Below are positions 1-64,000 of a DNA stretch of 64,000 nt, piece by piece; the stretch's first letter is position 1; each line of letters opens with the position of its first letter. The stretch comes from Scyliorhinus canicula (lineage: Eukaryota): positions 201,837,703 through 201,901,702 of the forward strand of contig NC_052151.1 of assembly GCF_902713615.1 (NCBI RefSeq), written 5' to 3'. The position numbers and the translations under genes were made by a program. The notes below the pieces were generated by a model, which saw only the letters and a program-made list of their open reading frames with translations, had not been told where the DNA came from and did not search any database.

Positions 1-149
1 ATCCGTGTCTTCATTTCCAAAGTAATTGCTTGTCTTGCAGTCTTTGAATCGTAATTGTGATCCTCGGTTCAATATCTCTGAAATTCTGCCTCCAGTCACT
101 GAGCTTGTCTCGTTCCGCACTCACTGACTGTCTCCTCTTGTTCCCTCAG

Positions 150-470
150 TTCAGAATCAGGCTGCCCGTCTCCCTGTGAATGGATCCCTGGGTCAGTCAG
201 TCTCCCTGTCTCCGGTAATCCCACATCGATTGATGGACATCGAGGTTATCTGGAAACAATCTTCACGCAGTCTCAGAATAGCACGATACAGCAAGGAACA
301 TGTCAGTTACGTTGGGTCTGAGGATTACCAGAAACGGATCAAATTTCATCCTGGGAACTTCAGTCTGCAAATCAATGACTTACAGAGAGAGGATGCTGGG
401 AGTTATGAGGTGTTTTTAACAAGAGATTCAGGAGAGGAAACTACAGAGACCATTCAACTGGACGTGTACG
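150..470 (+). CDS. Gene A exon 2: CD2/SLAM-type N-terminal IgV domain (no canonical disulfide)
   Basis: Polypyrimidine/CAG acceptor at 147-149 and GTAAGT donor at 471; 321 nt, phase 1-1. QNQAARLPVNGSLGQSVSL..VIWK..RIKFHPGNFSLQINDLQREDAGSYEV..TIQLDVY has the Ig V-set DxGxY motif and lacks the B- and F-strand Cys, as in CD2/SLAM V domains. Confidence 0.92.
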
Positions 471-1315
471 GTAAGTGAGATTCTATTGGACATGCCTGGT
501 TTTACCCAGTTGTTGAAACCTGCCTTGTAACATTTTCAGGGCAGATTTCCTGGATATTTCAGTTTCCAGAACTCACTCATTGCAGAATCCATAATGGTGT
601 AACTGATCTTAGGTAAAAACATCTCAGAATGTAAGAGCAGAATAAACCCTCTCTGGTGAAGGCCATTCAACCCCTCTTATCACGTTAAATTATTCTCTGA
701 GGTCAATTCATCTACATCGACTCTGCCATTCCGCTCTATTCCGCATATCTCTCGTTGTTTTCCACACATCTATCCATCTCACTTTGAAATAAACTAATTG
801 GCTCTGAAGCCACAGCTGTCTGAGGTAGAGAATCCCAAACATTCACATTCGCCTGAGTGAAGTAATTTCTCTTCAACTCTACCCAAACTGGCTGAGCCAT
901 TATTCCGTGACCCATCCTCCACCCAGACAAGATTCCCCAATCAGCATGAAGCAGCCTCTCAGCATCTACCCCATTAACTACTCCAGAAATGTTATACTTT
1001 TCAATGAGAGCATCTTTTTCGTGGTCTGACCAGGATATCGAGACCAGAAATGTGCACAGGGCTCCAAATGTGGTCTGACCAGGGATATGTTATTTGGAGA
1101 GTATAACTGTGCACAACGATCCAAATGTACTTTAAGCAAGGTTTCAGAAAAGTTGAACTTAACTTCCATCATTTTTAATTCTATCGCCATAACAAATGCA
1201 TTCCAGTGTTATGTATGAAAATACCAGCCTTACTCACAGGCACAGAGACCTCTCAATCTCTACCTAAACAGACATTTGTGAGACCATCACAGGCTCTCTT
1301 TGTTTAATATTGAAA

Positions 1316-1606
1316 GTGGGTGGCACAGTCGCACATTGGTTAGCACTGTTGCTTCACAGCTCCAGGGTCCCAGGTTTGATTCCCGGCTTGGGTCACTGTC
1401 TGTGCGGAGTCTGCACATTCTCCCCGTGTGTGCGTGAGTTTCCTCCGGGTGCTCCGGTTTCCTCCCACAAGTCCCAAAAGACGTGCTGTTAGGTGAATTG
1501 GACATTCTGAATTCTCCCTCCGTGTATCCCGAACATGTGGCGACTAGGGGCTTCTCACAGTAACTTCATTGCAATGTTAATGTAAGCCTACTTGTGACAA
1601 AAAAAT
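1316..1606 (+). mobile_element. tRNA-derived SINE (HE1-like)
   Basis: A-box TGGTTAGCAC, B-box-like GGTTTGATTCC, and conserved core GGGTTTCCTCCGGGTGCTCCGGTTTCCTCCCAC. Confidence 0.85.
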
Positions 1607-2150
1607 TATCATCAATTACACACCCATTCTGCCTCTGTAAACACTGAGTGAGTGGAGATTTACGTTATGTTCCACATATTCACACACTCACTCTGAAACA
1701 CCAGAATCAATCTCAGTGCAAAACTATTCCAATGTCGGAGGCGCCACAAGCATTAACCAAACACAGAGCAGACCGAGAGGGTGCACTCCACATAACAAGG
1801 GTCACGGGGAGCACTGGCTAGAGTCACCAATGAGACTGATCCAGAGAGAATACCTCGGATACAATCCCAAAATTGTGGAGATTCACAGAGAGTGGGAGTG
1901 AATGAGTGTTTGTGATTGTAGTGAAAGAGCGTGTAACACACTGCGTATTCCATCCATTCGTCATATTGACTCATGTGACTTGTTTGAACTCAGTGGGATG
2001 AGGGGAATGGTTAAGATGGTGGATGGAGGGATAAGGGAGGGGGGTCTTGTGAGGGTCTGAAGCAGGGGTGAGGGTGCTGGATATTGAGGTGTCCCACGAG
2101 GGTCGACATTCCTTCCTCATGTTTCTTTTGTCTTTCGATCTGATTGTCAG

Positions 2151-2447
2151 AGCCTGTGACAGGAACAAAGATCAGCCAAAAGACAGAGAACTGCACCATG
2201 ACCCTGACCTGCTCAGTGAACACAGGCGACAACATCAGCTTCATATGGTGGAAGGGACAAGAAGCATTGATAAACTATAGCTCCCATCATCTCTCCGACA
2301 ATGGACAGGAATTACAGCTTCACTTCACAGAGGAGACCAACGACGCTGTGTACATGTGTGAGGCCAGGAACCCAGTCAGTGAGTGCACTGCACAATTCAA
2401 CACTGCACAATCCAACTTGAGTGGCATCTGCAATGCAAACAGAAATG
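2151..2447 (+). CDS. Gene A exon 3: SLAM-type IgC2 domain
   Basis: Acceptor tgtcag at 2145-2150, donor GTGAGT at 2448; 297 nt, phase 1-1. EPVTGTKIS..ENCTMTLTCSV..YMCEARNPVS..SGIC has the four-Cys C2 pattern (C-x-x-x-L-T-C, Y-x-C-x-A-x-N-P-V-S, terminal C) typical of the SLAM family. Confidence 0.92.
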
Positions 2448-2518
2448 GTGAGTGTCACAGATAAAGTATTACACAGTCCAATATTCCAATTGTCCTGAGT
2501 GTGTTTGATGGGGACAGT

Positions 2519-2789
2519 TGTGGTAGTATGACTAGGGGTATTACGGTACCTGGGAGTGTCAGCTGCCATTGGTGCAGAGGACTCACTGCCCATTGGCCCA
2601 GGTATGTCATGTGCCTCTCAGCCGATTAGCTGAGAGGTAGGTAGCTCCGCCTACAAGGCGGGGTATAAGAACCCGGGTTCCCCGGTAGTCGGCCTTTCTT
2701 CTGTACGTCTGCTGCCAGGTCCACTTCTTGTGTATTAAAGCCTATCGTTCGGACTTTATCTACATTTCGTGTCCATTGATTGTGCATCA
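2519..2789 (+). mobile_element. Solo Gypsy-type LTR inserted in the 69-bp satellite
   Basis: TG...CA ends, 5-bp TSD ACAGT (2514-2518 and 2790-2794), TATA-like GTATAAG and ATTAAA. Confidence 0.85.
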
Positions 2790-2794
2790 ACAGT

Positions 2795-4713
2795 GTAAAG
2801 GGAGATTTACTCTGTATCTAACACCTGTGCTGTACCTGTCCTGGGAGTGTTTGATGAGGACAGTGTAGAGGGAGGTTTACTCTGTATCTAACCCCCTGCT
2901 GTACCTGTCCTGGGAGTGTTTGATGGGGACAGTGTAGAGGGAGATTTACTCTGTATCTAACCCCGTGCTGTACCTATCCTAGGAGTGTTTGATGGGCAGT
3001 GTAGAAGGAGCTGTACTCTGTATCTAACCCCGTGCTGTACCTGTCCTGGGAGTGTTTGATGGGGACAGTGTAGAGGAAGCTTTACTCTGTATCTAACCCC
3101 GTGCTGTACCTGTCCTGGGAGTGTTTGATGAGGACAGTGCAGAGGGGGCTTTACTCTGTATCTAACCCCATGCTGTACCTGTCCTGGGAGTGTTTGATGG
3201 GGACAGTGTAGAGGGAGCTTTACTCTGTATCTAACCCCGTGCTGGACCTGTCCTGCGAGTGTTTGATGGGGACAGTGTAGATGGAGCTTTACTCTGTATC
3301 TAACCCCGTGCTGTACCTGTCCTGCGAGTGTTTGATGGGGGCAGTGTAGAGGGAGCTTTACTCGATATCTAACCCCGTGCTGTACCTGTCCTGCGAGTGT
3401 TTGATGGGGACAGTGTAGAGGGAGATTTACTCTGTATCTAACCCCGTGCTGTACCTGTCCTGCGAGTGTTTGATGGGGACAGTGTAGAGGGAGCTTTACT
3501 CTGTATCTAACCCCGTGCTGTACCTGTCCTGGGTGTTTGATGAGGACAGTGCAGAGGGAGCTTTACTCTGTATCTAACCCCATGCTGTACCTGTCCTGGG
3601 AGTGTTTGATGGGGGCAGTGTAGAGGGAGCTTTACTCTGTATCTAACCCCGTGCTGTACCTGTCCTGCGAGTGTTTGATGGGGACAGTGTAGAGGGAGCT
3701 TTACTCTGTATCTAACCCTGTGCTGTACCTGTCCTGGGAGTGTTTGATGAGGACAGTGCAGAGGGAGCTTTACTCTGTATCTAACCCCATGCTGTACCTG
3801 TCCTGGGAGTGTTTGATGGGGGCAGTGTAGAGGGAGCTTTACTCTGTATCTAACCCCGTGCTGTACCTGTCCTGCGAGTGTTTGATGGGGACAGTGTAGA
3901 GGGAGCTTTACTCTGTATCTAACCCCGTGCTGTACCTGTCTTGGGAGTGTTTGATGGGGCAGTGCAGAGGGGGATTTACTCTGTATCTAACCCCGTGCTG
4001 TACCTGTCCTGCGAGTGTTTGATGGGGGCAGTGTAGAGGGAGCTTTACTCGATATCTAACCCCATGCTGTACCTGTCCTGGGAGTGTTTGATGGGGATAG
4101 TGTAGAGGGAGCTTTACTCAGTATCTAACCCGGTGCTGTACCTGCCCTGGGAGTGTTTGATGGGGACAGTGTAGAGGGAGCTTTACTCTGTATCTAACCC
4201 CGTGCTGTACCTGTCTTGGGAGTGTTTGATGGGGCAGTGCAGAGGGGGATTTACTCTGTATCTAACCCCGTGCTGTACCTGTCCTGCGAGTGTTTGATGG
4301 GGGCAGTGTAGAGGGAGCTTTACTCGATATCTAACCCCATGCTGTACCTGTCCCGGGAGTGTTTGATGGGGATAGTGTAGAGGGAGCTTTACTCAGTATC
4401 TAACCCCGTGCTGTACCTGTCCTCGGACTGTTTGATGGAGTGAATGTAGAGGGAGCTTTACTCTGTATCTAAAGCCGTGCTGTACCTGTCCTGGGAGTGT
4501 TTGATGGGAACAGTGTAGAGGGAGCTTTACTCCATATCTAACCCCGTGCTGTACCTGTCCTGGGACTGTTTGATGGCGACAGTGTAGAGGGAGCTTTACT
4601 CTGTATCTAACCCCGTGCTGTCCCTGTCCTGGGAGTGTTTGATAGGGACAGTGTAGAGGGAGCTTTACTCTGTTTCTAACCCCGTGCTGTACCTGTCCTG
4701 GGAGTGTTTGATG
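2795..4713 (+). repeat. 69-bp tandem satellite, about 28 units, gene A intron 3
   Basis: Unit GGGGACAGTGTAGAGGGAGCTTTACTCTGTATCTAACCCCGTGCTGTACCTGTCCTGGGAGTGTTTGAT; period measured from 3061 to 3130. Confidence 0.97.
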
Positions 4714-4752
4714 GTGTTATATTTCTTAGTTGTCACACATGGAAAAGTAATG

Positions 4753-4939
4753 GGGCTGAATTCTCCGTTGGCAGGATCCTCTGTTCTGCCGGCAGCGCAT
4801 TCAGCCTACAGATTTCCCAACGGTGAGGGAGTGCCCACAATGGGAAACCCCATTGGCCGGCTAGTGGGACGGAGGATTGCGCAGTTGGCGGGAGTGCGCT
4901 GCACCTGAAAAGGGGAAGACAGGATGGAGAATCCAGCCC
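4753..4939. mobile_element. MITE, PIF/Harbinger-like
   Basis: TIRs GGGCTGAATTCTCC / GGAGAATCCAGCCC with 3-bp TSD ATG. Confidence 0.7.
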
Positions 4940-5419
4940 ATGGAGTTCCCACACCCTGGATTCTTGTAAAACACGATGAGAGGTTTATTAAGGGTGGTGC
5001 TTCTACAATCAAAACGGTGCGATACCCAAAAGTTGCATAAACACTCTGTTTTTGATGTCACTACACATCACATGACTTAGAACCAGCAAGAATGCATCCC
5101 CAGATACATAATATACCTCCCTCTATACTTCATTAGTGTGACGACATCAGTTAACAATTGTATAACAGATCCATATGTGTTATTTTATAAACATATATAC
5201 AATTCAATAAGACAGTCTCTGTGGTGGATGTCTCTTCCTTTTTGGTAGTATTCGGTGCTCTTGAACCTTTGTGACCTCAGGAGTTTCCTCATTCCTTTCC
5301 GTAGACAGTACTACTTGAGTTGTTATTTCTCTATCTGTCACTACAGGCAAGTCCTCAGGAACCCGTCACTGTCTCTGGTCTCTGTTCCAAAGTATAGCTC
5401 TCCAGATCTTCTAAAGGTA

Positions 5420-6195
5420 GAACGGAGCTGGTCATTGACTTCAGGAAGCAAAGTACTGTACACACCCCTGTCAGCATCAACAGGGCCGAGGTGGAGATGT
5501 TTAGCAGCTTCAAATTCCTAGGCGTGCACATCTCCAGAAATCTGACCTGGTCCACCCACGTCGACGCTATCACCAAGAAAACACAACAGCGCTGATACTT
5601 CCTCAGGAAACTAAGGAAATTCGGCATGTCCACATTAACCCTTACCAACTTTTACAGATGCACTATGGAAAGCATCCTATCAGGCTGCATCACAGCCTGG
5701 TATGGCAACTGCTCGGCCCAGGACCACAAGGAACTTCAGAGAGTCGTGAATACTGCCCAGTCCATCACACGAACCTGCCTCCCATCCATGGATTCCATCT
5801 ACACCTCCCGCTGCCGGGGGAAAGCGGGCAGCATAATCAAGGATCCCTCCCACCCAGCTTACTCACTTTTCCAACTTCTTCTCCATCGGGCAGGAGATAC
5901 AGAAGTCTGAGAACACGCACTAACAGACTCAAAAACAGCTTCTTCTCCACTGTCACCAGATTCCTAAATGACCCTCTTATTGACTGACCTCATTAACACT
6001 ACACCCTATATGCTTCATCGATGCCGGTGCTTATGTAGTCACATTGTATATCTTGTGTTGCCCTATTATGTATTTTCTTGAATTTTGTTTAATTCCCTTG
6101 TCTTCCATGTACTGAATGATCTGTTGAGCTGCTTGCAGAAAAATACTTTCACTGTACCTCGGTACACGTGACAATAAACAAATCCAATCCAATGC
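5420..6195 (+). mobile_element. 5'-truncated Rex1/Babar LINE
   Basis: Degenerate RT C-terminus (ELVIDFRKQ..FKFLGVHIS..TLTNFYRCTMESILSGCITAWYGNC..) and 3' tail AATAAACAAATCCAATCCAAT. Confidence 0.8.
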
Positions 6196-6663
6196 TATCC
6201 CCTTGAGAAGTTTCTGTGAACTCATTTCATGCAGCAAGTTGCTGATCAGCATGATCTCACCAAACTCTTTCATCATTAGTCTAAACAGTGTATGAAATTG
6301 GACCTGTTTTCACCAGGATCATAGCTGGTACTCATCTGTTGGTGGTGTAATTTGTAGCTAGTACTCCCGCTCCCTGGTTAAATATTCATCTTTTAGAGAT
6401 TTTCTCTATCTTAGCAATTTGTGTTTGTTGTTGTCACTTGACAATCTCTGAAGTGTCAGGGAGAGCTGACAAATCAAATTTTGTTTGCAGTTTCCCCTTG
6501 AACAACAGCATTGCCGGTGAACTTTGTGGATAATATGAACAGTGTTCCAATAAGCTATTAGAAACTTGTTTTCTCTTTTTGATAATGTTCTGTTGCTCGT
6601 TTTACTGGAGTGTGATTAACACTCCTCCGTTTAAAGACCGTGTGCTTAACACTACTATGGCTC

Positions 6664-7540
6664 TGTATGTGTAATTATGGTTGGAGTCGCCAGGTGCCGT
6701 ATTGAGACACCGTCACAAGTATATCAAGGTCAGGTTCAAAGTAATAAATCCATACACCGATTAGTAAGTCCAAACGATTGGTGTTTATTATAACAAATAT
6801 AATAAATACACATGCAGACGCTAAAGAGACTAACTTACTTCTAATACTAAACAACTAAATACTTATCTAGACAGGAACAGGCAAGGTCAGGGAGCAAGGC
6901 ATTCGTCCCATTCTTGGTCTGTAACTTTCTGATTGGCAAAGTTGTCAAGGGCTGGCAAGGTCTGGGTCACGTAGCGATCGTTGTGTTGGCACTTACAGTT
7001 CGATGGCTGATGCTCAACGGCCGGTGATGAAACTGGAGACAGGATGCGATGCAACAGGTCTGGGCCGGAGTCTGGAAGCAACAGTTGGAGCAAACATATC
7101 TGGGAGCAACAGCAGATCTGGGCCGGAGCAAAACAGACCGAACCATGTGCGGGACCTACTCTTATAGGTCCCAGGAGGTTCAGGCCCCCTTGGGGCGGCC
7201 CTCTCATCGATTGGGTCTTTCCCAATCGATATCTTTCAAACTCCCCAATCCTAGGGTCGTTCCTCGATGGGTGGGGCGGTCCCTACGGCTCTTTGTGTTG
7301 GTTGCTTTGGCACCATTCTGTCTGGGCGTCTATGGAAAAGTATCCATCGATACTTAAATGTTTCTATTGTCCGGGGTCTGGATCTGATCACCTCATTACT
7401 ATGCAGATCTGTTTCCCATTTGCACCTTTGGCTGAAACTCTGCACCTGGCTTGAAACTGGTTTCTGTACGTGCAAAATGCAAAACAGTCTTCTGCAAGCT
7501 GTGTGTCCTCACTATGACTGTTTTTCCCTGCAGTCTTAGC
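6664..7540. mobile_element. Probable long solo LTR, unclassified
   Basis: LTR-like composition with TTTATT/AATAAA and a CTTATA motif, no coding capacity; TSD not verified. Confidence 0.3.
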
Positions 7541-8105
7541 AGTTCTCCATTTTGTAGCCCAGTGTCCATCTTAGATGGCTACAGTTCCTTGCTTCGATGC
7601 TTTGATAAAATGCTTTAATGATTTTACTAAACGTTTGGCCAATCCATTCGTTGCTGGATGATATGGAGCTGACTTGATAAAGTCTACACCATTCCGTTTT
7701 TAAGTAGTTTTGAAACTCTCTCACAGTAAACTGAGTACCGTTATCACTGATGATCTGCTCCAGTGTTCCAAACCTTGTGAATATTTCAACTAGTTTTTCA
7801 ATGGTCTGCTCAGTCATTGTTGATTTCATGATCGTGACTTCCGGCCTTTTCAAGCGTGAGTTCACAATCACTAAGATCATGTGACTTTCCGACTCTCCAG
7901 TGGACAAGGATAATCGATGTGTAATCTCTGACGTGGCTGAGTTGGCCATTCCCACAGATGTAATGGTGGAGTGTTCCTTGGCATCGCCCAACCTTCTCTT
8001 CAAGTTGAGCGTCTAATCCTGGCCACCAAAAATAACAGTGTGCCAATTCCTTCATCATCACCAAACCAGGATGTCCCTCATTCAGTTTTGTCAAGGTGAG
8101 GGACA
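7540..8105 (-). mobile_element. Degraded Gypsy integrase fragment
   Basis: H2C2 zinc-binding remnant (NEGHPGLVMMKELAHCYFWWPGLD) and core motif (EQIISDNGTQFT..EFQNYLK). Confidence 0.75.
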
Positions 8106-8109
8106 TAAT

Positions 8110-8780
8110 TACGGCACAGTGGCTAGCACTGCTGCTTCACAGCGCCAGGGACCTGGGTTCAATTCCGGCATTGGATGACTGTGTCGCGTTTGCACGTTCT
8201 CCCCGTGTCTGTGTGGGTTTCTTCCGAGTGCTCCGGTTTCCTCCCACAGTCCAAAGATATGTAGGCTAGGTGGATTGGCCAGGTTAAGATTTCCTCTTAG
8301 TGTCCAAAGATGTGTAGGTTACGAGGTTGGCAGGGATAGTGCAGGGGGCCTCGGTAGAGTTCTCTTTCGGAGGGTCGGTGGAGACTTGATGGGCTGAATG
8401 GCCTCCTTCTGCACAGTAGGTAGTCCACAGATTCTACGGACTCTATTACGTACGCCCAAGAAATTATTACACGGATTCCCCGCATAGGGCGGCAAGGTGG
8501 CAAAGTAGTTAGCACCATTGCCTTACAACTCCAGGGACTCGTATTTGATTCTGTCATCGGATGACTGTCCTGTGTGGAGTGCACATTCTCCCTGTGTCTG
8601 TGTGGGTTTCCTCCGTGTGCTCCAGTTTCATCCCGTAGTCTTAAGGTGTGCAGGCTATGTGGATTGGCCATGCTAAATTGCCCTTTAGGGTGGGTTACAG
8701 TAGCAGGGTGGGAGATTGGGCCTTTCAAAGTGTCGGTACAGACTCGATGGGCCAACTTGTTTCATTCTGTACTGAAGGGA
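8110..8780 (+). mobile_element. Two tandem HE1-like SINEs (about 8110-8420 and 8486-8780)
   Basis: Same head, core and GGCCTCCTTCTGCAC-type tail. Confidence 0.85.
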
Positions 8781-8789
8781 TTCTACTTT

Positions 8790-9660
8790 TAGAGTTCTTG
8801 AAGATGGAACAAACCAAGTGGATAATTGGGATCCTGTAGCTGTCGGATATCTGGACTTTGGGAAGATGTTTGATAAGGTGCCACACAGAAGATCAATACA
8901 CAAGGTTAGATCACATGGGGTTAGGGGTAATTTACTCACTTGGATGGAAGACTGGCTGAAGGACAGGAGACGGAGTTGGGATAAATGGGTCTTTTTCTGG
9001 ATGGCAAGATGCAACTAGTTAGGTGTCACAGGGTCCTGTCCTTAGGCCCCTATTATTTACAATCTATATTACCGATTTGGATAAAAGGAATAGAAGGTTC
9101 TACAACCAAATTTGCAGACGGCACAGAAATAGGTGGGACAGTAAGTTGCAAGGAGGAAATAAGAACCTTACAAATGGATATAGAACATAGAACAGTACAG
9201 CACAGAACAGGTCCTTCGGCCCTCGATGTTGTGCCGAGCAATGATCACCCTACTCAAACCCACGTATCCACCCTATACCCGTAACCCAACAACCCCCCCT
9301 TAACCTTACTTTTTAGGACACTATGGGCAATTTAGCACGGCCAATCCACCTAACCCGCACATCTTTAGAAACCCACGCAGACACGGGGAGGACGTGCAGA
9401 CTCCGCACAGAGAGTGACCCAGCCGGGAATCGAACCTGGGACCCTGGAGCTGTGAAGCATTTATGCTAACCACCATGCTACCGTGCTGCCCATATGGATA
9501 GGTTAGGAGAGTGGGCCAAAATGTGGCAGATGGAGTTGAACGTGGATAAGCGGAGGTCCTGCATTTTGGTGGGAAAAATAGAAAGGCAACTTTATTATGT
9601 AAATGTAGAGAAACATCGAGGTGTTCCGGTGCAGAGGAATTCTGGTGTCCTCCTGCTTGG
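8790..9660 (+). mobile_element. CR1 RT fragment interrupted by a SINE
   Basis: YLDFGKMFDKVPH..KFADGTEIGG..MDRLGEWAKMWQMELNV; SINE at 9181-9491 flanked by an ATGGATA duplication. Confidence 0.8.
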
Positions 9661-9997
9661 ATCGCCGAAAACTATCATTATCAGAATCCTTACGGTACGG
9701 AAGGAGGGCATTCGGCCCATCACGTCTTCACCGACCCTTCAAATGAGCACTCTACCCATACCCACTTCCCCCTATTCTCATAACCCCATAACCTAACCTA
9801 CACATCCCTAAGACACTAATGTACAATTTAGCATGGCCAATCCACCTAACCTGCACATCTTTGGACTGTGGGAGGAAACCAGAGCACCCGGAGGAAACCC
9901 ACGCACACACGGGGTGAATGTACAAACTCCACACAGACAGTGACCAAGCAGAATTTAACCTAGATTCCTGGTGCTGTGAGGCAGCAGTGTTAACCAT
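9181..9997 (-). mobile_element. Two HE1-like SINEs (9181-9491 and about 9690-9997)
   Basis: Reverse-complement SINE heads and cores. Confidence 0.85.
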
Positions 9998-12338
9998 TCT
10001 TTTTTCGCCCGTTGCACGAAGGTTGGTCTGCGCACATTTGTCCCTGAGACTCGATGTGTTGGATTATCTCTCGTGGTTCACTTGGCGAAGTGACTGAACG
10101 AGACAATGCATCCGCAATGATTAGATCTTTGCCAGGCGTATATACAAGATTGAAATCATATCTCCGAAGTTTGAGTAATATTCTTTGTAATCGAGGAGTC
10201 ATGTCATTTAGATTATTTTCAATGATATGCACCAGCGGCCTATGATCTGTTTCCACGGTGAATGTGGGGAGGCAGTAAACGTAATCATGGAAGAGCTAAA
10301 GATTCCTTTTCAGTTTAAGCGGACCGAGTCTCTGTTGGTGTCATTGCCCGTGATGCATACGCTGCTGAAACCCAATAACAAAGTGTCATCTTTCTGTAAC
10401 AACACTGCTCCAATTCCATCCTGACTTGCGTCAGTCGAAATCGGTTTCACAATCTGGATCAAAGAATGCTAAGACGGGTGCAGTTGTGAGTTTTGCCTTT
10501 AACTCCAACCACTCTTTTTGTTGTTCCGTCGTCCACTCAAACAAGGTTGATTTTTTTTTGGATTAAATTTCTTAGAGATGTTGTGTGGTTGGCCAAATTT
10601 GGCATAAATTTGCCTAAAACGTTCTTGTCCTTAGGGACTTTCATGGCTTCAGTGGCTTTTATCTTGTCTGTGTCCAGTCGTACACCGTGTTCCGACATCT
10701 GGTCACCCAGGAACTTGAGCGTGGACGTTCCAAAGCTGCATTTGGATTTGTTTAGCGTGAGGCCATGCGTTTGAAGACTCTCTGCAGTCTCGACACATGT
10801 TTCTCTGGAGTTGAAGACCAGATGATAATATCATCCACTTAGAACACAAACTCCGTCTGTTCCTTCCATCATCTGTTCCATGATGCGGTGGAATATTTCA
10901 GACGCTGAAATGATTCCAAATGGCATTCGATTGTTGCAAAATCTGCCAAAAGGTGTATTGAGGGTGCAGAGCTTCCTGCTGGATTCTTCTAGTTGTATTT
11001 GCCAGAATCCTCCAGATTCATCCACCTTGGTGAAGATGCGCGTGTGGGCCATCTCACTTGTAATCTCTTCCCTTTTTGGGATTGGGTAGTGTTCCCACAC
11101 TATGTTCTTGTTTAAGTCCTTAGGGTCTATGCAGATTCTTAAATCACCCGAAGGCTTTTTGACGCACACCATTGAACTGACCCAGTCAGTCGGTTCAGTG
11201 ACTTTGGAGATGATGTCTTTTTCTGTCGACTTGCTCGCTCTGATTTTAACCGTTCCCTCAGTGGAGCAGGGACTCTCCTTGCTGGGTGAACTGCAGGTTC
11301 TGCATCAGAACGCAGCAACATTTTGTACTCAAATGGAAGTGTGCCCATTCCGCTGAAGACATCTGGATATTGATCCAATATTCCTTCAATTCTGCTCTGA
11401 AGAGCTGGATGAGACGACGTCAATGTGTAAATCCTTTGAATAAGGTTCAGTTGCTTGCAGGCTTTCGCACCTAAGAGCGATGACTTGTCTGATCGGACAA
11501 TCTCAAATCTCAGGCTCATCTCGATGTGTTTGTTGGACGCTACGAAATGGCATGACCACATTGACGAGATTGCATTGCCATTGTAGTCTTGATGTTTGCA
11601 GGCAGCTGGAAGGAGATTCGGAGCTTGCTTGAGCTTCGAGAAGTCGAGCGTCAAAAGCAGGTTAGCGGAGGCACCTGTGTCCAGCTTGAATTTAATCGGC
11701 CATCTGTTGACATCCAACATTGTGTTCCTTGCAGCGTCGGAATCAATGGCATGGATTGATTTTGCTTGCCAAAACTCTGTGGAGTTTTCAAACTGTTCAA
11801 TAATTCCCACTTGGAATGTTTTATCCAGGCAATAATCTTCTGGACCTGTTGCACTATCTTGATCCGCCTCATCTGTTTTAAATTGTACACTGCCAATGTT
11901 ACTCTTCTTGAAGTTCAGTTTGTGAGTTTTAAATGGGAGTGCAGATCTGCACTGTGCAGCATAGTGATTCAATCTCCCACATTGGAGACATTGTTTGCCT
12001 TTTACAGGGCATTTTTCTCAGAGGAGGACGGTTCCACACGTGGTACACGTCATCGTGTCAACATCATGATGATGCGTGTGTCTTTGCGCATGCGCAGAAC
12101 GGTTCTCGGCCGTCTCGCACTTTTTTGTGAAGTGCGCATGTGCGGGGCCCGAGTGAGCGCACGCGAGATAACTGCCTTATTTTGGCACCATATTCACCGA
12201 TTTTATCCTGCAAGTACTGATTTTTGGACTGTTGATGGACCAAACACGTTTCAATAGCAATTTCAAGGATCAAATATTTTTGCCGAAGTAATCTCTCTCT
12301 AAGGTTTGCATCAATAATTCCAAACACTATTTGATCAT

Positions 12339-14779
12339 TGTGGTGAATGTAACTTAGTAATTCACACTGTATTTACCAATACTATTGTAAGCGCAGTAGC
12401 GTTATCCAACCACTAGGGGGAGTAGCACTGGAATGCTCAGGAGATTGTACAGGGCTCCACACTTGGCTCCGCCTACGACCCCTCCCCCTACACTGCTGTA
12501 TAAATAACCGTGTCCAGAGCAGCCTGCAGATCATCGAGAGTTCAATGGGTAACAGGCTGGCTTTGTAGTAAGTAGATTAAAACCACTGTTCATATCTTAA
12601 AGCATGTGTCTCATGGATTGATGGTTCCATCAATTTAATCTACTTAAGAACAGTCAGGATGGATCATGGAATCAGTCCTCAAGCCTGGACGCCTGGAACT
12701 CGACCCACAGGATGCAGAGGCAAAATAAATCTTTTCCCACAGGCTGCGGTGCTTTAAGGCCTACCTGGCAGAAGCGAGCACAGCCGAAACAACAGAGGAA
12801 CAGAAGTTAAGTCTACTGCACGCGAGGGTGAGCCACAGAATCTCTACGCAACTAAACGCGGCCGGTTCATATACTGCAGCGCTAGCGATACTCGATAAGA
12901 TGTATGTAAGGCCCATTAACGAAGTTTACGCTCACCATGTGTTCACGACTCGCCGCCAGCGGCCTACAGAATCACTCGCTGAATTTTTAAGAGAGCTCAA
13001 TAACCTATCAAATGACTGTAACTATCAAGCGGTTACCGCGGCTGAACATAGAGAACTTGCTGTAAACGATGTTTTTGTAACGGGCCTCAGGTCTAATTAT
13101 GTGCGCCAACGACTGCTGGAAAGACTTAGAAACAACTGTGGAAGCTGCTACCACGATGGAGGTCTCCTTCCGCCGCCTCACCTCGGTCCCCGCGGACACC
13201 GCGACCCAATCATGGGCCCCCGACCAGCAACTCCCTCAGGCCTGTGCCACGCGGCCGCCCATCCACCATGCTGCCCCAGCCAGCCACCATGCTGCTCCAG
13301 CCAGCCACCATGCTGCCCCAGCCAGCCATTATGCTGCTCCAGCCAGCCACCATGCTGCCCCAGCCAGCCATTATGCTGCTCCAGCCAGCCACCATGCTGC
13401 CCCAGCCAGCCATTATGCTGCTCCAGCCAGCCACCATGCTGCCCCAGCCAGCCACTATGCTGCCCCAGCCAGCCACTATGCTGCTCCAGCCAGCCACTAT
13501 GCTGCCCCAGCCACTATGCTGCCCCAGCCAGCCACTATGCTGCTCCAGCCAGCCACTATGCTGCCCCAACCAGCCACTATGCTGCTCCAGCCAGCCACCA
13601 TGCTGCCCCAGCCAGCCACTATGCTGCCCCAGCCAGCCACTATGCTGCTCCAGCCAGCCACTATGCTGCCCCAGCCACCATGCTGCCCCAGCCAGCCACT
13701 ATGCTGCTCCAGCCAGCCACTATGCTGCCCCAGCCAGCCACTATGCTGCCCCAGCCAGCCACTATGCTGCCCCAGCCTGCCACTATGCTGCCCCAGCCAG
13801 CCACTATGCTGCTCCAGCCAGCCACCATGCTGCCCCAGCCAGCCACTATGCTGCCCCAGCCAGCCACTATGCTGCTCCAGCCAGCCACTATGCTGCTCCA
13901 GCCAGCCATTTCTGCGGCCAGAACCAGCACCCGCGGCAGCACTGCCCGGCCCGCAACGCGACCTAAAGGCCACTACGCGAGAGTGTGTCTCGCAAAAAGG
14001 GCCACAGCTTCCAACTCCCCAGCGGCACAAAGTAATCGCTCCCCACACCCACAGGCCCACGGGGCCCGAAACTCTGCGGCCTATGCCCCGATCCCGCCCC
14101 CTCCCGCCACATGCGATCCATGGGGGCCGCTATCTTGGCAAACCTCCACCACGCGGCCGGCCACGTGCGACTCATGGGGCCGCCACCTTGGATGCCATCT
14201 TCCTCGCCGCCCGCCACGTGCGAACCACGGGCCTGACCTGCATCTCCACGCTCGGACAACTCATCGTAACAGTACGACTATGAACTCAGAGGGCAGTCAT
14301 CATGGGGCCACACCAGCACAGCTGATCGAGCCGCTGACTACGCGCAACTCAGCGCAGTCACTCTGGACCAATCGCGCCCGAAGCATCTGCGAAATTTGAT
14401 GGCAGAGGTCCAAATTAACGGGTACAACACGCCATGCCTTTTCGACTCCGGGAGTACTGAGAGCTTCATACACCCAGGGTGAATGTGCTGAATGTAGCTT
14501 AGTAATTCACACTGTATTTACCAATACTATTGTAAGCGCAGTAGCGTTATCCGATCACTAGGGGGGGTAGCTCTGGGAATGCTCAGGAGTTTGTACAGGG
14601 CTCCACCCTTGGTTCCACCCACGACTCCTCCCCCTAGACTGCTGTATAAATAACCGTGTCCAGAGCCAGCCTGCAGATCATCGAAAGTTCAATGGGTAAC
14701 AGGCTGGCTCTGTAGTAATTAGATTAAAACCACTGTTCATATCTTAAAGCACGTGTCTCGTGAATTGATGGTTCCATCA
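12339..14779 (+). mobile_element. Internally deleted Gypsy element nested in the host gag
   Basis: LTRs 12339-12632 and 14484-14779, TSD ATCAT (12334-12338 and 14780-14784); gag with zinc-knuckle remnant (FCGQNQHPRQHCPAR) and start of protease (LFDSGSTESFIHP); no RT or integrase. Confidence 0.92.
13262..13912 (+). repeat. 21-bp minisatellite (about 31 units) inside gag
   Basis: Unit GCTGCCCCAGCCAGCCACTAT with occasional 17-bp units; reads AAPASHY / MLPQPAT / CCPSQPL. Confidence 0.95.
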
Positions 14780-16142
14780 ATCATGAATTATTGAGTCATT
14801 TAGTGCAGAAAAATTGCAGGATTGAGCTAACAGTTTAAGGTCAGTGAAAAAGCTGTTTAAAGTTTCCTCTTTCCCATGCATCCTTTTTTTTTAAAGATGT
14901 AGCGCTCAAATATTTCATTTGTCTGTACTTTACAGTGGCTATCAAATTTCTCAAGGATGGTCTCATACATAGTTTTATCTTGACCTTCTGAGTAGTTAAA
15001 TGAGTTGTAGATCTCTATCCCATGCAGACCAACCATAGTCAATAAAGAGCAATTTTACGAGCATCTGCCGCACTTTTTAAATCAGACGCTTCTAAATACA
15101 GTTGGAATTGTTGTCTAAACAGCCACCACTTAACATTAAGGTTACCGATTGTCCTAAGGTGACGAGGAGCTTGTGGTCTGTCCATCGTGCCGGCATCATC
15201 AGGTTTTGTTTTCCGAAGGCGATGCTTCTGTTGCCGAATAGCTGTCTATTCTTCTCTCTGTTCTCGCTAAATTTGACTAGGTAGATTCAGTAGCCACTCT
15301 GGTACCATGTTATATTACTGGGTTTCAGTAATATATGTCGTTACTAACTGTAGATGATGTTGAAGAACACTTGAGTCTTCAAAATAAACTGAAAGAATTT
15401 ATTGAGTAACGATAAAACTACTAAATGAGTTTGACACTCCACTGAACTAACTCAAGCAATAAATATGGCTAAATAACTGTACAAACTGTATCTAAGCTAC
15501 ACATGGTGTCTAGGCTGTGATCTTACTCTGCTGCACTGCTGCTATCTGATAACTTCTCCATGGAAAGAGAGCTGTAGCTTCTGGGGGCTCAGTTATGTAG
15601 GGGCTATTTTAATGCCCTCGAGTGGTTCCAATGTGCTGGTCTGGGAATGCCAACATGCCAGGTGTCAGCGAGGGTACCACCCTACCCAGAGTCCAACTAC
15701 CCAGGGGTTTGTACTGAGCCTGGGCGACCCTCCCCTCCCCCAGGTACCATTACACCTGGCCCATGTTATAAAAAAACGTTCCTGGTTAATTCCCGGGCTC
15801 CAGGAGAAGACAGCGCAGAAATATTTAAATGAGCCTGAAGGCTTACTTAAATATGCTAATATTAATCCAGATCTTGACATCTCATGAGAATCTTACGGGC
15901 CATTTAGTGTATCGGGAATCTCGTGAGTGGCCCCTCGTGAGATTAAACAACCTCATCATGCCACCAAGTCGGGTGCAACAAGTCCATTAATTCACACCCA
16001 TAGTCAGGAACAGAGGCTGCTGTGGGGAGAGGGGTTACTGAATAACAGAGTGAGGGAGCTGGATGGAGAATGGAATGTGTGCTGCTGTCTCTCTGTTTGA
16101 AGATCACATTGTCATTGGAAAATCTATCTTTCCCTTTTGCAG

Positions 16143-16268
16143 AGCCAGTAACATTCCAGTATGAAACTTTGCTCTATATACTGTTGGTCTTCGTCCTCAT
16201 ACTCTCCTGCCTACTGATTATCTTGTGCAAACGAGCTTCAAGAAAGAAAAGGGACTTGACGTTAGGAG
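16143..16268 (+). CDS. Gene A exon 4: stalk, transmembrane and juxtamembrane
   Basis: Acceptor tttcccttttgcag ends 16142. (E)PVTFQYETLLYILLVFVLILSCLLIILCKRASRKKRDLTLG is a ~21-aa uncharged hydrophobic run followed by a basic stop-transfer. It ends at AG|GCAAGT (GC donor) in phase 1, matching both neighbouring exons. Confidence 0.82.
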
Positions 16269-16454
16269 GCAAGTTTTGTGAACGCATCCCTGTGTATGAG
16301 GGACTCATAGTACTGAGGTGATGTAATTGTGCCTGTGGACTGGGTGAGCGTTAAAGAATGGAGACTGATTCAGGGATAGTACTGAGGTGAAAGAGTGGGA
16401 ATGCGGACAGTGGGAAGAATTGATGGGAAGGGTGAGTGTGTGGGAGTGCTGGGG

Positions 16455-18110
16455 AAGGGTCTGGTCTGAGAGGAAGGGCCTGGTGTGAGGGAGGCGGGAG
16501 TAAGGGGAAAGGCCTGGTGTGAGGGGGGGCGGGAGAGAGGAGGAGGCCCTGGTGTAAGGGGGTGGGAGTCTGGGGAAAGGCCTGGGTGTGAGGGGGTGGG
16601 AGTCTGGGGAAGGGCCTGGGTGTGAGGGTGTGGGAGAAAGGAGGGCTTGGTGTGACGGGGCGGGAGTCTGGGGAAGGGCCTGGGTGTGAGGGGGTGGAAG
16701 AGAGGAGGAGGGCCTGGTGTGAGGGTGTGGGAGTCTGGGGAAGGGCCTGGGTGTGAGGGGGTGGGAGTCTGGGGAAGGGCCTGGTGTGAGGGGGTGGGAG
16801 TCTGGGGAAGGGCCTGGGTGTGAGGGGGCGGGAGTCTGGAGAAGGGCCTGGTGTGAGGGGGCGGGAGTCTGGGGAAGGGCCTGGTGTGAGGGGGCGGAAG
16901 TGAGGGGAAGGGCTTGGTGTGAGGGGGTGGGAGTCTGGGGAAGGGCCTGGTGTGAGGGGGCGGGAGTCTGTGGAAGGGCCTGGTGTGAGGGGGTGGGAGT
17001 CTGGGGAAGGGCCTCGTGTGAGGGGCCGGGAGTGAAGGGAAGGGCCGGGTGTGAGGGGGCCGGGAGTGAAGGGAAGGGCCGGGTGTGAGGGGGCGGGGTC
17101 TGGGGAAGGGCCTGGTGTGAGGGGGCGGGAGTCTGTGGAAGGGCCTGGTGTGAGGGGGTGGGAGTCTGGGGAAGGGCCTCGTGTGAGGGGCCGGGAGTGA
17201 AGGGAGAGGCCTGGTGTGCGGGGCCGGGAGTGAAGGGAGAGGCCTGGTGTGAGGGGGCGGGGTCTGGGGAAGGGCCTGGTATGAGGGGGCGGGAGTGAAG
17301 GGAAGGGCCTGGTGTGAGGGGGTAGGAGTCTGGGGAAGGGCCTTGTGTGAGGGGGCGGGAGTGAAGGGAAGGGCCTGGTGTGAGGGGGTGGGAATCTGGG
17401 GAAGGGCCTTGTGTGAGGGGGCGGGAGTGAATGGAAGGGCCTGGTGTGAGGGGGTGGGAGTCTGGGGAAGGGCCTGGTGTGAGGGGACGGGAGAGAGGAG
17501 GAGGGCCTGGTGTGAGGGGCCGGGAGTCTGGGGAAGGGCCTGGTGTGAGGGGGCGGGAGTCTGGGGAAGGACCTGGTGTGAGGGGGCGGGAGTCTGGGGA
17601 AGGGCTTGGTGTGAGGGGGCGGGAGTCTGGGGAAGGGCCTGGTGTGAGGGCGCGGGAGTGAAGAGAAGGGCCTGGTGTGAGGGGGCGGGAGTCTGGGGAA
17701 GGGCCTGGTGTGAGGGGACGGGAGAGAGGAGGAGGGCCTGGTGTGAGGGGCCGGGAGTCTGGGGAAGGGCCTGGTGTGAGGGGGCGGGAGTCTGGGGAAG
17801 GACCTGGTGTGAGGGGGCGGGAGTCTGGGGAAGGGCTTGGTGTGAGGGGGCGGGAGTCTGGGGAAGGGCCTGGTGTGAGGGCGCGGGAGTGAAGGGAAGG
17901 GCCTGGTGTGAGGGGGCGGGAGTCTGGGGAAGGGCCGGTGTGAGGGGGCGTGAGTCTGGGGAAGGGCCTGGTGTGAGGGGGCGGGAGTCTGGGGAAGGGC
18001 CTGGTGTGAGGGGAAGGGCCTGGTGTGAGGGGGCGGGAGTCTGGGGAAGGGCCTGGTGTGAGGGGGAGGGAGTGAAGGGAAGAGCCTGGTGTGAGGGGAG
18101 GGGACAGCAG
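16455..18110 (+). repeat. 33-bp G-rich minisatellite (about 50 units), gene A intron 4
   Basis: Unit GGGCCTGGTGTGAGGGGGCGGGAGTCTGGGGAA; period measured from 17521 to 17554; higher-order duplications of 165 and 231 bp. Confidence 0.95.
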
Positions 18111-18309
18111 TGAGGGAAAGAAGTTGGTGTAAGCAGATGGCAGTGAGGGGTGGGAACAGCAGTGGGGGGGGGCAGGAGTGAGGGGACTGAGGGGTGAGCT
18201 GGGAGATGTGGCACAGAGGAGACTGGGACTGGGAAAGAGGGGTCTGTATAATGGGGTTACATTGACAAACCCCATGTCATTCACTGTTGTCTATTCTTCC
18301 CTTTCAAAG

Positions 18310-18428
18310 ATTCGAATAAGCCGGGAAAAGAGCAGGAATGCGCCTGCGAGCCACAGACCATTTATGCTTTGGTGCAGCCAATGAAGAAACATCAAGAGAC
18401 ACGCCCTCCCCCAGAAGGAAATGAGATG
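18310..18428 (+). CDS. Gene A exon 5: cytoplasmic, ITSM 1 (TIYALV)
   Basis: Acceptor ctattcttccctttcaaag ends 18309, donor ATG|GTAAAG at 18429; phase 1-0. (D)SNKPGKEQECACEPQTIYALVQPMKKHQETRPPPEGNEM. Confidence 0.82.
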
Positions 18429-18879
18429 GTAAAGGGAAATGGGACACACATTTCTCCCCCAGAGACTCTACATTCCCTGAATCACTGATTCCCTCTCAAT
18501 CTCCTGATAATCTTCTCATCCGTTCCTGAACTGCTGTACTGAGTCCTTCAAACACGCACAGTAAGATCCCAGCATTCAATGAAGGCACCAGCTGCCTCAT
18601 TTTTCAAAGTGACCTCCACCAGTGAGAATGGCGATGGCAGAGGTTGCGTGGAAATACCAAAACTCTCTGAGGCGGACACACATCACCCCGATCAGGATGG
18701 CCATTGACAGTTCATTCACTGACACTGGGCCAAACATCATCCTAAACAGCATTGAGGGATGTTCAATGCCATTATCTTCACTGAAATCCCCGCCCCCCCC
18801 CCCCCCCTCACCCCTCACCCTGGGGGCTACCATTGACCAGAAACTTGGCTAGCCATATTAATACTGTGGCTACAAGAGC

Positions 18880-19325
18880 AGGTCAGAGGCTCGGAATCCT
18901 GTGGCGAGTAACTCACCTCCTGACTCCCCAAAGAGCATTCTAACCCTCCACCACCGGCGCACAGTGGCAGCCGTGTGTGCCATTACAAGATTCACGGTAG
19001 GAACTCGCCAAAGTTCCTTAGACGCCACCTTCCAAACCCATGACCACGAACATAAAGAAAGACAAGGGCAGCAGATACCTGGGAACCCCACCACCTGGAG
19101 GTTCCCCTCCAAGTCACTCACCGTCCTGACTGGGAAATATATCGGCCGTTCCTTCACTGTCGCTGGGGCAACATTGGAACTCCCTCCCGAACAGCACCGT
19201 GGGTGTACCTACACCTCAGGGACTGCAGCCGTTCAAGATGGCGGCTCACCACCACCTTCTGAAGGGCAATTAGAGACAGACAATAAATTCTGGCCTTGTC
19301 AGTGATGCCCACATCCCATCCCATA
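18880..19325 (+). mobile_element. 3' fragment of a CR1/L2-superclade LINE
   Basis: LHHRRTVAAVCAITR..YIGRSFTVAGATLELPP and tail CTGGCCTTGTCAGTGATGCCCACATCCC; related pieces at about 21130-21520, 22500-22570, 25200-25635 (+) and 58775-59460 (-). Confidence 0.7.
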
Positions 19326-19379
19326 AAAAACAGAATCTTTCTTTCTTTCACTGATCAGACTTTTCTACTTGTTCTGTAG

Positions 19380-19475
19380 GTAGCGACGGAGACTGAGACA
19401 CCATTCACAGTCTACGATACGGTCAAGAACCCTGGAGTCCCAGTTTCTCAACTGCCTGATCAACAATGTGATTAA
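19380..19475 (+). CDS. Gene A exon 6: cytoplasmic, ITSM 2 (TVYDTV) and stop
   Basis: Acceptor ttttctacttgttctgtag ends 19379; phase 0, matching exon 5. VATETETPFTVYDTVKNPGVPVSQLPDQQCD*, TAA at 19473-19475. Confidence 0.82.
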   Translation, partial: VATETETPFTVYDTVKNPGVPVSQLPDQQCD

Positions 19476-19827
19476 ATTCTGGGCCTGTTCACACCAGGAT
19501 AGGCTTAGATTTCAGCCTGGTCTGAACTGTGTGAGCTGAACCCAGCCTGGCTCCACAGCAGGTTCCGATTAAGCTTTGTTCCAAATCGCAGAAGATACCA
19601 TTTGACTCATCTAATCTGTGCTGGATTCTTTTTTGTAAACTTATCTTTTAAGGTCTTTGAATTTGAATTTGCTTGACATACTCACACTGCCATCGTTCTT
19701 ACACGAAACCCACCACCGGGTGGGGGGGGGGGGGGGGTCACCTTCGGTGGGACCGGAAGATCCTGCTGGCGGGAATGACTGGAAAATCTTGCCCATTGCA
19801 ATGAAACGTGTGCTTAAGAGAGAAAGA

Positions 19828-21135
19828 CAGGGCAGCACGGTGGCGCAGTGGGTCAGCCCTGCTTCCTCACGGCGCCAAAGTCCCAGGTTCGATCCCGGCT
19901 CTGGGTCACTGTCTGTGTGGAGTTTGCACATTCACCCCGTGTTTGCGTGGGTTTCGCCCCCACAACCCAAAGATGTGCAGGGTAGCTGGATTGGGCACGC
20001 TAAATTGCCCCTTAATTGGAAAAAAAATGAATTGGGTACTCTAAATTTGAAGAAAAAAAGGAGAGAGAAAGACAGAGAATACAGATATCTTTACATTTAT
20101 TTTAATGAGCAATAAAGAATGTAAGTAGACAAGGAATAGGAATAGGAGTAAACCACATGGCCTCCTCAAGCCTGCTGCACCATTCCATATCACATGGCTG
20201 ATTGTCTACCTCAAATCCAGCCAGTCTCTTGATTCTCTGAGAGACCAAGAATCACTTTGTCTCAGCCTTAAATATGTTCAAGGGTGGAGTGTCCATAGCT
20301 CCCTGGGGTCAAGGAACCCAAAGATTCATAACCCTCTGAGTAAGGAAGTTTCCTTTCATCACAGACCTAAATCTCCTTTGAGACTGTTTCAAGATTAAGA
20401 TAAATAGTTTTTTGAAGAATAAAGGGATTAAGGGTTATTGTGTTCAGGCGGGAAAGTGGAGCTGAGTCCACAAAAGATCAGCCTTGATCTCATTGAATGG
20501 AGGAGCAGACTCGTAGGACCAAATGGCCTACTCCTGCTCCTAGTTCTTGTTCTTATGTCTCACCATTCTATATTCCCCAGCCAGGGAGAAACAGTAAGAA
20601 GTCTTACAACACCAGGTTAAAGTCCAACAGGTTTGTTTCAAACATTAGTACGGCAGTACGGTAGCATTGTGGATAGCACAATCGCTTCACAGCTCCAGGG
20701 TCCCAGGTTCGATTCCGGCTTGGGTCACTATCTGTGCGGAGTCTGCACATCCTCCCCGTGTTTGCGTGGGTTTCCTCCGGGTGCTCCGGTTTCCTCCCAC
20801 AGTGCTCACCCCAGTCCAACGCCGGCATCTCCAAATCATGGGAGAAACAGCTTCACAGTGTCAATCCCCTTCAGGATCTCAGTGAATGGTATTGTCAATG
20901 GGCTAGTAATCCAGAGGGCCAAGCTAATGCTCTGGGGAACCCGGTTCAAATCCCACCACAGGGACCGCTGAATTTCAATTCAAATAATAAAAATCTAAAT
21001 ATTAAAACTCTAACAACGATCACAAAGTCATTGTCGATTGTCACAAAAAACCATCTGCAGTCCTTCCCTGGTCTGGCCTACTTGTGACTCCAGATCCACA
21101 GGAATGTAGTTGACTCTTAAATGCCCTCTGAAATG
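19828..21135 (+). mobile_element. SINE cluster (19828-20060, 20655-20812, 20870-21135)
   Basis: Two HE1-like copies and a second tRNA-SINE family (GGTTCAAATCCCACC); the latter also occurs at about 22010-22280 (-) and 57610-57770 (+). Confidence 0.75.
20111..20116 (+). terminator. Candidate poly(A) signal of gene A
   Basis: First AATAAA I found downstream of the stop codon (about 640 nt); position only, no transcript evidence. Confidence 0.35.
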
Positions 21136-22630
21136 GCCCATCTTCACCTGCCTGCCTGCTGCTGATACATGTATCCATGATGGTATCAGTAGAAGGGACC
21201 ACCGCACAGTCCTTGTGGAGACAAAGTCACATCTTCTCATTGCGGATACCCTCCATCGTGTTGTGTGGCGCTTCCGTTTTGCTCAATGGAATAGACTTTG
21301 AACAGATCTGGCAACTCCAGACTGGGCATCCATGAGACTCTGTGAACCATCAGCATCAGCAGAATTGCACTCAGCCACAATCTGCAGCCTCACAGCCTGG
21401 CATATCCCCCACTCTTCCGTTACCCTCAAGCCAAGGGATCAACCCTGGTTCAATGAAGTGGGTAGGAGGGTATGCCAGGAGCAGCGTCAGGTAGACCTAA
21501 AAATGAGGTGTCACTTTGGTGCATTCCTTTTTGCTCCCCTCACCTGAATGTTTCTGTAGCACAGTGCCATGGTCAGATAGTTCACCCACCTTGCAGCCTC
21601 CACTCCCTCAAACCTGTTAGACCATTCTAAAGGCCGAGGCTTCTGCCGTCTTGAGTCCCCTTACCTGCCTCACTCGCAGTCATGCTCTCCTCTCCCTGAC
21701 TAATGACCAAATCAGAAAACCCTGTCTTAAGAGATGCGACTGCCTCGTGGTATAAAGAGTCCAGGTAACTTCCCCTTCCTGATGTGTCACAGCATCTGCA
21801 GCTCAGGCTCCAGTGCCTGAACTCTGAGCCGAAGAAGCTCCTCGAACTTCAAACCCTGACTGCAGACTTGTCTGTCCTGGATCAGACTGCCTCCCACTGG
21901 TTACAGCTGTGATACATCACCTGTCCCTTTGTTCTATTCGTTCGTGGAGAGTGGGCGTTGCTGGCGAGGCCAGCATTTATAGAACCTATTTGCCCTAGAA
22001 CTGAGTGGATTGCTAGCCCATTTCAGAGGGTAGTGAAGAGTCAACCACATTGCTGTGGCTCTGGAGTCACATGTAGGCCAGACCAGGTAAGGACGACAGA
22101 TTCCCTTCCCTTAGTGAACCAGATGGGTTTTTACCACAATGGTTTAATGTTCGGCATTAGACCTTTAATTCCAGATTTTTACTGATTTAAAATGTCACCA
22201 TCTGCCATGGTGGATTCAAACCCTAACCCCAGAGCATTACCCTGGTTCTTTGGATTACTTGTCCAGCAACAATACCATTACGCCACTGCCTTCCAAGGGG
22301 TGATTCCCATCTTGCCATTCTTAATGTGTTCTAATTAACTATCTCATTATTTTTATTCAATGAGATATTTTGCTTTTATTTTTATTAATTTTATTAACCT
22401 TATCGCGAGTTCCTAGATTATTTTGAATGTTGGGAATATAATAAGTCTTCGTTAATTCCAAGTTAATCAACAAATAACTAGAAGTTCTAACAAGGCACAA
22501 GTCACGTGGGTGATGGAATACTGCCCACTTGCCTGGGTGAGTGCAGCTCCAACAAAACGCAAGAAGCTTGTGTCAGGAAATAGAGGTAGTTTTACTTCAT
22601 TAATATTTGTTTTGTGGGTATCAGAAATAA

Positions 22631-23280
22631 GGGCCGGGATTCTCTCCTACCCGGGGGGGGGGGGGGGGGGGTCCCGGCGTGTTGGAGTGGCGTGAACCAC
22701 TCCGGCGTCGGGCACCTTTAGGGGCCCAGCCCTAACATTGAGGGGCTAGACCCGCCCCGGAGTGGTTCCCGCTCCGCCGACTGGCGTGAACAGCCTTTGG
22801 CGCCATGCCAGCCGGGGCCGAAAGGACTTCGCCGGCCGGCGTAGGTCCGCGCATGCGCCGGAGCGTCAGCGGCTGCTGACATCATCGCGGCGCATACGCA
22901 GGGGAGGGGGTCTCTTCTGCCTCCGCCATGGTAAAGACCATGGCGAAGGCGGAAGAAAAGGGTTATGGGCCAGGCCACTGTGGGGGCACCCCCCTGGGGT
23001 CAGATCGCCCCGCGCCCCTCCCAGGACCCTGGCGCCCGCGCCGCCAATCCTGCCGGTCAGGTAGGTGTTTTGATTCCCGCTGGCAGGAGAGGCCTGACAG
23101 AGGCGGGACTTAGGCCCATTGCGGGCCGGAGAATCGCCGCGGGGGGCCAGCCGACCGGCGCGGCGGAATTCCCGCCCCCGCCGAATCTCGGGTGGCGGAG
23201 AATTCATGACACGGCGGGGGCGGGATTGATGCCAGCCCAGGCAATTCTCCAACCTGCCGGGGGGGTCGGTGAATCCCGCT
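22631..23280. mobile_element. GC-rich MITE (Harbinger-like)
   Basis: TIR GGGCCGGGATTCTC..GAATCCCGC and internal GCGCATGCGC palindrome; an inverted sister copy lies at 35764-36485. Confidence 0.7.
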
Positions 23281-23734
23281 GCATGTGTGGCTTTAAGTTT
23301 AAGTTTAATTTGTGTTTCTGTATTTGTAAGCTAAGAAAGGATCTAAACCAAAAAAAGAGAGGATTGAAACTTCAGTTTAGCTTCATGTTAAAATATGTTC
23401 CTGCCAGTCTGTAGTTTGGTTCAGATGCCTGCATTGAATTGATGGTTTTACAACTTTAAAGCCAATAGGGTTAAATCAAAACCAGGCCATTGACAAGCAA
23501 GCAGAGACCACACAACCAGAGGCCGTGCTAAGACAGAAGTAGCTGTTGACTTAGTTGTAGGCTAGTGCCAGGAGCAGCCAGACATAGGACAGGGAACTGC
23601 AGACAGCTGATCTCCCAAAAGAATGAAAGAAAGTCCTAGAATTCCCAGGGGATGGGACAAAGGAATATCTCAGGAAGATGATTAAGTAATGAAACAAGGA
23701 AGAGAAATCTGAGCAAGGTCCTGTTCAGGGAAAT

Positions 23735-24460
23735 AGTCATAGAATCATACAGCACAGAAAAGACCCTTCGGCCCATCAAGTCTGCGCCAGTCAAAAACAA
23801 CGAGCTAACTATTCGAATCCCATTTTCCAGACTTGACCCAAAGCTTTGTATGCCCTGGGATCGCAAGTGCACATCTAAATACCCCCTATGAGAGTCTCTG
23901 CCTCCACCACCCTTGCAGGCAGCGAGTTCCAAACTCCCACCACCCTCTGGGTAAAAATGTTTTTCCTTCCATCTTCACAGGGTGGCTTGATGGCACAGTG
24001 GTTAACACTGTTGCCTCACAGCTCCAGAGACTTGGGTTCAATTCCGGCCTCGGGTGACTGTGTGGAGTTTGCACTTTCTCCCCGTGTCTGCGTGGGTTTC
24101 CTCCGGGTGCTCAGGTTTCCTCCCACAGTCCAAAGAAGTGCAGGTTTAGGTAGATTGGCCATGCTAAATTGCCCCTTAGTGTCCCAAAAGTTAGGTGGGG
24201 TTACTGAGTTATGGGGATAGGATGGAGGCATGGGCTTAAATAGCATGCTCTTTCCAAGGGCCGGTGCAGACTCAATGGGCCGAATAGCCTCCTTCTGTAC
24301 TGTAAAATCTAAGATCTATCTATGATACCCTCTAAACCTCGACCCGTACCTGAAATCTATGTCCCCTGATCATTGACCCCTCCACCAAGGGGAAAAGTTT
24401 GTTCCTGTCTACTCTGTCTATGCCTCTCTTAGTTTTATACATCTCAATCATGTCCCCTTG
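23735..24460 (-). mobile_element. CR1 3' end with a SINE (23982-24320, +) inserted
   Basis: CATAGAATCATACAGCACAG..GGCCCATC tail and CR1 3' ORF2 remnants on both sides of the SINE. Confidence 0.7.
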
Positions 24461-25734
24461 AGAAGGTGGTGGTGAGCTGCCTTCAAATTAAAGTAAAGAG
24501 CAGGGAAATGGCTCTGAATTCAAAAGACAGGTTAAGGAAATAGATTTAACGTCAGTTGTATCGGAAGCCAGATATCTGAGCTGCTCAAAAGGTTGGTGAC
24601 TCCTTATTGCAGGCCTGCGAGGCAGGGCGTTCTCTTGGCATGGCTGAGTACCTGAGAGAGTCTGTGGAAGGCAAAGATTGAATGCACGTAGTGATCCTGG
24701 GCAGAGATATACCAAAAAGGAGAGATTAAAACCCTGGAGGTGGATCCTCGGTGAAGGCCTCTGAGACAAAGTGTTGTGTGGGAGAAGATTCCAAACTGCA
24801 TTCTTCTGGAACAGAGATTAGTATCTCTCATGTGAAAGGCAATTGCAGTGAGGCCAGTTAGCTCACAGTGTGACAAACGTCTGCGGGGTTGATGAGAAAT
24901 CAGTAAAAGTTGAATTGGGTGGCATATATTACCTGATTTAATGCACAGTGTCTGACATTTCACCAATTTGTTTACATGGACTTTGTACTTACAACATTAG
25001 AGGACAAGATATATTTTGTACAATTTTTACCCTTACAAATCTGAATGATGATGTAAAGGTATAACTGAGGTGGGGGAGCAGTGTATTATTATTAATCTTT
25101 TTTAAAAATTAATGTTTTATTCTTTTGTTCAGAGTTCAGCACTCGCCCTGTGGCCCTTTTCATCCACGTCTCTAAACAGATCCTGGGATCTGATCTGTCC
25201 AGTCGTAACTTCAGCTGGGATTGTAACTACCATCCTGGGAAAAGGAACACATTTAATTGGCTCCTCAGCACTCACTCCTACCAGCACCGAGCCTCAGTGG
25301 CAGCCGTGTGTGCAATCTACAAGATGCACTGCAGCCGCTCACCAAGGCTCCTCAGGCAACCCCTTCCAGACCTGTGAACGTTACCATCTAGAAGAACAAG
25401 GGCAGCAGATAGCTGGGAACACCACCACGTGGAAGTTCTCCTCCAAGCCACGCGCCATCCTGACTTGGAAATATCTCTGCCATCCCTTCACTGTGGTTGG
25501 GTCAAAATCCAGGAACTCCCTCTCTAATAGCACAATGGGTGCACCTATACCTCGGGGATTGCAGCAGTACAAGAAGGTAGCTCATCACCATCTTCTCAAG
25601 GTGCATTTAGGGATGGGAAATAAATGCTGGTCCCATGAATCAATAAGGAGAATAAGGTGAAACAACATGATTTGATCAGTCTCAGTTCAAACAGTGTTGG
25701 AAAAACCTTTCCTTTTAATGAAATGAAATGAAAA

Positions 25735-25900
25735 TGGCTTATTGTCACAAGTAGGCTTCAATGAAGTTACTGTGAAAAGCCCCTAGTCGCCACATTCCGG
25801 CGCCTGTCCGGGGAGGCTGGTACGGGAATCGAACTGTGCTGCTGGCCTGCTTGGTCTGCTTTAAAAGCCAGCGGTTTAGCCTGGTGAGCTAAACCAGCCC
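25735..25900 (-). mobile_element. SINE with (TTTCA)n tail
   Basis: GGGAATCGAAC B-box reverse complement and the AAAAGCCCCTAGTCGCCACA motif shared with the 1316 and 37805 copies. Confidence 0.75.
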
Positions 25901-27329
25901 CTGAGGGTGAAGTTGAGGGAATGTTGGAGTGGGATGAAAGTTTGGACAACGGATAAGGGGATTGATCAGGATTGACCCTCGGTAGTCTGTGCATGTGTTC
26001 AGCTTGTAGTAGTCAATATTTTTCCCGCTTCTGGACTGTGGTAGAAAGATTCAACAACGCTCGTTATGGAAAAATAATAAGACTTTATTTTCAAACAGAC
26101 TGCATGCAGTTTTGGCTGAAAGTTGAGGTCAGAGAGCAGTTACTACCACTGTTGATTCCTACTCTAGTTCGCGCGTTCACAGAGAATCAGCTCAGCATTT
26201 ATACATTATCAGAATCAAGATTACGTGACTACAGCTTGGTCAGGAATTCGATCAGAAGTACAAACATAAGCAATATCATAAAACAGGCGTCACCTTGCTG
26301 ACCTTTCAGGACTCTTTGTCCTTTGATGGAATATTTAAATGTTGGAGGAGACTCCTTCCTGATCTTACCTTGTCGTATTTAGACTGCCTTGGGTTATGAG
26401 GAGTTAGTCTTATCAGAATTTGCGGAGCTCAGGCATTTTGGAACAGCTTGACCTTCTCTGATCAGGCTTTAGGCTATGCGAAGTCAGCTTTTCTTACATT
26501 GTACCAAGTAATTGACCAGTTTTCCCATCATGCCATTACTTATTTCGTACAACATCACAAGCTGTCTGATGGACAGGAAATACCCAACTCTGTAAGGACT
26601 GGATAATATATGCTTGTATTTAACCTTATGTTAAGGGTCAAATAGGAATAAAAGAAAAGTTCAAATTCCTTTCATTAACAACTGGGAGAGAGGATTATTT
26701 CTCTTTCCCGGAGAGTCCTATGTGAGAGTCCTAGGACTGCGTGAACTGCTTTGGCTGTATTTTTAGGGTGAATGTGTTATAATATTTTTCAAAAAATATT
26801 AATAAACTTGATTAACGTTGAACACATAATTGTCAGTAACCTGTTATTTAAAGGAAGGGACAATCTTAACAAAAAACAAATTTAATCCTTATTCGTTTAT
26901 GTAACAAGCGGTATAAGAAATATTAGCAAAACATTTTGTCAAATTGTGCACTATTGCCAATTTTGCCAATGCCGTGAGCAACCCCTCAACGGCAGAGATT
27001 AAAGTATCACTGGGAACAATATGGACCATTTCAATGCAATCAGAGGATCTTGCTATCATTAACTGAGATATTGGGCAGAAAAACATTCACTCCAGTATGA
27101 ATGAAACATCTCCTAATGCATTGCACGATTCTTTATTACTAATCAGGAACAATGCCATGGGAGATCTGTCAGTACGACCCCATTACAGAGTGGAACATCC
27201 TAATGTTACTGAACGCTCAACAACACACAAACCAGGAGCAAATGCCATGGGAGATAGAGCCATAGGGCACGATCTACCATTCCTGTTGTACCTGTATTCA
27301 GCGCGATGTGGCTGGTAGGTGCCGGGAGA

Positions 27330-27960
27330 TCTCTCTTCCAGGATCTACCCGACTCACCATGCCTTGCAAGATCTAACGCGATCTGAATCCCACCCATTGT
27401 GAGACAGGTCGTCTCATTCTAATATTCTCTCCTTTGATCTGCACAAGGAGTGGGATCTAACCCCTTCGCCTCGAGACCTTGGACGAGCGCCGTTCAGTGC
27501 TAGTCTCCACAATGGGGACCAGACGGAAGGCCCTTGTGGGGGTCTCCCAGGGGATCGGAGGTGTCCAGGTGCTTGCCCACTAGGTAGGGGGAGAACGTGG
27601 CACTACTGGTGCCACCTTGGCAGTGCCTGACTGACACCCTGACAGTGCCACCTGGGTGCCGGCCTGGCATTGCCAAGGTGCCCAGGTGACCCTGTCAGCT
27701 GGCAGGGCCAAGGTGCCAGACTGGCACTGCATGTGAGGTGGGGTGCAAAGGGACCTGAGGGCTCCCTGATAGGTGAGTTGGGGCTTTGAGGGGGGGGAGG
27801 GGGGATTGAGATCGGGGTGCTGTATAAAAATGCCGTCCCGATCTCTTCCTGCACTGAGGGGGTCCGGAGAGTGGAGCTCCTCACTACAGGAAACGGGATT
27901 ATGTGCAGCCTCGGTCGGGAGTTCTCTGCTGAGGCCCTGAATTGAAACAGACTCCCGATA
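27330..27960. mobile_element. GC-rich non-autonomous DNA-transposon-like insertion
   Basis: Abrupt GC-rich block with repeated GGCA/TGCC motifs interrupting an AT-rich degenerate array; termini not resolved. Confidence 0.4.
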
Positions 27961-28794
27961 GTTAGCATGGTGTTTCTCAGGCTATGAGCGCCGGGGAATC
28001 CTGGCTAAATGTGTTAGTCACGGCACTGTGTTCCAATTTGGTTAGATCTCGCCCATCGAGCTCAAGGAAAGAGTCCTTTCAGCCCATCATGTCTGCGCCG
28101 GCTATCAAGCACCTATCTATTCTAATCCCATTTTCCAACACTTGGCCCGTAGCCTTGTATGCTAGGGCATTTCAAGCGTTCATCTAAATACTTCTTAAAT
28201 GTTGTGAGGGTTTCTGCCTCTCCCACCCAATCAGGCAGTGAGTTCCAGATTCCCACCGCCCTCTGGGTGAAAAAGATTTTCTTCACGTCCTGATATTCAA
28301 TAACATTCTATCCAGGAGTAATACCGTGAAAAATCTGTCAATAATATCCATAACATATTGCTTGGTGTAAGGTGCCTAATCTTGTCCAATTCTGAGCATC
28401 TCAGTAACCACGAGCAATGCCACAAGAGATTTGACACTAATACCTATGCAACATCACATAGTGTAAGATTCCTAAACTTATTTATTGCTCAACACCACAC
28501 TAACCAGGAGCAATGCCACGGGTGATCAATCAGCATTAATTATCACATATTACGCATTGCTTCTATCATGGTAGGGAACATTAATGTTTAAATATAAATC
28601 TGTAATGGACTGAAGGAACTACACCATGAACTTTATTGTATTGAGACTTACACAAAGCAAGTACGATAAACTTGATGATATACATTTTGTAACCACATAT
28701 GCTGTGAATTCAATTCTCACTTCCCTCTAAAGGTCACATGAACTCCAGAAAATTAATTCACTTCTCATGGGATTGACCCAATGGTATACCACAG

Positions 28795-29890
28795 GAAGAA
28801 TTGCAGGGCCTGGAGGAGGTTACAGAGAAGGGAGGTTGCAGAGAAGGGAGGGGCTGGAGGAAGTTACAGAGATAGGGAGGGGTGCAGGGGCTGGTGGAAG
28901 TTACAGAGACAGGGAACATTGTAGGGGCTGGTGGAAGGTACAGCCAAATGGGAGGGTTATAGAGGCTGGGGGAGGTTACAGGGATAGGGAAGGTTGTAGG
29001 GGCTGGGGGAGGTTACAGAGATAGGGAGGGTTGTAGGGGCTGGGGGATGTTACAGGGATAGGGAGGGTTGTAGCGGCTGGAGGAGGTTACAGAGATAGGG
29101 AGGGTTGAAGGGGCTGGGGGAGGTTACAGAGATAGGGAGGGTTGTAGGGGCTGGGGGATGTTACAGGGATAGGGAGGATTGTAGGGGCTGGAGGAGGTTA
29201 CAGAGATAGGGAGGGTTGTAGGGGCTGGGGGAGGTTACAGAGATAGGGAGGGTTGTAGGGGCTGGAGGGGGTTACAGTGATAGTGAGGGTTGTAGGGGCT
29301 GGGGGAGGTTACAGAGATAGGGAGGGTTGTAGGGGCTGGAGGCGGTTACAGAGATAGGGAGGGTTGTAGGGGCTGGAGGAGGTTACAGAGATAGGGAGGG
29401 TTGTAGGGGCTGGAGGGGGTTACAGTGATAGTGAGGGTTGTAGGGGCTGGGGGAGGTTACAGAGTTAGGGAGGGCTGGGGGAGGTTACAGAGATAGTGAG
29501 GGTTGTAGGGGCTGGGGGAGGTTACAGAGATAGGGAGGGCTGGGGGAGGTTACAGAGATAGGGAGGGTTGTAGGGGCTGGGGAGGTTACAGAAATAGGGA
29601 GGGTTGTAGGAGCTGGGGGAGGTTACAGAAATAGGGAGGGTTGTAGGAGCTGGGGGAGGTTACAGGGATAGGGAGGGTTGTAGGGGCTGGAGGTGGTTAC
29701 AGGGATAGGGAGGGTTGTAGGGGCTGGGGGAGGTTACAGCCATAGGGAGGGTTGTTGGGGCTGGAGGAGGTTACAGAGATAGGGAGGGTTGTTGGGGCTG
29801 GAGGAGGTTACAGAGATAGAGAGGGTTGTTGGGGCTAGGGGAGGTTACAGCCATTGGGAGCGTTATAGGGCTAGGGGAGGTTACAGAGTT
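28795..29890 (+). repeat. 37-bp minisatellite (about 29 units) derived from an L2 ORF2 3' segment
   Basis: Unit GGGGCTGGGGGAGGTTACAGAGATAGGGAGGGTTGTA; the reverse strand reads LCNLLQP, contiguous with the L2 remnant at 29890-30010. Confidence 0.92.
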
Positions 29891-30453
29891 GAGGACAAGG
29901 TCAAATTGGGAAATTGAAGAGGATGAGTAAAATATAAAATTGGACTCGGAGATAATGTAGATCAGTGAGCACAGAGGATGATAGGTGAATGGTTCTTGAT
30001 GCGAGTCCATGGGGACAGCCCTCTTGGTGTTTGCTGTTGGGATCTTGCTGTGCACAGGTGGGTGCAATTTTCCTGATGGGATGACAGTGGACTGCTGTCT
30101 GGAAATAGCCCGTGGCACTTTGAGATAGTTCCCGAGGCAACTGAAAATCTCTTCTCTTCCTTCTCTCCACACCCTTCTTCAGCTCCTCCATCGCCTCCTC
30201 CTCCAGTCAATTTCCTCCTTCTGTTCTTCCATCCAGCCATGGACAAGTCCCACTCCCTCTCCTCGCAGCTCTGTGAGGGAGGCGGGAGTCACAACAACTT
30301 ATGTCAGGACATCCGGTTCGTGGATTCTGGTTGGGTGACTGAGCCGCTGTCTGGAGGGATATGCAGGAGAGATAGAGGGGAGTGGAGTTGAAGAGGAGAA
30401 AGAACAGGAGAAAGGGCGGAGAGGGGAGGGGAGCAGTGAGACGGGATGGAGAG

Positions 30454-33400
30454 TGTGGCGCTAACAATTGTACGCAAAGACTCGAGTGAAGTACAAGAGA
30501 GGCTTTATTGCTGTGAGATGCTATTCCTCCGGCGGCAGCTGTAGAATAGGATCTCAGTGAAGCTAGCGCATATTTATACACAAGCTCCCTGTGGGCGGAG
30601 CTAGCCGGCTGGGGCTTACCGGAGAAACGTGTATTACAGGTACGGCCATACATCCCCCTACTGCAAGTACACATATCTACAGTGGTTGTATCACCACATT
30701 CACCCGCTGTAAAAAATGAGTCCGGCGGGGTGACGTGGAACTATAATACAAAAGGTGATCTATGTACAAAAGGTCCAAACAACAGAAAACCAAGAGTCCA
30801 TCCGGTTAGCAGGTCACAGGTTGAGCCGAATCGGCGGTCGAACATTCCGCTGTGATCGGCGTAGCTGTGGTGGCAACGTCGGCACAGGCGGTGTTGGCGA
30901 CAACGATGCAGGTGCTGGCGGCGTTGGTGCTGGCCAGTGGCGGGATGACTCCGCGAGCGAGCCAGAATCTTCCGTGTCCTCCAGTATGGGCAGGGGGACG
31001 AGGGATGGACCTGGTGGGAACGAATATGGGGGCGCCGGGGAAAAGGAGGGTGGCGCGGGGTGGAGAAAAGGGGCGTGTGATCGGCACCTGAGGGAGCCAG
31101 GTCCTGAAGCGAGACTGTGTCCTGGCGGCCATTGGGGAACTCCACGTAGGCATACTGGGGGTTGGCGTGGAGCAGGCGTACTTTGTCCACCAGGGGTTCC
31201 GCCTTGAGGTGCCTGAGGTGCCTACGGGGACGGACTGGGCCCGGAGCAGCGAGCCAAGTCGGGAGCGACACCCCGGATGTAACTTCCTCGGGAAGGCAAA
31301 AACACGTTCATGGGGTGTACTGTTAGTTGCAGTGCACAGTATTGACCGAATGGAATGGAGCGCGTCAGGGAGGACCTGCTGCCAGCGAGCGGCTGGGAGG
31401 TTCCTGGACCGTAGGGCCAGCTGGACGGCCCTCCATACCGTCCCATTCTCCCTCTCTACCTGCCCGTTTCCCCGAGGGTTGTAGCTGGTCGTCCTGCTGG
31501 AGGCGATAACCCTGCTGAGCAGGAACTGACGCAGCTCATCGCTCATGAATGAGGATCTCTTGTCACTGTGGATGTAGTCGGGGAAACGGAACAGAGGGAA
31601 TATGGAATCCAGGGCCTTGATGACGGTGGCAGACGTCATATCCGGGCATGGGATGGCGAAGGGGAACCTAGAAAATTCATCGACCACACTAAGGATGTAG
31701 GTGTTGTGGTCGGTGGGGGAGAGGGGCCCTTTGAAATCCACACTGAGGCGTTCAAAAGGGGCGGGACGCTTTCACCAGGCGCGCGTGATCTGGCCGGTAG
31801 AAGTGCGGCTTGCACTCCGCACAGACCTGGCAGTCTCTGGTGACTGCCCATACTCCCTCGACGGAGGAGGGCAGATTGCGGGCTTTGATTAGGTGGTACA
31901 AACGAGTGATCCCCGGATGGCAAAGGCTCTCGTGCAAGGCACGGAGCTGGTTCACTTGTGCGCTGGCACATGTACCTCGGGAGAGGGCGTCTGGGGGCTC
32001 GTTGAGCTTGCCGGGGCGATACAAGATCTCGTAGTTATAGGTGGAGAGCTCAATTCTCCACCGCAAGATTTTGTCATTTTAGATCTTGCCCCGCTGCGTG
32101 TTATTGAACATGAAGGCTACCGACCGTTGGTCAGTGAGGAGAGTGAATCTCCTGCCGGCCAGGTAATGCCTCCAGTGCCGTACCACTTCAACGATTGCCT
32201 GGGCCTCCTTTTCAACAGAGGAGTGTCGAATTTCGGAGGCGTGGAGGGTGTGGGAAAAGAATGCCACGGGTCTGCCTGCCTGATTCAGCGTGGCGGCAAG
32301 GGCGACATCTGAAGCGTCGCTCTCTACTTGGAAAGGCAGTGTCTCATCTACTGCGTGTATCCCGGCCTTGGCTATGTCAGAGCGAATACGGTGAAGGCCT
32401 GTTGTGCCTCGGCCGTGAGGGGAAAATGTGTGGACTGGATTAGTGGGCGGGCCTTGTCTGCGTATTGTGGGACCCACTGGGCGTAGTAAGCAAAGAACCC
32501 CAGGCAGCGTTTGAGAGCCTTGGGGCAGCGGGGGAAGGGAGATCCATTAGGGGGCGCATGCGGTCGGGGTCGGGCCCCAGTAGTCCGTTTTGGACTACGT
32601 AGCCGAGGATGGACAAACGGCCTGAGCGGAACACACACTTCTCCTTGTTACACGTGAGGTTAAGGAGGGATGCAGTGTTGAGGAATTTAGCAACGTTGGC
32701 GTCATGGTCCTGCTGGTCATGGCCGCAGATGGTGACATTGTCTAAATACGGAAAAGTGGCCTGCAGTCCGTACCAGTCAACCATTCGGTCCATTTCTCAT
32801 TGAAATACCGAGACCCCGTTTGTGACGCCGAAGGGAACCCTAAGAAATTGGTACAGGCGACCGTCCGCCTCGAAGGCAGTGTAGGGACGGTCCGATTTAC
32901 GGATGGGGAGCTGGTGGTAGGCAGATTTCAGGTCAATTGTAGAGAAGACCCGGTACTGTGCAATCTGATTGACCATATCAGAAATGCGGGGGAGGGGGTA
33001 CGCGTCGAGCTGCGTGTACCAGTTGATGGTCTGGCTGTAGTCCACGACCATCCTCTGCTTCTCCCCAGTTTTAACCACTACCACCTGGGCTCTCCAGGGG
33101 CTGTTGCTGGCCTCGATGATACCCTCCCGAAGCAGCCGCTGGACTTCGGACCTGATGAAGGCCTTGTCCTGGGTTCTGTACCGTCTGCTCCCGGTGGCGA
33201 CGGGCTTGCAATCTGCGGTCAGATTGGCAAAGAGGGAGGGAGGCTCGACCTTGAGAGTCGCGAGGCCGCAAACGGTGAGGGGAGGTAGGGGTCTGCCGAA
33301 TTTGAGGGTGAGGCTCTGGAGGTTGCATTGAAAGTCCAGGCCTAGTATGAGTGACGCGCAGAGGTTGGGGAGAATGTACAGACGGAAACGGTCGAATTCC

Positions 33401-34951
33401 ACGCCCTGTACAGTAAGTTTAACCAGGCAGGAGCCCCGGATTGGGACAGAGTGGGAACCGGAGGCGAGAGGGATCTGCCGGTTGGCGGGGTGGACCGCAA
33501 GGGAGTAGCGCCTTACCGTGTCCGGGTGAATGAAGCTCTCGGTGCTCCCGGAGTCGATGAGGCAGAAGGTCACGTGGCCATTGACGAGCACCGTCGAGGA
33601 ATAGGGTGCCAGGTTGCGAGGACGGGACTGGTCGAGCGTAACGGAGGCGAGTAGCGGGCGATTGGCAGACGAGTCTGATGAGTCCGACGAGTAGCGGCAG
33701 CGTCCCGAGTCCCGTGGTCCCGTCCCGAGGGGAGGACAAAATGGCGGCGTCTGGAGTACCTGTGTGGAAGAAGATGTCTGCGGACAAAATGGCGGCGCCC
33801 ATTGAGCGCACGTTGTGGGGGTGGAGGGTATAGATGACGGCGCCCATGGTGCGCACATGGTGGGGGCGGCGAAAGATGGCGGCGCCCACTGATCGCACGT
33901 GGGGTCGGGGGCAGTGGACGGCAGGGCCCATTGTGCGATCGGCTGAGGCGAGGGGGGAATGCGGGCGCGATAGCGGCAACCGTCCGGGACTGACACACCG
34001 CTGCAAAGTGGTCTTTCTTGCCACAAGCTTTGCAGGTCGCGGTGCGGGCCGGGCAGCGCTGGCGGGGATGCTTCTGCTGACCACAGAAGTAGCATCGGGG
34101 ACCCCCAGGGTGCGCGGTGCGGCGAACAGCGCAAGCATAGTGCGCGGGGGCGGCTGCTGGGGGGGGCGTTTGGGGGTCCACGAGGGGTAGGACGGGTGGG
34201 CCGAGTGGCTAGCGGGGTAGGATCGCGCACTATGGGAGGTGGCCGTCATTGATAGCGCCAGTCTTTGTAGCCGCGAGATCAAGGACAGCCCCTTCCAGCA
34301 GTCGTTGCCAGATGGGGTCCGATGCAATGACTGTAACAAAGGCATCCCGCATGAGTAAGTTTGAATATTCTGTGGCTGTGACGGCCTGGCAGTCGCAGTC
34401 TCGTACTAGAGGTATAAGGACCCTCCATAAGTCCTCAATCGACTCACCCGGCTGTTGGACGCGAGTAGAGAGTAGATATCTCGCAAACAGGGTGTTCGTC
34501 GACTTTGCGTAGTTTTCCTTGAGCAGTTCCATGGCCCGGGCGTAGTCAGGAGCATCTCGAATTAGCGGAAAGACGCTGGAGCTGAGTCTTGAGTAAAGAA
34601 GCTGTCGTTTTTGAGCCTCCGTCGGGGGTGGGTCCGCTGAAGAGACGTAGGCCTCGAAGACTGCAAGCCAGTGAACAAAGTCTTTCTTGGCGTGGGGCGA
34701 CTGCGGATCCAGCTGCAGGCGGTCAGGTTTGATCTTGATGTTCATGGTGTAAGGAAAATCTCACAGCAATAAATTGTGGTGCTAACAATTGTACACAAAG
34801 ACTCGAGTGAAGTACAAGACAGGCTTTATTGCTGTGAGATGCTATTCCTCCGGCGACAGCTGTAGAATAGTATCTCAGTGAAGCTAGAGCATATTTATAC
34901 ACAAGCTCCCTGTGGGAAAGCAGACATATATACAGTGGTTGTATCACCACA
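30454..34951 (-). mobile_element. Full-structure Gypsy retrotransposon (gag-PR-RT-RH-IN), frameshifted
   Basis: 3' LTR 30454-30698, 5' LTR 34775-34951, TSD GAGAG (30449-30453 and 34952-34956); gag MNIKIKPDRLQLDP.., knuckle CYFCGQQKHPRQRC, LIDSGST, RT (YLDNVTICG), RH (QVESDASD), IN (HSDKRSSF..GNGQVER). Confidence 0.95.
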
Positions 34952-35763
34952 GAGAGGAAGGGAATGAGGGAGAGGGAGAGTGAGGAAGATGGAACAGAGT
35001 GAGTGGAGGGAAGGATTGAGCAGTCGGGAGCAGAGGAAAGGGAGAGGAGGGTAGGAAAGAAGGGTGGAGGGAGGGGAAGGAGAGAAGAGGAAAAGGAGAG
35101 GGGTGTGGGAGAGGAGAGCATAGGGAGAGGTGAAGGTGAGAAGGGAGTGGTGAGTGGAATGTGGGAGGAGAGGGATATGGGAGGGAGAGGAGAGCGGAAG
35201 AAGGGTGGGAGCGGTGAGTGGAGATAGAGGGGAGAGGGGAGGGGAGGGAGAAAATTCGGTGAGGAGTGTTTAAACAATGGGAGGAGAGTTGAGAGGAGAG
35301 TGACAGAGACTGGAGGGAGGGAGAAGAAGGGGAGGGAATGGAGGAGGATGTGGAGTGGAGGGTCAATAGAGGAGAGAGCAAGAGGAGTGGGCTGGATTGT
35401 GGAAAGTCAAAGGAATGGTAATTGGAGAGATGGGGAGGGGTATACGAGTCTACGGAAGGAGTTACCAACCTTTCCGAGTTTGCATCCAGGTTCTCCCTCA
35501 CTCGGTGCCTGGGGGAAAAGAGAAGGAGGGAGATAAGTGATCCCATTCCTGACACAGGGCTGGATCCCAAACTCTCGCTCTGTCTCTTCTCTTCATTATC
35601 CTCTCTCTACATCTCTTGCTCTGCATTCAATCTCCCACTCAAAACCCCATCTCACAATCGTTATCTCTCCCCTTCTCACTGAGAATTTGGACATCATCAA
35701 CGCAAATGAGGAAGCAAAGTGTTGAGTTCACAGAAGAAGCCACTTAGGAAGCGTTGGGAATGA

Positions 35764-36485
35764 GGGGCGGGATTCTCCGACCCCCCGCCGGGTCGGAGAA
35801 TCGCCGGGGGCCGGCGTCAATCCCACCCCCACCGTGTCCCGAATTCTCCGCCACCAGAGATTCGGCGTGGGTGGGAATCGCGCCCCGCTGGTTGGCAGCC
35901 CCCCCCCCCCCCCCCCGGCGATTCTCCGGCCCGCAATGGGCCGAATTCCCGCCGCTGTCAATCCTCTCCCGCCGGCGGGAATCAAACCATCTACCTAACC
36001 GGCAGGAGCAGGCGGCGCAGGCGGACTCCGGGGTCCTGGGGAGGGGGCGCAGGGCGATCTGGCCCCGGGGGGTGCCCCCACGGTGGCCTGGCCCGCGATC
36101 GGGGCCTACCGATCTGCGGGCGGGCCTGTGCCGTGAGGGCACTCTTTTCCTTCCACCTTCGCCATAGTCTTCACCATGGCGGAGGCGGAAGTGACCCCCT
36201 CCCCCGCGCATGCACGGGGTTGACGTCAGCTGACGCTCCGGCGCATGCACGGACTTATGCTGGCCGGCGAAGTCCCTTCGGCCCCGACTGGCATGGCACC
36301 AAAGGCCGTCCACCCCAGCCAGCGAAGTGCCAACTACTCCGGCGCGGGCCTAGCCCCTCAATGTGAGTGCTTGGCCCCCAAAGGTGCAGTTCCGCACCTT
36401 TGGGGCGGCCCGACGCCGGAGTGGTTCACGCCACTCCGACACGACGGTACCCCCCGCCCCGCCGGGTCGGGGAGAATCCCGGCCC
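35764..36485. mobile_element. GC-rich MITE (Harbinger-like) in pseudogene intron 1
   Basis: TIRs GGGGCGGGATTCTCC / GGAGAATCCCGGCCC; flanks TGA/AGA. Confidence 0.75.
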
Positions 36486-37804
36486 AGAGGTTTATTTACA
36501 GACGTATGAAAAGACAATGTACACAGGTCCCACGGCAGTGACTACCAGGCCCGGCTCACACTCGGGCCAGGTTTAAATGCTCTGGTTACCTCTCCCACTC
36601 GGAGGGGAAGTTCATACTCCACAAGATTCACTGGGACCCTAATCGGCTCAGCCCCGTGTGTCCTGTGTAGGTTACAACACAAAGAAAATTCAGAGAGAGA
36701 TAGAAAAGCACAAGTACTGAATAAAACCCACAGACTGATATGGAGAGAGCTAGGGAACTTCAGATGAACCATTTCCTGAACTCCATCTTCCTTCAGTATC
36801 AGGAGGGAGGAGTAGCACTGAGTGATTGGAGACAATCTCGGGGGAAGAATTGGGGATTTCTGGTGACGGTGGGACTGAAGAGACAGATCAGTCCTCAGAG
36901 GCCCTGTTCAGACCTTTCCCTGACCCTTTACTGAAATAGAGAATTGGGATGGGATTAAGTTGGGTCATGGGCCGGGGAGGCTTCACTCATTTCAGGGGTC
37001 AGAATTTGAGGTCAAGTTGTGCAACATGAATTCTCTGAGAGGCTGTCTTATATACAGAGAATTAGTAACGCCCTCTAGTGTTTGATTTACACATAATGTA
37101 ATTATTAACCCTTCACTAACCTGACGATATTCATATCATTACAGGTAGCACATTGGTTTGCACTGCTGTATTGCAGTGCCAGTGATAGAAACGTACATTT
37201 TGAGAAGAAATGATTTAGTGGCATTATAATATTAAAATCATGTATTAGCCATGACAGCAGAAAATGCTGAGAGCATGGGAAAGATCTGATAAGGAAGTCA
37301 GTGTTCAAACTGACTATCCATGTTGTAGAATAGACTCATTGTTATCATTACTGGGCAAACATCCCAGTTTTAGAAAACATGGTGGGAAACAGGTGGTTCG
37401 ATCGCACCATATTATAGAAACATAGAGACGTTTTCCCATGCCATATTATCTCTGAAAACTTGATAGACAGACATTTCAGTCAATTAGATGAATTATAATT
37501 ATTTTATTCGTTTCATTTTTGTATTGTGCATTTTGATCTGAAGAATTACCACAAACTGAATTGTATTTTGAATTCAACTCAACCATCTATATTTGGACAA
37601 ACAGCTGATACAGAGATGTATTAAAGGATTGTCCATTTAGTCTGAGATTGTGTCCTCTGGTTCTAGTTTTTCCTACAAGTGGAAACATCCTCTCCACATC
37701 CACTCTATCCAGGCCTCGCAATATCCTGTAAGTTTCATCCAGGCCTCGCAGTATTCTGTAAGTTTCAATAATATCCTTCCTCACCCTTCTAAACTCCAAT
37801 GAGC

Positions 37805-38090
37805 AATAATAATCTTTATTGTCACAAGTAGGCTTACATTAACACTGCAATGAAGTTACTGTGAAAAGCCCCTAGTCGCCACATTGTGACACCTGTTCGG
37901 GTACACAGAGGGAGAATTCAGAATGTCCAAATTATCTAACAGCACGCCTTTCGGGGCTTGTGAGAGGAAACCGGAAACCTACACAGACACAGGGATAACG
38001 TGCAGACTCTGCACAGACAATGACCCAAGCCGGGAATCGAACCTGGGACCCTGGCACAGTGAAGCAACAGTGTGCTACTGTGCCGCCACA
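37805..38090 (-). mobile_element. tRNA-derived SINE
   Basis: Reverse complement of the 1316-1606 subfamily. Confidence 0.8.
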
Positions 38091-41000
38091 CAGACCCAGA
38101 GTCCTCAACCGTTCTTCAGACAACAAGCTCTTCATTGCAGGGATCATTCTTGTGAACCTCCTCTGAAACCTTTCCAAGGCCAGCACGTCCTTTCTTAGAT
38201 ATGGGGCCCAAAACTGCTAAATACTCCAAATGGGGTCTGACCAGAGCCTTATTCAGCCCCAGAAGTACATCCCTGGTCTTGTATTCTAGCCCTCTTGACA
38301 TGAATGTTAACATTGCATTTGCCTTCCTAACTACCGACTGAACCTGCACGTTAACCTTAAGAGAATTGTGAACAAGGACTCCCAAGTCCCTTTGTGCTTC
38401 TGCTTTCCGAAGCATTCCCCCATTTAGAAAATAGTCTTATGCCTCCATTCCTCCTTCCAAAGTGCATAACCTCACACTTTTCCATATTGTATTCCATCCG
38501 CCACTTCTTTGCCCACTCTCCTAACTTGTCCAAATCCTTCTGCAACCTGCCTCCTTCCTCAATACCACTTGTCCCTCTACAGATCTTTGTATCATCTGCA
38601 AACTTAGCAACAGTGCCTTCAGTTCCTTCTTCCAGATCATTAATGTGTATTGTGAAAAGTTGTGGTCCCAGCACAGACCCCTGAGGCACAGCACTAGTCA
38701 CCGGCTGCCAGCCTGATAAAGACCCCTTTATCCCCATTCTCTGCTTTCTACCAGTCAGCCAAACCTCTATCCATGCCAGGATCTTACCCTGAACACCATG
38801 GACTCTTAACTTATTTAACAGTGTGGCACCTTTTCAAAGGCCTTTGGGAAATCTAAATAAATCACATCCACTGGTCCTTCTTTGTCTAACTTCCTTGTTA
38901 CCTCCTTAAATGACTCTAATAGATATGCCAGACATGACCTCCCCTTGACAAAGCCATGCTGACTCTATCCAATTTTATCATGCACTACCGCGATCTCATC
39001 TTTAATAATGGACTCTAAAATCTTACCAATGACCGAAGTCAGGCTAACCGGCCTATAATTTCCCATCTTCCCTCCCTCCATTCTTAAACAGTGGTGTTAC
39101 ATTAGCCACTTTCCAGTCCTCTGGGACCCTTCCTGCTTCCAGTGATTCCTGAAAGATGACCACCAATGCCTCCACAATCTCCTCAGCTATCTCTTTCAGA
39201 ACCCTGGGGTGTAGTCCATCCGGTCCAGGTGATTTATCCACCTTCAGACCTTTCCGTTTCCCCAGAACCTTCTCCTTAGTGATGGCCACTGCACTCACCT
39301 CTGCCCCCTGATTCTCCTGGAGCTCTGGCATCCCACTGGTGTCTTCCACCGTGATGACTGATGCAAAGTAACTTTTCCATTTGTCTGCCATTTCTTTGTT
39401 TCATGTCATTACTTCTCCAGCCACATTTTGTAGTGATCCAATGTCTATTTTTGCCTCTCTCTTACCTTTTATATATTGAAAAAAACTCTTCCTATCTTCT
39501 TTTATATTATGAGCTAGCTTGCACTCATATTTCATCTCTTCCTTTATTGCTTTTTTAGTTGTACTCTACTCGCTTTTAAAGGCTTACCAATCTTCTGGCT
39601 TCCTACTAATCCTCACCACTTTGTATGCTTTTTCTTCTGCTCTTATGCTGTCCTTGACTTCCCTCAGTAGCCATGGGCACCTTGGCCTCTCCTTAGCATG
39701 TTTCCTCCTCCTTGGGATGAATTTCTGTTGTGCTTCCTGGAAAACCCCCAAAAACTCCTGCCATTGCTGTTCCACTGTCTTCCCTGCTCGGCTCCTTTTC
39801 CAATCAACTCTGGCCAGCTCCTCCCTCATATCTTTGCAGTTACCTTTATTTAATTGTAATACCGTTACATCTGATTCCAGCTTCTCCCTCTCAAACTGCA
39901 GGATAAATTCTGCCATATTGTGGTCAGTGCTCCCTGAGGGTTCCTTCACTTTAAGTTCCCGAATCAAGTCTACCTCATTACACATCACCAAATCCAGAAT
40001 TGCCTGTTCCCTAGTAGGCTCTGTCAACAACCTGCTCCCTCAGGGTTCCATCACCTTACGTTCCTCAACTCTACCCACAGAGATTCTATGCCTTCTGATC
40101 CTATATCGCTTCCCTGCTATCAATTAAACTTCATTCCTTACTAACAATGCAACCCCTCCCCCTTTCCCCATCTGCCTGTCCGTTCGATAGTTCACGTATC
40201 CTTGTATATTTAGATCCCAGCCCTGATCCCCTTGCAGCCACGTCTTTGTGATGCCCAGAACAGCGTGCAGGCCAATTTCAATGTGTGCAGCAAGCTCATT
40301 TACCTTGATCCATACACTGCGCGCATTTAGGTACAACACCCTCAGTCCTGAATTGACCTCCCTTTTCACACTTGTCATGATTTTTGCTCTGCCTGAGGGT
40401 GATGTTGTTCTCTCATTTGTGTTCTCTAGTTCCCCTTCAGTTATTACACCTTCTAACCGCTCTGGTTCCACCCCCCCCCCCCCTTCCCCCCCCCCTCCTG
40501 CCATACCAGTGTAAATGCTCCCAAGTGAGTCTAGCAAACCTCCCAGCCAAGATATTGGTGCTCCTCCAGATTAGATGCAACCCCCGTCATTCTTGTACAG
40601 ATCCCATCTGCCCCAGAAGAGATCCCAATGGTCCAGAAATCTGAAACCCTCCTGTACCACCCAGTTTAGCCACGTCGCTAGCTGCACTATCCTTCTATTT
40701 CTAGCCTCACTGGCACGTGGTACAGGGAGTAATCCTGAGATTACAATCCTAGGGGTCCTGCTTTTTAGCTTACTGCCTAACTCCCTGAACGCCTTCTGCA
40801 GGACCTCATCACTCTTCCTGCCTATGTCTTTCGTACCTATGTGTGCTATGCCCACTGGCTGTTCACCCTCCCCCTTCAGGATGACCTGTGCTCGTTCAGA
40901 GGCATGCTTGACCCTGGCACCAGGGAGGCAACACACCATCCTGGAGTCTCACATCCACAGAAGTGCCTATCTGAGCCCCTTACTTTGGAGAGCCCTATAA

Positions 41001-41425
41001 CTATCGCTCTCCTGCACCAGGCCCTTCCCTGCTGAGCAACAGAGCCAGTTGTGGTGCCGCTGTTCTGGCTGCTGTTTTTTTCCACTGATTGGCTATCCCC
41101 CCAACAGTATCCAAAACGGTTTACCTGGTAGAGAGGAGAACAGCCATAGGGATTCCTCCACGGTCTGCCTGCCCTTTCTGGCAGTCACCCATTTGTCTGC
41201 CTGCACCTTGGGTGTGACCATGTCTCTATAACTCCTATCAATGACGCTTTCCGCCACCTGAATGCTCCTAAGTGCATTCAACTGCTGCTCCAACTGAACC
41301 ACGCGGTGTGCGAGGAGCTGTCATTGATTACATTTCCTACAGACGTAGTCAATCGGAAAGCTGGAAGCATCATTGATCTCCCACATCTCACAGTTAGAGC
41401 ACTGCATCCCGCTGAGTGACACTTA
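38090..41425 (-). mobile_element. Degraded near-full-length CR1 LINE
   Basis: ORF1 esterase (VCCLPGARV..IAHIGTKDIG..ISGLLPVPRASEARNRRI), ORF2 endonuclease (YLNARSVWIKVNEL) and RT pieces (DKSPGPDGLHPRVLKE; PQGSVLGPQLF..KFADDTK). Confidence 0.9.
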
Positions 41426-41689
41426 TGCACTAGTTAATAAATTCAAAATAAATACTTACATTGTTATTAGAAAAAGTTACAATTAACTATATTGCCCTGG
41501 CGCTAGACCTTTACTGTCAAACTAAATGCAAACTGCTAATCTCTGGCCTCAGGTTTAGTTACTCTTCTACCTAGTTCATTAATTAGATTTTCGAATGATT
41601 TTTTCCCCCCCAATTTAGCAGATTCCCTTCAAGCCGACCACGTCACATCTTTACTGTGATGTCACTTCAGTCCCCCCCCCCCCCCACTG

Positions 41690-44150
41690 CAAACCCCCTC
41701 CCCCCCCCTCCCCTCCTCCCCCCCCCCCCACCCCCACCCTGCCGGTCCTCTCGGAAATCCACCCAGTGCAGCGTGTGGTCAGAGACCCTGATTGCTGAAT
41801 ACTTAAAGTCAATCATCCTCACCAGCAAAGCCTTATGCAGCACAAAAAAGTCAATCCGGGAGGGCACCGTGTGCACATGGGAGATATACGAAAATTCCTT
41901 CATCTTCTGCGTCCCAAATTTCCACGGGTCCACCCTGCCCAACCCACTCCCCCCACACGTTGCATAAGCCCCTTCAGCTCCCTCGCCGCCACCAACACCT
42001 TCGCCAACCTTGGGCTCAACCCATTCAAGCATGGCTCAATAAACAAGTTAATATCCCCTCCCCATGATCAACTGGTGCAAATCCAGGTCTGGGATCTTCC
42101 CCAGCACCCGCCTCATAAAAGCCATCCCAATTCGGGGTATAAACGGTTATCAGGACCACCAGCATCCCCTCCAGCTTCCCACTCACCATCACAAAACACC
42201 CCCCCCCCCCCGCCCGAATCTGCCACAGTGTTCCCCACCTCGAAGCCCACCCGCTTATTCAGCAACACCACCACCCCCCATGACCATTCCTAGATGGAAC
42301 ACCTGCCTTGCCCATTGTTTCCTCAACCTTGTCTGGTCCCAACCTTTAAATACGTCTCTTATAAAAAGGTCATGTTCGCCTTCAGACACCTCCGGTGCGC
42401 GAACGCACATGACCGTTTGACTGGCCCATTCAGCTCCCTCACGTTCCATGTGACCAGCCTGCTCGGGAGGGCTCGCCACCTCCTTCCCCTGCCAATCGGC
42501 CATATTTCCTTTTTGGTCCCTCCGCGTCCCGAGTCACGCGACCCTCCAGGCCAACCCTCGGATGTCCACCCTCATTCCTTTTCCATATGGCCACAACAAT
42601 CTGGCCTGTGTCAGCACCCCTCCCCATTCCAAACAAAACAACAGCCGCAACCCCTCCCATACACCTACCTCCTGACCACCCCCCACTGTGTTCCTGTTAA
42701 CTAGCCTGCCCAGCTAGAATGGCAGCCCCTGCCCAAGGCCTCCAAACCTCCTACTCCCCCACCTCCACACTCCCCCAACAAAAAAACGGTCCACTCACCT
42801 TTGATGCTCCCAGACACTCCACCACCAAACCCGCCAAAAACATTTCAAAGGGGAAAAGGTTTTCCAAGAACAACAAAAATTCTCCTTACCAACTCCTCAA
42901 AAGTTCAGTGTCCTGCTTCTCCTGCCAATCCATTTCCCTCAGAACCTCCTGTCATAATATACACATCAGTGTATAATGGTGCATATACAGACACTGGCTG
43001 ACACACTGAATGACCAATCAACACACAGAACACAGCAGCCAATCACCAGACAGGACACGGCCACTACAAAGCCAGAGGGCACTAGTTTTCCCGCTCATTC
43101 GAGATGCAGCCTCTGAGACAGCCAGAGCTTGTGAGCAGCAACAGGAACATCCACCATGTGGCAGCAGGATAGTCTGGTCAGGTTAGCCTTAGGTCTCCAG
43201 TCAACTCAACAGTGTCAACCCACAGTGTAAGTATGTTTAACAGCTCATAGTTTAATAAAATAGAGTTGTACTTCTACAAGTGTTGGTAGCCTGTCTCTCT
43301 CACTGCTCTGGTAAACGCAGTCCTCGCAGACCCAGCTTACCCAACACATCACCTCCATCACTTCCTCTGGCGCACCAAAATAATATTCTCGCTTTGAGAA
43401 AGTCACCCAGAGGCGGGCCGGGTACAGCACTCCAAACTCCATCCCCTTCATGAAGAGGACAGCCTTGACCCAATTAAACCTGGCCCTCCTCTTCGCCAGA
43501 TCTGTGCCCAGGTCCTGATACACCCGCAGCTCGTTCCCCTCCGAGGTGCACTTCCTCATCTGCCTCGTCTGCAGTACAATCTCACCACCACCCTTGGTAG
43601 CTCGCCTGCCTGCGGCCTCCTCCTCAGTGCCCTGTGTGTTCGGTCGACCTCCAGAGGCCAGTCAAAGGCCCCACCAATGAGGCGAGCTGCTCCTCGTGCT
43701 CCCCCACCGCCTCCTCCACTTTCTGGATCATCTGGCCCTGGGACTCCAGCCTCTGCTCCACTCTCTCATTACCCTCTGTGAAGGGCTCTACCACCTTGGC
43801 CAGGTCCCCGAGGGCCATCTCCTTCTGCTGACTAAACTTATCATTTAAAAAGTCCACCAGCTGCTCCGTTGACCACTGGACGGGCAGAACAGGCCCTTTG
43901 CTCTCCGCCGTCTGAACCTGTGGCGCACCGCGAACACTCTCCCGCCCCAACAGCTCTTTCCTTCTTGCCCCACTCCTAGTTCGATGATTGATCCACCAAC
44001 CACAGCAGAGGGGCTATACCTTCCCCTGGCACTCCTGCAGCTCTTTCCATTCCGGAAAATACCTCCCATCAAACGGGGAAAGGACCAAAAGATTCCAGCT
44101 TGAGCGGGAGTTACCAAATATGCGACCGCTCGCTCCATGGCCGCCACCGG
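41690..44150 (-). mobile_element. L1-clade LINE 5' half (5'UTR, ORF1, endonuclease)
   Basis: Coiled-coil ORF1, ORF1 C-terminus (VYQDLG..LAKRRARF..GVLYPARL) and APE motifs (FSYISHVH..SRIDFF..SDH). Confidence 0.8.
42950..43351 (+). mobile_element. Solo LTR inserted in L1 ORF1
   Basis: TG...CA ends, TSD CCTCC (42945-42949 and 43352-43356), AATAAA at about 43254. Confidence 0.85.
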
Positions 44151-46009
44151 AAGTTCAGCATGCATTTTATAACCACCTATGTTTGCTGTGGAGAAATCTC
44201 ACGTTACGACATCCTGAACCAGTGTGTGGTTAATTCCAGTCCCACAGGCCCTGGAATCCCGACGCAAGTGAATTGACCAAATATGTTTATAAAATTCCCC
44301 AAATCTCTGGCCATTGGCAGCTCAATAATTGACAGTCACCAAGTCTGTAAACACAACTACTGTTTATTTGTAGCAGAAATTAAGCTGGAATATGCAGGGA
44401 TTACAACGGAATAGCGACAAGCACACCGAGCACCACCTTTAACGGCCCCACCCTCTACCCACACACACAAGGCAGACAAACACAGAGGGGTGGGAAGAGG
44501 TGAAAATAATAATGAATAAGGTAAAAAATAAAGACAAGTGTTTTGATGTTGGATTTTGGCAGCAGGCTGTCCACCCAGCATGCTCTTTGATCAAAGCTAT
44601 CAGTGTACAGTTGGTGATGGACCTCTGGCAGAAACAATGCTCACAGGCAGGAGGATTTCTTCTGCAGCCACACATTCACCTTTATTAAACTGGGTCTTCA
44701 ACTCAAAGGTCTACTTCTCTCTTAAGGTTCTTGGTCTCACATTAAACCCAGCTTCCAACCTGAGTTTTAATCTCAATCCATTGCAGTTTCAATAAATGAT
44801 ATCCAGCTTTACTGGGAAAAGAAATAAGATTTCTTACACAGGATTTCTTTCAGAGGGATTTCATCATATCAGAGAGAGAAAATCAGAGATGCTTCTTCCA
44901 TCTTCTGAACTGAAAACAAAACTAAAACAACCCAGGCTTACTGGAGAGAAGAAAAGATTCCAGTGAAGTCAGAACCGGTCACCACTGGCTATCAGCAAAG
45001 ACAGGCTTTTCGAGCACTTTCATTGGCCGCCAGCCAAGTCAGTCAAACTGAGTCATCACTGACCTCTCCAGCTTGAATTAAAGGGAAAGTCTTGTTTAAA
45101 GTCACAGGCCCATTAATCATCTATGGATAAAAATTGTAACGGCAAAATAAATAAAAGAAATAAAAGAAAGTGGAAGACAGGAAACAAACATGGTTTAAAC
45201 AGGAGGACCCATACACTCATAAAATCCTGTTTGAATAAGTTCTTCTGAACCAACCCATAGGTATGCCACAGCTCTCCAGAATTCACTTTGATTAAACCTC
45301 AATTTCCCACTTTGACACTTAGATTTCCAGAGATTTATCTGCCAGCAATAATTCCATTGCTGCCTTGCCCTGACAGTCTGCTGTTCCCCCAGTTTGCTCC
45401 CACAGCTTCTCGATCACACTCTTTAAGTTAACTATTCATACTGACTGCTCCTGCCGTAAGGCCACCTGTCTTTCACTGTGCGGGAAACTGGGGATTCCTG
45501 CCCCAGGATCCAGGCGATGCAATTATTTTATTTATTTTCCCCCCATAAATTCTCAATCAGGTTCAACCTGTGCAGGACCAAATCTGCAATTAGCTTTGGT
45601 CAGAAACTGCAGATCTATGAACCAGACGATTGTAGATGCCTCCAGCCCATCTTCATGGCTACCTGGCATGCTTTTGGATGTTCCAAATAGAAATGCAACT
45701 TAATTTTCTTACATTCAAAATAACCTCAGGATCTATGAAACTAATTGATTTAGGTAAGTGTGGACCTTCTAACTCCATTACAAACTTAGAAATGAGTCAT
45801 TCTTTGTTCAAATTTGCCGTTCTCCCTCTGACACAATAATGTAAACTCAGGTTACCTTATAACTGTAAATTAATCCAGATTTGTTTGATTTGCATTTACA
45901 TTGAGTGTTGTACATCAGTTTCTTAATCTTGCTTTCCTATTTATCCACATTAAAATAAATCCACTTCCTAAAACATGAATTACGAGACTACATATTCATT
46001 ACAGCATTC

Positions 46010-46970
46010 CTAATAAAACATAGAAAATAGGAGCAGGAGGAGGACATTACGCCCTTCAAGCCAGCGTTGCCATTCATTATGATCATGGCTGATCATCCAA
46101 TTCAATAGCTGAATCCTGTTTTCCCCTTCGCCCTATGTGCAATATCTAACTCCTTGAAAACATGCAATTTGTTGACCTCAACTCCTTCCTATGGTAACAA
46201 ATTCCACAGGCCGACCACTATCTGGGTGAAGAAATTTCTCCTCATCTCTGTCCTCAATGGTCCACCCCATATCCTCAGACTGAGAGCCCTGGTTCTGGAC
46301 AAACCTGCCATTGGGAACAGCCTTCCTGCGTCTACCCTGTCCCCATTGGGAACATCCTTCCTGCATCTACCCTGTCTCCATCGGGAACATCCTTCCTGCA
46401 TCTACCCTGTCTCCATCGGGAACATCCTTCCTGCATCTACCCTGTCCCCATCGGGAACATCCTTCCTGCATCTACCCTGTCCCCATCGGGAACATCCTTC
46501 CTGCATCTACCCTGTCCCCATTGGGAACATCCTTCCTGCATCTACCCTGTCTCCATCGGGAACATCCTTCCTGCATCTACCCTGTCTCCATCGGGAACAT
46601 CCTTCCTGCATCTACCCTGTCCCCATCGGGAACATCCTTCCTGCATCTACCCTGTCCCCATCGGGAACATCCTTCCTGCATCTACCCTGTCCCCATCGGG
46701 AACATCCTTCCTGCATCTACCCTGTCTCCATCGGGAACATCCTTCCTGCATCTACCCTGTCCCCATCGGGAACATCCTTCCTGCATCTACCCTGTCCCCA
46801 TCGGGAACATCCTTCCTGCATCTACCCTGTCCCCATCGGCAACATCCATCCTGCATCTACCTGTCCCCATCGGGAACATCCTTCCAGAATCTTCCCTGGC
46901 TTGTCCTCTTGGAATTTTATAGGTTTCTATGAGAGCCCCCCTCATTCTTCTTAACTCCAGTGAACACAAT
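46010..46970 (-). mobile_element. CR1 3' fragment containing a 35-bp minisatellite (46308-46882, about 16 units)
   Basis: SLELRRMRGALIETYKI..DRVDAGRLFPMAGLSRTR..FFTQIVV; unit CATCGGGAACATCCTTCCTGCATCTACCCTGTCCC. Confidence 0.9.
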
Positions 46971-47429
46971 CTATAATCGATTTGATCTCTGCTGCACTAT
47001 TTAATAAGTTGTGATAACAACTTGTCAGAGCACTAACCAGGAGCAATGTCATGGTGGATATATTAATTATGTGTTAAATAATTAGTGGTTTGATGCAGTA
47101 GTTTGAGGATGGAAGTCGGGCAAAAAGGCAAGTTCCAAGGTCAGTCAGAGCTTAATTGCAATCCATTGATTTGAAAATGCTTAATAATGCAGTAGCTAAC
47201 AGTAAAGGGGGAGGGAGATTGATTAGGTTATACGGTCGGATATCCAGAGGAAAATTATGGTTTACCTTTACTTTACTGAAAAGGCTTCGAGCACCTTTGA
47301 GGCATCAGACGTGGAGTATGACTGGTGGGATCTGGGATCTCCCTTAGGCACAGGGATTGTGCCATACTTACACTGTTCATGGCAGAGGGGCTCCAGGGAA
47401 GGTTACAGAAATAGGGAGGATTATAGGGG

Positions 47430-47690
47430 CAGCACGATAGCACAGTGGTTAGCACAATTGCTTCACAGCCCCAGGGTCCCAGGTTCGATTGGCTTGGGTC
47501 ATTGTCTGTGTGGAGTCTGCACGTCCTCCCCGTGTGTGCGTGGGTTTCCTCCGGGAGACCCTGGCACACCCTGGGTGTGGTTATGGGAATGGGGTGGAGG
47601 TGTGGGCTTGGGTAGGGTGCTCTTTCAAAGAGCCGGTGCAGACTTGATGGGCCGAATGGCCTCCTTCTGCACTGTAAATGCTATGATTCT
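47430..47690 (+). mobile_element. HE1-like SINE (another at 49435-49690, 5'-truncated)
   Basis: SINE head, core and tail as in the other copies. Confidence 0.8.
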
Positions 47691-47884
47691 ATAGAGGCTG
47701 GCCGTGGTTACACAACTGCACAGGTTTTTAGGAGCTTGAGAAGGATACGGAGATAGGGAGGGTTATATCTGCTGGAGAAGGTCACAGAGTTACGAAAGTT
47801 TGTCAGGGCTTGAGAAGGTTACAGAGATAGGAATGGTTTTACGGAGGTATGGAGGGTTGTATGGGCTGGGGGGGGTGGGGTGGG

Positions 47885-48130
47885 CGGAGGTCACAGCGAT
47901 AGTAAAGAGGTCATATTGGGATTTGACCAGGAGGGTGAGTGAATTGGACTGGGAGACAATGTAGACCAGCGAGCACAGGGGGCGACAGGTGAATGGTTCT
48001 TGATGTGAGTTTGGGACATGGGGACAGCAGAGTTTTGGATGAACTGATGTTTACAGGAGGTGGCAGACGGGAGACCAGCTGGGGGAGCTTTGGAATAGTC
48101 GAGTCTGGGACTCAATGTCCACGGGTTGGA
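47885..48130 (-). mobile_element. L2 ORF2 3' remnant (paralog of 29890-30010)
   Basis: RLDYSKAPPAGLPSAT..QFIQNSA resembles the L2 motif RLDYCNSLLAGLP..LQLVQNSA. Confidence 0.7.
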
Positions 48131-48556
48131 GTTTCAGCAGCCGAGTCACTTCAAAGATTGGGGAAAATCCTCTATTTCAATGATCGGCCCAGATTGAACA
48201 ACACGGAGAAGATGACCCCCAGTCCACTCTACGCCCGGGTCATTCAGAGCCGTGAAATTCAGTCTGTGTGAAGATTGCAGTGAGCACACATCAGGAAAAT
48301 CTGAGATCTCTCTTCCTGAATATGGGATATTCCCTCTTTCTGTCATTCTCAATCTTGTCACGGGGCTGAAAGTCAGCCTCACGTTGGCTGCAGCTGGGAT
48401 CTTGCTGTGCATGGCTGGGTGTTTTGTGATTTTTCCCATTGGGGTAACAGTGGACTGCGCTCTGAAAACAGCCTGGGACAGTTTGAGATAGTTCCTGAGA
48501 CAGCTGGAACACTCCCTTCACTCCTTTCACCTCCTCAATACGCGTCCTCCATCTCT

Positions 48557-48603
48557 TCATCCATCCAGCTCAGAGAGAGGTCCCTCTGTCCCTCCACGCA
48601 GCT
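48557..48603 (-). CDS. Putative alternative/ancestral last exon of gene B (QLRGGTEGPLSELDG*)
   Basis: Acceptor gactccctcacag is conserved in the paralogous copy (exon start 30270). It is in phase 1 with a repaired exon-4 donor, but that donor is disrupted in this sequence. Confidence 0.4.
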
Positions 48604-50065
48604 CTGTGAGGGAGTCAGGAATCACAATGTCAGCACAGAGGAGAGGGAGAGAACAGGAGAGGGAGAGGGAAGGGGAGGGGAGGGTGAGGAGGGAGAGGGA
48701 GGGATAGGGGAAGGAAGAGAGGGGAGGGAGAGGAGATGAAAGGGGAGGGAGTGCAGAGGGAGGAGATGATGGGAGGGAGAGGGTGCGGGAGGGAAGTGAA
48801 GGGAGATTTGAGAGGAGGGAAAGTTGAGGGAAAGGGAGGTGAAGGAGAGAATGGGGAAAGACGTTTTGAAGGAACAGGAGGAGAGCAAGGGAGAGGTGAG
48901 GAAAGTGACAGAGACAGGAGGGTGAGGGAGATGGGAAGGGGAGGGAATGGAAGAGAATGTGGAGTGGAGGGTCAATGGAGGAGGGCGCAGGAGGGGGGGA
49001 TGGATTGCAGGAAGTGAAGAAGATTTTAAATGAAGGGAGGTGGGGGAGGGGGATATGAGTCTACGGAAGGAGTCACCAACCTTTCCGAGTTTGCATCCAC
49101 GTTCTCCGACCCCGCAACTGGGTGCCTGAGAGAGGGCAGAGAGAAGGAGGGAGATCAGTGAGCTGACACAGTGCTGGATCCTAATCTCTATCGGTCTGTT
49201 TCTTCTCTTCATTGTCCTCTCTCTCCGTCACTCTACCTTCAATCTCCCTCTCACCCTACTTCTCATTCATTCTCTCTCCCATTCCATCTCACCACGCCAC
49301 ACTCATTCATTATCTCTCTCTCTTACTACCCCCACCGCTCGTCCTCTTTGCTGTGTCTCTCAACCCTGCCTCTCTCAACCACTTCTCTCTCACATTCTTT
49401 TCTCTCTGTCTGTTTCTCACTCTCTCTCCTTCCCCATGTCTGCGTGGGTTTCCTCGGGGTGCTCCAGTTTCCTGCCAAAGCCCAAAGGTGTGAAGAACAG
49501 TTGGATTGACCATCCTAAATTGCCCCTTAGTGTCCAAAGATATGGAGGTTGGGTAGATTGGTTATCTTGTGTCTCAGGACGTGCAGTTTTGGTGGGTTGC
49601 GGGGTTGTTCGATAGTTCGGGGGAGGGGGCCGAGATAGGGTCGGTACAGGGTTGTTGAGTCGAATGGCCTCATTCTGCACTGTAGGGGTTCTGTAGATTC
49701 TCTCTGTCACTTTTCCCCTCAATCACAGCCTCTCTTTTGTGGTCTTTCTCTCTCTTTCTGTCTCCTGCCCACTCATTCTTTCTCTCATTCTCTCCTCTCT
49801 CACTCAATGCATCGCTCAAATTGTCTCCCACCCTGGCTCTCGCAATCTCTCTCTCTTTCTTTAACTCTTTCAATTATTGGCCCTCTTTCTCTTCCAATCT
49901 CCCTCCCTCTCTTTTCTCCAACTCTACCTCCCTTTACCTCTCTCTCTGTCTCGCTCTGTCTCATTCTCTATTTGTCTCTCTTTCTCCATCACTCTGTCTC
50001 CATCATAATATCTAGGAATATTGAACATTAACACTCAGTACAATTCAGAAATGATGTCTGAATAC

Positions 50066-50175
50066 TCAACGTTTGCTGATCACTTGGACGATGACAATGA
50101 CCGAGAGCAGAATAGTCAGGATGGTGACAGAAATGATCAACTTCACATAACACGGAGAGCAACAGGATTGTTCAG
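50066..50175 (-). CDS. Gene B exon 4: Cys-rich stalk, TM and 3-aa tail, stop
   Basis: Strong acceptor tttctttccccttccccctccccag in phase 1. (A)EQSCCSPCYVKLIISVTILTILLSVIVIVQVISKR*; TGA at 50068-50066. Not in the ORF track; read by hand. Confidence 0.8.
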
Positions 50176-50270
50176 CTGGGGAGGGGGAAGGGGAAAGAAA
50201 AATAATTTTATAGAGACATATTTCAGAGCTCAGTCACAAAACCTTTCATCAATTCTTGACTCATCAAAGA

Positions 50271-53200
50271 ACATAGAACATAGAACACTACAGCGCAGTG
50301 TGGGCCCTTCGGCCCTCGATGTTGCGCCGACCTGTGAAACCATCTGAAGCCTATCTGACCTACACTATTCCATTTTCATCCATATGTCTATCCAGTGACC
50401 ACTTAAATGCCCTTAAAGTTGGCGAGTCTACTACTGTTGCAGGCAGGGTGTTCCACACCCCTACTACTCTCTGAGTAAAGAAACTGCCTCTGACATCTGT
50501 CCTATATCTACCACCCCTCAATTTAAAGCTATGTCCCCTCGTGTTCGTCATCACCATCCGAGGAAAAATATTCTCACTGTCCACCCTATCTAACCCTCTG
50601 ACTATCTTATATGTCTCTATTAAGTCACCTCTCAGCCTTTTCCTCTCTAACGAAAACAACCTCAAGTCCCTGAGCCTTTCCTCGTAAGACCTTCCTTCCA
50701 TACCAGGCAACATCCTAGTAAATCTCCTCTGAACCCTTTCCAAAGCTTCCACATCCTTCCTATAATGTGGTGACCAGAACTGCACACAGTACTCCAGGTG
50801 CGGCCGCACCAGAGTTATGTACAGCTGCAGCATGACCTTGTGGTTCCGAAACTCAATCCCTCTGCTTATAAAGGCTAGCACACCATATGCCTTCTTAACA
50901 GCCCTATAAACCTGGGTGGCAACTTTCAGGGATTTATGTACCTGGATGCCGAGATCTCTCTGTTCATCTACACTACCAAGAATCTTGCCATTAGCCCAGT
51001 ACTCTGCATTCCTGTTACTCCTTCCAAAGTGAACCATAAGAACATAAGAACATAAGAACATAAGAACTAGGAGCAGGAGTAGGCCATCTGGCCCCTCGAG
51101 CCTGCTCGGCCATTCAATGAGATCATGGCTGATCTTTTGTGGACTCAGCTCCACTTTCCGGCCTGAACACCATAACCCTTAATCCCTTTATTCTTCAAAA
51201 AACTATCTATCTTTACCTTAAAAACATGTAATGAAGGAGCCTCAACTGCTTCACTGGGCAAGGAATTCCATAGATTCACAACCCTTTGGGTGAAGAAGTT
51301 CCTCCTAAACTCAGTTCTAAATCTACTTCCCCTTATTTTGAGGCTATGCCCCCTAGTTCTGCTGTCACCCGCCAGTGGAAACAAGCTGCCCGCATCTATC
51401 CTATCTATTCCCTTCATAATTTTAAATGTTTCTATAAGATCCCCCCTCATCCTTCTAAATTCCAACGAGTACAGTCCCAGTCTACTCAACCTCTCCTCAT
51501 AATCCAACCCCTTCAGCTCTGGGATTAACCTAGTGAATCTCCTCTGCACACCCTCCAGCGCCAGTACGTCCTTTCTCAAGTAAGGAGACCAAAACTGAAC
51601 ACAATACTCCAGGTGTGGCCGCACTAACACCTTATACAATTGCAACATAACCTCCCTAGTCTTAAACTCCATCCCTCCAGCAATGAAGGACAAAATTCCA
51701 TTTGCCTTCTTAATCACCTGTTGCACTTGTAAACCAACCTTCTGTGACTCATGCACTAGCACACCCAAGTCTCTGTGAACAGCGGCATGCTTTAATATTT
51801 TATCGTTTAAATAATAATCCCGTTTGCTGTTATTCCTACCAAAATGGATAACCTCACATTTGTCAACATTGTATTCCATCTGCCAGACCCGAGCCCATTC
51901 ACTTAACCTATCCAAATCCCTCTGCAGACTTACAGTATCCTCTGCACTTTTCGCTTTACCACTCATCTTAGTGTCTTCTGCAAACTTGGACACATTGCCC
52001 TTGGTCCCCAACTCCAAATCATCAATGTAAATTGTGAACAATTGTGGGCCCAACACGGATCCCTGAGGGACACCACTAGCTACTGATCGCCAACCAGAGA
52101 AACACCCATTTATCCCAACTCTTTGCTTTCTATTAATTAATCAATCCTCTATCAATGCTACTACTTTACCCTTAATGCCATGCATCTTTTTCTTATGCAG
52201 CAACCTTTTGTGTGGCACCTTGTCAAAGGCTTTCTGGAAATCCAGATATACCACATCCATCGGCTCCCCGTTATCTACTGCACTGGTAATGTCCTCAAAA
52301 AATTCCACTAAATTAGTTAGGCACGACCTGCCTTTTACGAACCCATGCTGCGTCTGCCCAATGGGACAATTTCTATCCAGATGCCTCGCAATTTCTTCCT
52401 TGATGATAGATTCCAGCATCTTCCCTATTACCGAAGTTAAACTCACTGGCCTATAATTTCCTGCTTTCTGCCTACCTCCTTTTTTAAACAGTGGCGTCAC
52501 GTTTGCTAATTTCCAATCCACCGGGACCACCCCAGAGTCTAGTGAATTTCGGTAAATTATCACTAGTGCATCTGCAATTTCCCTAGCCATCTCTTTTAGC
52601 ACTCTGGGATGCATTCCATCAGGGCCAGGAGACTTGTCTACCTTTAGCCTCATTAGCTTGCCCATCACTCCCTCCTTAGTGATAACAATCGTCTCAAGGT
52701 CCTCACCTGTCATTGCCTCATTTCTATCAGTCACTGGCATGTTATTTGTGTCTTCCACTGTGAAGACCGACCCAAAAAACCTGTTCAGTTCCTCAGCCAT
52801 TTCCTCATTTCCCATTATTAAAACTCCCTTCTCATCCTCTAAAGGACCAATATTTACCTTAGCCATTCTTTTTTGTCTTATATGTTTGTAAAAACTTTTA
52901 CTGTCTGTTTTTATATTCTGAGCAAGTTTACTCTCATACTCTATCTTACTCTTCTTTATAGCTTTTTTAGTAGCTTTCTGTTGCCCCCTAAAGATTTCCC
53001 AGTCCTCTAATCTCCCAGCAATCTTTGCCACTTTATATGCTTTTTCCTTCAATTTGATACTCTCCCTTATTTCCTTAGATATCCACGGTCGATTTTCCCT
53101 CTTTCTTCCGTCCTTCCTTTTTGTTGGTATAAACCTTTGCTGAGCACTGTGAAAAATCGCTTGGAAGGTTCTCCACTGCTCCTCAACTGTTCCACCATAA

Positions 53201-55810
53201 AGTCTTAGCTCCCAGTCTACCTTAGCTAGTTCTTCTCTCATCCCCTTGTAATCTCCTTTGTTTAAACACAAAACACTAGTATTTGATTTTACTTTCTCAC
53301 CCTCCATCTGTATTTTAAATTCCACCATATTGTGATCGCTCCTTCCGAGAGGATCCCTAACCACCTCACACTTTTCCGCATTAAACTCCATCTGCCACCT
53401 CTCAGCCCAGCTCTGCAGCTTATCTATGTCCCTCTGTATCTTATAACATCCTTCAGCACTATCCACAACTCCACCGACCTTCGTGTCATCTGCAAATTTA
53501 CTAACCCATCCTTCTACACCCTCTTCCAGGTCATTTATAAAAATGACAAACAGCAGTGGCCCCAAAACAGATCCTTGCGGTACACCACTAGTAACTGAAC
53601 TCCAGGATGAACATTTGCTATCAACCACCACCCTCTGTCTTCTTTCAGCTAGCCAATTACTGATCCAAACCGCTAAATCACCTTCAATTCCATACTTACT
53701 TATTTTCTGCAATAGCCTACCGTGGGGAACCTTATCAAACGCCTTACTGAAATCCATATACACCACATCAACAGCTTTACCCTGATCCACCTGTTTGGTC
53801 ACCTTCTCAAAAAACTCAATAAGGTTTGTGAGGCATGACCTACCCTTCACAAAACCGTGTTGAGTATCGCTAATCAACTTGTTCTTTTCAAGATGATTAT
53901 AAACCCTATCTCTTATAACCTTTTCCAACATTTTACCCACAACCGAAGTAAGGCTCACAGGTCAATAATTACCAGGGTTGTCTCTACTCCCCTTCTTGAA
54001 CAAGGGGACAACATTTGCTATCCTCCAGTCTTCCAGCACTATTCCTGTCGACAAAGACGACATAAAGATCAAGGACAAAGGCTCTGCAATCTCCTCCCTG
54101 GCTTCCCAGAGAATCCTAGGATAAATCCCATCTGGCCCAGGGGACTTATCTATTTTGACATTTTCTAAAATTGCTAACACCTCCTCCTTTTGAACCTCTA
54201 TTCCATCTAGCCTGGTCGACTGAACCTGAGTGTTCTCCTCGACAACATTGTCTTTCTCCAGTGTAAACACTGATGAAAAATATCCATTTAATGCTTCCCC
54301 TATCTCCTCTGATTCCACACACAACTTTCCACTACTATCCTTGATTGGCCCTAATCTTACTCTAGTCATTCTTTTGTTCCTGATATACCTATAGAAAGCC
54401 TTAGGGTTTTCCTTGATCCTATCCGCCAACGACTTTTCGTGTCCTCTCCTCGCTCTTCTTAACTCTCCCTTTAGGTCCTTCCTGGCTAACTTGTAACTCT
54501 CAAGTGCCCTAACTGAGCCTTCATGTCTCATCCTAACATAAGCCTTCTTCTTCCTCTTGACAAGTGCTTCAACTTCCTTAGTAAACCACGGTTCCCTTGC
54601 TCGACAACTTCCTCCCTGCCTGACAGGTACATACCTATCAAGGACACGCAGTAGCTGTTCCTTGAAAAAGCTCCACATTTCGATTGTACCCATCCCCTGC
54701 AGTTTCCTTCCCCATCCTATACATCCTAAATCTTGCCGAATAGCATCATAAGTGCCCTTCGCCCAGCTATATTTATTGCCTTGCGGTATATACCTATCCC
54801 TGCCCATCACTAAAGTGAACATAACCGAATTGTGATCACTATCACCAAAGTGCTCACCTACATCTAAATCTAACACCTGGCCGGGTTCATTACCCAGTAC
54901 CAAATCCAATGTGGCCTCGCCCCTTGTTGGCCTGTCTACATACTGTGTCAGAAAACCCTCCTGCACACACTGCACAAAAACTGACCCATCTATAGCACTC
55001 GAACTATAGTATTTCCAGTCAATATTTGGAAAGTTAAAGTCCCCCATAACAACTACCCTGTTACTCTCGCTCCTGTCAAGAATCATCTTTGCAATCCTTT
55101 CCTCTACATCTCTGGAACTATTCGGAGGTCTATAGACAACTCCCAACAGGGTGACCTCTCCTCTACTGTTCCTCACCTCGGCCCATACTGCCTCAGTAGA
55201 CGAGTCCTCAAGCGTCCTTTCTACCGCCGTAATACTTTCCTTGATTAACAATGCCACACCCCCCCCTCTTTTACCATCTTCTCTGTTCTTACAGAAACAT
55301 CTAAATCCTGGAACCTGCAACAACCATTCCTGTCCCTGCTCTACCCATGTCTCCGAAATCGCCACAACATCGAGATCCCAGGTACAAACCCATGCTGCAA
55401 GCTCACCCACCTTATTCCGGATGCTCCTAGCGTTGAAGTAGACACACTTCAAACCAGCGCCCTGCTTGCCGGTGCCCTCTTTCGAATTTTTAAACCTATC
55501 CCTGACCTCATTACTCTCAACATCCTGTACACTGGGACTACAATTTAGGTTCCCATACCCCTGCTGAATTAGTTTAAACTCCCCCGAAGAGCACTAGCAA
55601 ATCTCCCCCCCAGGATATTGGTACCCCTCTGGTTCAGGTGAAGACCATCCTGTTTGTAGAGGTCCCACCTACCCCAGAATGAGCCCCAATTATCCAGGAA
55701 ACCAAAACCCTCCCTCCTGCACCATCCCTGTAGCCACGTGTTCAACTCCTCTCTCTCCTTATTTCTCACTTCGCTAGCACGTGGCACGGGTAACAACCCA
55801 GAGATAACAG
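50271..55810 (-). mobile_element. CR1 LINE (ORF1 end, EN, RT, 3' tail) split by a nested CR1
   Basis: ORF1 esterase end 55569-55810; ORF2 MKCVYFNARSIRNK..VAISETW; RT to 53364, resuming at 51031; tail (CATAGAA)n at 50271. Confidence 0.92.
51037..53358 (-). mobile_element. Younger 5'-truncated CR1 nested in the CR1 RT
   Basis: Tail (CATAAGAA)n at 51037-51067, flanked by AACCA (51032-51036 and 53359-53363); removing it restores CCAAAGTG-AACCA-CCTCACAC. Confidence 0.88.
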
Positions 55811-55844
55811 AGATAATAATCATAGGGTTCGTAATTCTCCCTCT

Positions 55845-56780
55845 ACACTGCCCCATCAAACACTCCCAGGACAGGTACTGCATGGGGTTAGATACAGAAT
55901 AAATCTCCCTCTACGCTGTCCCCATCAAATATTCCCAGGGCAGGCACAGCACGGGGTTAGATACAGAGTAAAGCTCACTCTACACTGTCCCCATCAAACA
56001 CTCCCAGGACAGGTACAGCACAGGGTTAGATACAGAGTAAAGCTCCCTCTACACTGTCCCCATCAAACACTCCCAGGACAGGTACAGCAAGGGGTTAGAT
56101 ACAGAGTAAAGCTCCCTCTACACTGTACCCATCAAACACTCCCAGGACAGGTACAGCACGGGGTTAGATACAGAGTAAAGCTCCCTCGACACTGTCCCCA
56201 TCAAACACTCGCAGGACAGGTACAGCACGGGGTTAGATACAGAGTAAAGCTCCCTCTACACTGTCCCCATCAAACATTCCCAGGGCAGGCACAGCACGGG
56301 GTTAGATACAGAGTAAAGCTCCCTCTACACTGTCCCTATCAAACACTCGCAGGACAGGTACAGCACGGGGTTAGATACAGAGTAAAGCTCCCTCTACACT
56401 GTCCCCATCAAACACTCCCAGGGCAGGCACAGCACGGGGTTAGATACAGAGTAAAGCTCCCAATCCACTGTCTCCATCAAACACTCCCAGGGCAGGCACA
56501 GCACGGGGTTAGATACAGAGTAAAGCTCCCTCTACACTGTCCCCATCAAACACTCCCAGGACAGGGACAGCATGGGGTTAGATACAGAGTAAAGCTCCCT
56601 CTACACTGTCCCCATCAAACACTCCCAGGACAGGTACAGCACGGGGTTAGATACAGAGTAAAGCTCCCTCGGCACTGTCCCCATCAAACACTCGCAGGAC
56701 AGGTACAGCACGGGGTTAGATACAGAGTAAAGCTCCCTCGGCACTGTCCCCATCAAACACTCGCAGGACAGGTACAGCAT
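55845..56780 (-). repeat. 69-bp tandem satellite, about 13 units, gene B intron 3
   Basis: Reverse complement of the 2795-4713 unit; starts about 50 nt after the C2 donor. Confidence 0.97.
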
Positions 56781-56832
56781 TTTACTGTGTAATATCTAAT
56801 GTTAGTTGCTTATTTCTCTCTCTATGACTCAC

Positions 56833-57132
56833 CAGGTTTGATTCCTTTACAGACGCCACTCACGTTGAATTGTGCAGTGTTGAATTGTGCAGTGCCCTCA
56901 CTGACTGGGTTCCTGGCCTCACACACGTACACAGCGTCGTTGGTCTCCTCTGTGAAGTGAAGCTGTAATTCCTGTCCATTGTCGGAGAGATGATGGGAGC
57001 TGCCGTTTCTCAATGCTTCTTGTCCCCTCCACCATCTGAAGCTGATGTTGTCGCCTGTGTTCACTGAGCAGGTCAGGGTCAGGTTACAATTCTCGATGAG
57101 TTTATAGCTGATCTTTGTTCCTGTCACAGGCT
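56833..57132 (-). CDS. Gene B exon 3: SLAM-type IgC2 domain
   Basis: 300 nt, phase 1-1, acceptor tggcag, donor GTGAGT. EPVTGTKISYKLIENCNLTLTCSV..YVCEARNPVSEG..SGVCKGIKP is about 80% identical to the gene A C2. Confidence 0.92.
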
Positions 57133-57978
57133 CTGCCATTCAAATCAATAGACAAAAGAAACATGAGGAAGGAATGTCGACCCTCGTGGGACACCTCAAT
57201 ATCCAGCACCCTCACCCCTACTTCAGACCCTCAAAAGAAAACTCTGACCCCCCCCCCTCCATCCCTCCATCCCTCCATCCACCATCTTAACCATCCCCTC
57301 ATCCCACTGAGTTCAAACAGGTCACATGTGTCAATATGCCGGCTGGATGGAACATACGCAGTGTGTTACACACTCTTTCACTACAATCACAAACACTCAT
57401 TCACTCCCACTCTGTGATTGTCCATGTTTTGGGATTGCATCCTGGGATTTCTGTCTGGATCAGTCTCATTGGTGACTCCCGTCAGTGGTCCCTGTGACCC
57501 TTGTTATGTGGAGTGCACCCTCTCAGTCTGACGGTTAACAGGTTAAACAAGATCAGTCTGGGTACACAATAGGGAGACTCTAGATACAGTCATCACTCTA
57601 TACCAAGCTCAAGGGAGATGGTAGTGTCGTGGTGATGTCACTGGATCAGTAATCCAGAGGCCCAGACTAATGATCTCCTGACACGGGTTCAAATCCCATC
57701 CCAGCAGCTGGTGGGATGGGCAACAAATGCTGGCCTTAACGGTGACATTCATATCCCAGGAAAGAATAAAATATCCTCTGATTCCTGGAACATATTCCAG
57801 GCTGTCGTCTCAGTTCTCATTAACAATGAGCAGCATTTCCACATGTCTGGACCAGGACTTGGTGGTTGGAGCAACAACTTGTTTATTTACATGGGGCAGG
57901 TGAAGGATTATACACAATGTCTAAAATTCTTTGTTTAGATTATGTTAAAACAGGTGAGATGTTGAGAGGCTGTCCCCC

Positions 57979-58264
57979 TGATGTACCATCAATTGATCGC
58001 GAGACGAGTTGCTGTACAAAAGTATTGCTTTAATCAGCTAGATGTTAGCCCTGCGGTCGATTACAGTATATGGACGACCACCGGGAGTACTGGGTATTTA
58101 TACCCCACCCTGGAGGCGGGGTTAACTCATCCTCTCGACCAATCGGGGAGCCGTCACATGACTGGTCTCAACCAACCGGTCGAGAGGCACATGACCGACC
58201 AGAGCCAATGGTAAGCCGGTGTTCTGCACCAATGGCAGGCAGCTATGCTAATCATACCTCCACA
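57979..58264 (-). mobile_element. Solo Gypsy-type LTR inside another LTR-like sequence (about 57932-58530)
   Basis: TG...CA ends, flanked by CCCC; the reverse complement begins TGTGGAGGTATGATTAG, like the LTR at 2519. Confidence 0.7.
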
Positions 58265-60611
58265 CCCCACATCCTCTCCCCGGCTTGGAGAGTCAGCCAA
58301 GGGTGTTGTTGCAATCTCACACCTCCACCACGTGGCTAAGAGCTAGTCTGGTTCAGTCAGACAGAGTAACCCCACTTAAGTTAGTAGAGAGTCGAACTCA
58401 CAGAGAACTGTGCTAACTGTGCTATTAGTTCAATAAATCAGATTGAACCAACTTCAAGGTCTGGAGTATCTTTCTGATCTAAGCTGCATCCTGTTGCAGC
58501 CAGTGTTGGACCAGTGTACCTAATCCGACAGCCTCTCCATTGTTGCCACATTCAGCTGGTAGTGTGGCGACCAGAATTGAACACTATACTCCAAGTGCAA
58601 CCTAACTAAGGTTCTATACAGCTGCAACATGACTTGCCAATGTTTATACTCAATGCCTCGGCCAATGAAGGCAATCATGCTGTATACCTTCTTGGCTAAC
58701 TTCTCCACCTGTGTTGCCTCTTTCAGTGAACTGTGGACCTTTGCATCCAGATCCCTCTGACTGCCAATTTTCTTAAGGGTTGTGACGGAGAGATTTCCAG
58801 GTATCTGCTGCCCTTGTCCTTCTAGACGGTAGTGGTCGAGGGTTTGGAAGGTGTTGCCTGAGGAACCTTGGGGAGTTGCTGCAGTGCATCTTGTAGATGG
58901 TACACACGGCTGCTGCTGTGCGTCGGTGGGAGGGAGAGAGCAATGTTGAGAATGGTGTACCAATCAAGTGGACTGCTTTGTCCTGGATGGTGTCGAGCTT
59001 CTTGAGTGCTGTTGGAGCTGCACACATCCAGGCAAGTGGAGAGTTTTCCATCACACTCCTGACTTGTGCCTTGTAGATGGTGGACAGGTTTTAGGAGGTC
59101 AGGAGGTGAGTTACTCACTGCAGGATTCTCAGCCTCTGACCTGCTCTTGGGGCCACAGTATTTATATGGCTGGGTTCAGTTCAGCTTCTGATCAATGGTA
59201 ACCTCCCCAGGAAGCTGACTGTGGGGGATTCAGCAATGGTAATGCCATTGAATGTCAAGGGTCGATGATTCGATCCTCTCCTGTAGGAGATGGTCATGGC
59301 CTGGCACTTAAGGTGAAAATGTTACTTCCCACTTTGCAGCCTAAGCCTGGATATTGTCCAGCGTTCTTGCTGCGTTTGGACATGGACTGCTTCACTATCT
59401 GAGGAGTCGCAAATGGTGCTGAACATTGTGCAGTCATCGGCAAATAGGGAGTCACAGAATCCTCCAGCTCAGAAAAGGCCCTTCAGCCCATCAACTCTGA
59501 GCTGGTGAAAAACAACCACCTAACTATTCTAGTCCCATTTTCCAGCACTTTTTCCTCACATCCCGTCTAAACCTCCTGCCCTTGAACTTAAATCTATGCC
59601 CCCTGGTCATTGAGCTCTCCACCAAGGGGAAATGTTTCTTCCTGTCTATCTATGCCCCTCATAATTGTATACATCTCAATCATGTCCCCCTCTCAGTCTC
59701 CTCTGCTCCAAGGAAAACAACCCCAGTCTGTCCAACCTCTCTTCATAACTAACACTCTCCAGCCCCGGCAATATGCTGGTAAACCTCCTCTGCTCCCTTT
59801 CCAGGGCGATCACATCCCTCCCATAATGTGGATTCCAGAACTGCGCACATCTGACCTGATGTTGGAAGGAGGGTCACTGTTGAAGCAGCTGGAAATGGTT
59901 GGTCCGAGGACACTACCCTGAGGAACTCCTGTAGTGATGTCTTGAACTGCCCCCCTGAAAAGGCCCAGCAAGTGACTGAGTTCAAGGGCAATTAGGGATG
60001 GGCAATAAAGGCTGGCCGTGTCAGTGACGTCCACAGGAAAGAATAAAATATCCCCCAACTCCTGGAACATTTTGGCAGCAGTCCTCTCTGTTCTCAGTAA
60101 CAATGAGCAGCATCTCCAAATGTCTGGACCAGGACACGGTGGTTGGAGCAACAACTCGTTTATTTACATGGGGCAGGGGAAGGATTATACACAATGTCTA
60201 AAATTCTTTTGTGTGTTTGACAGGTTAGATGTCGAGAGGCTGTTCCCCCACTTGGACAGGGTAGAATCAGAGGGGTCACAGTATCTCAGGGTTACGGGGT
60301 CAGCCCATTCCAGACTGAGATGAAGAGAACGTTCTTCAGTCAGAGGGTCTGCAGATTTGGAATTCTCTCTCTCTCCCTGGGAGAGCTCGGGTTTCTCACT
60401 CGATGAGGGTATTTGAGACTGAGATGGGCAATGTTTGTACAGAAGTGGGATTGAGGGATTTTGCGATTGGGTGGGATGATAGAGTTGATGTACCTGATCA
60501 GACAGGATCTTATTGAACTTTGGAACAGGCTCGAGGGGCTGAATGGCCTCCTCTCAATCCTATCTTTCAGTGATCAGTAAAGCTCAGTCTATCCAATAGA
60601 ATCTCACTTAC

Positions 60612-60932
60612 CGTACACGTCCAGTTGAATGGTCTCTGGAGTTTCCACTCCTGAAACTTTTGTTAAAACCACCTCATAACTCCCAGCATCCTCTCTCTGT
60701 AAGTCACTGATTTGCAGACTGAAGTTCCCAGGATGAAATTTGATCCGTTTCTGGTAATCCTCAGACCCAAAGTAACTGACATGTTTCTTGCTGTATCGTG
60801 CTATTCTGAGTCTGCGTGAAGATCGTTTCCAGATAACCTCGACATCCATCAATCCATGTGGGATTACTGGAGACAGGGAGATTGACTGACCCAGGGATCC
60901 ATTCACAGGGAGACGAGCAGCCTGATTCTGAA
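60612..60932 (-). CDS. Gene B exon 2: CD2/SLAM-type IgV domain
   Basis: 321 nt, phase 1-1, with the same splice sites as gene A exon 2; 16 nt differences from it (hand count). Confidence 0.92.
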
Positions 60933-61625
60933 CTGAGGGAACAAGAGGAGACAGTCAGTGAGTGCGGAACGAGACAAGCTCAGTGACTGGAGGCAGAATT
61001 TCAATTCATAGCCCCATACCATTCAGGAAGATGCCATTCAACCCATCGTGCACATGCTAGCTCTGTGACAGAGCAAGCTAATTCATCCCACTCACCCCTC
61101 CTTCCCCAACTCCCTGTAAGTTTCCCCCCTTCCAGTGTTTCTCCCATTCCCCCTTTCTGGAAGTTCCTATTGAGTCTGCTCCCACCACCCTTTCAGACAG
61201 AACCTTCCAGATCACAACAACTCTCTGTGTAAAAACATTTCTCCTCATCCTCATCTCCCCCTCTGCTTCTTTTACTGATTCTCTTCAATCTGTGTCCCTC
61301 TCGTTCCCCACCCTCCTGTCACTGGAAACACTTCCTCCTTCTTTACTCCATCTGAACACTTCCTGATTTTGACCGTCTCGATTCAATCCCCCCCCCCCCC
61401 TTAACTTTCTCTGCTCGAAGAACAACCCCAGCTTCTCCAGTCTCTCCGCACCGACTGAAGTCCCTCATTCCCGGAACCATTCCGGTAAATCTTCCTCTGT
61501 ACCTCTCCCCGAGGGCTTGGCAGTGCTCAAGGAAGGATTTGGACATCAACGCAAATGAGGAAGCAAAGAAAGTTCAGAGAGAGAGAGAGAGAGAGAGAGA
61601 ACCGGAAACACTGAATCAAACTCAC

Positions 61626-61680
61626 AGACTGATAGGGAGAGAGCCAGCGAACAACAGATGAACAATTCCCCAAACTCCAT
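61626..61680 (-). CDS. Gene B exon 1: signal peptide
   Basis: gaagATGG start at 61680 encodes MEFGELFICCSLALSLSV plus T, followed by a GTGAGT donor. The 55-nt phase-1 exon joins the V exon in frame (T+TT=Phe). Confidence 0.82.
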
Positions 61681-61695
61681 CTTCCAGCAGTAACA

Positions 61696-61730
61696 GGGCG
61701 GGGAGCAGATCTGAGAGATTGGAGCCAATC
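61696..61730 (-). promoter_or_regulatory. GC box and inverted double CCAAT box upstream of gene B ATG
   Basis: GGGCGGGG at 61696-61703 and GATTGGAGCCAATC at 61717-61730, 16-50 nt from the ATG. Both are degraded in the pseudogene copy near 36800-36840. Confidence 0.45.
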
Positions 61731-62759
61731 TTGGGGGATATTTGGGGTTTTGATGATGAGATTAAAGAGACAGATCAGATCCTAATGACCCAGTCAACAC
61801 CTCCCCTTGTCCCTTTACCGGACTGCTAATTGTGTGGGGGAGGGTTGAAGTGTGATTGGATGATGGGCCAAGGGAGGCTTCACTCAGACCTGACAGGGTC
61901 TCACTCACTGGTCGGTGTCAGAGAGCAGCCCGGCCATTGGACGGCTGTGCAGCCGACAATTGACACTGGGGTGAAGAAAGGAAACCAGGGCTGGCCGGAG
62001 GTTGTTCCAATAATTAGATTGAGCCACAGACTGACGAGAAGACCAGAGTAATTCAGTCACAGAGTGGAGCTGGAATTCACTATTCCCCTGCTTTTTTGGG
62101 GTTGGAGATGGGTGTGTGGGGTGGGGAGTAGGTGTGGGGGGAGCAGGGGGGAGGAAAATAGAGCCCCGTCTGCAACCTGCCGTAGAATAGAACCATTGAA
62201 CCCAAACAGTACCAAAGGAGGCCATTTGGCCCATCGAGTCTGCACCATTACTCTGAGAGGATCCTATCTAGGCCCACTCCTCCGCCCTATCCCTGAAGCC
62301 CCACCTTGCGCATGTGCGGCCACGGACCCAGAAATGCTGCGGGCCGTATCGGCAACGAGACTCCAGTGCTCTACGCTGCCTCCCTGCTAACCCCCAGCAA
62401 AACGGGGAATCGATGGCCGTTTGCCGCCAGTTTTCCTGGCGTAAAACCCACCGTTTTCACGACGGAGTGGGAACCTAGTCTCTCAAATGGAGAATCCAAC
62501 ACCCTGTTCCATTTAAAGTTCCACTCAGGATCCTGGATGTAAATAATGCCGTATCTACTGCCCCCACGAGAGTAAGTGTCTCCACTGACAATATGTTTTT
62601 CACCAGTTGTAATAAGCCGAACAGCGCAGATGGAGATTTTCCCGTGTGGTTCGAGGGGTAAGATCTCCCTCGTTTATTACTGGGCTGATACCCTGTTGTC
62701 TATCAGGTCGGTCTGATTGGAACTGACCAACAGAGAGAGAGACAGACAGATGACCCAGT

Positions 62760-63370
62760 GAGGTCAAGCCGGGTGGGAGAATCGCCGGGGCACCGCACGA
62801 ATCGCGCCACGCAGCCCCAACCCCACACGCGGGGTTCTCCCCCCCCACCCCCCCGAAACCAGCACCACGCTGGGCCACTCGGAGATTCGCCGCAAACGGC
62901 AAGAGGCGATTCTCTGGACCAGATGGGCCGAGCGGCCGCTATGACACGACAGGTTCCCGCCAGCGCCGTCCACCCCTGGTCTCTGCCGACGGGAACTCTG
63001 CGGGAACGCTGGAGGGGCGGCCTGTGGGGTGGGGGGGGGGGGCGGGGGGGGGTCGGAGGGGTGCTCCTTCACCGGGGAGGGCCTCCGATGGGGTCTGGCC
63101 CACAATCGGGGCCCACCAATCGGTGGGCCGGCCTCTCCGCCCCCCCCGGGCCTACCTCCTTACGCTGGCGGCCCCAGAACACCGGCGCCATGTTGATGAG
63201 GGGCCAGCGCGCCGGCTGCCCCAACTGCGCATGCGCGGGTTAGCGCGGGGCCCATTTGGCACTGCGTAAGGAGCCAGAATAGGTCGTGCCCGGGCCCTGT
63301 TCGCGCTGCTGTGAAAGGCGACGGTGTTCACGATGGCGCGGGGATTTGGTCCGCCTCGCGGAGAATCGCC
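62760..63370. mobile_element. GC-rich MITE (Harbinger-like family)
   Basis: GGGAGAATCGCCGG..GGAGAATCGCCCGC termini motifs and GCGCATGCGC core shared with the other MITEs. Confidence 0.6.
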
Positions 63371-63659
63371 CGCTGTATATTTTTAGTTTCCCGTGTCTAA
63401 GGGCAACATTTACCTTTCTCCCCCAGGGGAACAATTATACAACCTCCCGCACTCAAAAATCAATCACAGAGATTAACATAGGATGTGTCACGATAAACAA
63501 CCAGTTTCAGCTGTCTAATGTCACCTAAAGGTGGAAATTTCAAAACACAATTCTCCAATTTGGATTTTGTCAATGTTCGCTCGAACGATTTCTTCAACAT
63601 TGGGATTGTTGATTTTAGAGCTTAGTTCTAAAGCATCGCTGTGCCACCCTGTTCTGCCT

Positions 63660-64000
63660 AACGCCATTGAGGTGCGCCGGTGTCAGGAGGGGGGAATTTG
63701 GAGGGATTGGAGATGGCCGTTGTCTCCTTGGTGACAGGCCCAGGGTTGGCCTCCAGCATTTCCTCTTCCCTGACGTTTCCCGTAGGCCCTGGAGGAATCC
63801 ATGGGATGGAGGAGCAGCTGGAGTGAGCTCCAGAGATGTCTGAGTGATCTGGCTGTGCCAGTCCTGGAGGCTCCCATTGTCTGCCCCATGATGCCGATGC
63901 CCTGAACTATGCTGCCCAGTGACTGGGCCACACTTTGGAGTGCCTTGGCAATGTCCATCTGGGACATGTCCCTCAACGGCTGGGTCAAGACGTTGAGGCC
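63660..64000 (-). mobile_element. Possible Harbinger-associated ORF fragment
   Basis: QMDIAKALQSVAQSLGSIVQGIGIMGQTM heptad-like segment recalls fish/shark Harbinger Myb/SANT-partner ORFs; recognition from memory only. Confidence 0.3.

What the first reader, a model, noticed from the sequence alone, without database searches (positions are those of the whole stretch)
150..61680. Inverted pair of shark SLAM/CD2-family receptors: one ectodomain, two unrelated signalling modules
Seen: two convergent (tail-to-tail) genes with V domains about 88% and C2 domains about 80% identical in protein. Gene A continues into an uncharged TM and a tail of about 85 aa with two ITSMs. Gene B continues into a non-homologous TM with a Lys, a CCSPC stalk and no tyrosine motif. 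Established: this architecture defines paired receptors (SIRPa/b, Siglec-5/14, LILRB/A, CD300), and the CD2/SLAM family also produces duplicated receptor-ligand pairs (CD2-CD58, CD244-CD48). Inference: a paired-receptor or receptor/ligand SLAM system in a cartilaginous fish. Several key exons are missing from the ORF track, so automated annotation could miss the pairing. Whether it is undescribed needs a literature and database check.
Basis: partly seen in the sequence, partly recalled or inferred. Interest (0 to 1): 0.92.

Follow-up and report, generated by a model that had tools for sequence, protein, structure and literature searches.

The report
Paired catshark SLAM receptors, shared ectodomain
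Two neighbouring immune-receptor genes of the small-spotted catshark carry almost the same outer part on two unrelated membrane and tail parts, and in five shark species the outer parts stay alike within each species, as in the paired receptors of mammals.

Summary
The window is Scyliorhinus canicula DNA with two convergent CD2/SLAM-family genes. Their V exons are 95% identical in DNA and 88% in protein; their C2 exons are 88% and 85%. Gene A continues into an uncharged TM and an 84-aa tail with two ITSMs (TIYALV, TVYDTV). Gene B continues into a CCSPC stalk and a TM with a Lys near its outer end.

All seven predicted junctions match the RefSeq models XP_038656728.1 (A) and XP_038656735.1 (B), so annotation did not miss them. 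Assembled contigs from public runs, whose RNA origin is the tool's guess, show B's 60612/57132 and 56833/50175 joints.

One correction: B's TM exon splices out before the apparent TGA into two small exons. This gives a 35-aa basic tail without tyrosine.

New here: in five shark species the A-type and B-type ectodomains group by species (86-93% within, 56-79% between). Leaders, TMs and tails group by type. B-type monophyly is rejected on ectodomain columns (p-AU 4e-5). That points to gene conversion confined to the V-C2 exons. The basic TM residue is invariant in nine B-type proteins, two of them probably batoid.

Whether B is an adaptor-coupled counterpart or a ligand is untested. I found no paper describing this. 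The scan had noted this stretch, and other CD2/SLAM genes near it, before.

The parts
150..470 (+). Gene A, V-domain exon (phase 1-1, no Cys)
   Evidence: in RefSeq model XP_038656728.1
2151..2447 (+). Gene A, C2-domain exon
16143..16268 (+). Gene A, uncharged TM exon, GC donor
   Evidence: used by the RefSeq model
18310..18428 (+). Gene A, cytoplasmic exon with ITSM 1 (TIYALV) and PPEGNEM
19380..19475 (+). Gene A, last coding exon with ITSM 2 (TVYDTV) and the stop
61626..61680 (-). Gene B, B-type leader exon (MEFGELFICCSLALSLSV)
   Evidence: the leader type recurs in S. torazame, Mustelus and Cetorhinus
60612..60932 (-). Gene B, V-domain exon
   Evidence: joint 60612/57132 in contigs of X1 and X4
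56833..57132 (-). Gene B, C2-domain exon
   Evidence: its 3' end is the 29-letter loose end of the TM-exon contigs
50071..50175 (-). Gene B, stalk plus TM exon (AEQSCCSPCYVKLIISVTILTILLSVIVIVQVISK), 105 nt, phase 1-1
   Evidence: Contigs of X1, X2 and X3 join it to C2 upstream and to exon 6 downstream; module conserved in 9 proteins
49081..49125 (-).
48557..48603 (-). Gene B, last coding stretch (...GPLSELDG, stop); the exon runs on as 3' UTR below 48300
79..505 (.). Homogenised tract 1 (V exon plus short flanks), inverted copy at 60577-61003, 95% nt
   Evidence: 71 nt upstream of the exon 100% identical
1769..2453 (.). Homogenised tract 2 (end of intron 2 plus C2 exon), inverted copy at 56827-57530, 88% nt
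2790..4714 (.). 69-bp satellite after the C2 exon of A (28 copies); the same satellite lies at 55837-56779 after the C2 exon of B; A-B homology ends here
50266..55452 (-). CR1-like LINE (endonuclease and RT ORFs, (ATGTTCT)n tail) in B's C2-TM intron; it ends 90 nt before the TM exon

Best explanation
Genes A and B are a conserved pair of elasmobranch SLAM-family receptors.

Shown:
- Both encode a CD2/SLAM-type V-C2 ectodomain.
- A is a classical SLAM receptor with an uncharged TM and two ITSMs.
- B carries an 86%-identical ectodomain on a separate module: its own leader, a Cys-rich stalk, a TM with an invariant basic residue near the outer end, and a short basic tail.
- B's mRNA is spliced as the RefSeq model predicts.
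- In five shark species the V-C2 part groups by species, while leader, TM and tail group by type.

Inferred:
- The V and C2 exons are repeatedly homogenised between the two genes by gene conversion, so both keep seeing the same or a similar ligand. For SLAM receptors that ligand is probably the family's own ectodomain in trans.
- A signals through SAP/EAT-2-type or SHP-type SH2 proteins at its ITSMs.
- B pairs through its TM Lys with an acidic-TM ITAM adaptor. The outer position of the charge suits an FcR-gamma/CD3-zeta-type adaptor better than DAP12. B would then give a different, probably activating, signal.
For: Family:
- The V domain has no Cys. Its best PDB sequence hits are SLAMF5 2pkd and SLAMF6 2if7. 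Pfam gives V-set, plus Receptor_2B4 just above its cut-off for A's V domain and just below it for B's.
- An AlphaFold2 model of B's ectodomain (pLDDT 86.5) best matches CD2, CD48, CD58 and NTB-A.

Gene models:
- The spliced CDS reproduces XP_038656735.1 (B) in full and XP_038656728.1 (A) from the V exon to the stop.
- Contigs from two samples and studies join C2 -> TM -> exon 6 -> exon 7 of B with GT..AG introns.
- The V -> C2 joint appears in X1 and X4.

Pairing:
- Ectodomain identity between A-type and B-type is 86-93% within a species and 56-79% between species.
- TM plus tail of the B type is 58-82% identical across species. A versus B is 14-28%.
- In the tree, A and B pair within Mustelus (100/99), S. 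torazame (100/99), Carcharodon (100/100) and S. canicula (85/77).
- The AU test rejects B-type monophyly on ectodomain columns (delta lnL 461, p 4.4e-5).
- Leaders are type-specific on the 5' side. The exchanged tract is therefore internal, which fits conversion rather than a single crossover.
- In the window, homology starts 71 nt before the V exon and ends 6 nt after the C2 exon.

TM module:
- The basic residue is invariant in 9 B-type proteins. Two of them probably come from skates or rays and carry Arg.
- A variant in run X1/X2 changes K to R.

Precedent: Xenopus CD2/SLAM members with an FcR-gamma-type NxxR TM (PMC4536121).

Binding: the A-V with B-V complex scored 0.60 against a best control of 0.00. 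The tool calls this weak support: the mark was reached by 51 of 78 solved complexes and 2 of 108 mismatched pairs. The three runs agree in at least 97% of contacts and the partner's pLDDT is at least 84.
Against: - No adaptor binding was tested.
- The Lys lies at the very edge of the hydrophobic stretch (YVK-LIISV...), so it could be an ordinary flanking residue.
- The TM lacks the NxxR motif of known FcR-gamma partners.
- Orthologues in S. torazame and Cetorhinus carry a C-terminal GP.YELD motif, so the tail may have a role of its own. S. canicula and Carcharodon have Ser in place of that Tyr.
- Gene models of the other species were not checked against RNA, and orthology inside a multigene cluster is uncertain.
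- I named the AU-test group after seeing the alignment.
- Gene A's junctions rest on the RefSeq model alone.
- The runs are RNA only by the tool's guess.
- The complex score may reflect memory of solved SLAM dimers.
Confidence: 0.6

Rival explanations
1. B is a non-signalling partner of A: a membrane ligand or decoy, playing the part that CD48 or CD58 play for CD244 or CD2. It presents the shared ectodomain but sends no adaptor signal.
For: - The tail is short, with no Tyr in S. canicula.
- RefSeq names the S. torazame and Cetorhinus orthologues 'CD48 antigen-like'.
- SLAM receptors usually bind family members, and the A-V with B-V prediction gave weak support (0.60 against a best control of 0.00).
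- A Cetorhinus model (P0164) lacks the TM exon, and the exon's 1-1 phase keeps the frame, so a soluble form is possible.
Against: - The TM is as well conserved across orders as the ectodomain, or better, and its basic residue never varies. A passive anchor would not need that.
- It is not a GPI-signal ending, because 35 basic residues follow the TM.
- The RefSeq names are automatic.
Confidence: 0.25
2. The within-species likeness comes from repeated recent duplication and exon shuffling in a birth-and-death cluster, not from gene conversion. The A-B 'pair' then has no maintained functional tie.
For: - The region is a multigene CD2/SLAM cluster. Earlier scan notes report other family genes up- and downstream, and Cetorhinus has tandem B-type genes.
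- A B-type leader relic lies at 36733-36786.
- A contig from X1 shows a third V variant.
Against: - Both flanks of the shared tract (leader on one side, TM and tail on the other) stay type-specific in every species examined. This needs a double exchange each time, which is conversion in effect.
- The V tract (95%) and the C2 tract (88%) differ in age inside one gene pair.
Confidence: 0.1
3. B signals through its own tail, by the conserved basic stretch and the C-terminal GP.YELD motif, rather than through a TM-associated adaptor.
For: The tail ending ...GGTEGP[AV]YELD[AG] is conserved between S. torazame and Cetorhinus, and its frame and length are conserved in all B types.
Against: - The Tyr is Ser in S. 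canicula and Carcharodon.
- YELD fits none of the ITAM, ITIM or ITSM patterns.
Confidence: 0.08

Closest known systems
Mammalian SLAM-family ITSM receptors (SLAMF1, SLAMF5/CD84, SLAMF6/NTB-A, Ly9)
   Same: Gene A has a V domain without the intradomain disulfide, a C2 domain with conserved Cys pairs, a single TM and two TxYxx[V/I] motifs. Its best sequence and fold matches lie in this family.
   Different: No one-to-one orthology to any mammalian member was shown. RefSeq names vary (SLAM-like, Ly-9-like, SLAMF5-like, CD48-like) for near-identical ectodomains. The PPEGNEM spacer between the ITSMs is an elasmobranch feature.
Paired receptors homogenised by gene conversion (Siglec-5/Siglec-14, SIRP alpha/beta; from my own knowledge)
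   Same: Near-identical ligand-binding domains sit on a tyrosine-motif tail in one gene and on a charged-TM, short-tail module in the neighbour. The ectodomains evolve in concert within species while the signalling modules stay orthologous.
   Different: The fold family differs (CD2/SLAM). The tyrosine-motif partner carries switch motifs (ITSM), not pure ITIMs. The genes are convergent, not tandem. The adaptor for B is unknown.
Xenopus expanded CD2/SLAM family with NxxR transmembrane members (Guselnikov et al. 2011, cited in PMC4536121)
   Same: A SLAM-family ectodomain is combined with an adaptor-type charged TM in a non-mammalian vertebrate.
   Different: The shark module has no NxxR. It reads S..C..[KR]...L..LL...IS and is preceded by a Cys-rich stalk. 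Concerted evolution of an A/B pair is shown here; I could not read the 2011 paper to see whether it reports the same.
CD48 / CD58 (short or GPI-anchored CD2-family ligands)
   Same: V-C2 ectodomain with a short or absent signalling tail. The fold match to CD48 and CD58 is as good as to CD2.
   Different: B has a conserved TM with a basic residue and a 35-aa tail, which does not look like a GPI signal. Its ectodomain is a near copy of its ITSM neighbour, not a diverged ligand.

Membership tests
CD2/SLAM family | N-terminal V-set domain lacking the canonical intradomain disulfide | tested here: met
   Neither V exon encodes a Cys. Pfam V-set E 1e-9, with Receptor_2B4 and SLAM as weaker hits. PDB best hits are SLAMF5 and SLAMF6.
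CD2/SLAM family | Two-domain V-C2 ectodomain with the CD2-like fold | tested here: met
   AlphaFold2 model with pLDDT 86.5. The top five Foldseek PDB hits are CD2, CD48/CD2, CD2, CD58 and NTB-A, with TM-scores of 0.69-0.81.
SLAM subfamily (ITSM receptors) | One or more TxYxx[V/I] switch motifs in the cytoplasmic tail | tested here: met
   Gene A has TIYALV and TVYDTV, conserved in A-type relatives of sharks and rays. Gene B has none.
SLAM subfamily (ITSM receptors) | Phospho-ITSM binding of SAP/EAT-2 | not testable with these tools
   Needs biochemistry.
Paired immune receptors | Highly similar ectodomains in linked genes | tested here: met
   86% aa over V-C2. The genes are convergent, with about 28 kb between their coding ends (19475 and 48557).
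Paired immune receptors | One member with a tyrosine-motif tail, the other with a short tail and a charged TM residue | tested here: met
   A has two ITSMs. B has K in YVKLIISV and a 35-aa tail without Tyr. The basic residue is invariant in 9 relatives. The Lys sits at the edge of the TM, so its role is inferred.
Paired immune receptors | Association of the charged-TM member with an ITAM adaptor (DAP12, FcR-gamma, CD3-zeta) | not testable with these tools
   Needs co-expression and co-precipitation.
Paired immune receptors | Concerted evolution of the ectodomains | tested here: met
   Species-wise clustering of A and B ectodomains. The AU test rejects type-wise clustering, p 4.4e-5. Leader, TM and tail are type-specific.
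FcR-gamma-coupled receptors with an NxxR TM | NxxR motif at the start of the TM | tested here: not met
   The B-type TM has no Asn three residues before the basic residue.
GPI-anchored CD2-family ligands (CD48 type) | C-terminal hydrophobic GPI signal with no cytoplasmic tail | tested here: not met
   The spliced mRNA encodes 35 mostly basic residues after the TM.

The most novel reading that the evidence does not exclude
The B-type module (Cys-rich stalk, TM with an invariant Lys/Arg, short basic tail) is an elasmobranch-wide activating module that couples SLAM ectodomains to an ITAM adaptor. The A/B pair has been kept as a paired-receptor system by gene conversion since before the lamniform-carcharhiniform split. 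That would make it one of the oldest documented paired receptors, and the first in the SLAM family with proven concerted evolution.
Probability: 0.4. Interest if true: 0.65.

Novelty: new variant of a known kind. Interest (0 to 1): 0.55.

Why it matters
Paired receptors are read as traces of host-pathogen arms races, and mammalian SLAM receptors are known entry points for viruses and sensors of bacteria. In mammals the SLAM family is not organised as classical ITSM / charged-TM pairs.

A conserved pair in sharks would show that this design was applied to the SLAM fold early in jawed vertebrates. The ectodomains are kept alike by conversion and the second module reaches back to the shark-ray ancestor.

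It also gives a concrete system for asking which ITAM adaptors cartilaginous fish use. Both genes are already in RefSeq, so the value lies in the pairing and its evolution, not in gene discovery.

Tried and rejected
- Is the TM exon of B part of the LINE in the intron? No. The LINE ends in an (ATGTTCT)n tail at about 50266, 90 nt before the exon's acceptor.
- Relics of a B-type TM exon in gene A's 13.7-kb intron, or of A-type TM/ITSM exons near B: none found by tblastn.
Contigs and the RefSeq model splice at AAAC|GT, and no contig covers the read-through.
- GPI anchor for B: rejected because of the 35-aa tail.
- Positive selection between the A and B V domains: 13 replacement against 3 silent changes, dN/dS about 1.3 (C2 about 0.9). 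That is relaxed, but not distinguishable from neutral with so few sites.
- A search for more B-type tails with the TM/tail region alone found only the S. torazame orthologue at E <= 0.01. The other members came from the wider searches.
- NCBIfam has no model for these proteins.
- Neighbourhoods of the Carcharodon and Cetorhinus genes could not be read, because no DNA was served. Orientation and adjacency of A and B in other species are therefore unknown.
- Five literature searches found no paper on SLAM-family genes of cartilaginous fish.
- Complex prediction on the A and B V domains gave only weak support (0.60 against a best control of 0.00). I do not count it as evidence of binding.


Full report
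**1. What is in the sequence**

On the plus strand:
- a V exon (150-470);
- a C2 exon (2151-2447);
- a TM exon (16143-16268);
- two cytoplasmic exons (18310-18428 and 19380-19475) carrying TIYALV and TVYDTV.

On the minus strand:
- a leader (61626-61680);
- a V exon (60612-60932);
- a C2 exon (56833-57132);
- an exon at 50175 downwards encoding AEQSCCSPCYVKLIISVTILTILLSVIVIVQVISK.

All have polypyrimidine-AG acceptors. Donors are GT, except the gene A TM exon, which has a GC donor. The V domains are 87.7% identical in protein and the C2 domains 85%.

Self-comparison of the window shows two inverted homologous tracts. One is 79-505 against 61003-60577 (95% nt). The other is 1769-2453 against 57530-56827 (88% nt). 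Both are followed by the same 69-bp satellite (2790-4714 and 55837-56779), after which homology ends. Neither TM exon has a second copy in the window.

**2. Identity of the genes**

A search of protein representatives with B's V exon, then a homologue search, identified the genome as Scyliorhinus canicula and returned both genes as RefSeq models.
- Gene A is 'signaling lymphocytic activation molecule-like': XP_038656728.1, 336 aa. Isoform X2 is XP_038656729/30.
- Gene B is 'T-lymphocyte surface antigen Ly-9-like': XP_038656735.1, 290 aa.

Joining the window's exons reproduces B in full, and A from its V exon to the stop. A's leader lies upstream of the window. The worry that annotation would miss the exons does not hold.

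**3. Transcript evidence for gene B**

The runs used are Logan contigs of catshark runs. Their RNA origin is the tool's guess, but they carry spliced forms.
- Contigs of X1 and X4 skip 57133-60611 with CT..AC ends, which is GT..AG on the minus strand. This joins V to C2.
- Contigs of 1116 nt in X1 and X3 (different samples and studies), and shorter ones in X2, start with 29 letters that are the reverse complement of 56834-56862. That stretch is the B-specific end of the C2 exon.
- They then run through 50175-50071, 49125-49081 and 48603-48300, and go on further as 3' UTR.

So the junction 56833/50175 is real. The tail is QVISKRTQLRGRRTWMQTRKELRGGTEGPLSELDG: 35 residues, basic, no tyrosine. No contig covers the read-through.

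**4. The intron of B**

The 6.6-kb intron between C2 and TM holds the satellite and a CR1-like LINE. The LINE has endonuclease and reverse-transcriptase ORFs and ends in an (ATGTTCT)n tail at about 50266. The TM exon starts 90 nt further on, so it is not LINE sequence. Without these insertions the TM exon lay close to the C2 exon.

**5. Family membership**

- The V domains contain no cysteine, which is the hallmark of CD2/SLAM V domains.
- The best sequence matches of the V domain among solved structures are SLAMF5 and SLAMF6.
- The whole protein matches SLAMF6 across V and C2.
- An AlphaFold2 model of B's ectodomain (pLDDT 86.5) has CD2, CD48/CD2, CD2, CD58 and NTB-A as its five best PDB fold matches.
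- Gene A adds the two ITSMs.

**6. The pair is old and evolves in concert**

The homologue list holds A-type and B-type proteins from S. torazame, Mustelus asterias, Cetorhinus maximus and Carcharodon carcharias. The alignment shows three type-specific parts.
- Leader: B type is MEFGKW.ICCSLALSVS; A type is M..NF....L.CLS.SAFR.VQ.
- TM.
- Tail.

Between them lies a V-C2 block full of species-specific residues shared by A and B.

The identities bear this out.
- Ectodomain, A versus B within a species: 86-93%.
- Ectodomain, between species: 56-79%.
- TM plus tail, B types across species: 58-82%.
- TM plus tail, A types across species: 37-66%. Carcharodon's P0161, whose model ends in a short aberrant tail, falls below this range.
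- TM plus tail, A versus B: 14-28%.

A maximum-likelihood tree of the ectodomain columns pairs A with B in Mustelus (100/99), S. torazame (100/99), Carcharodon (100/100) and S. canicula (85/77). Forcing the B types together costs 461 log-likelihood units (p-AU 4.4e-5). I named that group after seeing the alignment.

Both sides of the shared block stay type-specific, so each homogenisation needs a double exchange, which is gene conversion. Inside the window the V tract (95%) is younger than the C2 tract (88%). This suggests several events.

The other species' models were not checked against RNA. Their A and B ectodomains are not identical, however, so they are separate loci and not one exon set used twice.

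**7. The B-type module**

Nine proteins carry it, among them two that cluster with ray sequences: Rhinoraja P0169, and P0023 of unknown source. Invariant positions are a Ser and a Cys of the stalk, the basic residue (Lys in sharks, Arg in those two), L..LL in the helix and IS at the inner end.

A variant in run X1/X2 changes the Lys to Arg and the next Leu to Met. The charge is kept.

The TM exon is 105 nt and phase 1-1. One Cetorhinus model lacks it in frame, so a soluble form is conceivable.

The tail ends in GP.YELD in S. torazame and Cetorhinus. The Tyr is Ser in S. canicula and Carcharodon.

**8. How it most likely works**

Shown: the architecture, the splicing of B, and the conservation and concerted evolution described above.

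Inferred:
- A signals through SH2 proteins at its ITSMs.
- B pairs through the TM Lys with an acidic-TM ITAM adaptor. The outer position of the charge corresponds to the Asp of FcR-gamma and CD3-zeta rather than the mid-membrane Asp of DAP12 (my own knowledge).
- Conversion keeps both receptors on the same ligand, probably the family's own ectodomain.

A complex prediction of the A and B V domains scored 0.60 against a best control of 0.00. The tool rates this as weak support: the mark was reached by 51 of 78 solved complexes and 2 of 108 mismatched pairs. The three runs agree in at least 97% of contacts and the partner's pLDDT is at least 84. The score may stem from memory of solved SLAM dimers.

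The main rival is that B is a ligand or decoy without signalling. The conserved TM argues against it but does not exclude it.

**9. Comparison with what is known, and novelty**

The closest known systems are these.
- Mammalian SLAM ITSM receptors, for gene A.
- Siglec-5/14 and SIRP-type pairs, for the design and the conversion.
- The Xenopus CD2/SLAM expansion, which includes members with an NxxR TM (PMC4536121).

The shark module fails the NxxR test. Five literature searches found nothing on SLAM genes in cartilaginous fish. That is a limit of the library, not proof of absence.

I rate it a new variant of a known kind. The genes are known to annotation. The pairing, its age and its concerted evolution appear undescribed.

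Earlier notes of this scan had already flagged this stretch and other CD2/SLAM genes up- and downstream of it.

Noticed in passing
window 60612-60933 and 56879-57132 (run X1); 50071-50175 (runs X1/X2): A 640-nt contig joins a C2 exon identical to B's to a V exon that differs from B at 20 positions. Nine of these are A-like and nine match neither gene. Its first 64 letters do not fit B's leader. In the same sample the TM exon differs at 5-6 positions, including K to R. This is either a divergent allele of B, a further paralogue, or a chimeric assembly.
   Followed up: partly
window 36733-36786 (-): A B-type leader look-alike (MEFRKWFI*SSLALSISV) with an in-frame stop. No V or C2 relic is detectable nearby, and it lies next to LTR-like sequence. 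It may be the remnant of a third B-type gene.
   Followed up: partly
window 50266-55452 (-): A CR1-like LINE with largely open endonuclease and RT reading frames and an (ATGTTCT)n tail, in the same orientation as gene B, inside B's C2-TM intron. A fragment of the same family lies at 20387-20558.
   Followed up: partly
window 30207-36485 (-), with 22631-23279 as an inverted match to 35767-36485: An LTR retrotransposon (protease, RT and integrase ORFs) between the 3' ends of the two genes. A 650-bp stretch of it recurs inverted 13 kb away.
   Followed up: no
window 16268/16269: The gene A TM exon uses a GC donor (GCAAGT). The RefSeq model accepts it, but I could not check it against reads.
   Followed up: partly
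window 2790-4714 and 55837-56779: The 69-bp satellite after both C2 exons has summed contig depths in the hundreds of thousands in three of the four runs laid, so it is a genome-wide, transcribed repeat and not something private to this duplication.
   Followed up: no
window 13259-13908, 16472-18013, 28849-29888, 46308-46898: Four further minisatellites with periods of 21, 33, 37 and 35 bp. The first two lie in introns of gene A and give long spurious ORFs.
   Followed up: no
P0164 (Cetorhinus), P0023 (probably batoid): Variants of the B type: one model without the TM exon but with the B tail in frame, and one with a V domain joined directly to the B-type TM (no C2).
   Followed up: no

What the first reader, a model, noticed from the sequence alone, without database searches (positions are those of the whole stretch)
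150..470. V domains differ almost only by replacement changes, with a charge flip on the predicted binding face
Hand alignment of the two 321-nt V exons gives 16 differences, 13 non-synonymous and 3 synonymous, while the 70-nt upstream intron flank (80-149 vs 60933-61002) is identical. A-to-B changes include Q>R, S>R, E>K (C-C'-C'' region) and D>V, E>V, T>P (F-G region), so B is more basic and A more acidic. Established: CD2-family binding uses the GFCC'C'' face, and CD2-CD58 binding relies on charge complementarity. Inference: diversifying selection, either toward heterophilic A-B binding or to escape a pathogen decoy ligand. The counts are too small to be significant on their own.
Basis: partly seen in the sequence, partly recalled or inferred. 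Interest (0 to 1): 0.72.

Follow-up and report, generated by a model that had tools for sequence, protein, structure and literature searches.

The report
Catshark SLAM receptor pair, V-domain differences
Two neighbouring catshark immune-receptor genes share a nearly identical outer domain that is kept alike by DNA copying between them; their 13 amino-acid differences lie largely on the likely binding surface, but their number does not prove selection.

Summary
The two 321-nt V exons (150-470 on +, 60932-60612 on -) differ at 16 bases, 13 replacement and 3 silent, and 91 flanking intron bases are identical.

The inference of diversifying selection is not shown. A 13:3 split is what random mutation gives: dN/dS is 1.29, Fisher p = 1, 95% range 0.35-7. 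Only strong purifying selection is excluded.

What is there is a receptor pair in Scyliorhinus canicula. Gene A is a SLAM-like receptor with two ITSM motifs. Gene B has a cysteine-rich stalk, a conserved Lys/His membrane span and a short tail without an ITSM.

The same A/B couple exists in S. torazame, Mustelus, Cetorhinus and Carcharodon. Stalk, membrane span and tail group by type, while V+C2 group by species. This means the ectodomain exons are repeatedly homogenised, most likely by gene conversion.

Some evidence favours the binding-face idea:
- Five of the 13 changes (40, 54, 92, 95, 98) fall in the 14-residue interface of a predicted head-to-head V:V dimer (P about 0.014, or 0.05 after weighting for site variability).
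- B is more basic than A in all five species.

The reading is therefore partly supported. The pair is a new member of a known kind, paired receptors under concerted evolution.

The parts
150..470 (+). Gene A V-set exon (codons 152-469, phase 1). It belongs to the S. canicula 'SLAM-like isoform X2' protein P0007.
   Evidence: Translation and Pfam V-set hit at 1.5e-9. 100% tblastn match to P0007. Splice joint 470/2151 seen in contigs of 4 runs.
60612..60932 (-). Gene B V-set exon (codons 60930-60613). It belongs to the S. canicula 'Ly-9-like' protein P0152.
   Evidence: It is 88% identical to A at the protein level, with 16 nt differences.
79..149 (+). Intron flank upstream of V exon A, identical to 60933-61003 of gene B. 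The 5' limit of A/B homology is at 79.
471..490 (+). Intron flank downstream of V exon A, identical to 60592-60611 of gene B. Homology ends at 490.
2151..2447 (+). Gene A C2-set exon. Divergence from B is mosaic: 5' edge 9/48, centre 8/213, 3' edge 10/36.
56833..57132 (-). Gene B C2-set exon, 3 nt longer than A's. It shares with A a 15-nt tandem duplication (TAQFN twice) that both S. torazame genes lack.
16141..16268 (+). Gene A stalk and transmembrane exon, followed by a GC donor.
18310..18431 (+). Gene A cytoplasmic exon with the first ITSM (TIYALV). The 3' end was not mapped exactly.
19380..19475 (+). Gene A last coding exon with the second ITSM (TVYDTV). The 5' end is approximate.
61625..61680 (-). 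Gene B leader exon (starts MEFGELF...). This B-type signal peptide is conserved in other sharks. The 3' end is approximate.
50069..50176 (-). Gene B exon for the cysteine-rich stalk and the transmembrane span, with Lys at the outer edge. It splices on to two small tail exons.
48560..49123 (-). Gene B's two short cytoplasmic exons (49123-49082 and 48604-48560). There is no ITSM.

Best explanation
A and B are a linked, convergently oriented receptor pair of the CD2/SLAM family in the small-spotted catshark. A carries two ITSM switch motifs. B carries a cysteine-rich stalk, a strongly conserved membrane span with Lys and His, and a short tail without an ITSM. The pair predates the split of Carcharhiniformes and Lamniformes. 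In every species examined, the V and C2 exons of the two genes are more alike within the species than between species. This means the ectodomain is repeatedly overwritten between the genes, most likely by gene conversion between inverted copies. In S. canicula the tract runs from 71 nt upstream of the V exon to about 35 nt before the end of the C2 exon. The 16 V-exon differences are what has accumulated, or been kept, since the last homogenisation of that block. They sit at the family's most changeable positions, mainly the CC', C'' and FG elements. In the predicted SLAM-type V:V contact these elements touch each other. Their 13:3 replacement-to-silent ratio equals the mutational expectation. 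It therefore shows an absence of strong constraint on these surface loops, possibly with some adaptive change, but it does not prove diversifying selection. Shown here: the gene structures, the counts, the tree conflict and the mosaic divergence. Inferred: gene conversion as the mechanism, a shared ligand or self-binding through this face, and adaptor coupling of B.
For: Gene models: P0007 is A with TIYALV and TVYDTV, and P0152 is B. A/B couples occur in S. torazame (P0151/P0154), Mustelus asterias (P0153/P0157), Cetorhinus (P0155/P0159 and others) and Carcharodon (P0161/P0160). The ectodomain tree groups by species: Mustelus 100/99, S. torazame 100/99, Carcharodon 100/100 and S. canicula 81/71. 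Forcing B into one clade is rejected at p-AU 1e-22, and forcing Scan_B with Stor_B at 2e-10. The stalk/TM/tail tree groups by type: the B clade has 100/100 support, and forcing Scan_A with Scan_B is rejected at p 7e-48. A 15-nt duplication in C2 is shared by both S. canicula genes and absent from both S. torazame genes. Divergence is mosaic: V block 3.9%, C2 centre 3.8%, intron 10.6%, C2 edges 19-28%. The V block differs from the C2 block at p = 0.0002. The changed sites are the family's most variable (p = 0.001), and 5 of 13 lie in the predicted interface. The V-to-C2 splice is seen in four RNA-like runs. Orders were checked.
Against: No nucleotide sequence of the other sharks could be fetched, so concerted evolution rests on protein trees. 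Independent exon shuffling or duplication in each lineage would give the same trees. The S. canicula A+B node has only 81/71 support. The absence of any difference in 91 flanking bases (P = 0.018) and the one-sided test of N against S plus flank (odds ratio 3.0, p = 0.063) lean towards faster-than-neutral change in the exon, which this reading treats as unproven rather than absent. The ligand, the V:V contact and any adaptor for B are predictions only.
Confidence: 0.7

Rival explanations
1. This is the reader's hypothesis: diversifying, or type-differentiating, positive selection on the ligand-binding face. After each homogenisation, selection drives A and B apart at the contact loops. The result would be either a charge-complementary A:B (heterophilic) contact or a B that differs in affinity for a shared or pathogen-derived ligand.
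For: Omega is 1.29, although the fold's core sites are plainly constrained. All 16 differences are in the exon and none in the 91 flank bases (P = 0.018). N against S plus flank gives an odds ratio of 3.0 with one-sided p = 0.063. Five of 13 sites are in the predicted interface (P = 0.0135). In the model, residue 40 (Ser in A, Arg in B) touches partner residues 95-98 (Glu95 in A, Val95 in B), and residue 54 touches 92-94. B's V domain is more basic than A's in 5 of 5 species, and a Glu in the FG loop is lost in B in three species: E95V, E94G and E96V. Further V forms appear in RNA contigs, where 21 of the 24 listed variant positions are replacements.
Against: No test reaches significance once site variability is allowed for (P = 0.05). 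Fisher p is 1.0 for N against S. The pooled count of 27 N to 5 S gives P = 0.23. Within-species A/B differences in the other four species are not enriched in the interface (6 of 37 against 4.9 expected). Against the larger intron sample, dN is below the neutral rate. The charge and FG-loop patterns were noticed after looking at the data. The complex prediction may reflect memory of solved SLAM-family dimers.
Confidence: 0.22
2. Relaxed constraint because one copy is decaying. On this view B, or A, is a redundant or non-functional duplicate drifting neutrally.
For: Omega is about 1 over both ectodomain exons. No B-specific letters were seen in the one same-species RNA-like run that was laid (X1).
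Against: Both genes have complete open reading frames with all exons and plausible splice sites. Both types are conserved, with type-specific leader, stalk, membrane span and tail, in five species of two orders. The Cys-to-Gly difference in C2 is derived in A and is not a loss in B, because the other sharks have Gly, Asp or Arg at that position. A B-like V form is present in the RNA-like contigs of organism B.
Confidence: 0.05
3. Assembly artefact, in which the two arms are mis-assembled haplotypes of one gene.
For: The arms are inverted, lie at the two ends of the window and are 96% identical in the V block.
Against: The arms continue into unrelated leader, membrane and tail exons. Each of those has its own orthologues in other sharks. 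NCBI annotates the arms as two separate genes on one 226-Mb record.
Confidence: 0.02

Closest known systems
Mammalian SLAM-family receptors (SLAMF1, 3, 5, 6, 7 with ITSMs; short-tailed SLAMF8/9; GPI-anchored CD48/SLAMF2)
   Same: The V domain lacks cysteines and is followed by a C2 domain, a single membrane span and TxYxx[VI] switch motifs in A. The short-tailed B has no ITSM, which recalls SLAMF8/9 and CD48. The family features are described in PMC4718992. Sequence and fold matches are CD48 at 7e-14, CD84 at 8.5e-13 and 2B4 at TM 0.82.
   Different: Identity to mammalian members is only 21-30%, and no one-to-one orthology is shown. B has a membrane span with conserved Lys and His and a cysteine-rich stalk, not a GPI signal. 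In the mammalian family, members with near-identical ectodomains and different tails are not the rule.
CEACAM1 / CEACAM3-type paired receptors kept alike by gene conversion (Kammerer and Zimmermann 2010, PMC2832619)
   Same: An inhibitory or switch-motif receptor and a differently signalling partner have ligand-binding Ig-V domains that stay closely related within each species. That paper attributes this to gene conversion and reciprocal recombination, with rapid, species-specific change of the binding domain.
   Different: The family is different (CEA, not CD2/SLAM) and the hosts are mammals. There the partner carries an ITAM-like motif and a decoy function against bacteria is documented. Here B's signalling mode and any pathogen ligand are unknown.
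2B4-CD48 and CD2-CD58 heterophilic V:V contacts
   Same: In the predicted A:B dimer, the CC' loop (40-42) of one chain lies against the FG loop (92-98) of the other, and vice versa. PMC6914781 describes this geometry for 2B4-CD48.
   Different: The contact is only a prediction for A:B. A:A and B:B were not tested, so homophilic and heterophilic binding cannot be told apart.

Membership tests
CD2/SLAM family of Ig receptors | N-terminal V-set Ig domain without the canonical B-F disulfide | tested here: met
   Pfam V-set hits at 1.5e-9 and 5.9e-10, plus a Receptor_2B4 hit at 3e-4. Neither V domain contains a cysteine, and Val87 stands where the F-strand Cys would be.
CD2/SLAM family of Ig receptors | Membrane-proximal C2-set domain with conserved cysteines, followed by a single membrane span | tested here: met
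   C2 exons with the cysteines of NC...LTC...YxC. Ig, I-set and Ig_2 families are precomputed for P0007 and P0152. Membrane exons are mapped.
CD2/SLAM family of Ig receptors | Closest solved relatives are family members | tested here: met
   The profile search finds CD48, CD84, CD2 and NTB-A at the top. Foldseek finds 2B4 at TM 0.82 and rmsd 1.7, then CD48, CD84 and NTB-A.
CD2/SLAM family of Ig receptors | Cytoplasmic ITSM (TxYxxV/I), the SAP/EAT-2 docking site of SLAM receptors proper | tested here: met
   A has TIYALV and TVYDTV. B has none, so B qualifies only as a short-tailed member of the family. Binding of SAP or EAT-2 is not testable here.
CD2/SLAM family of Ig receptors | Trans binding through the V domain's GFCC'C'' face | tested here: inconclusive
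   Complex prediction for A-V with B-V scored ipSAE 0.61 against a best control of 0.00. That mark was reached by 51 of 78 solved complexes and 2 of 108 mismatched pairs. The runs agree in at least 97% of contacts, and the partner's pLDDT is at least 83. The pass may come from memory of solved family dimers.
Paired immune receptors under concerted evolution | Linked genes with near-identical ectodomains but unrelated membrane and cytoplasmic parts | tested here: met
   V is 88% identical and C2 about 80% identical. There is no homology in leader, stalk/TM or tail, nor beyond nt 79 or nt 2447 apart from the shared satellite.
Paired immune receptors under concerted evolution | Ectodomains group by species while tails group by type | tested here: met
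   (p-AU 1e-22, 2e-10, 5e-5 and 7e-48).
Paired immune receptors under concerted evolution | The short-tailed partner couples to a signalling adaptor through a charged membrane residue | not testable with these tools
   B-type spans keep a Lys at the outer edge and, in the other four species, a His near the inner edge where S. canicula B has Gln. No adaptor binding can be shown here.
Genes under positive (diversifying) selection | dN/dS significantly above 1, for the gene or for a class of sites | tested here: not met
   Omega is 1.29 for V (p = 1.0; range 0.35-7), 0.89 for C2 and 1.05 for both. Site models could not be run because no coding DNA from other species was available.

The most novel reading that the evidence does not exclude
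A and B are each other's counter-receptors: a heterophilic, charge-complementary pair like 2B4-CD48. On this reading their binding faces are kept in register by gene conversion, while selection repeatedly re-installs a more basic CC'/C'' region and a less acidic FG loop in B. This system would have been maintained for well over 100 million years in galeomorph sharks, and the V exon may in addition be highly polymorphic.
Probability: 0.15. Interest if true: 0.7.

Novelty: new member of a known kind. Interest (0 to 1): 0.45.

Why it matters
Paired receptors whose binding domains evolve in concert are a recurring answer to pathogen pressure in mammals; KIR, LILR and CEACAM are examples. A SLAM-family pair of this kind, conserved across two orders of sharks, would push that design back to early jawed vertebrates and into a family usually thought of as self-ligands. 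It also gives a concrete system of five natural A/B replicates. With them one could test whether differences between paired receptors at the contact loops are selected or merely tolerated. For the scan, the lesson is that a replacement-rich difference list between two recent copies is the null expectation and is not by itself a sign of selection.

Tried and rejected
- **DNA of the orthologous genes.** I looked up P0154, P0164 and P0157 with the look-up of encoding contigs. All three returned 'no DNA: the sample's file is too large', so no cross-species codon analysis was possible.
- **Short V-domain fragments.** A search of the protein collection found nothing.
- **Loss of a cysteine in B's C2 domain as a sign of decay.** I rejected this. 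The cysteine is peculiar to A, and the other sharks have Gly, Asp or Arg there.
- **A/B match at 20387-20558 against 51223-51050 as a shared exon.** I rejected this. It has no open frame and is a dispersed repeat.
- **Homology in the V-C2 intron and upstream of position 79.** I looked with word size 7 and found none.
- **Published interface residues for CD84.** The paper is not held.
- **Literature on shark or cartilaginous-fish SLAM genes.** Searches gave nothing relevant.
- **Enrichment of A/B differences in the predicted interface in the other four species.** None was found: 6 of 37 against 4.9 expected.
- **The read-laying output.** The variant table is truncated ('41 more not shown') and the organisms are coded. 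The extra V forms could therefore not be fully reconstructed or assigned to an allele, a paralogue or a sister species.

Full report
**1. The observation**

- The second V exon lies on the minus strand at 60932-60612. In the ungapped register (A position i against window position 61082-i), 150-470 holds exactly 16 mismatches.
- The exon is read in phase 1 (codons 152-469) and encodes 106 residues of a V-set Ig domain without any cysteine.
- Thirteen differences change the residue: V17I, R26G, I30V, Q36R, S40R, E49K, V54F, N75S, F88V, R91K, D92V, E95V and T98P, written A to B. Three are silent.
- The 71 nt upstream (79-149) and 20 nt downstream (471-490) are identical. Beyond 79 and 490 the two arms cannot be aligned even with short words.
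- Net charge is -2 for A and +3 for B.

**2. Whether the pattern exceeds chance**

- The exon has 245.7 replacement and 72.3 silent sites, so random change gives 3.4 replacements per silent change, against 4.3 observed. Nei-Gojobori omega is 1.29 with Fisher p = 1.0.
- The 95% range for omega is 0.35-7. Only strong purifying selection is excluded: omega of 0.2 or less has P = 0.001, and 0.3 has P = 0.012.
- The C2 exon behaves alike, with 21 replacement and 6 silent changes and omega 0.89. Both exons together give 1.05.
- Two features lean the other way. All 16 differences lie in the exon and none in the 91 flank bases (P = 0.018; the two identical end runs give P = 0.014). Replacement sites against silent sites plus flanks give an odds ratio of 3.0, with one-sided p = 0.063.
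- Against this, the 378 aligned intron bases upstream of the C2 exon are 10.6% diverged, which is more than dN. The two neutral yardsticks disagree because the locus is a mosaic, as section 4 shows.

**3. What the genes are**

- An exhaustive profile-free search with the V domain returned P0007, which matches the window at 100%.
- P0007 is annotated 'signaling lymphocytic activation molecule-like isoform X2 [Scyliorhinus canicula]'. P0152, annotated 'T-lymphocyte surface antigen Ly-9-like' from the same 226-Mb record, is gene B.
- Gene A was mapped back to the window as V 150-470, C2 2151-2447, stalk/TM 16141-16268 (GC donor), then cytoplasmic exons at about 18310 and 19380. Its tail carries two ITSMs, TIYALV and TVYDTV. 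Its leader exon lies before the window.
- Gene B lies wholly inside the window on the minus strand: leader 61680-about 61625, V 60932-60612, C2 57132-56833, stalk/TM 50176-50069 and two small tail exons down to 48560. It has a cysteine-rich stalk, a Lys at the outer edge of the span and about 30 cytoplasmic residues without an ITSM.
- The two genes are convergent. The V-to-C2 splice of the A-type (470/2151, GT..AG) is present in contigs of four runs.
- Family membership is supported in three ways:
  - Pfam gives V-set and Receptor_2B4.
  - A 64-sequence profile finds CD48 (7e-14), CD84 (8.5e-13), CD2 and NTB-A among solved structures.
  - An AlphaFold model (pLDDT 88) is closest to 2B4 (TM 0.82, rmsd 1.7), CD48, CD84 and NTB-A.
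- The family's general architecture and its short-tailed members without ITSMs are described in PMC4718992.

**4.

- The same couple is annotated in four other sharks:

| Species | A-type | B-type |
|---|---|---|
| S. torazame | P0151 | P0154 |
| Mustelus asterias | P0153 | P0157 |
| Cetorhinus maximus | P0155 | P0159, P0162, P0014, P0164 |
| Carcharodon carcharias | P0161 | P0160 |

- These species belong to two orders, Carcharhiniformes and Lamniformes.
- In the alignment, leader, stalk, membrane span and tail are type-specific across species.
- A tree of stalk/TM/tail puts all B-types in one clade (100/100). It rejects S. canicula A+B as a clade at p-AU 7e-48.
- A tree of V+C2 does the opposite. 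A and B pair within Mustelus (100/99), S. torazame (100/99), Carcharodon (100/100) and S. canicula (81/71).
- On that ectodomain tree, a B clade is rejected at 1e-22, Scan_B+Stor_B at 2e-10 and Scan_A+Stor_A at 5e-5.
- Both S. canicula genes carry a 15-nt tandem duplication in C2 (TAQFN twice) that neither S. torazame gene has.
- Within the window, divergence is mosaic:

| Segment | Differences | Divergence |
|---|---|---|
| V block | 16/412 | 3.9% |
| Intron before C2 | 40/378 | 10.6% |
| C2 5' edge | 9/48 | 19% |
| C2 centre | 8/213 | 3.8% |
| C2 3' edge | 10/36 | 28% |

- The V block differs from the C2 block at p = 0.0002.
- At the C2 3' edge the sequence becomes type-specific.
- The simplest reading is repeated gene conversion between the inverted copies. 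The tract is bounded 71 nt upstream of the V exon and inside the 3' part of the C2 exon.
- The closest described analogue is the CEACAM1/CEACAM3-type couple, whose N domains are kept alike by gene conversion (PMC2832619).

**5. Where the 13 changes sit**

- The model's strands are A' 9-11, B 17-19, C 30-36, C' 41-47, C'' 50-53, D 63-66, E 71-74, F 83-91 and G 96-105.
- Two changes are on the B/E side (17, 75) and one is in the BC loop (26). Ten are on C, CC', C'C'', C'', F, FG or G.
- V17I, I30V and R91K are conservative.
- A complex prediction for A-V with B-V supports binding without showing it:
  - The score was ipSAE 0.61 against a best control of 0.00.
  - That mark was reached by 51 of 78 solved complexes and 2 of 108 mismatched pairs.
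  - The runs agree in at least 97% of contacts, and the partner's pLDDT is at least 83.
  - The tool warns that a pass may come from memory of solved family dimers.
- The predicted interface is symmetric: residues 35, 40-42, 54-55, 90 and 92-98 on both chains. The CC' loop lies against the partner's FG loop, which is the geometry described for 2B4-CD48 (PMC6914781).
- Five changed sites (40, 54, 92, 95, 98) are among these 14 residues (hypergeometric P = 0.0135).
- The changed sites are also the most variable in the family alignment (Mann-Whitney p = 0.001). After weighting by that variability, P is 0.05.
- In the other four species the A/B differences are not enriched there (6 of 37 against 4.9 expected).
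- Two patterns seen after the fact deserve a proper test. B's V domain is more basic than A's in all five species (+5, +2, +1, +1, +1). B has lost a Glu of the FG loop in three species: E95V, E94G and E96V.

**6. Extra variation seen in sequencing runs**

- One run of the same organism label (X1) holds a contig identical to A over 190-405. It also holds a second contig of similar depth with 15 differences. That second form shares some B states (G26, F54, S75) but not others.
- Three runs of a second, coded organism hold two forms. These differ at many sites in 150-310 but collapse into one contig over 313-469 plus C2.
- Of the 24 V-exon variant positions listed, 21 are replacements (P = 0.17 against the mutational expectation). 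The union with the A/B differences is 27 replacement to 5 silent (omega about 1.6, P = 0.23).
- The table is truncated and the organisms are coded. I therefore cannot say whether these forms are alleles, further paralogues or a sister species.
- The trend matches A against B: replacement-rich but never significant.

**7. Verdict**

- The placement on the likely binding face is supported at a modest level.
- The claim of diversifying selection is not shown and cannot be decided with two sequences.
- The best-supported account is a SLAM-family receptor pair, one member with ITSMs and one short-tailed, whose ectodomain exons are homogenised by gene conversion. Its remaining differences lie in the labile contact loops.
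- A pseudogene reading and an assembly artefact are both unlikely. Each gene is complete, and each type is conserved in five species.
- I found no description of such a pair in sharks in the papers searched. Paired receptors under concerted evolution are nevertheless a known kind.

Noticed in passing
window 190-405 (and C2 sites 2244, 2253, 2276, 2384), run X1: A second expressed V/C2 form appears in a run with the same organism label. It has 15 differences from A in 216 nt, nearly all replacements, and mixes A-like, B-like and ancestral states. It could be a very divergent allele or an unannotated third gene.
   Followed up: partly
window 150-310 against 313-469 plus 2150-2447, runs X14, X15 and X19 (organism B): Two forms differ at about 20 positions in the 5' half of the V exon. 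They collapse into a single contig, with summed depth, over the 3' half and the C2 exon. This points to a sharply bounded hypervariable or converted segment.
   Followed up: partly
window 2388-2417 and 56892-56863: A 15-nt tandem duplication (TAQFN twice) sits in the G-strand region of the C2 domain of both S. canicula genes. It is absent from all other sharks aligned.
   Followed up: yes
window 50069-50176 (-) and B-type proteins P0154, P0157, P0159 and P0160: The B-type membrane span (K-L-x-I-S-V-...-V-I-V-I-x-H-V-I-S-K/R) is more conserved between orders of sharks than the ectodomain is. This suggests a specific partner in the membrane.
   Followed up: partly
window 16268/16269: The intron after gene A's membrane exon starts with GC (AG|GCAAGT), so it is a GC-AG intron.
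   Followed up: partly
window 1331-1600: A dispersed repeat in the V-C2 intron of gene A has summed contig depth of 1e5 to 2e6 in all four runs, with many rearranged joints. It is a highly abundant, transcribed SINE-like element.
   Followed up: no
Cetorhinus maximus 433-kb contig (P0155, P0159, P0162, P0014, P0164): The basking shark has one A-type and at least four B-type genes on one contig, so the B side of the pair has expanded there.
   Followed up: no
window 2790-4714 and 55831-56779: A 69-bp satellite array follows the C2 exon in both genes at about 92% identity, although the sequence immediately after the exon is already diverged.
   Followed up: no

What the first reader, a model, noticed from the sequence alone, without database searches (positions are those of the whole stretch)
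50066..50175. Gene B TM: Lys at the outer edge, Cys-rich stalk, no tail - activating adaptor partner or ligand/decoy
Seen: EQSCCSPC-YVK-LIISVTILTILLSVIVIVQVI-SKR*. Established: FcRgamma-coupled receptors (GPVI NLVRICL, FcalphaRI and LILRA NLIRM, NKp46) carry a basic residue near the extracellular end of the TM and have short tails, whereas CD58 and CD48 are tailless ligands. Three extra stalk Cys could form covalent dimers. Inference: B is either an ITAM-adaptor-coupled activating counterpart of A or a tailless ligand/decoy. Mammalian SLAMs do not normally signal through a charged TM, so the first option would be unusual.
Basis: partly seen in the sequence, partly recalled or inferred. Interest (0 to 1): 0.72.

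Follow-up and report, generated by a model that had tools for sequence, protein, structure and literature searches.

The report
Catshark SLAM receptor's conserved charged membrane anchor
The stretch is the real, expressed membrane-anchor exon of an annotated catshark SLAM-family immune-receptor gene. It does not end the protein, because two small tail exons follow, and its unusually conserved anchor suggests, without proving, that it works through a partner protein in the membrane.

Summary
The peptide is in the sequence as described, on the minus strand behind an AG acceptor. The exon ends at 50071 at a donor AAAC|GTTGAGT. RNA contigs from two studies, with a third showing one junction, splice it to two small exons (49125-49081 and 48603-48557). 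The result is a 31-residue tail with no tyrosine.

The gene is NCBI's 290-aa "Ly-9-like" protein of Scyliorhinus canicula.

The membrane module is found in 15 proteins from 12 shark and ray species:
- a Cys three residues before a K or R at the outer edge, conserved in all of them;
- a His near the inner edge, which is Gln in this catshark gene;
- short tails with no conserved Tyr motif.

Its membrane segment is more conserved (mean identity 0.58) than that of the partner genes (0.28). It is also more conserved than its own ectodomain. The V+C2 ectodomains instead cluster by species with an ITSM-bearing or uncharged partner gene, which is the signature of paired receptors.

Coupling to an acidic-TM adaptor is the best inference but was not tested. 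The NxxR motif of FcRgamma-coupled receptors is absent. A ligand or decoy role remains possible.

The scan noted a similar pair 188 kb away (s1-253624).

The parts
61626..61680 (-). Gene B exon 1: start codon and signal peptide (18 residues plus 1 base), donor T|GTGAGT, phase 1
   Evidence: Exact match to P0157 residues 1-18; donor read
60612..60932 (-). Gene B exon 2: V-set Ig domain with no cysteine (CD2/SLAM type), phase 1-1
   Evidence: Pfam V-set 9.5e-12; 96% nucleotide identity to gene A's V exon at 79-490
56833..57132 (-). Gene B exon 3: C2-type Ig domain with four cysteines, phase 1-1
   Evidence: Pfam Ig_3, I-set and ig hits; 85% nucleotide identity to gene A's C2 exon
50360..55883 (-). 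Nested LINE-type reverse-transcriptase and endonuclease ORFs that fill most of intron 3 between the C2 and TM exons
   Evidence: Long ORFs with RT-like translations. The homology between A and B ends at 55831, at the shared 69-bp satellite
50071..50175 (-). Gene B exon 4, the finding: Cys-rich stalk, conserved Cys234-x-x-Lys237, a 22-residue hydrophobic segment with Gln256, then Ser-Lys and the first base of Arg. Length 105 nt, phase 1-1
   Evidence: covered by RNA contigs in X1 and X2; homologues in 12 species
50066..50070 (-). First five bases of intron 4 (GTTGA).
   Evidence: Joint 49125/50071 in two runs. The same C|GTTGAGTAT donor occurs in Heptranchias
49081..49125 (-). Gene B exon 5: 45 nt, a basic juxtamembrane stretch (seven Arg/Lys in 15 residues), phase 1-1
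   Evidence: P0157 residues 262-275; splice sites read; joints on both sides in X1 and X2
48557..48603 (-). Gene B exon 6, coding part: 15 residues ending in ELDG, then the stop codon. The 3' UTR runs on below 48300
   Evidence: P0157 residues 276-290; the 1116-nt contig of X2 runs on past 48300
150..470 (+). Gene A (partner gene) V exon
   Evidence: 87.7% amino-acid identity to B's V domain
16143..16268 (+). Gene A TM exon: uncharged TM, GC-AG intron after it, unrelated in sequence to B's TM exon
   Evidence: matches P0010; no alignable similarity to B's exon
18310..19475 (+). Gene A's two cytoplasmic exons (18310-18428 and 19380-19475), each with an ITSM (TIYALV and TVYDTV)
   Evidence: P0010

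Best explanation
Shown: window 50175-50071 (minus strand) is exon 4 of a six-exon catshark SLAM/CD2-family gene, NCBI 'Ly-9-like', 290 aa. It encodes the stalk and the membrane segment. It is spliced to two small exons that add a basic, tyrosine-free tail of 31 residues in all, ending in ELDG. The membrane module (Cys-x-x-Lys/Arg at the outer edge, His or Gln near the inner edge, then I-S) occurs throughout sharks and rays and is more conserved than the ectodomain it carries. The ectodomain, by contrast, is kept alike within each species to that of a neighbouring gene with a different TM and tail. In the catshark that neighbour is gene A, which has two ITSMs. Inferred: B is the motif-less member of a paired-receptor couple. 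It binds what A binds, possibly A itself, as SLAM receptors are usually self-ligands. It signals not through its own tail but through a partner chain held by its conserved membrane segment. The most likely contact is between the Lys/Arg and the outer-leaflet Asp of an FcRgamma/CD3zeta-type ITAM dimer. The conserved membrane-proximal Cys may make a covalent dimer.
For: The gene model and the splicing are supported by the exact mapping of P0157, consensus-like splice sites all in phase 1, and spliced contigs in X1 and X2 plus a junction-like loose end in X3, which makes three studies. The tail has no Tyr and so no ITSM, ITIM or ITAM. The module was found in 15 proteins of 12 elasmobranch species. 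K or R is present in 15 of 15, the Cys at -3 in 15 of 15, and His in 14 of 15, and all tails are 2-43 residues without a conserved Tyr motif. An RNA variant in X1 changes the Lys to Arg, so the charge is kept (table 3). TM identity over 36 species pairs averages 0.58 for B-type genes and 0.28 for the partner genes' TMs. Between Scyliorhinus canicula and S. torazame the TM is 84% identical and the ectodomain 72%. In the ectodomain tree B pairs with its own species' non-B gene in 8 lineages, most with 100/99-100 support, and the B label needs at least 9 changes. In the catshark the V exon is 96% identical between A and B, the C2 exon 85%, and the TM exons are unrelated. A basic residue at the N-terminal end of the TM together with a short tail is how FcRgamma-coupled receptors are built, which has been shown experimentally even in Xenopus (PMC2413239).
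Against: No adaptor binding was tested here. The NxxR motif that defines FcRgamma-coupled TMs is not met, because Cys replaces Asn. The 22 hydrophobic residues after Lys237 are enough to cross a bilayer, so the Lys may sit at the interface rather than in the membrane. Outer-edge K or R also occurs in relatives with ITSM tails, for example P0178, and in other uncharged-type TMs. Concerted evolution of the ectodomain is equally expected if B is only a ligand or decoy for a homophilic A. Shark sequences evolve slowly, which inflates conservation, although the comparison with partner TMs controls for this. The partner-type TMs compared may not all be orthologous to one another.
Confidence: 0.5

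Rival explanations
1. B is a non-signalling ligand, decoy or competitor, comparable to CD48, CD58 or the short-tailed SLAMF8/SLAMF9. It presents the same V domain as A on the cell surface. It engages A in trans or blocks it in cis, and its membrane segment serves only as an anchor.
For: The tail has no signalling motif. NCBI names several relatives 'CD48 antigen-like', which is automatic naming. The V domains of A and B are predicted to bind each other with weak support: ipSAE 0.59 against a best control of 0.00, a mark reached by 51 of 78 solved complexes and 2 of 108 mismatches, although scores of 0.60 or below are more often wrong than right and may come from memory of solved SLAM dimers. 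The three runs agree in at least 97% of contacts and the partner's pLDDT is at least 84. Keeping the ectodomain alike to A's is what a ligand of a homophilic receptor would need. The Lys may be merely interfacial.
Against: A plain anchor has no reason to keep Cys-x-x-K/R, the inner His and the I-S motif across sharks and rays. It also has no reason to be more conserved than the ectodomain and twice as conserved as the partner genes' TMs.
Confidence: 0.27
2. The reader's literal reading applies to a real alternative isoform. If intron 4 is retained, the protein ends at SKR directly after the hydrophobic segment. That gives a tailless or GPI-signal-like C-terminus, as with the two CD58 isoforms.
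For: The in-frame TGA sits inside the donor and is identical in Heptranchias (C|GTTGAGTAT). The donor is the weakest in the gene, with C at -1 and T at +3. NCBI models in Mustelus (P0158, which ends in ISKR) and Cetorhinus (P0152) stop at or just after the TM exon.
Against: In X1 and X2 the exon is joined to exon 5, and depth next to the exon in the intron is nil. The caveat is that contigs drop rare forms. Intron 4 holds no AATAAA or ATTAAA signal. The raw-read RNA run gave no coverage and so could not decide.
Confidence: 0.1
3. B signals through its own short tail. The basic juxtamembrane cluster would bind ERM or cytoskeletal proteins or acidic lipids, and the conserved ELDG end would be a docking or sorting motif. 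The conserved TM would then serve homodimerisation through the Cys.
For: Seven Arg/Lys lie in the 15 residues of exon 5. The end E-L/V-D-G/A is conserved from Hexanchiformes to Carcharhiniformes, including at the nucleotide level.
Against: Ray members have quite different 15-16-residue tails that end in HKAE or HKTE, yet they keep the TM module. The part shared by the whole family is therefore the membrane segment and not the tail.
Confidence: 0.12

Closest known systems
FcRgamma-coupled Ig receptors with the 'TM1' NxxR membrane segment (LILRA2, PIR-A, NKp46, GPVI, OSCAR, FcalphaRI, Xenopus XFL; PMC2413239)
   Same: Type I Ig-superfamily receptor with a basic residue in the first turn of the TM and a short tail without a motif. 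These receptors occur beside inhibitory-type relatives that have similar ectodomains.
   Different: Cys stands where the Asn of NxxR should be. Galean sharks have Lys rather than Arg. There is an extra conserved His or Gln near the inner leaflet. The hydrophobic run after the basic residue is long enough to span the membrane alone. The ectodomain is SLAM/CD2-type rather than FcR/LRC-type. Association with FcRgamma was not tested.
Paired receptors kept alike by gene conversion (Siglec-5/14, Siglec-11/16, CEACAM1/CEACAM3, CD300A/C, KIR; PMC5701461, PMC4042635, PMC2832619, PMC5112662)
   Same: Two neighbouring genes have near-identical ligand-binding domains and unrelated TM and tail modules. The ectodomains cluster by species while the signalling modules are old.
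   Different: This pair belongs to the SLAM/CD2 family, for which the papers searched describe no such pair. The partner carries ITSMs, which are switch motifs, rather than plain ITIMs. The activating nature of B is inferred only.
Mammalian SLAM family: SLAMF1-7 with ITSM tails, SLAMF8/9 with short tails, and GPI-anchored CD48
   Same: A V domain without a disulfide followed by a C2 domain with two disulfides, all introns in phase 1, and a cluster with ITSM-bearing members. Gene A is a typical ITSM receptor.
   Different: From general knowledge, no mammalian SLAM member is known to rely on a charged TM residue. B's TM and tail module has no detectable counterpart outside elasmobranchs in the searches run. 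B is not GPI-anchored in the transcripts seen.

Membership tests
SLAM/CD2 family of Ig receptors | N-terminal V-set domain that lacks the canonical disulfide, followed by a C2-set domain with two disulfides | tested here: met
   The V exon has no Cys and the C2 exon has four Cys. Pfam V-set 9.5e-12 and Ig_3 5.9e-13. The Receptor_2B4 hit is below its cut-off.
SLAM/CD2 family of Ig receptors | Nearest relatives are SLAM-family proteins, and the gene lies in a cluster with ITSM-bearing members | tested here: met
   All close hits carry SLAM, Ly-9, 2B4 or CD48-like names, and the bird hits are SLAMF1. Gene A in the same window has two ITSMs.
ITSM-signalling SLAM receptors (SLAMF1-7 type) | One or more TxYxx(V/I) motifs in the cytoplasmic tail | tested here: not met
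   B's tail has no tyrosine. No ITSM-like motif lies on the minus strand downstream of the gene.
FcRgamma-coupled 'TM1' receptors | NxxR motif at the N-terminal end of the TM | tested here: not met
   The motif here is C-x-x-K in galean sharks and C-x-x-R in Heptranchias and rays. The residue at -3 is an invariant Cys. The motif is defined in PMC2413239.
FcRgamma-coupled 'TM1' receptors | Short cytoplasmic tail without tyrosine motifs | tested here: met
   The tail is 31 residues in the catshark and 2-43 residues across the family, with no conserved Tyr.
FcRgamma-coupled 'TM1' receptors | Physical association with FcRgamma, and surface expression or signalling that depends on it | not testable with these tools
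This needs co-expression and co-immunoprecipitation.
DAP12/DAP10-coupled receptors | Lys or Arg in the central third of the TM | tested here: not met
   The only basic residue lies directly before the 22-residue hydrophobic run. The centre holds only Ser and Thr.
GPI-anchored or tailless CD48/CD58-type ligands | The protein ends with the hydrophobic segment and has no cytoplasmic tail | tested here: not met
   Transcripts in X1 and X2 splice on to two tail exons. A read-through isoform cannot be excluded from contigs.
Paired (activating/inhibitory-type) receptors | Two linked genes with closely similar ectodomains but different TM and tail modules | tested here: met
   Between A and B the V exon is 96% and the C2 exon 85% identical at nucleotide level, and the TM exons are unrelated.
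Paired (activating/inhibitory-type) receptors | Ectodomains evolve in concert within species while the signalling modules are older than the species | tested here: met
   The tree pairs B with the non-B gene of the same species in 8 lineages and needs at least 9 label changes. The TM module is shared by sharks and rays.
Paired (activating/inhibitory-type) receptors | Opposite signalling outputs of the two members | not testable with these tools
   This needs functional assays.

The most novel reading that the evidence does not exclude
Sharks and rays keep an old, dedicated lineage of adaptor-coupled SLAM-family receptors. Their C-x-x-K/R...H membrane module is a docking site for an ITAM chain, perhaps the two-ITAM FcRgamma encoded on the same chromosome. 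Their ectodomains are rewritten again and again by gene conversion from ITSM-bearing neighbours. That would make SLAM receptors a true activating/switch paired-receptor system in the oldest jawed vertebrates, an arrangement that mammals lack. It would also name a client for shark FcRgamma in animals reported to lack classical Fc receptors and LRC receptors (PMC4016189).
Probability: 0.35. Interest if true: 0.75.

Novelty: new variant of a known kind. Interest (0 to 1): 0.55.

Why it matters
Mammalian SLAM receptors signal through their own ITSM tails and the SAP-family adaptors (general knowledge, not tested here). From general knowledge, none is known to use a charged membrane segment. If the shark B-type genes are adaptor-coupled, paired-receptor logic was applied to the SLAM family early in jawed-vertebrate history and later lost. 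In that logic an activating twin shadows an inhibitory or switch receptor and is kept identical in its binding face.

It would also offer a concrete partner for the ITAM adaptors of cartilaginous fish. A 2014 survey could not find the usual client receptors, FcR and LRC, in sharks (PMC4016189).

For annotation, the practical point is smaller. The gene is already in NCBI's set under an uninformative 'Ly-9-like' name. The supposedly tailless end comes from reading through a weak but conserved donor.

Tried and rejected
- **Homology of the two TM exons.** I tested whether B's TM exon is a diverged copy of A's. blastn and MAFFT show no similarity beyond chance, so this was rejected.
- **Module on other protein architectures.** A region-restricted search with residues 224-290 of P0157 found only P0157 itself and the S. 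torazame orthologue. A profile search with ten full-length members found one more ray member and nothing outside elasmobranchs. Both searches depend on shared words, so this blank is weak evidence.
- **ESM Atlas look-alikes of the TM and tail part.** The best score was 0.86, for an unnamed cluster, and nothing was usable.
- **Raw-read RNA run X18.** It gave no reads on any exon, so it says nothing about intron retention or strand.
- **Genomic DNA of other species.** DNA of the Mustelus, S. torazame and Cetorhinus genes could not be fetched because the files are too large. Only Heptranchias was readable.
- **Read-through of gene A's TM exon versus B-type tails.** A seeming likeness (LGGK...IP) gave no BLASTP alignment and was dropped.
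- **Literature.** Five searches found no paper on SLAM-family paired receptors, on SLAM receptors with a charged TM, or on shark SLAM genes.
- **Complex prediction on the V domains of A and B.** The verdict was weak support only: 0.59 against a best control of 0.00 (the calibration counts are given under the first rival explanation). It may reflect memory of solved SLAM dimers.
- **Complex with an ITAM adaptor.** This was not attempted.
- **Downstream ITSM exons.** A scan of the minus strand below 50066 found none.

Full report
**The observation**

It is preceded by a pyrimidine tract and an AG, so the exon begins at 50175 with two bases that complete a split codon.

Upstream on the same strand lie two more exons. 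One is a cysteine-free V exon (60932-60612) and the other a four-cysteine C2 exon (57132-56833). Both are phase 1-1 with good GTAAGT and GTGAGT donors. The frames fit together.

**What the gene is**

An HMMER search with the C2 exon, followed by a word-index search, identified the window as Scyliorhinus canicula. Gene B is NCBI protein P0157, 'T-lymphocyte surface antigen Ly-9-like', 290 aa. It maps without a mismatch to six exons:
- leader, 61680-61626;
- V exon;
- C2 exon;
- the TM exon, 50175-50071;
- a 45-nt exon, 49125-49081;
- a last exon from 48603, with the stop at 48559-48557.

The TM exon ends one base into an Arg codon, at the donor AAAC|GTTGAGT.

Gene A, on the plus strand, is P0010, 'SLAM-like isoform X2'. 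It has an uncharged TM exon (16143-16268, followed by a GC-AG intron) and two ITSM exons.

**Is the exon used, and how?**

I laid four runs on 48300-50400.
- In X2, one 1116-nt contig covers 50176-50070, then 49124-49081, then 48603-48300, and runs on beyond.
- X1 shows the same two joints. Both joints have CT..AC ends on the plus strand, which is GT..AG for the gene.
- X3 has a loose end at 48605 whose letters match exon 5 with one change.

That makes two studies with both junctions and a third with one. Depth in the intron beside the TM exon is nil. The raw-read oligo-dT run X18 had no reads on any exon and so decides nothing.

The transcripts seen therefore encode a cytoplasmic part of 31 residues. 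It consists of Ser-Lys-Arg, a stretch with seven Arg/Lys in 15 residues, and an acidic end ...SELDG. It has no tyrosine, so there is no ITSM, ITIM or ITAM. 'No tail' is wrong. 'No signalling motif' is right.

**The membrane module is old and constrained**

Fifteen proteins from 12 elasmobranch species carry a homologous stalk-TM module. The species are:
- Carcharhiniformes: two Scyliorhinus species and Mustelus;
- Lamniformes: Cetorhinus and Carcharodon;
- Hexanchiformes: Heptranchias;
- rays: Pristis, Hemitrygon, two Mobula species, Rhinoraja and Amblyraja.

In all 15 a Cys stands three residues before a basic residue at the start of the hydrophobic run. The basic residue is Lys in galean sharks and Arg in Heptranchias and rays. 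His lies four residues before the end of the run in 14 of 15, and the catshark gene has Gln there. The motif I-S closes the run in all of them. Of the catshark's three stalk cysteines, only the last is conserved.

The X1 contig differs from the window at 50142 and 50140, which turns Lys-Leu into Arg-Met. The charge is kept (table 3).

Over 36 species pairs, the 25-residue TM window is on average 58% identical among B-type genes. For the TMs of the partner genes from the same species the figure is 28%. Between the two Scyliorhinus species the TM is 84% identical, while the V+C2 ectodomain is only 72% identical. A membrane segment that is more conserved than the binding domain it carries is not what a mere anchor looks like.

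In Heptranchias (locus L001) the donor C|GTTGAGTAT, with its TGA, is identical to the catshark's. Short intron blocks on both sides of the exon are also conserved. The last exon of Heptranchias corresponds to catshark exons 5 and 6 fused.

**The ectodomain tells the opposite story**

Within the window, the V exons of A and B are 96% identical in DNA, the C2 exons 85%, and the shared 69-bp satellite about 92%. Homology stops there. The TM exons are unrelated.

I built a maximum-likelihood tree of V+C2 from 28 genes. It puts each B-type gene next to a non-B gene of its own species or genus: S. canicula, S. torazame, Mustelus, Cetorhinus, Carcharodon, Heptranchias, Pristis and Rhinoraja. Most of these pairings have 100/99-100 support. 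The B label needs 10 changes on the tree, and at least 9 are forced by well-supported branches.

The TM module is clearly one old lineage. The ectodomains must therefore have been homogenised repeatedly with their neighbours by gene conversion or exon replacement. This is the known signature of paired receptors such as Siglec-5/14, Siglec-11/16 and CEACAM1/3 (PMC4042635, PMC5701461, PMC2832619).

Between the V exons of A and B, 13 of 16 differences change an amino acid.

**How it most likely works**

The steps that are shown are the gene structure, the splicing, the motif-free tail, the conserved polar TM positions, and the concerted ectodomain.

The rest is inferred. I think B holds a partner chain through its membrane segment. 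A basic residue in the first turn of the TM plus a short tail is the build of FcRgamma-coupled receptors, and in Xenopus such TMs were shown to bind FcRgamma (PMC2413239). From general knowledge, the Asp of FcRgamma and CD3zeta lies in the outer leaflet, four residues after their dimer-forming Cys. In B the Lys lies three residues after the conserved Cys, so the depths would match.

I did not test that note.

Several points argue for caution:
- The NxxR motif itself is not met.
- The hydrophobic run after the Lys is long enough to span the membrane alone.
- Outer-edge K or R is also seen in ITSM-bearing relatives.
- A ligand or decoy for a homophilic A would also need to keep the same V domain.

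A fold of A's V domain with B's V domain gave weak support for binding: 0.59 against a best control of 0.00 (calibration counts are under the first rival explanation). This is compatible with both readings, and it may come from memory of solved SLAM dimers.

I put adaptor or partner coupling at about 0.5, a pure ligand or decoy at about 0.27, signalling through the tail itself at about 0.12, and a functional tailless isoform at about 0.1.

**Comparison and novelty**

B is a member of the SLAM/CD2 family by domain build, relatives and location. It is not an ITSM receptor. It does not meet the NxxR definition of the FcRgamma class or the central-lysine definition of the DAP12 class. In the transcripts seen, it is not a tailless CD48-type molecule. 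It does meet the two sequence criteria for paired receptors.

Five literature searches found no description of SLAM-family paired receptors, or of charged-TM SLAM genes, in any vertebrate. The library is limited to open papers. The gene itself is already annotated by NCBI. The scan has also noted a similar catshark pair 188 kb away (s1-253624). I therefore rate this a new variant of a known kind, of moderate interest.

Noticed in passing
window 50140-50142 (minus-strand codons for Lys237-Leu238): The contig of RNA run X1 reads Arg-Met instead of Lys-Leu and has 5 differences in 107 nt of the TM exon. Its piece covering exon 6 and the 3' UTR differs at only 1 of 306 positions. This is either a divergent allele or a small conversion patch from a paralogue.
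   Followed up: partly
window 50176-50215 and 50030-50070; L001 43590-43632 and 43751-43790: Intron blocks next to the TM exon are conserved between catshark and Heptranchias: TATGTCTCTATAAA upstream, and GTTGAGTAT...TCTGATTGTACTG downstream. They are at least as well conserved as the exon itself. Together with the weak donor this hints at regulated or alternative splicing.
   Followed up: partly
window 48604-49080: The 477-nt CT-rich, low-complexity intron 5 of the catshark splits what is a single last exon in Heptranchias (L001 50163-50266). The intron looks like a gain or an expansion inside a former exon.
   Followed up: partly
window 16269-16270: Gene A's TM exon is followed by a GC-AG intron (GGAG|GCAAGT). 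NCBI's protein P0010 uses it.
   Followed up: yes
window 152-469 against 60930-60613: The V exons of A and B differ at 16 positions, 13 of them amino-acid changing (pN 0.053, pS 0.041). The binding domain is therefore not under purifying selection between the two genes.
   Followed up: partly
P0188 (S. canicula, on another chromosome); P0183, P0185 and P0143 (Mobula): Other short-tailed SLAM-like proteins show a second kind of charged TM, with an Arg four to five residues into the hydrophobic run (for example LVIR...). Elasmobranch SLAM genes may therefore hold more than one adaptor-type lineage.
   Followed up: no
window 50360-55883: Nested LINE-type elements, with endonuclease and reverse-transcriptase ORFs up to 605 aa, fill intron 3 of gene B. 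They separate the C2 exon from the TM exon by 6.6 kb.
   Followed up: no
window 49430-49560 and 50270-50400: Very high contig depth in all RNA runs (thousands) marks short, widely expressed repeat families inside intron 4 and intron 3. This is not expression of gene B.
   Followed up: no
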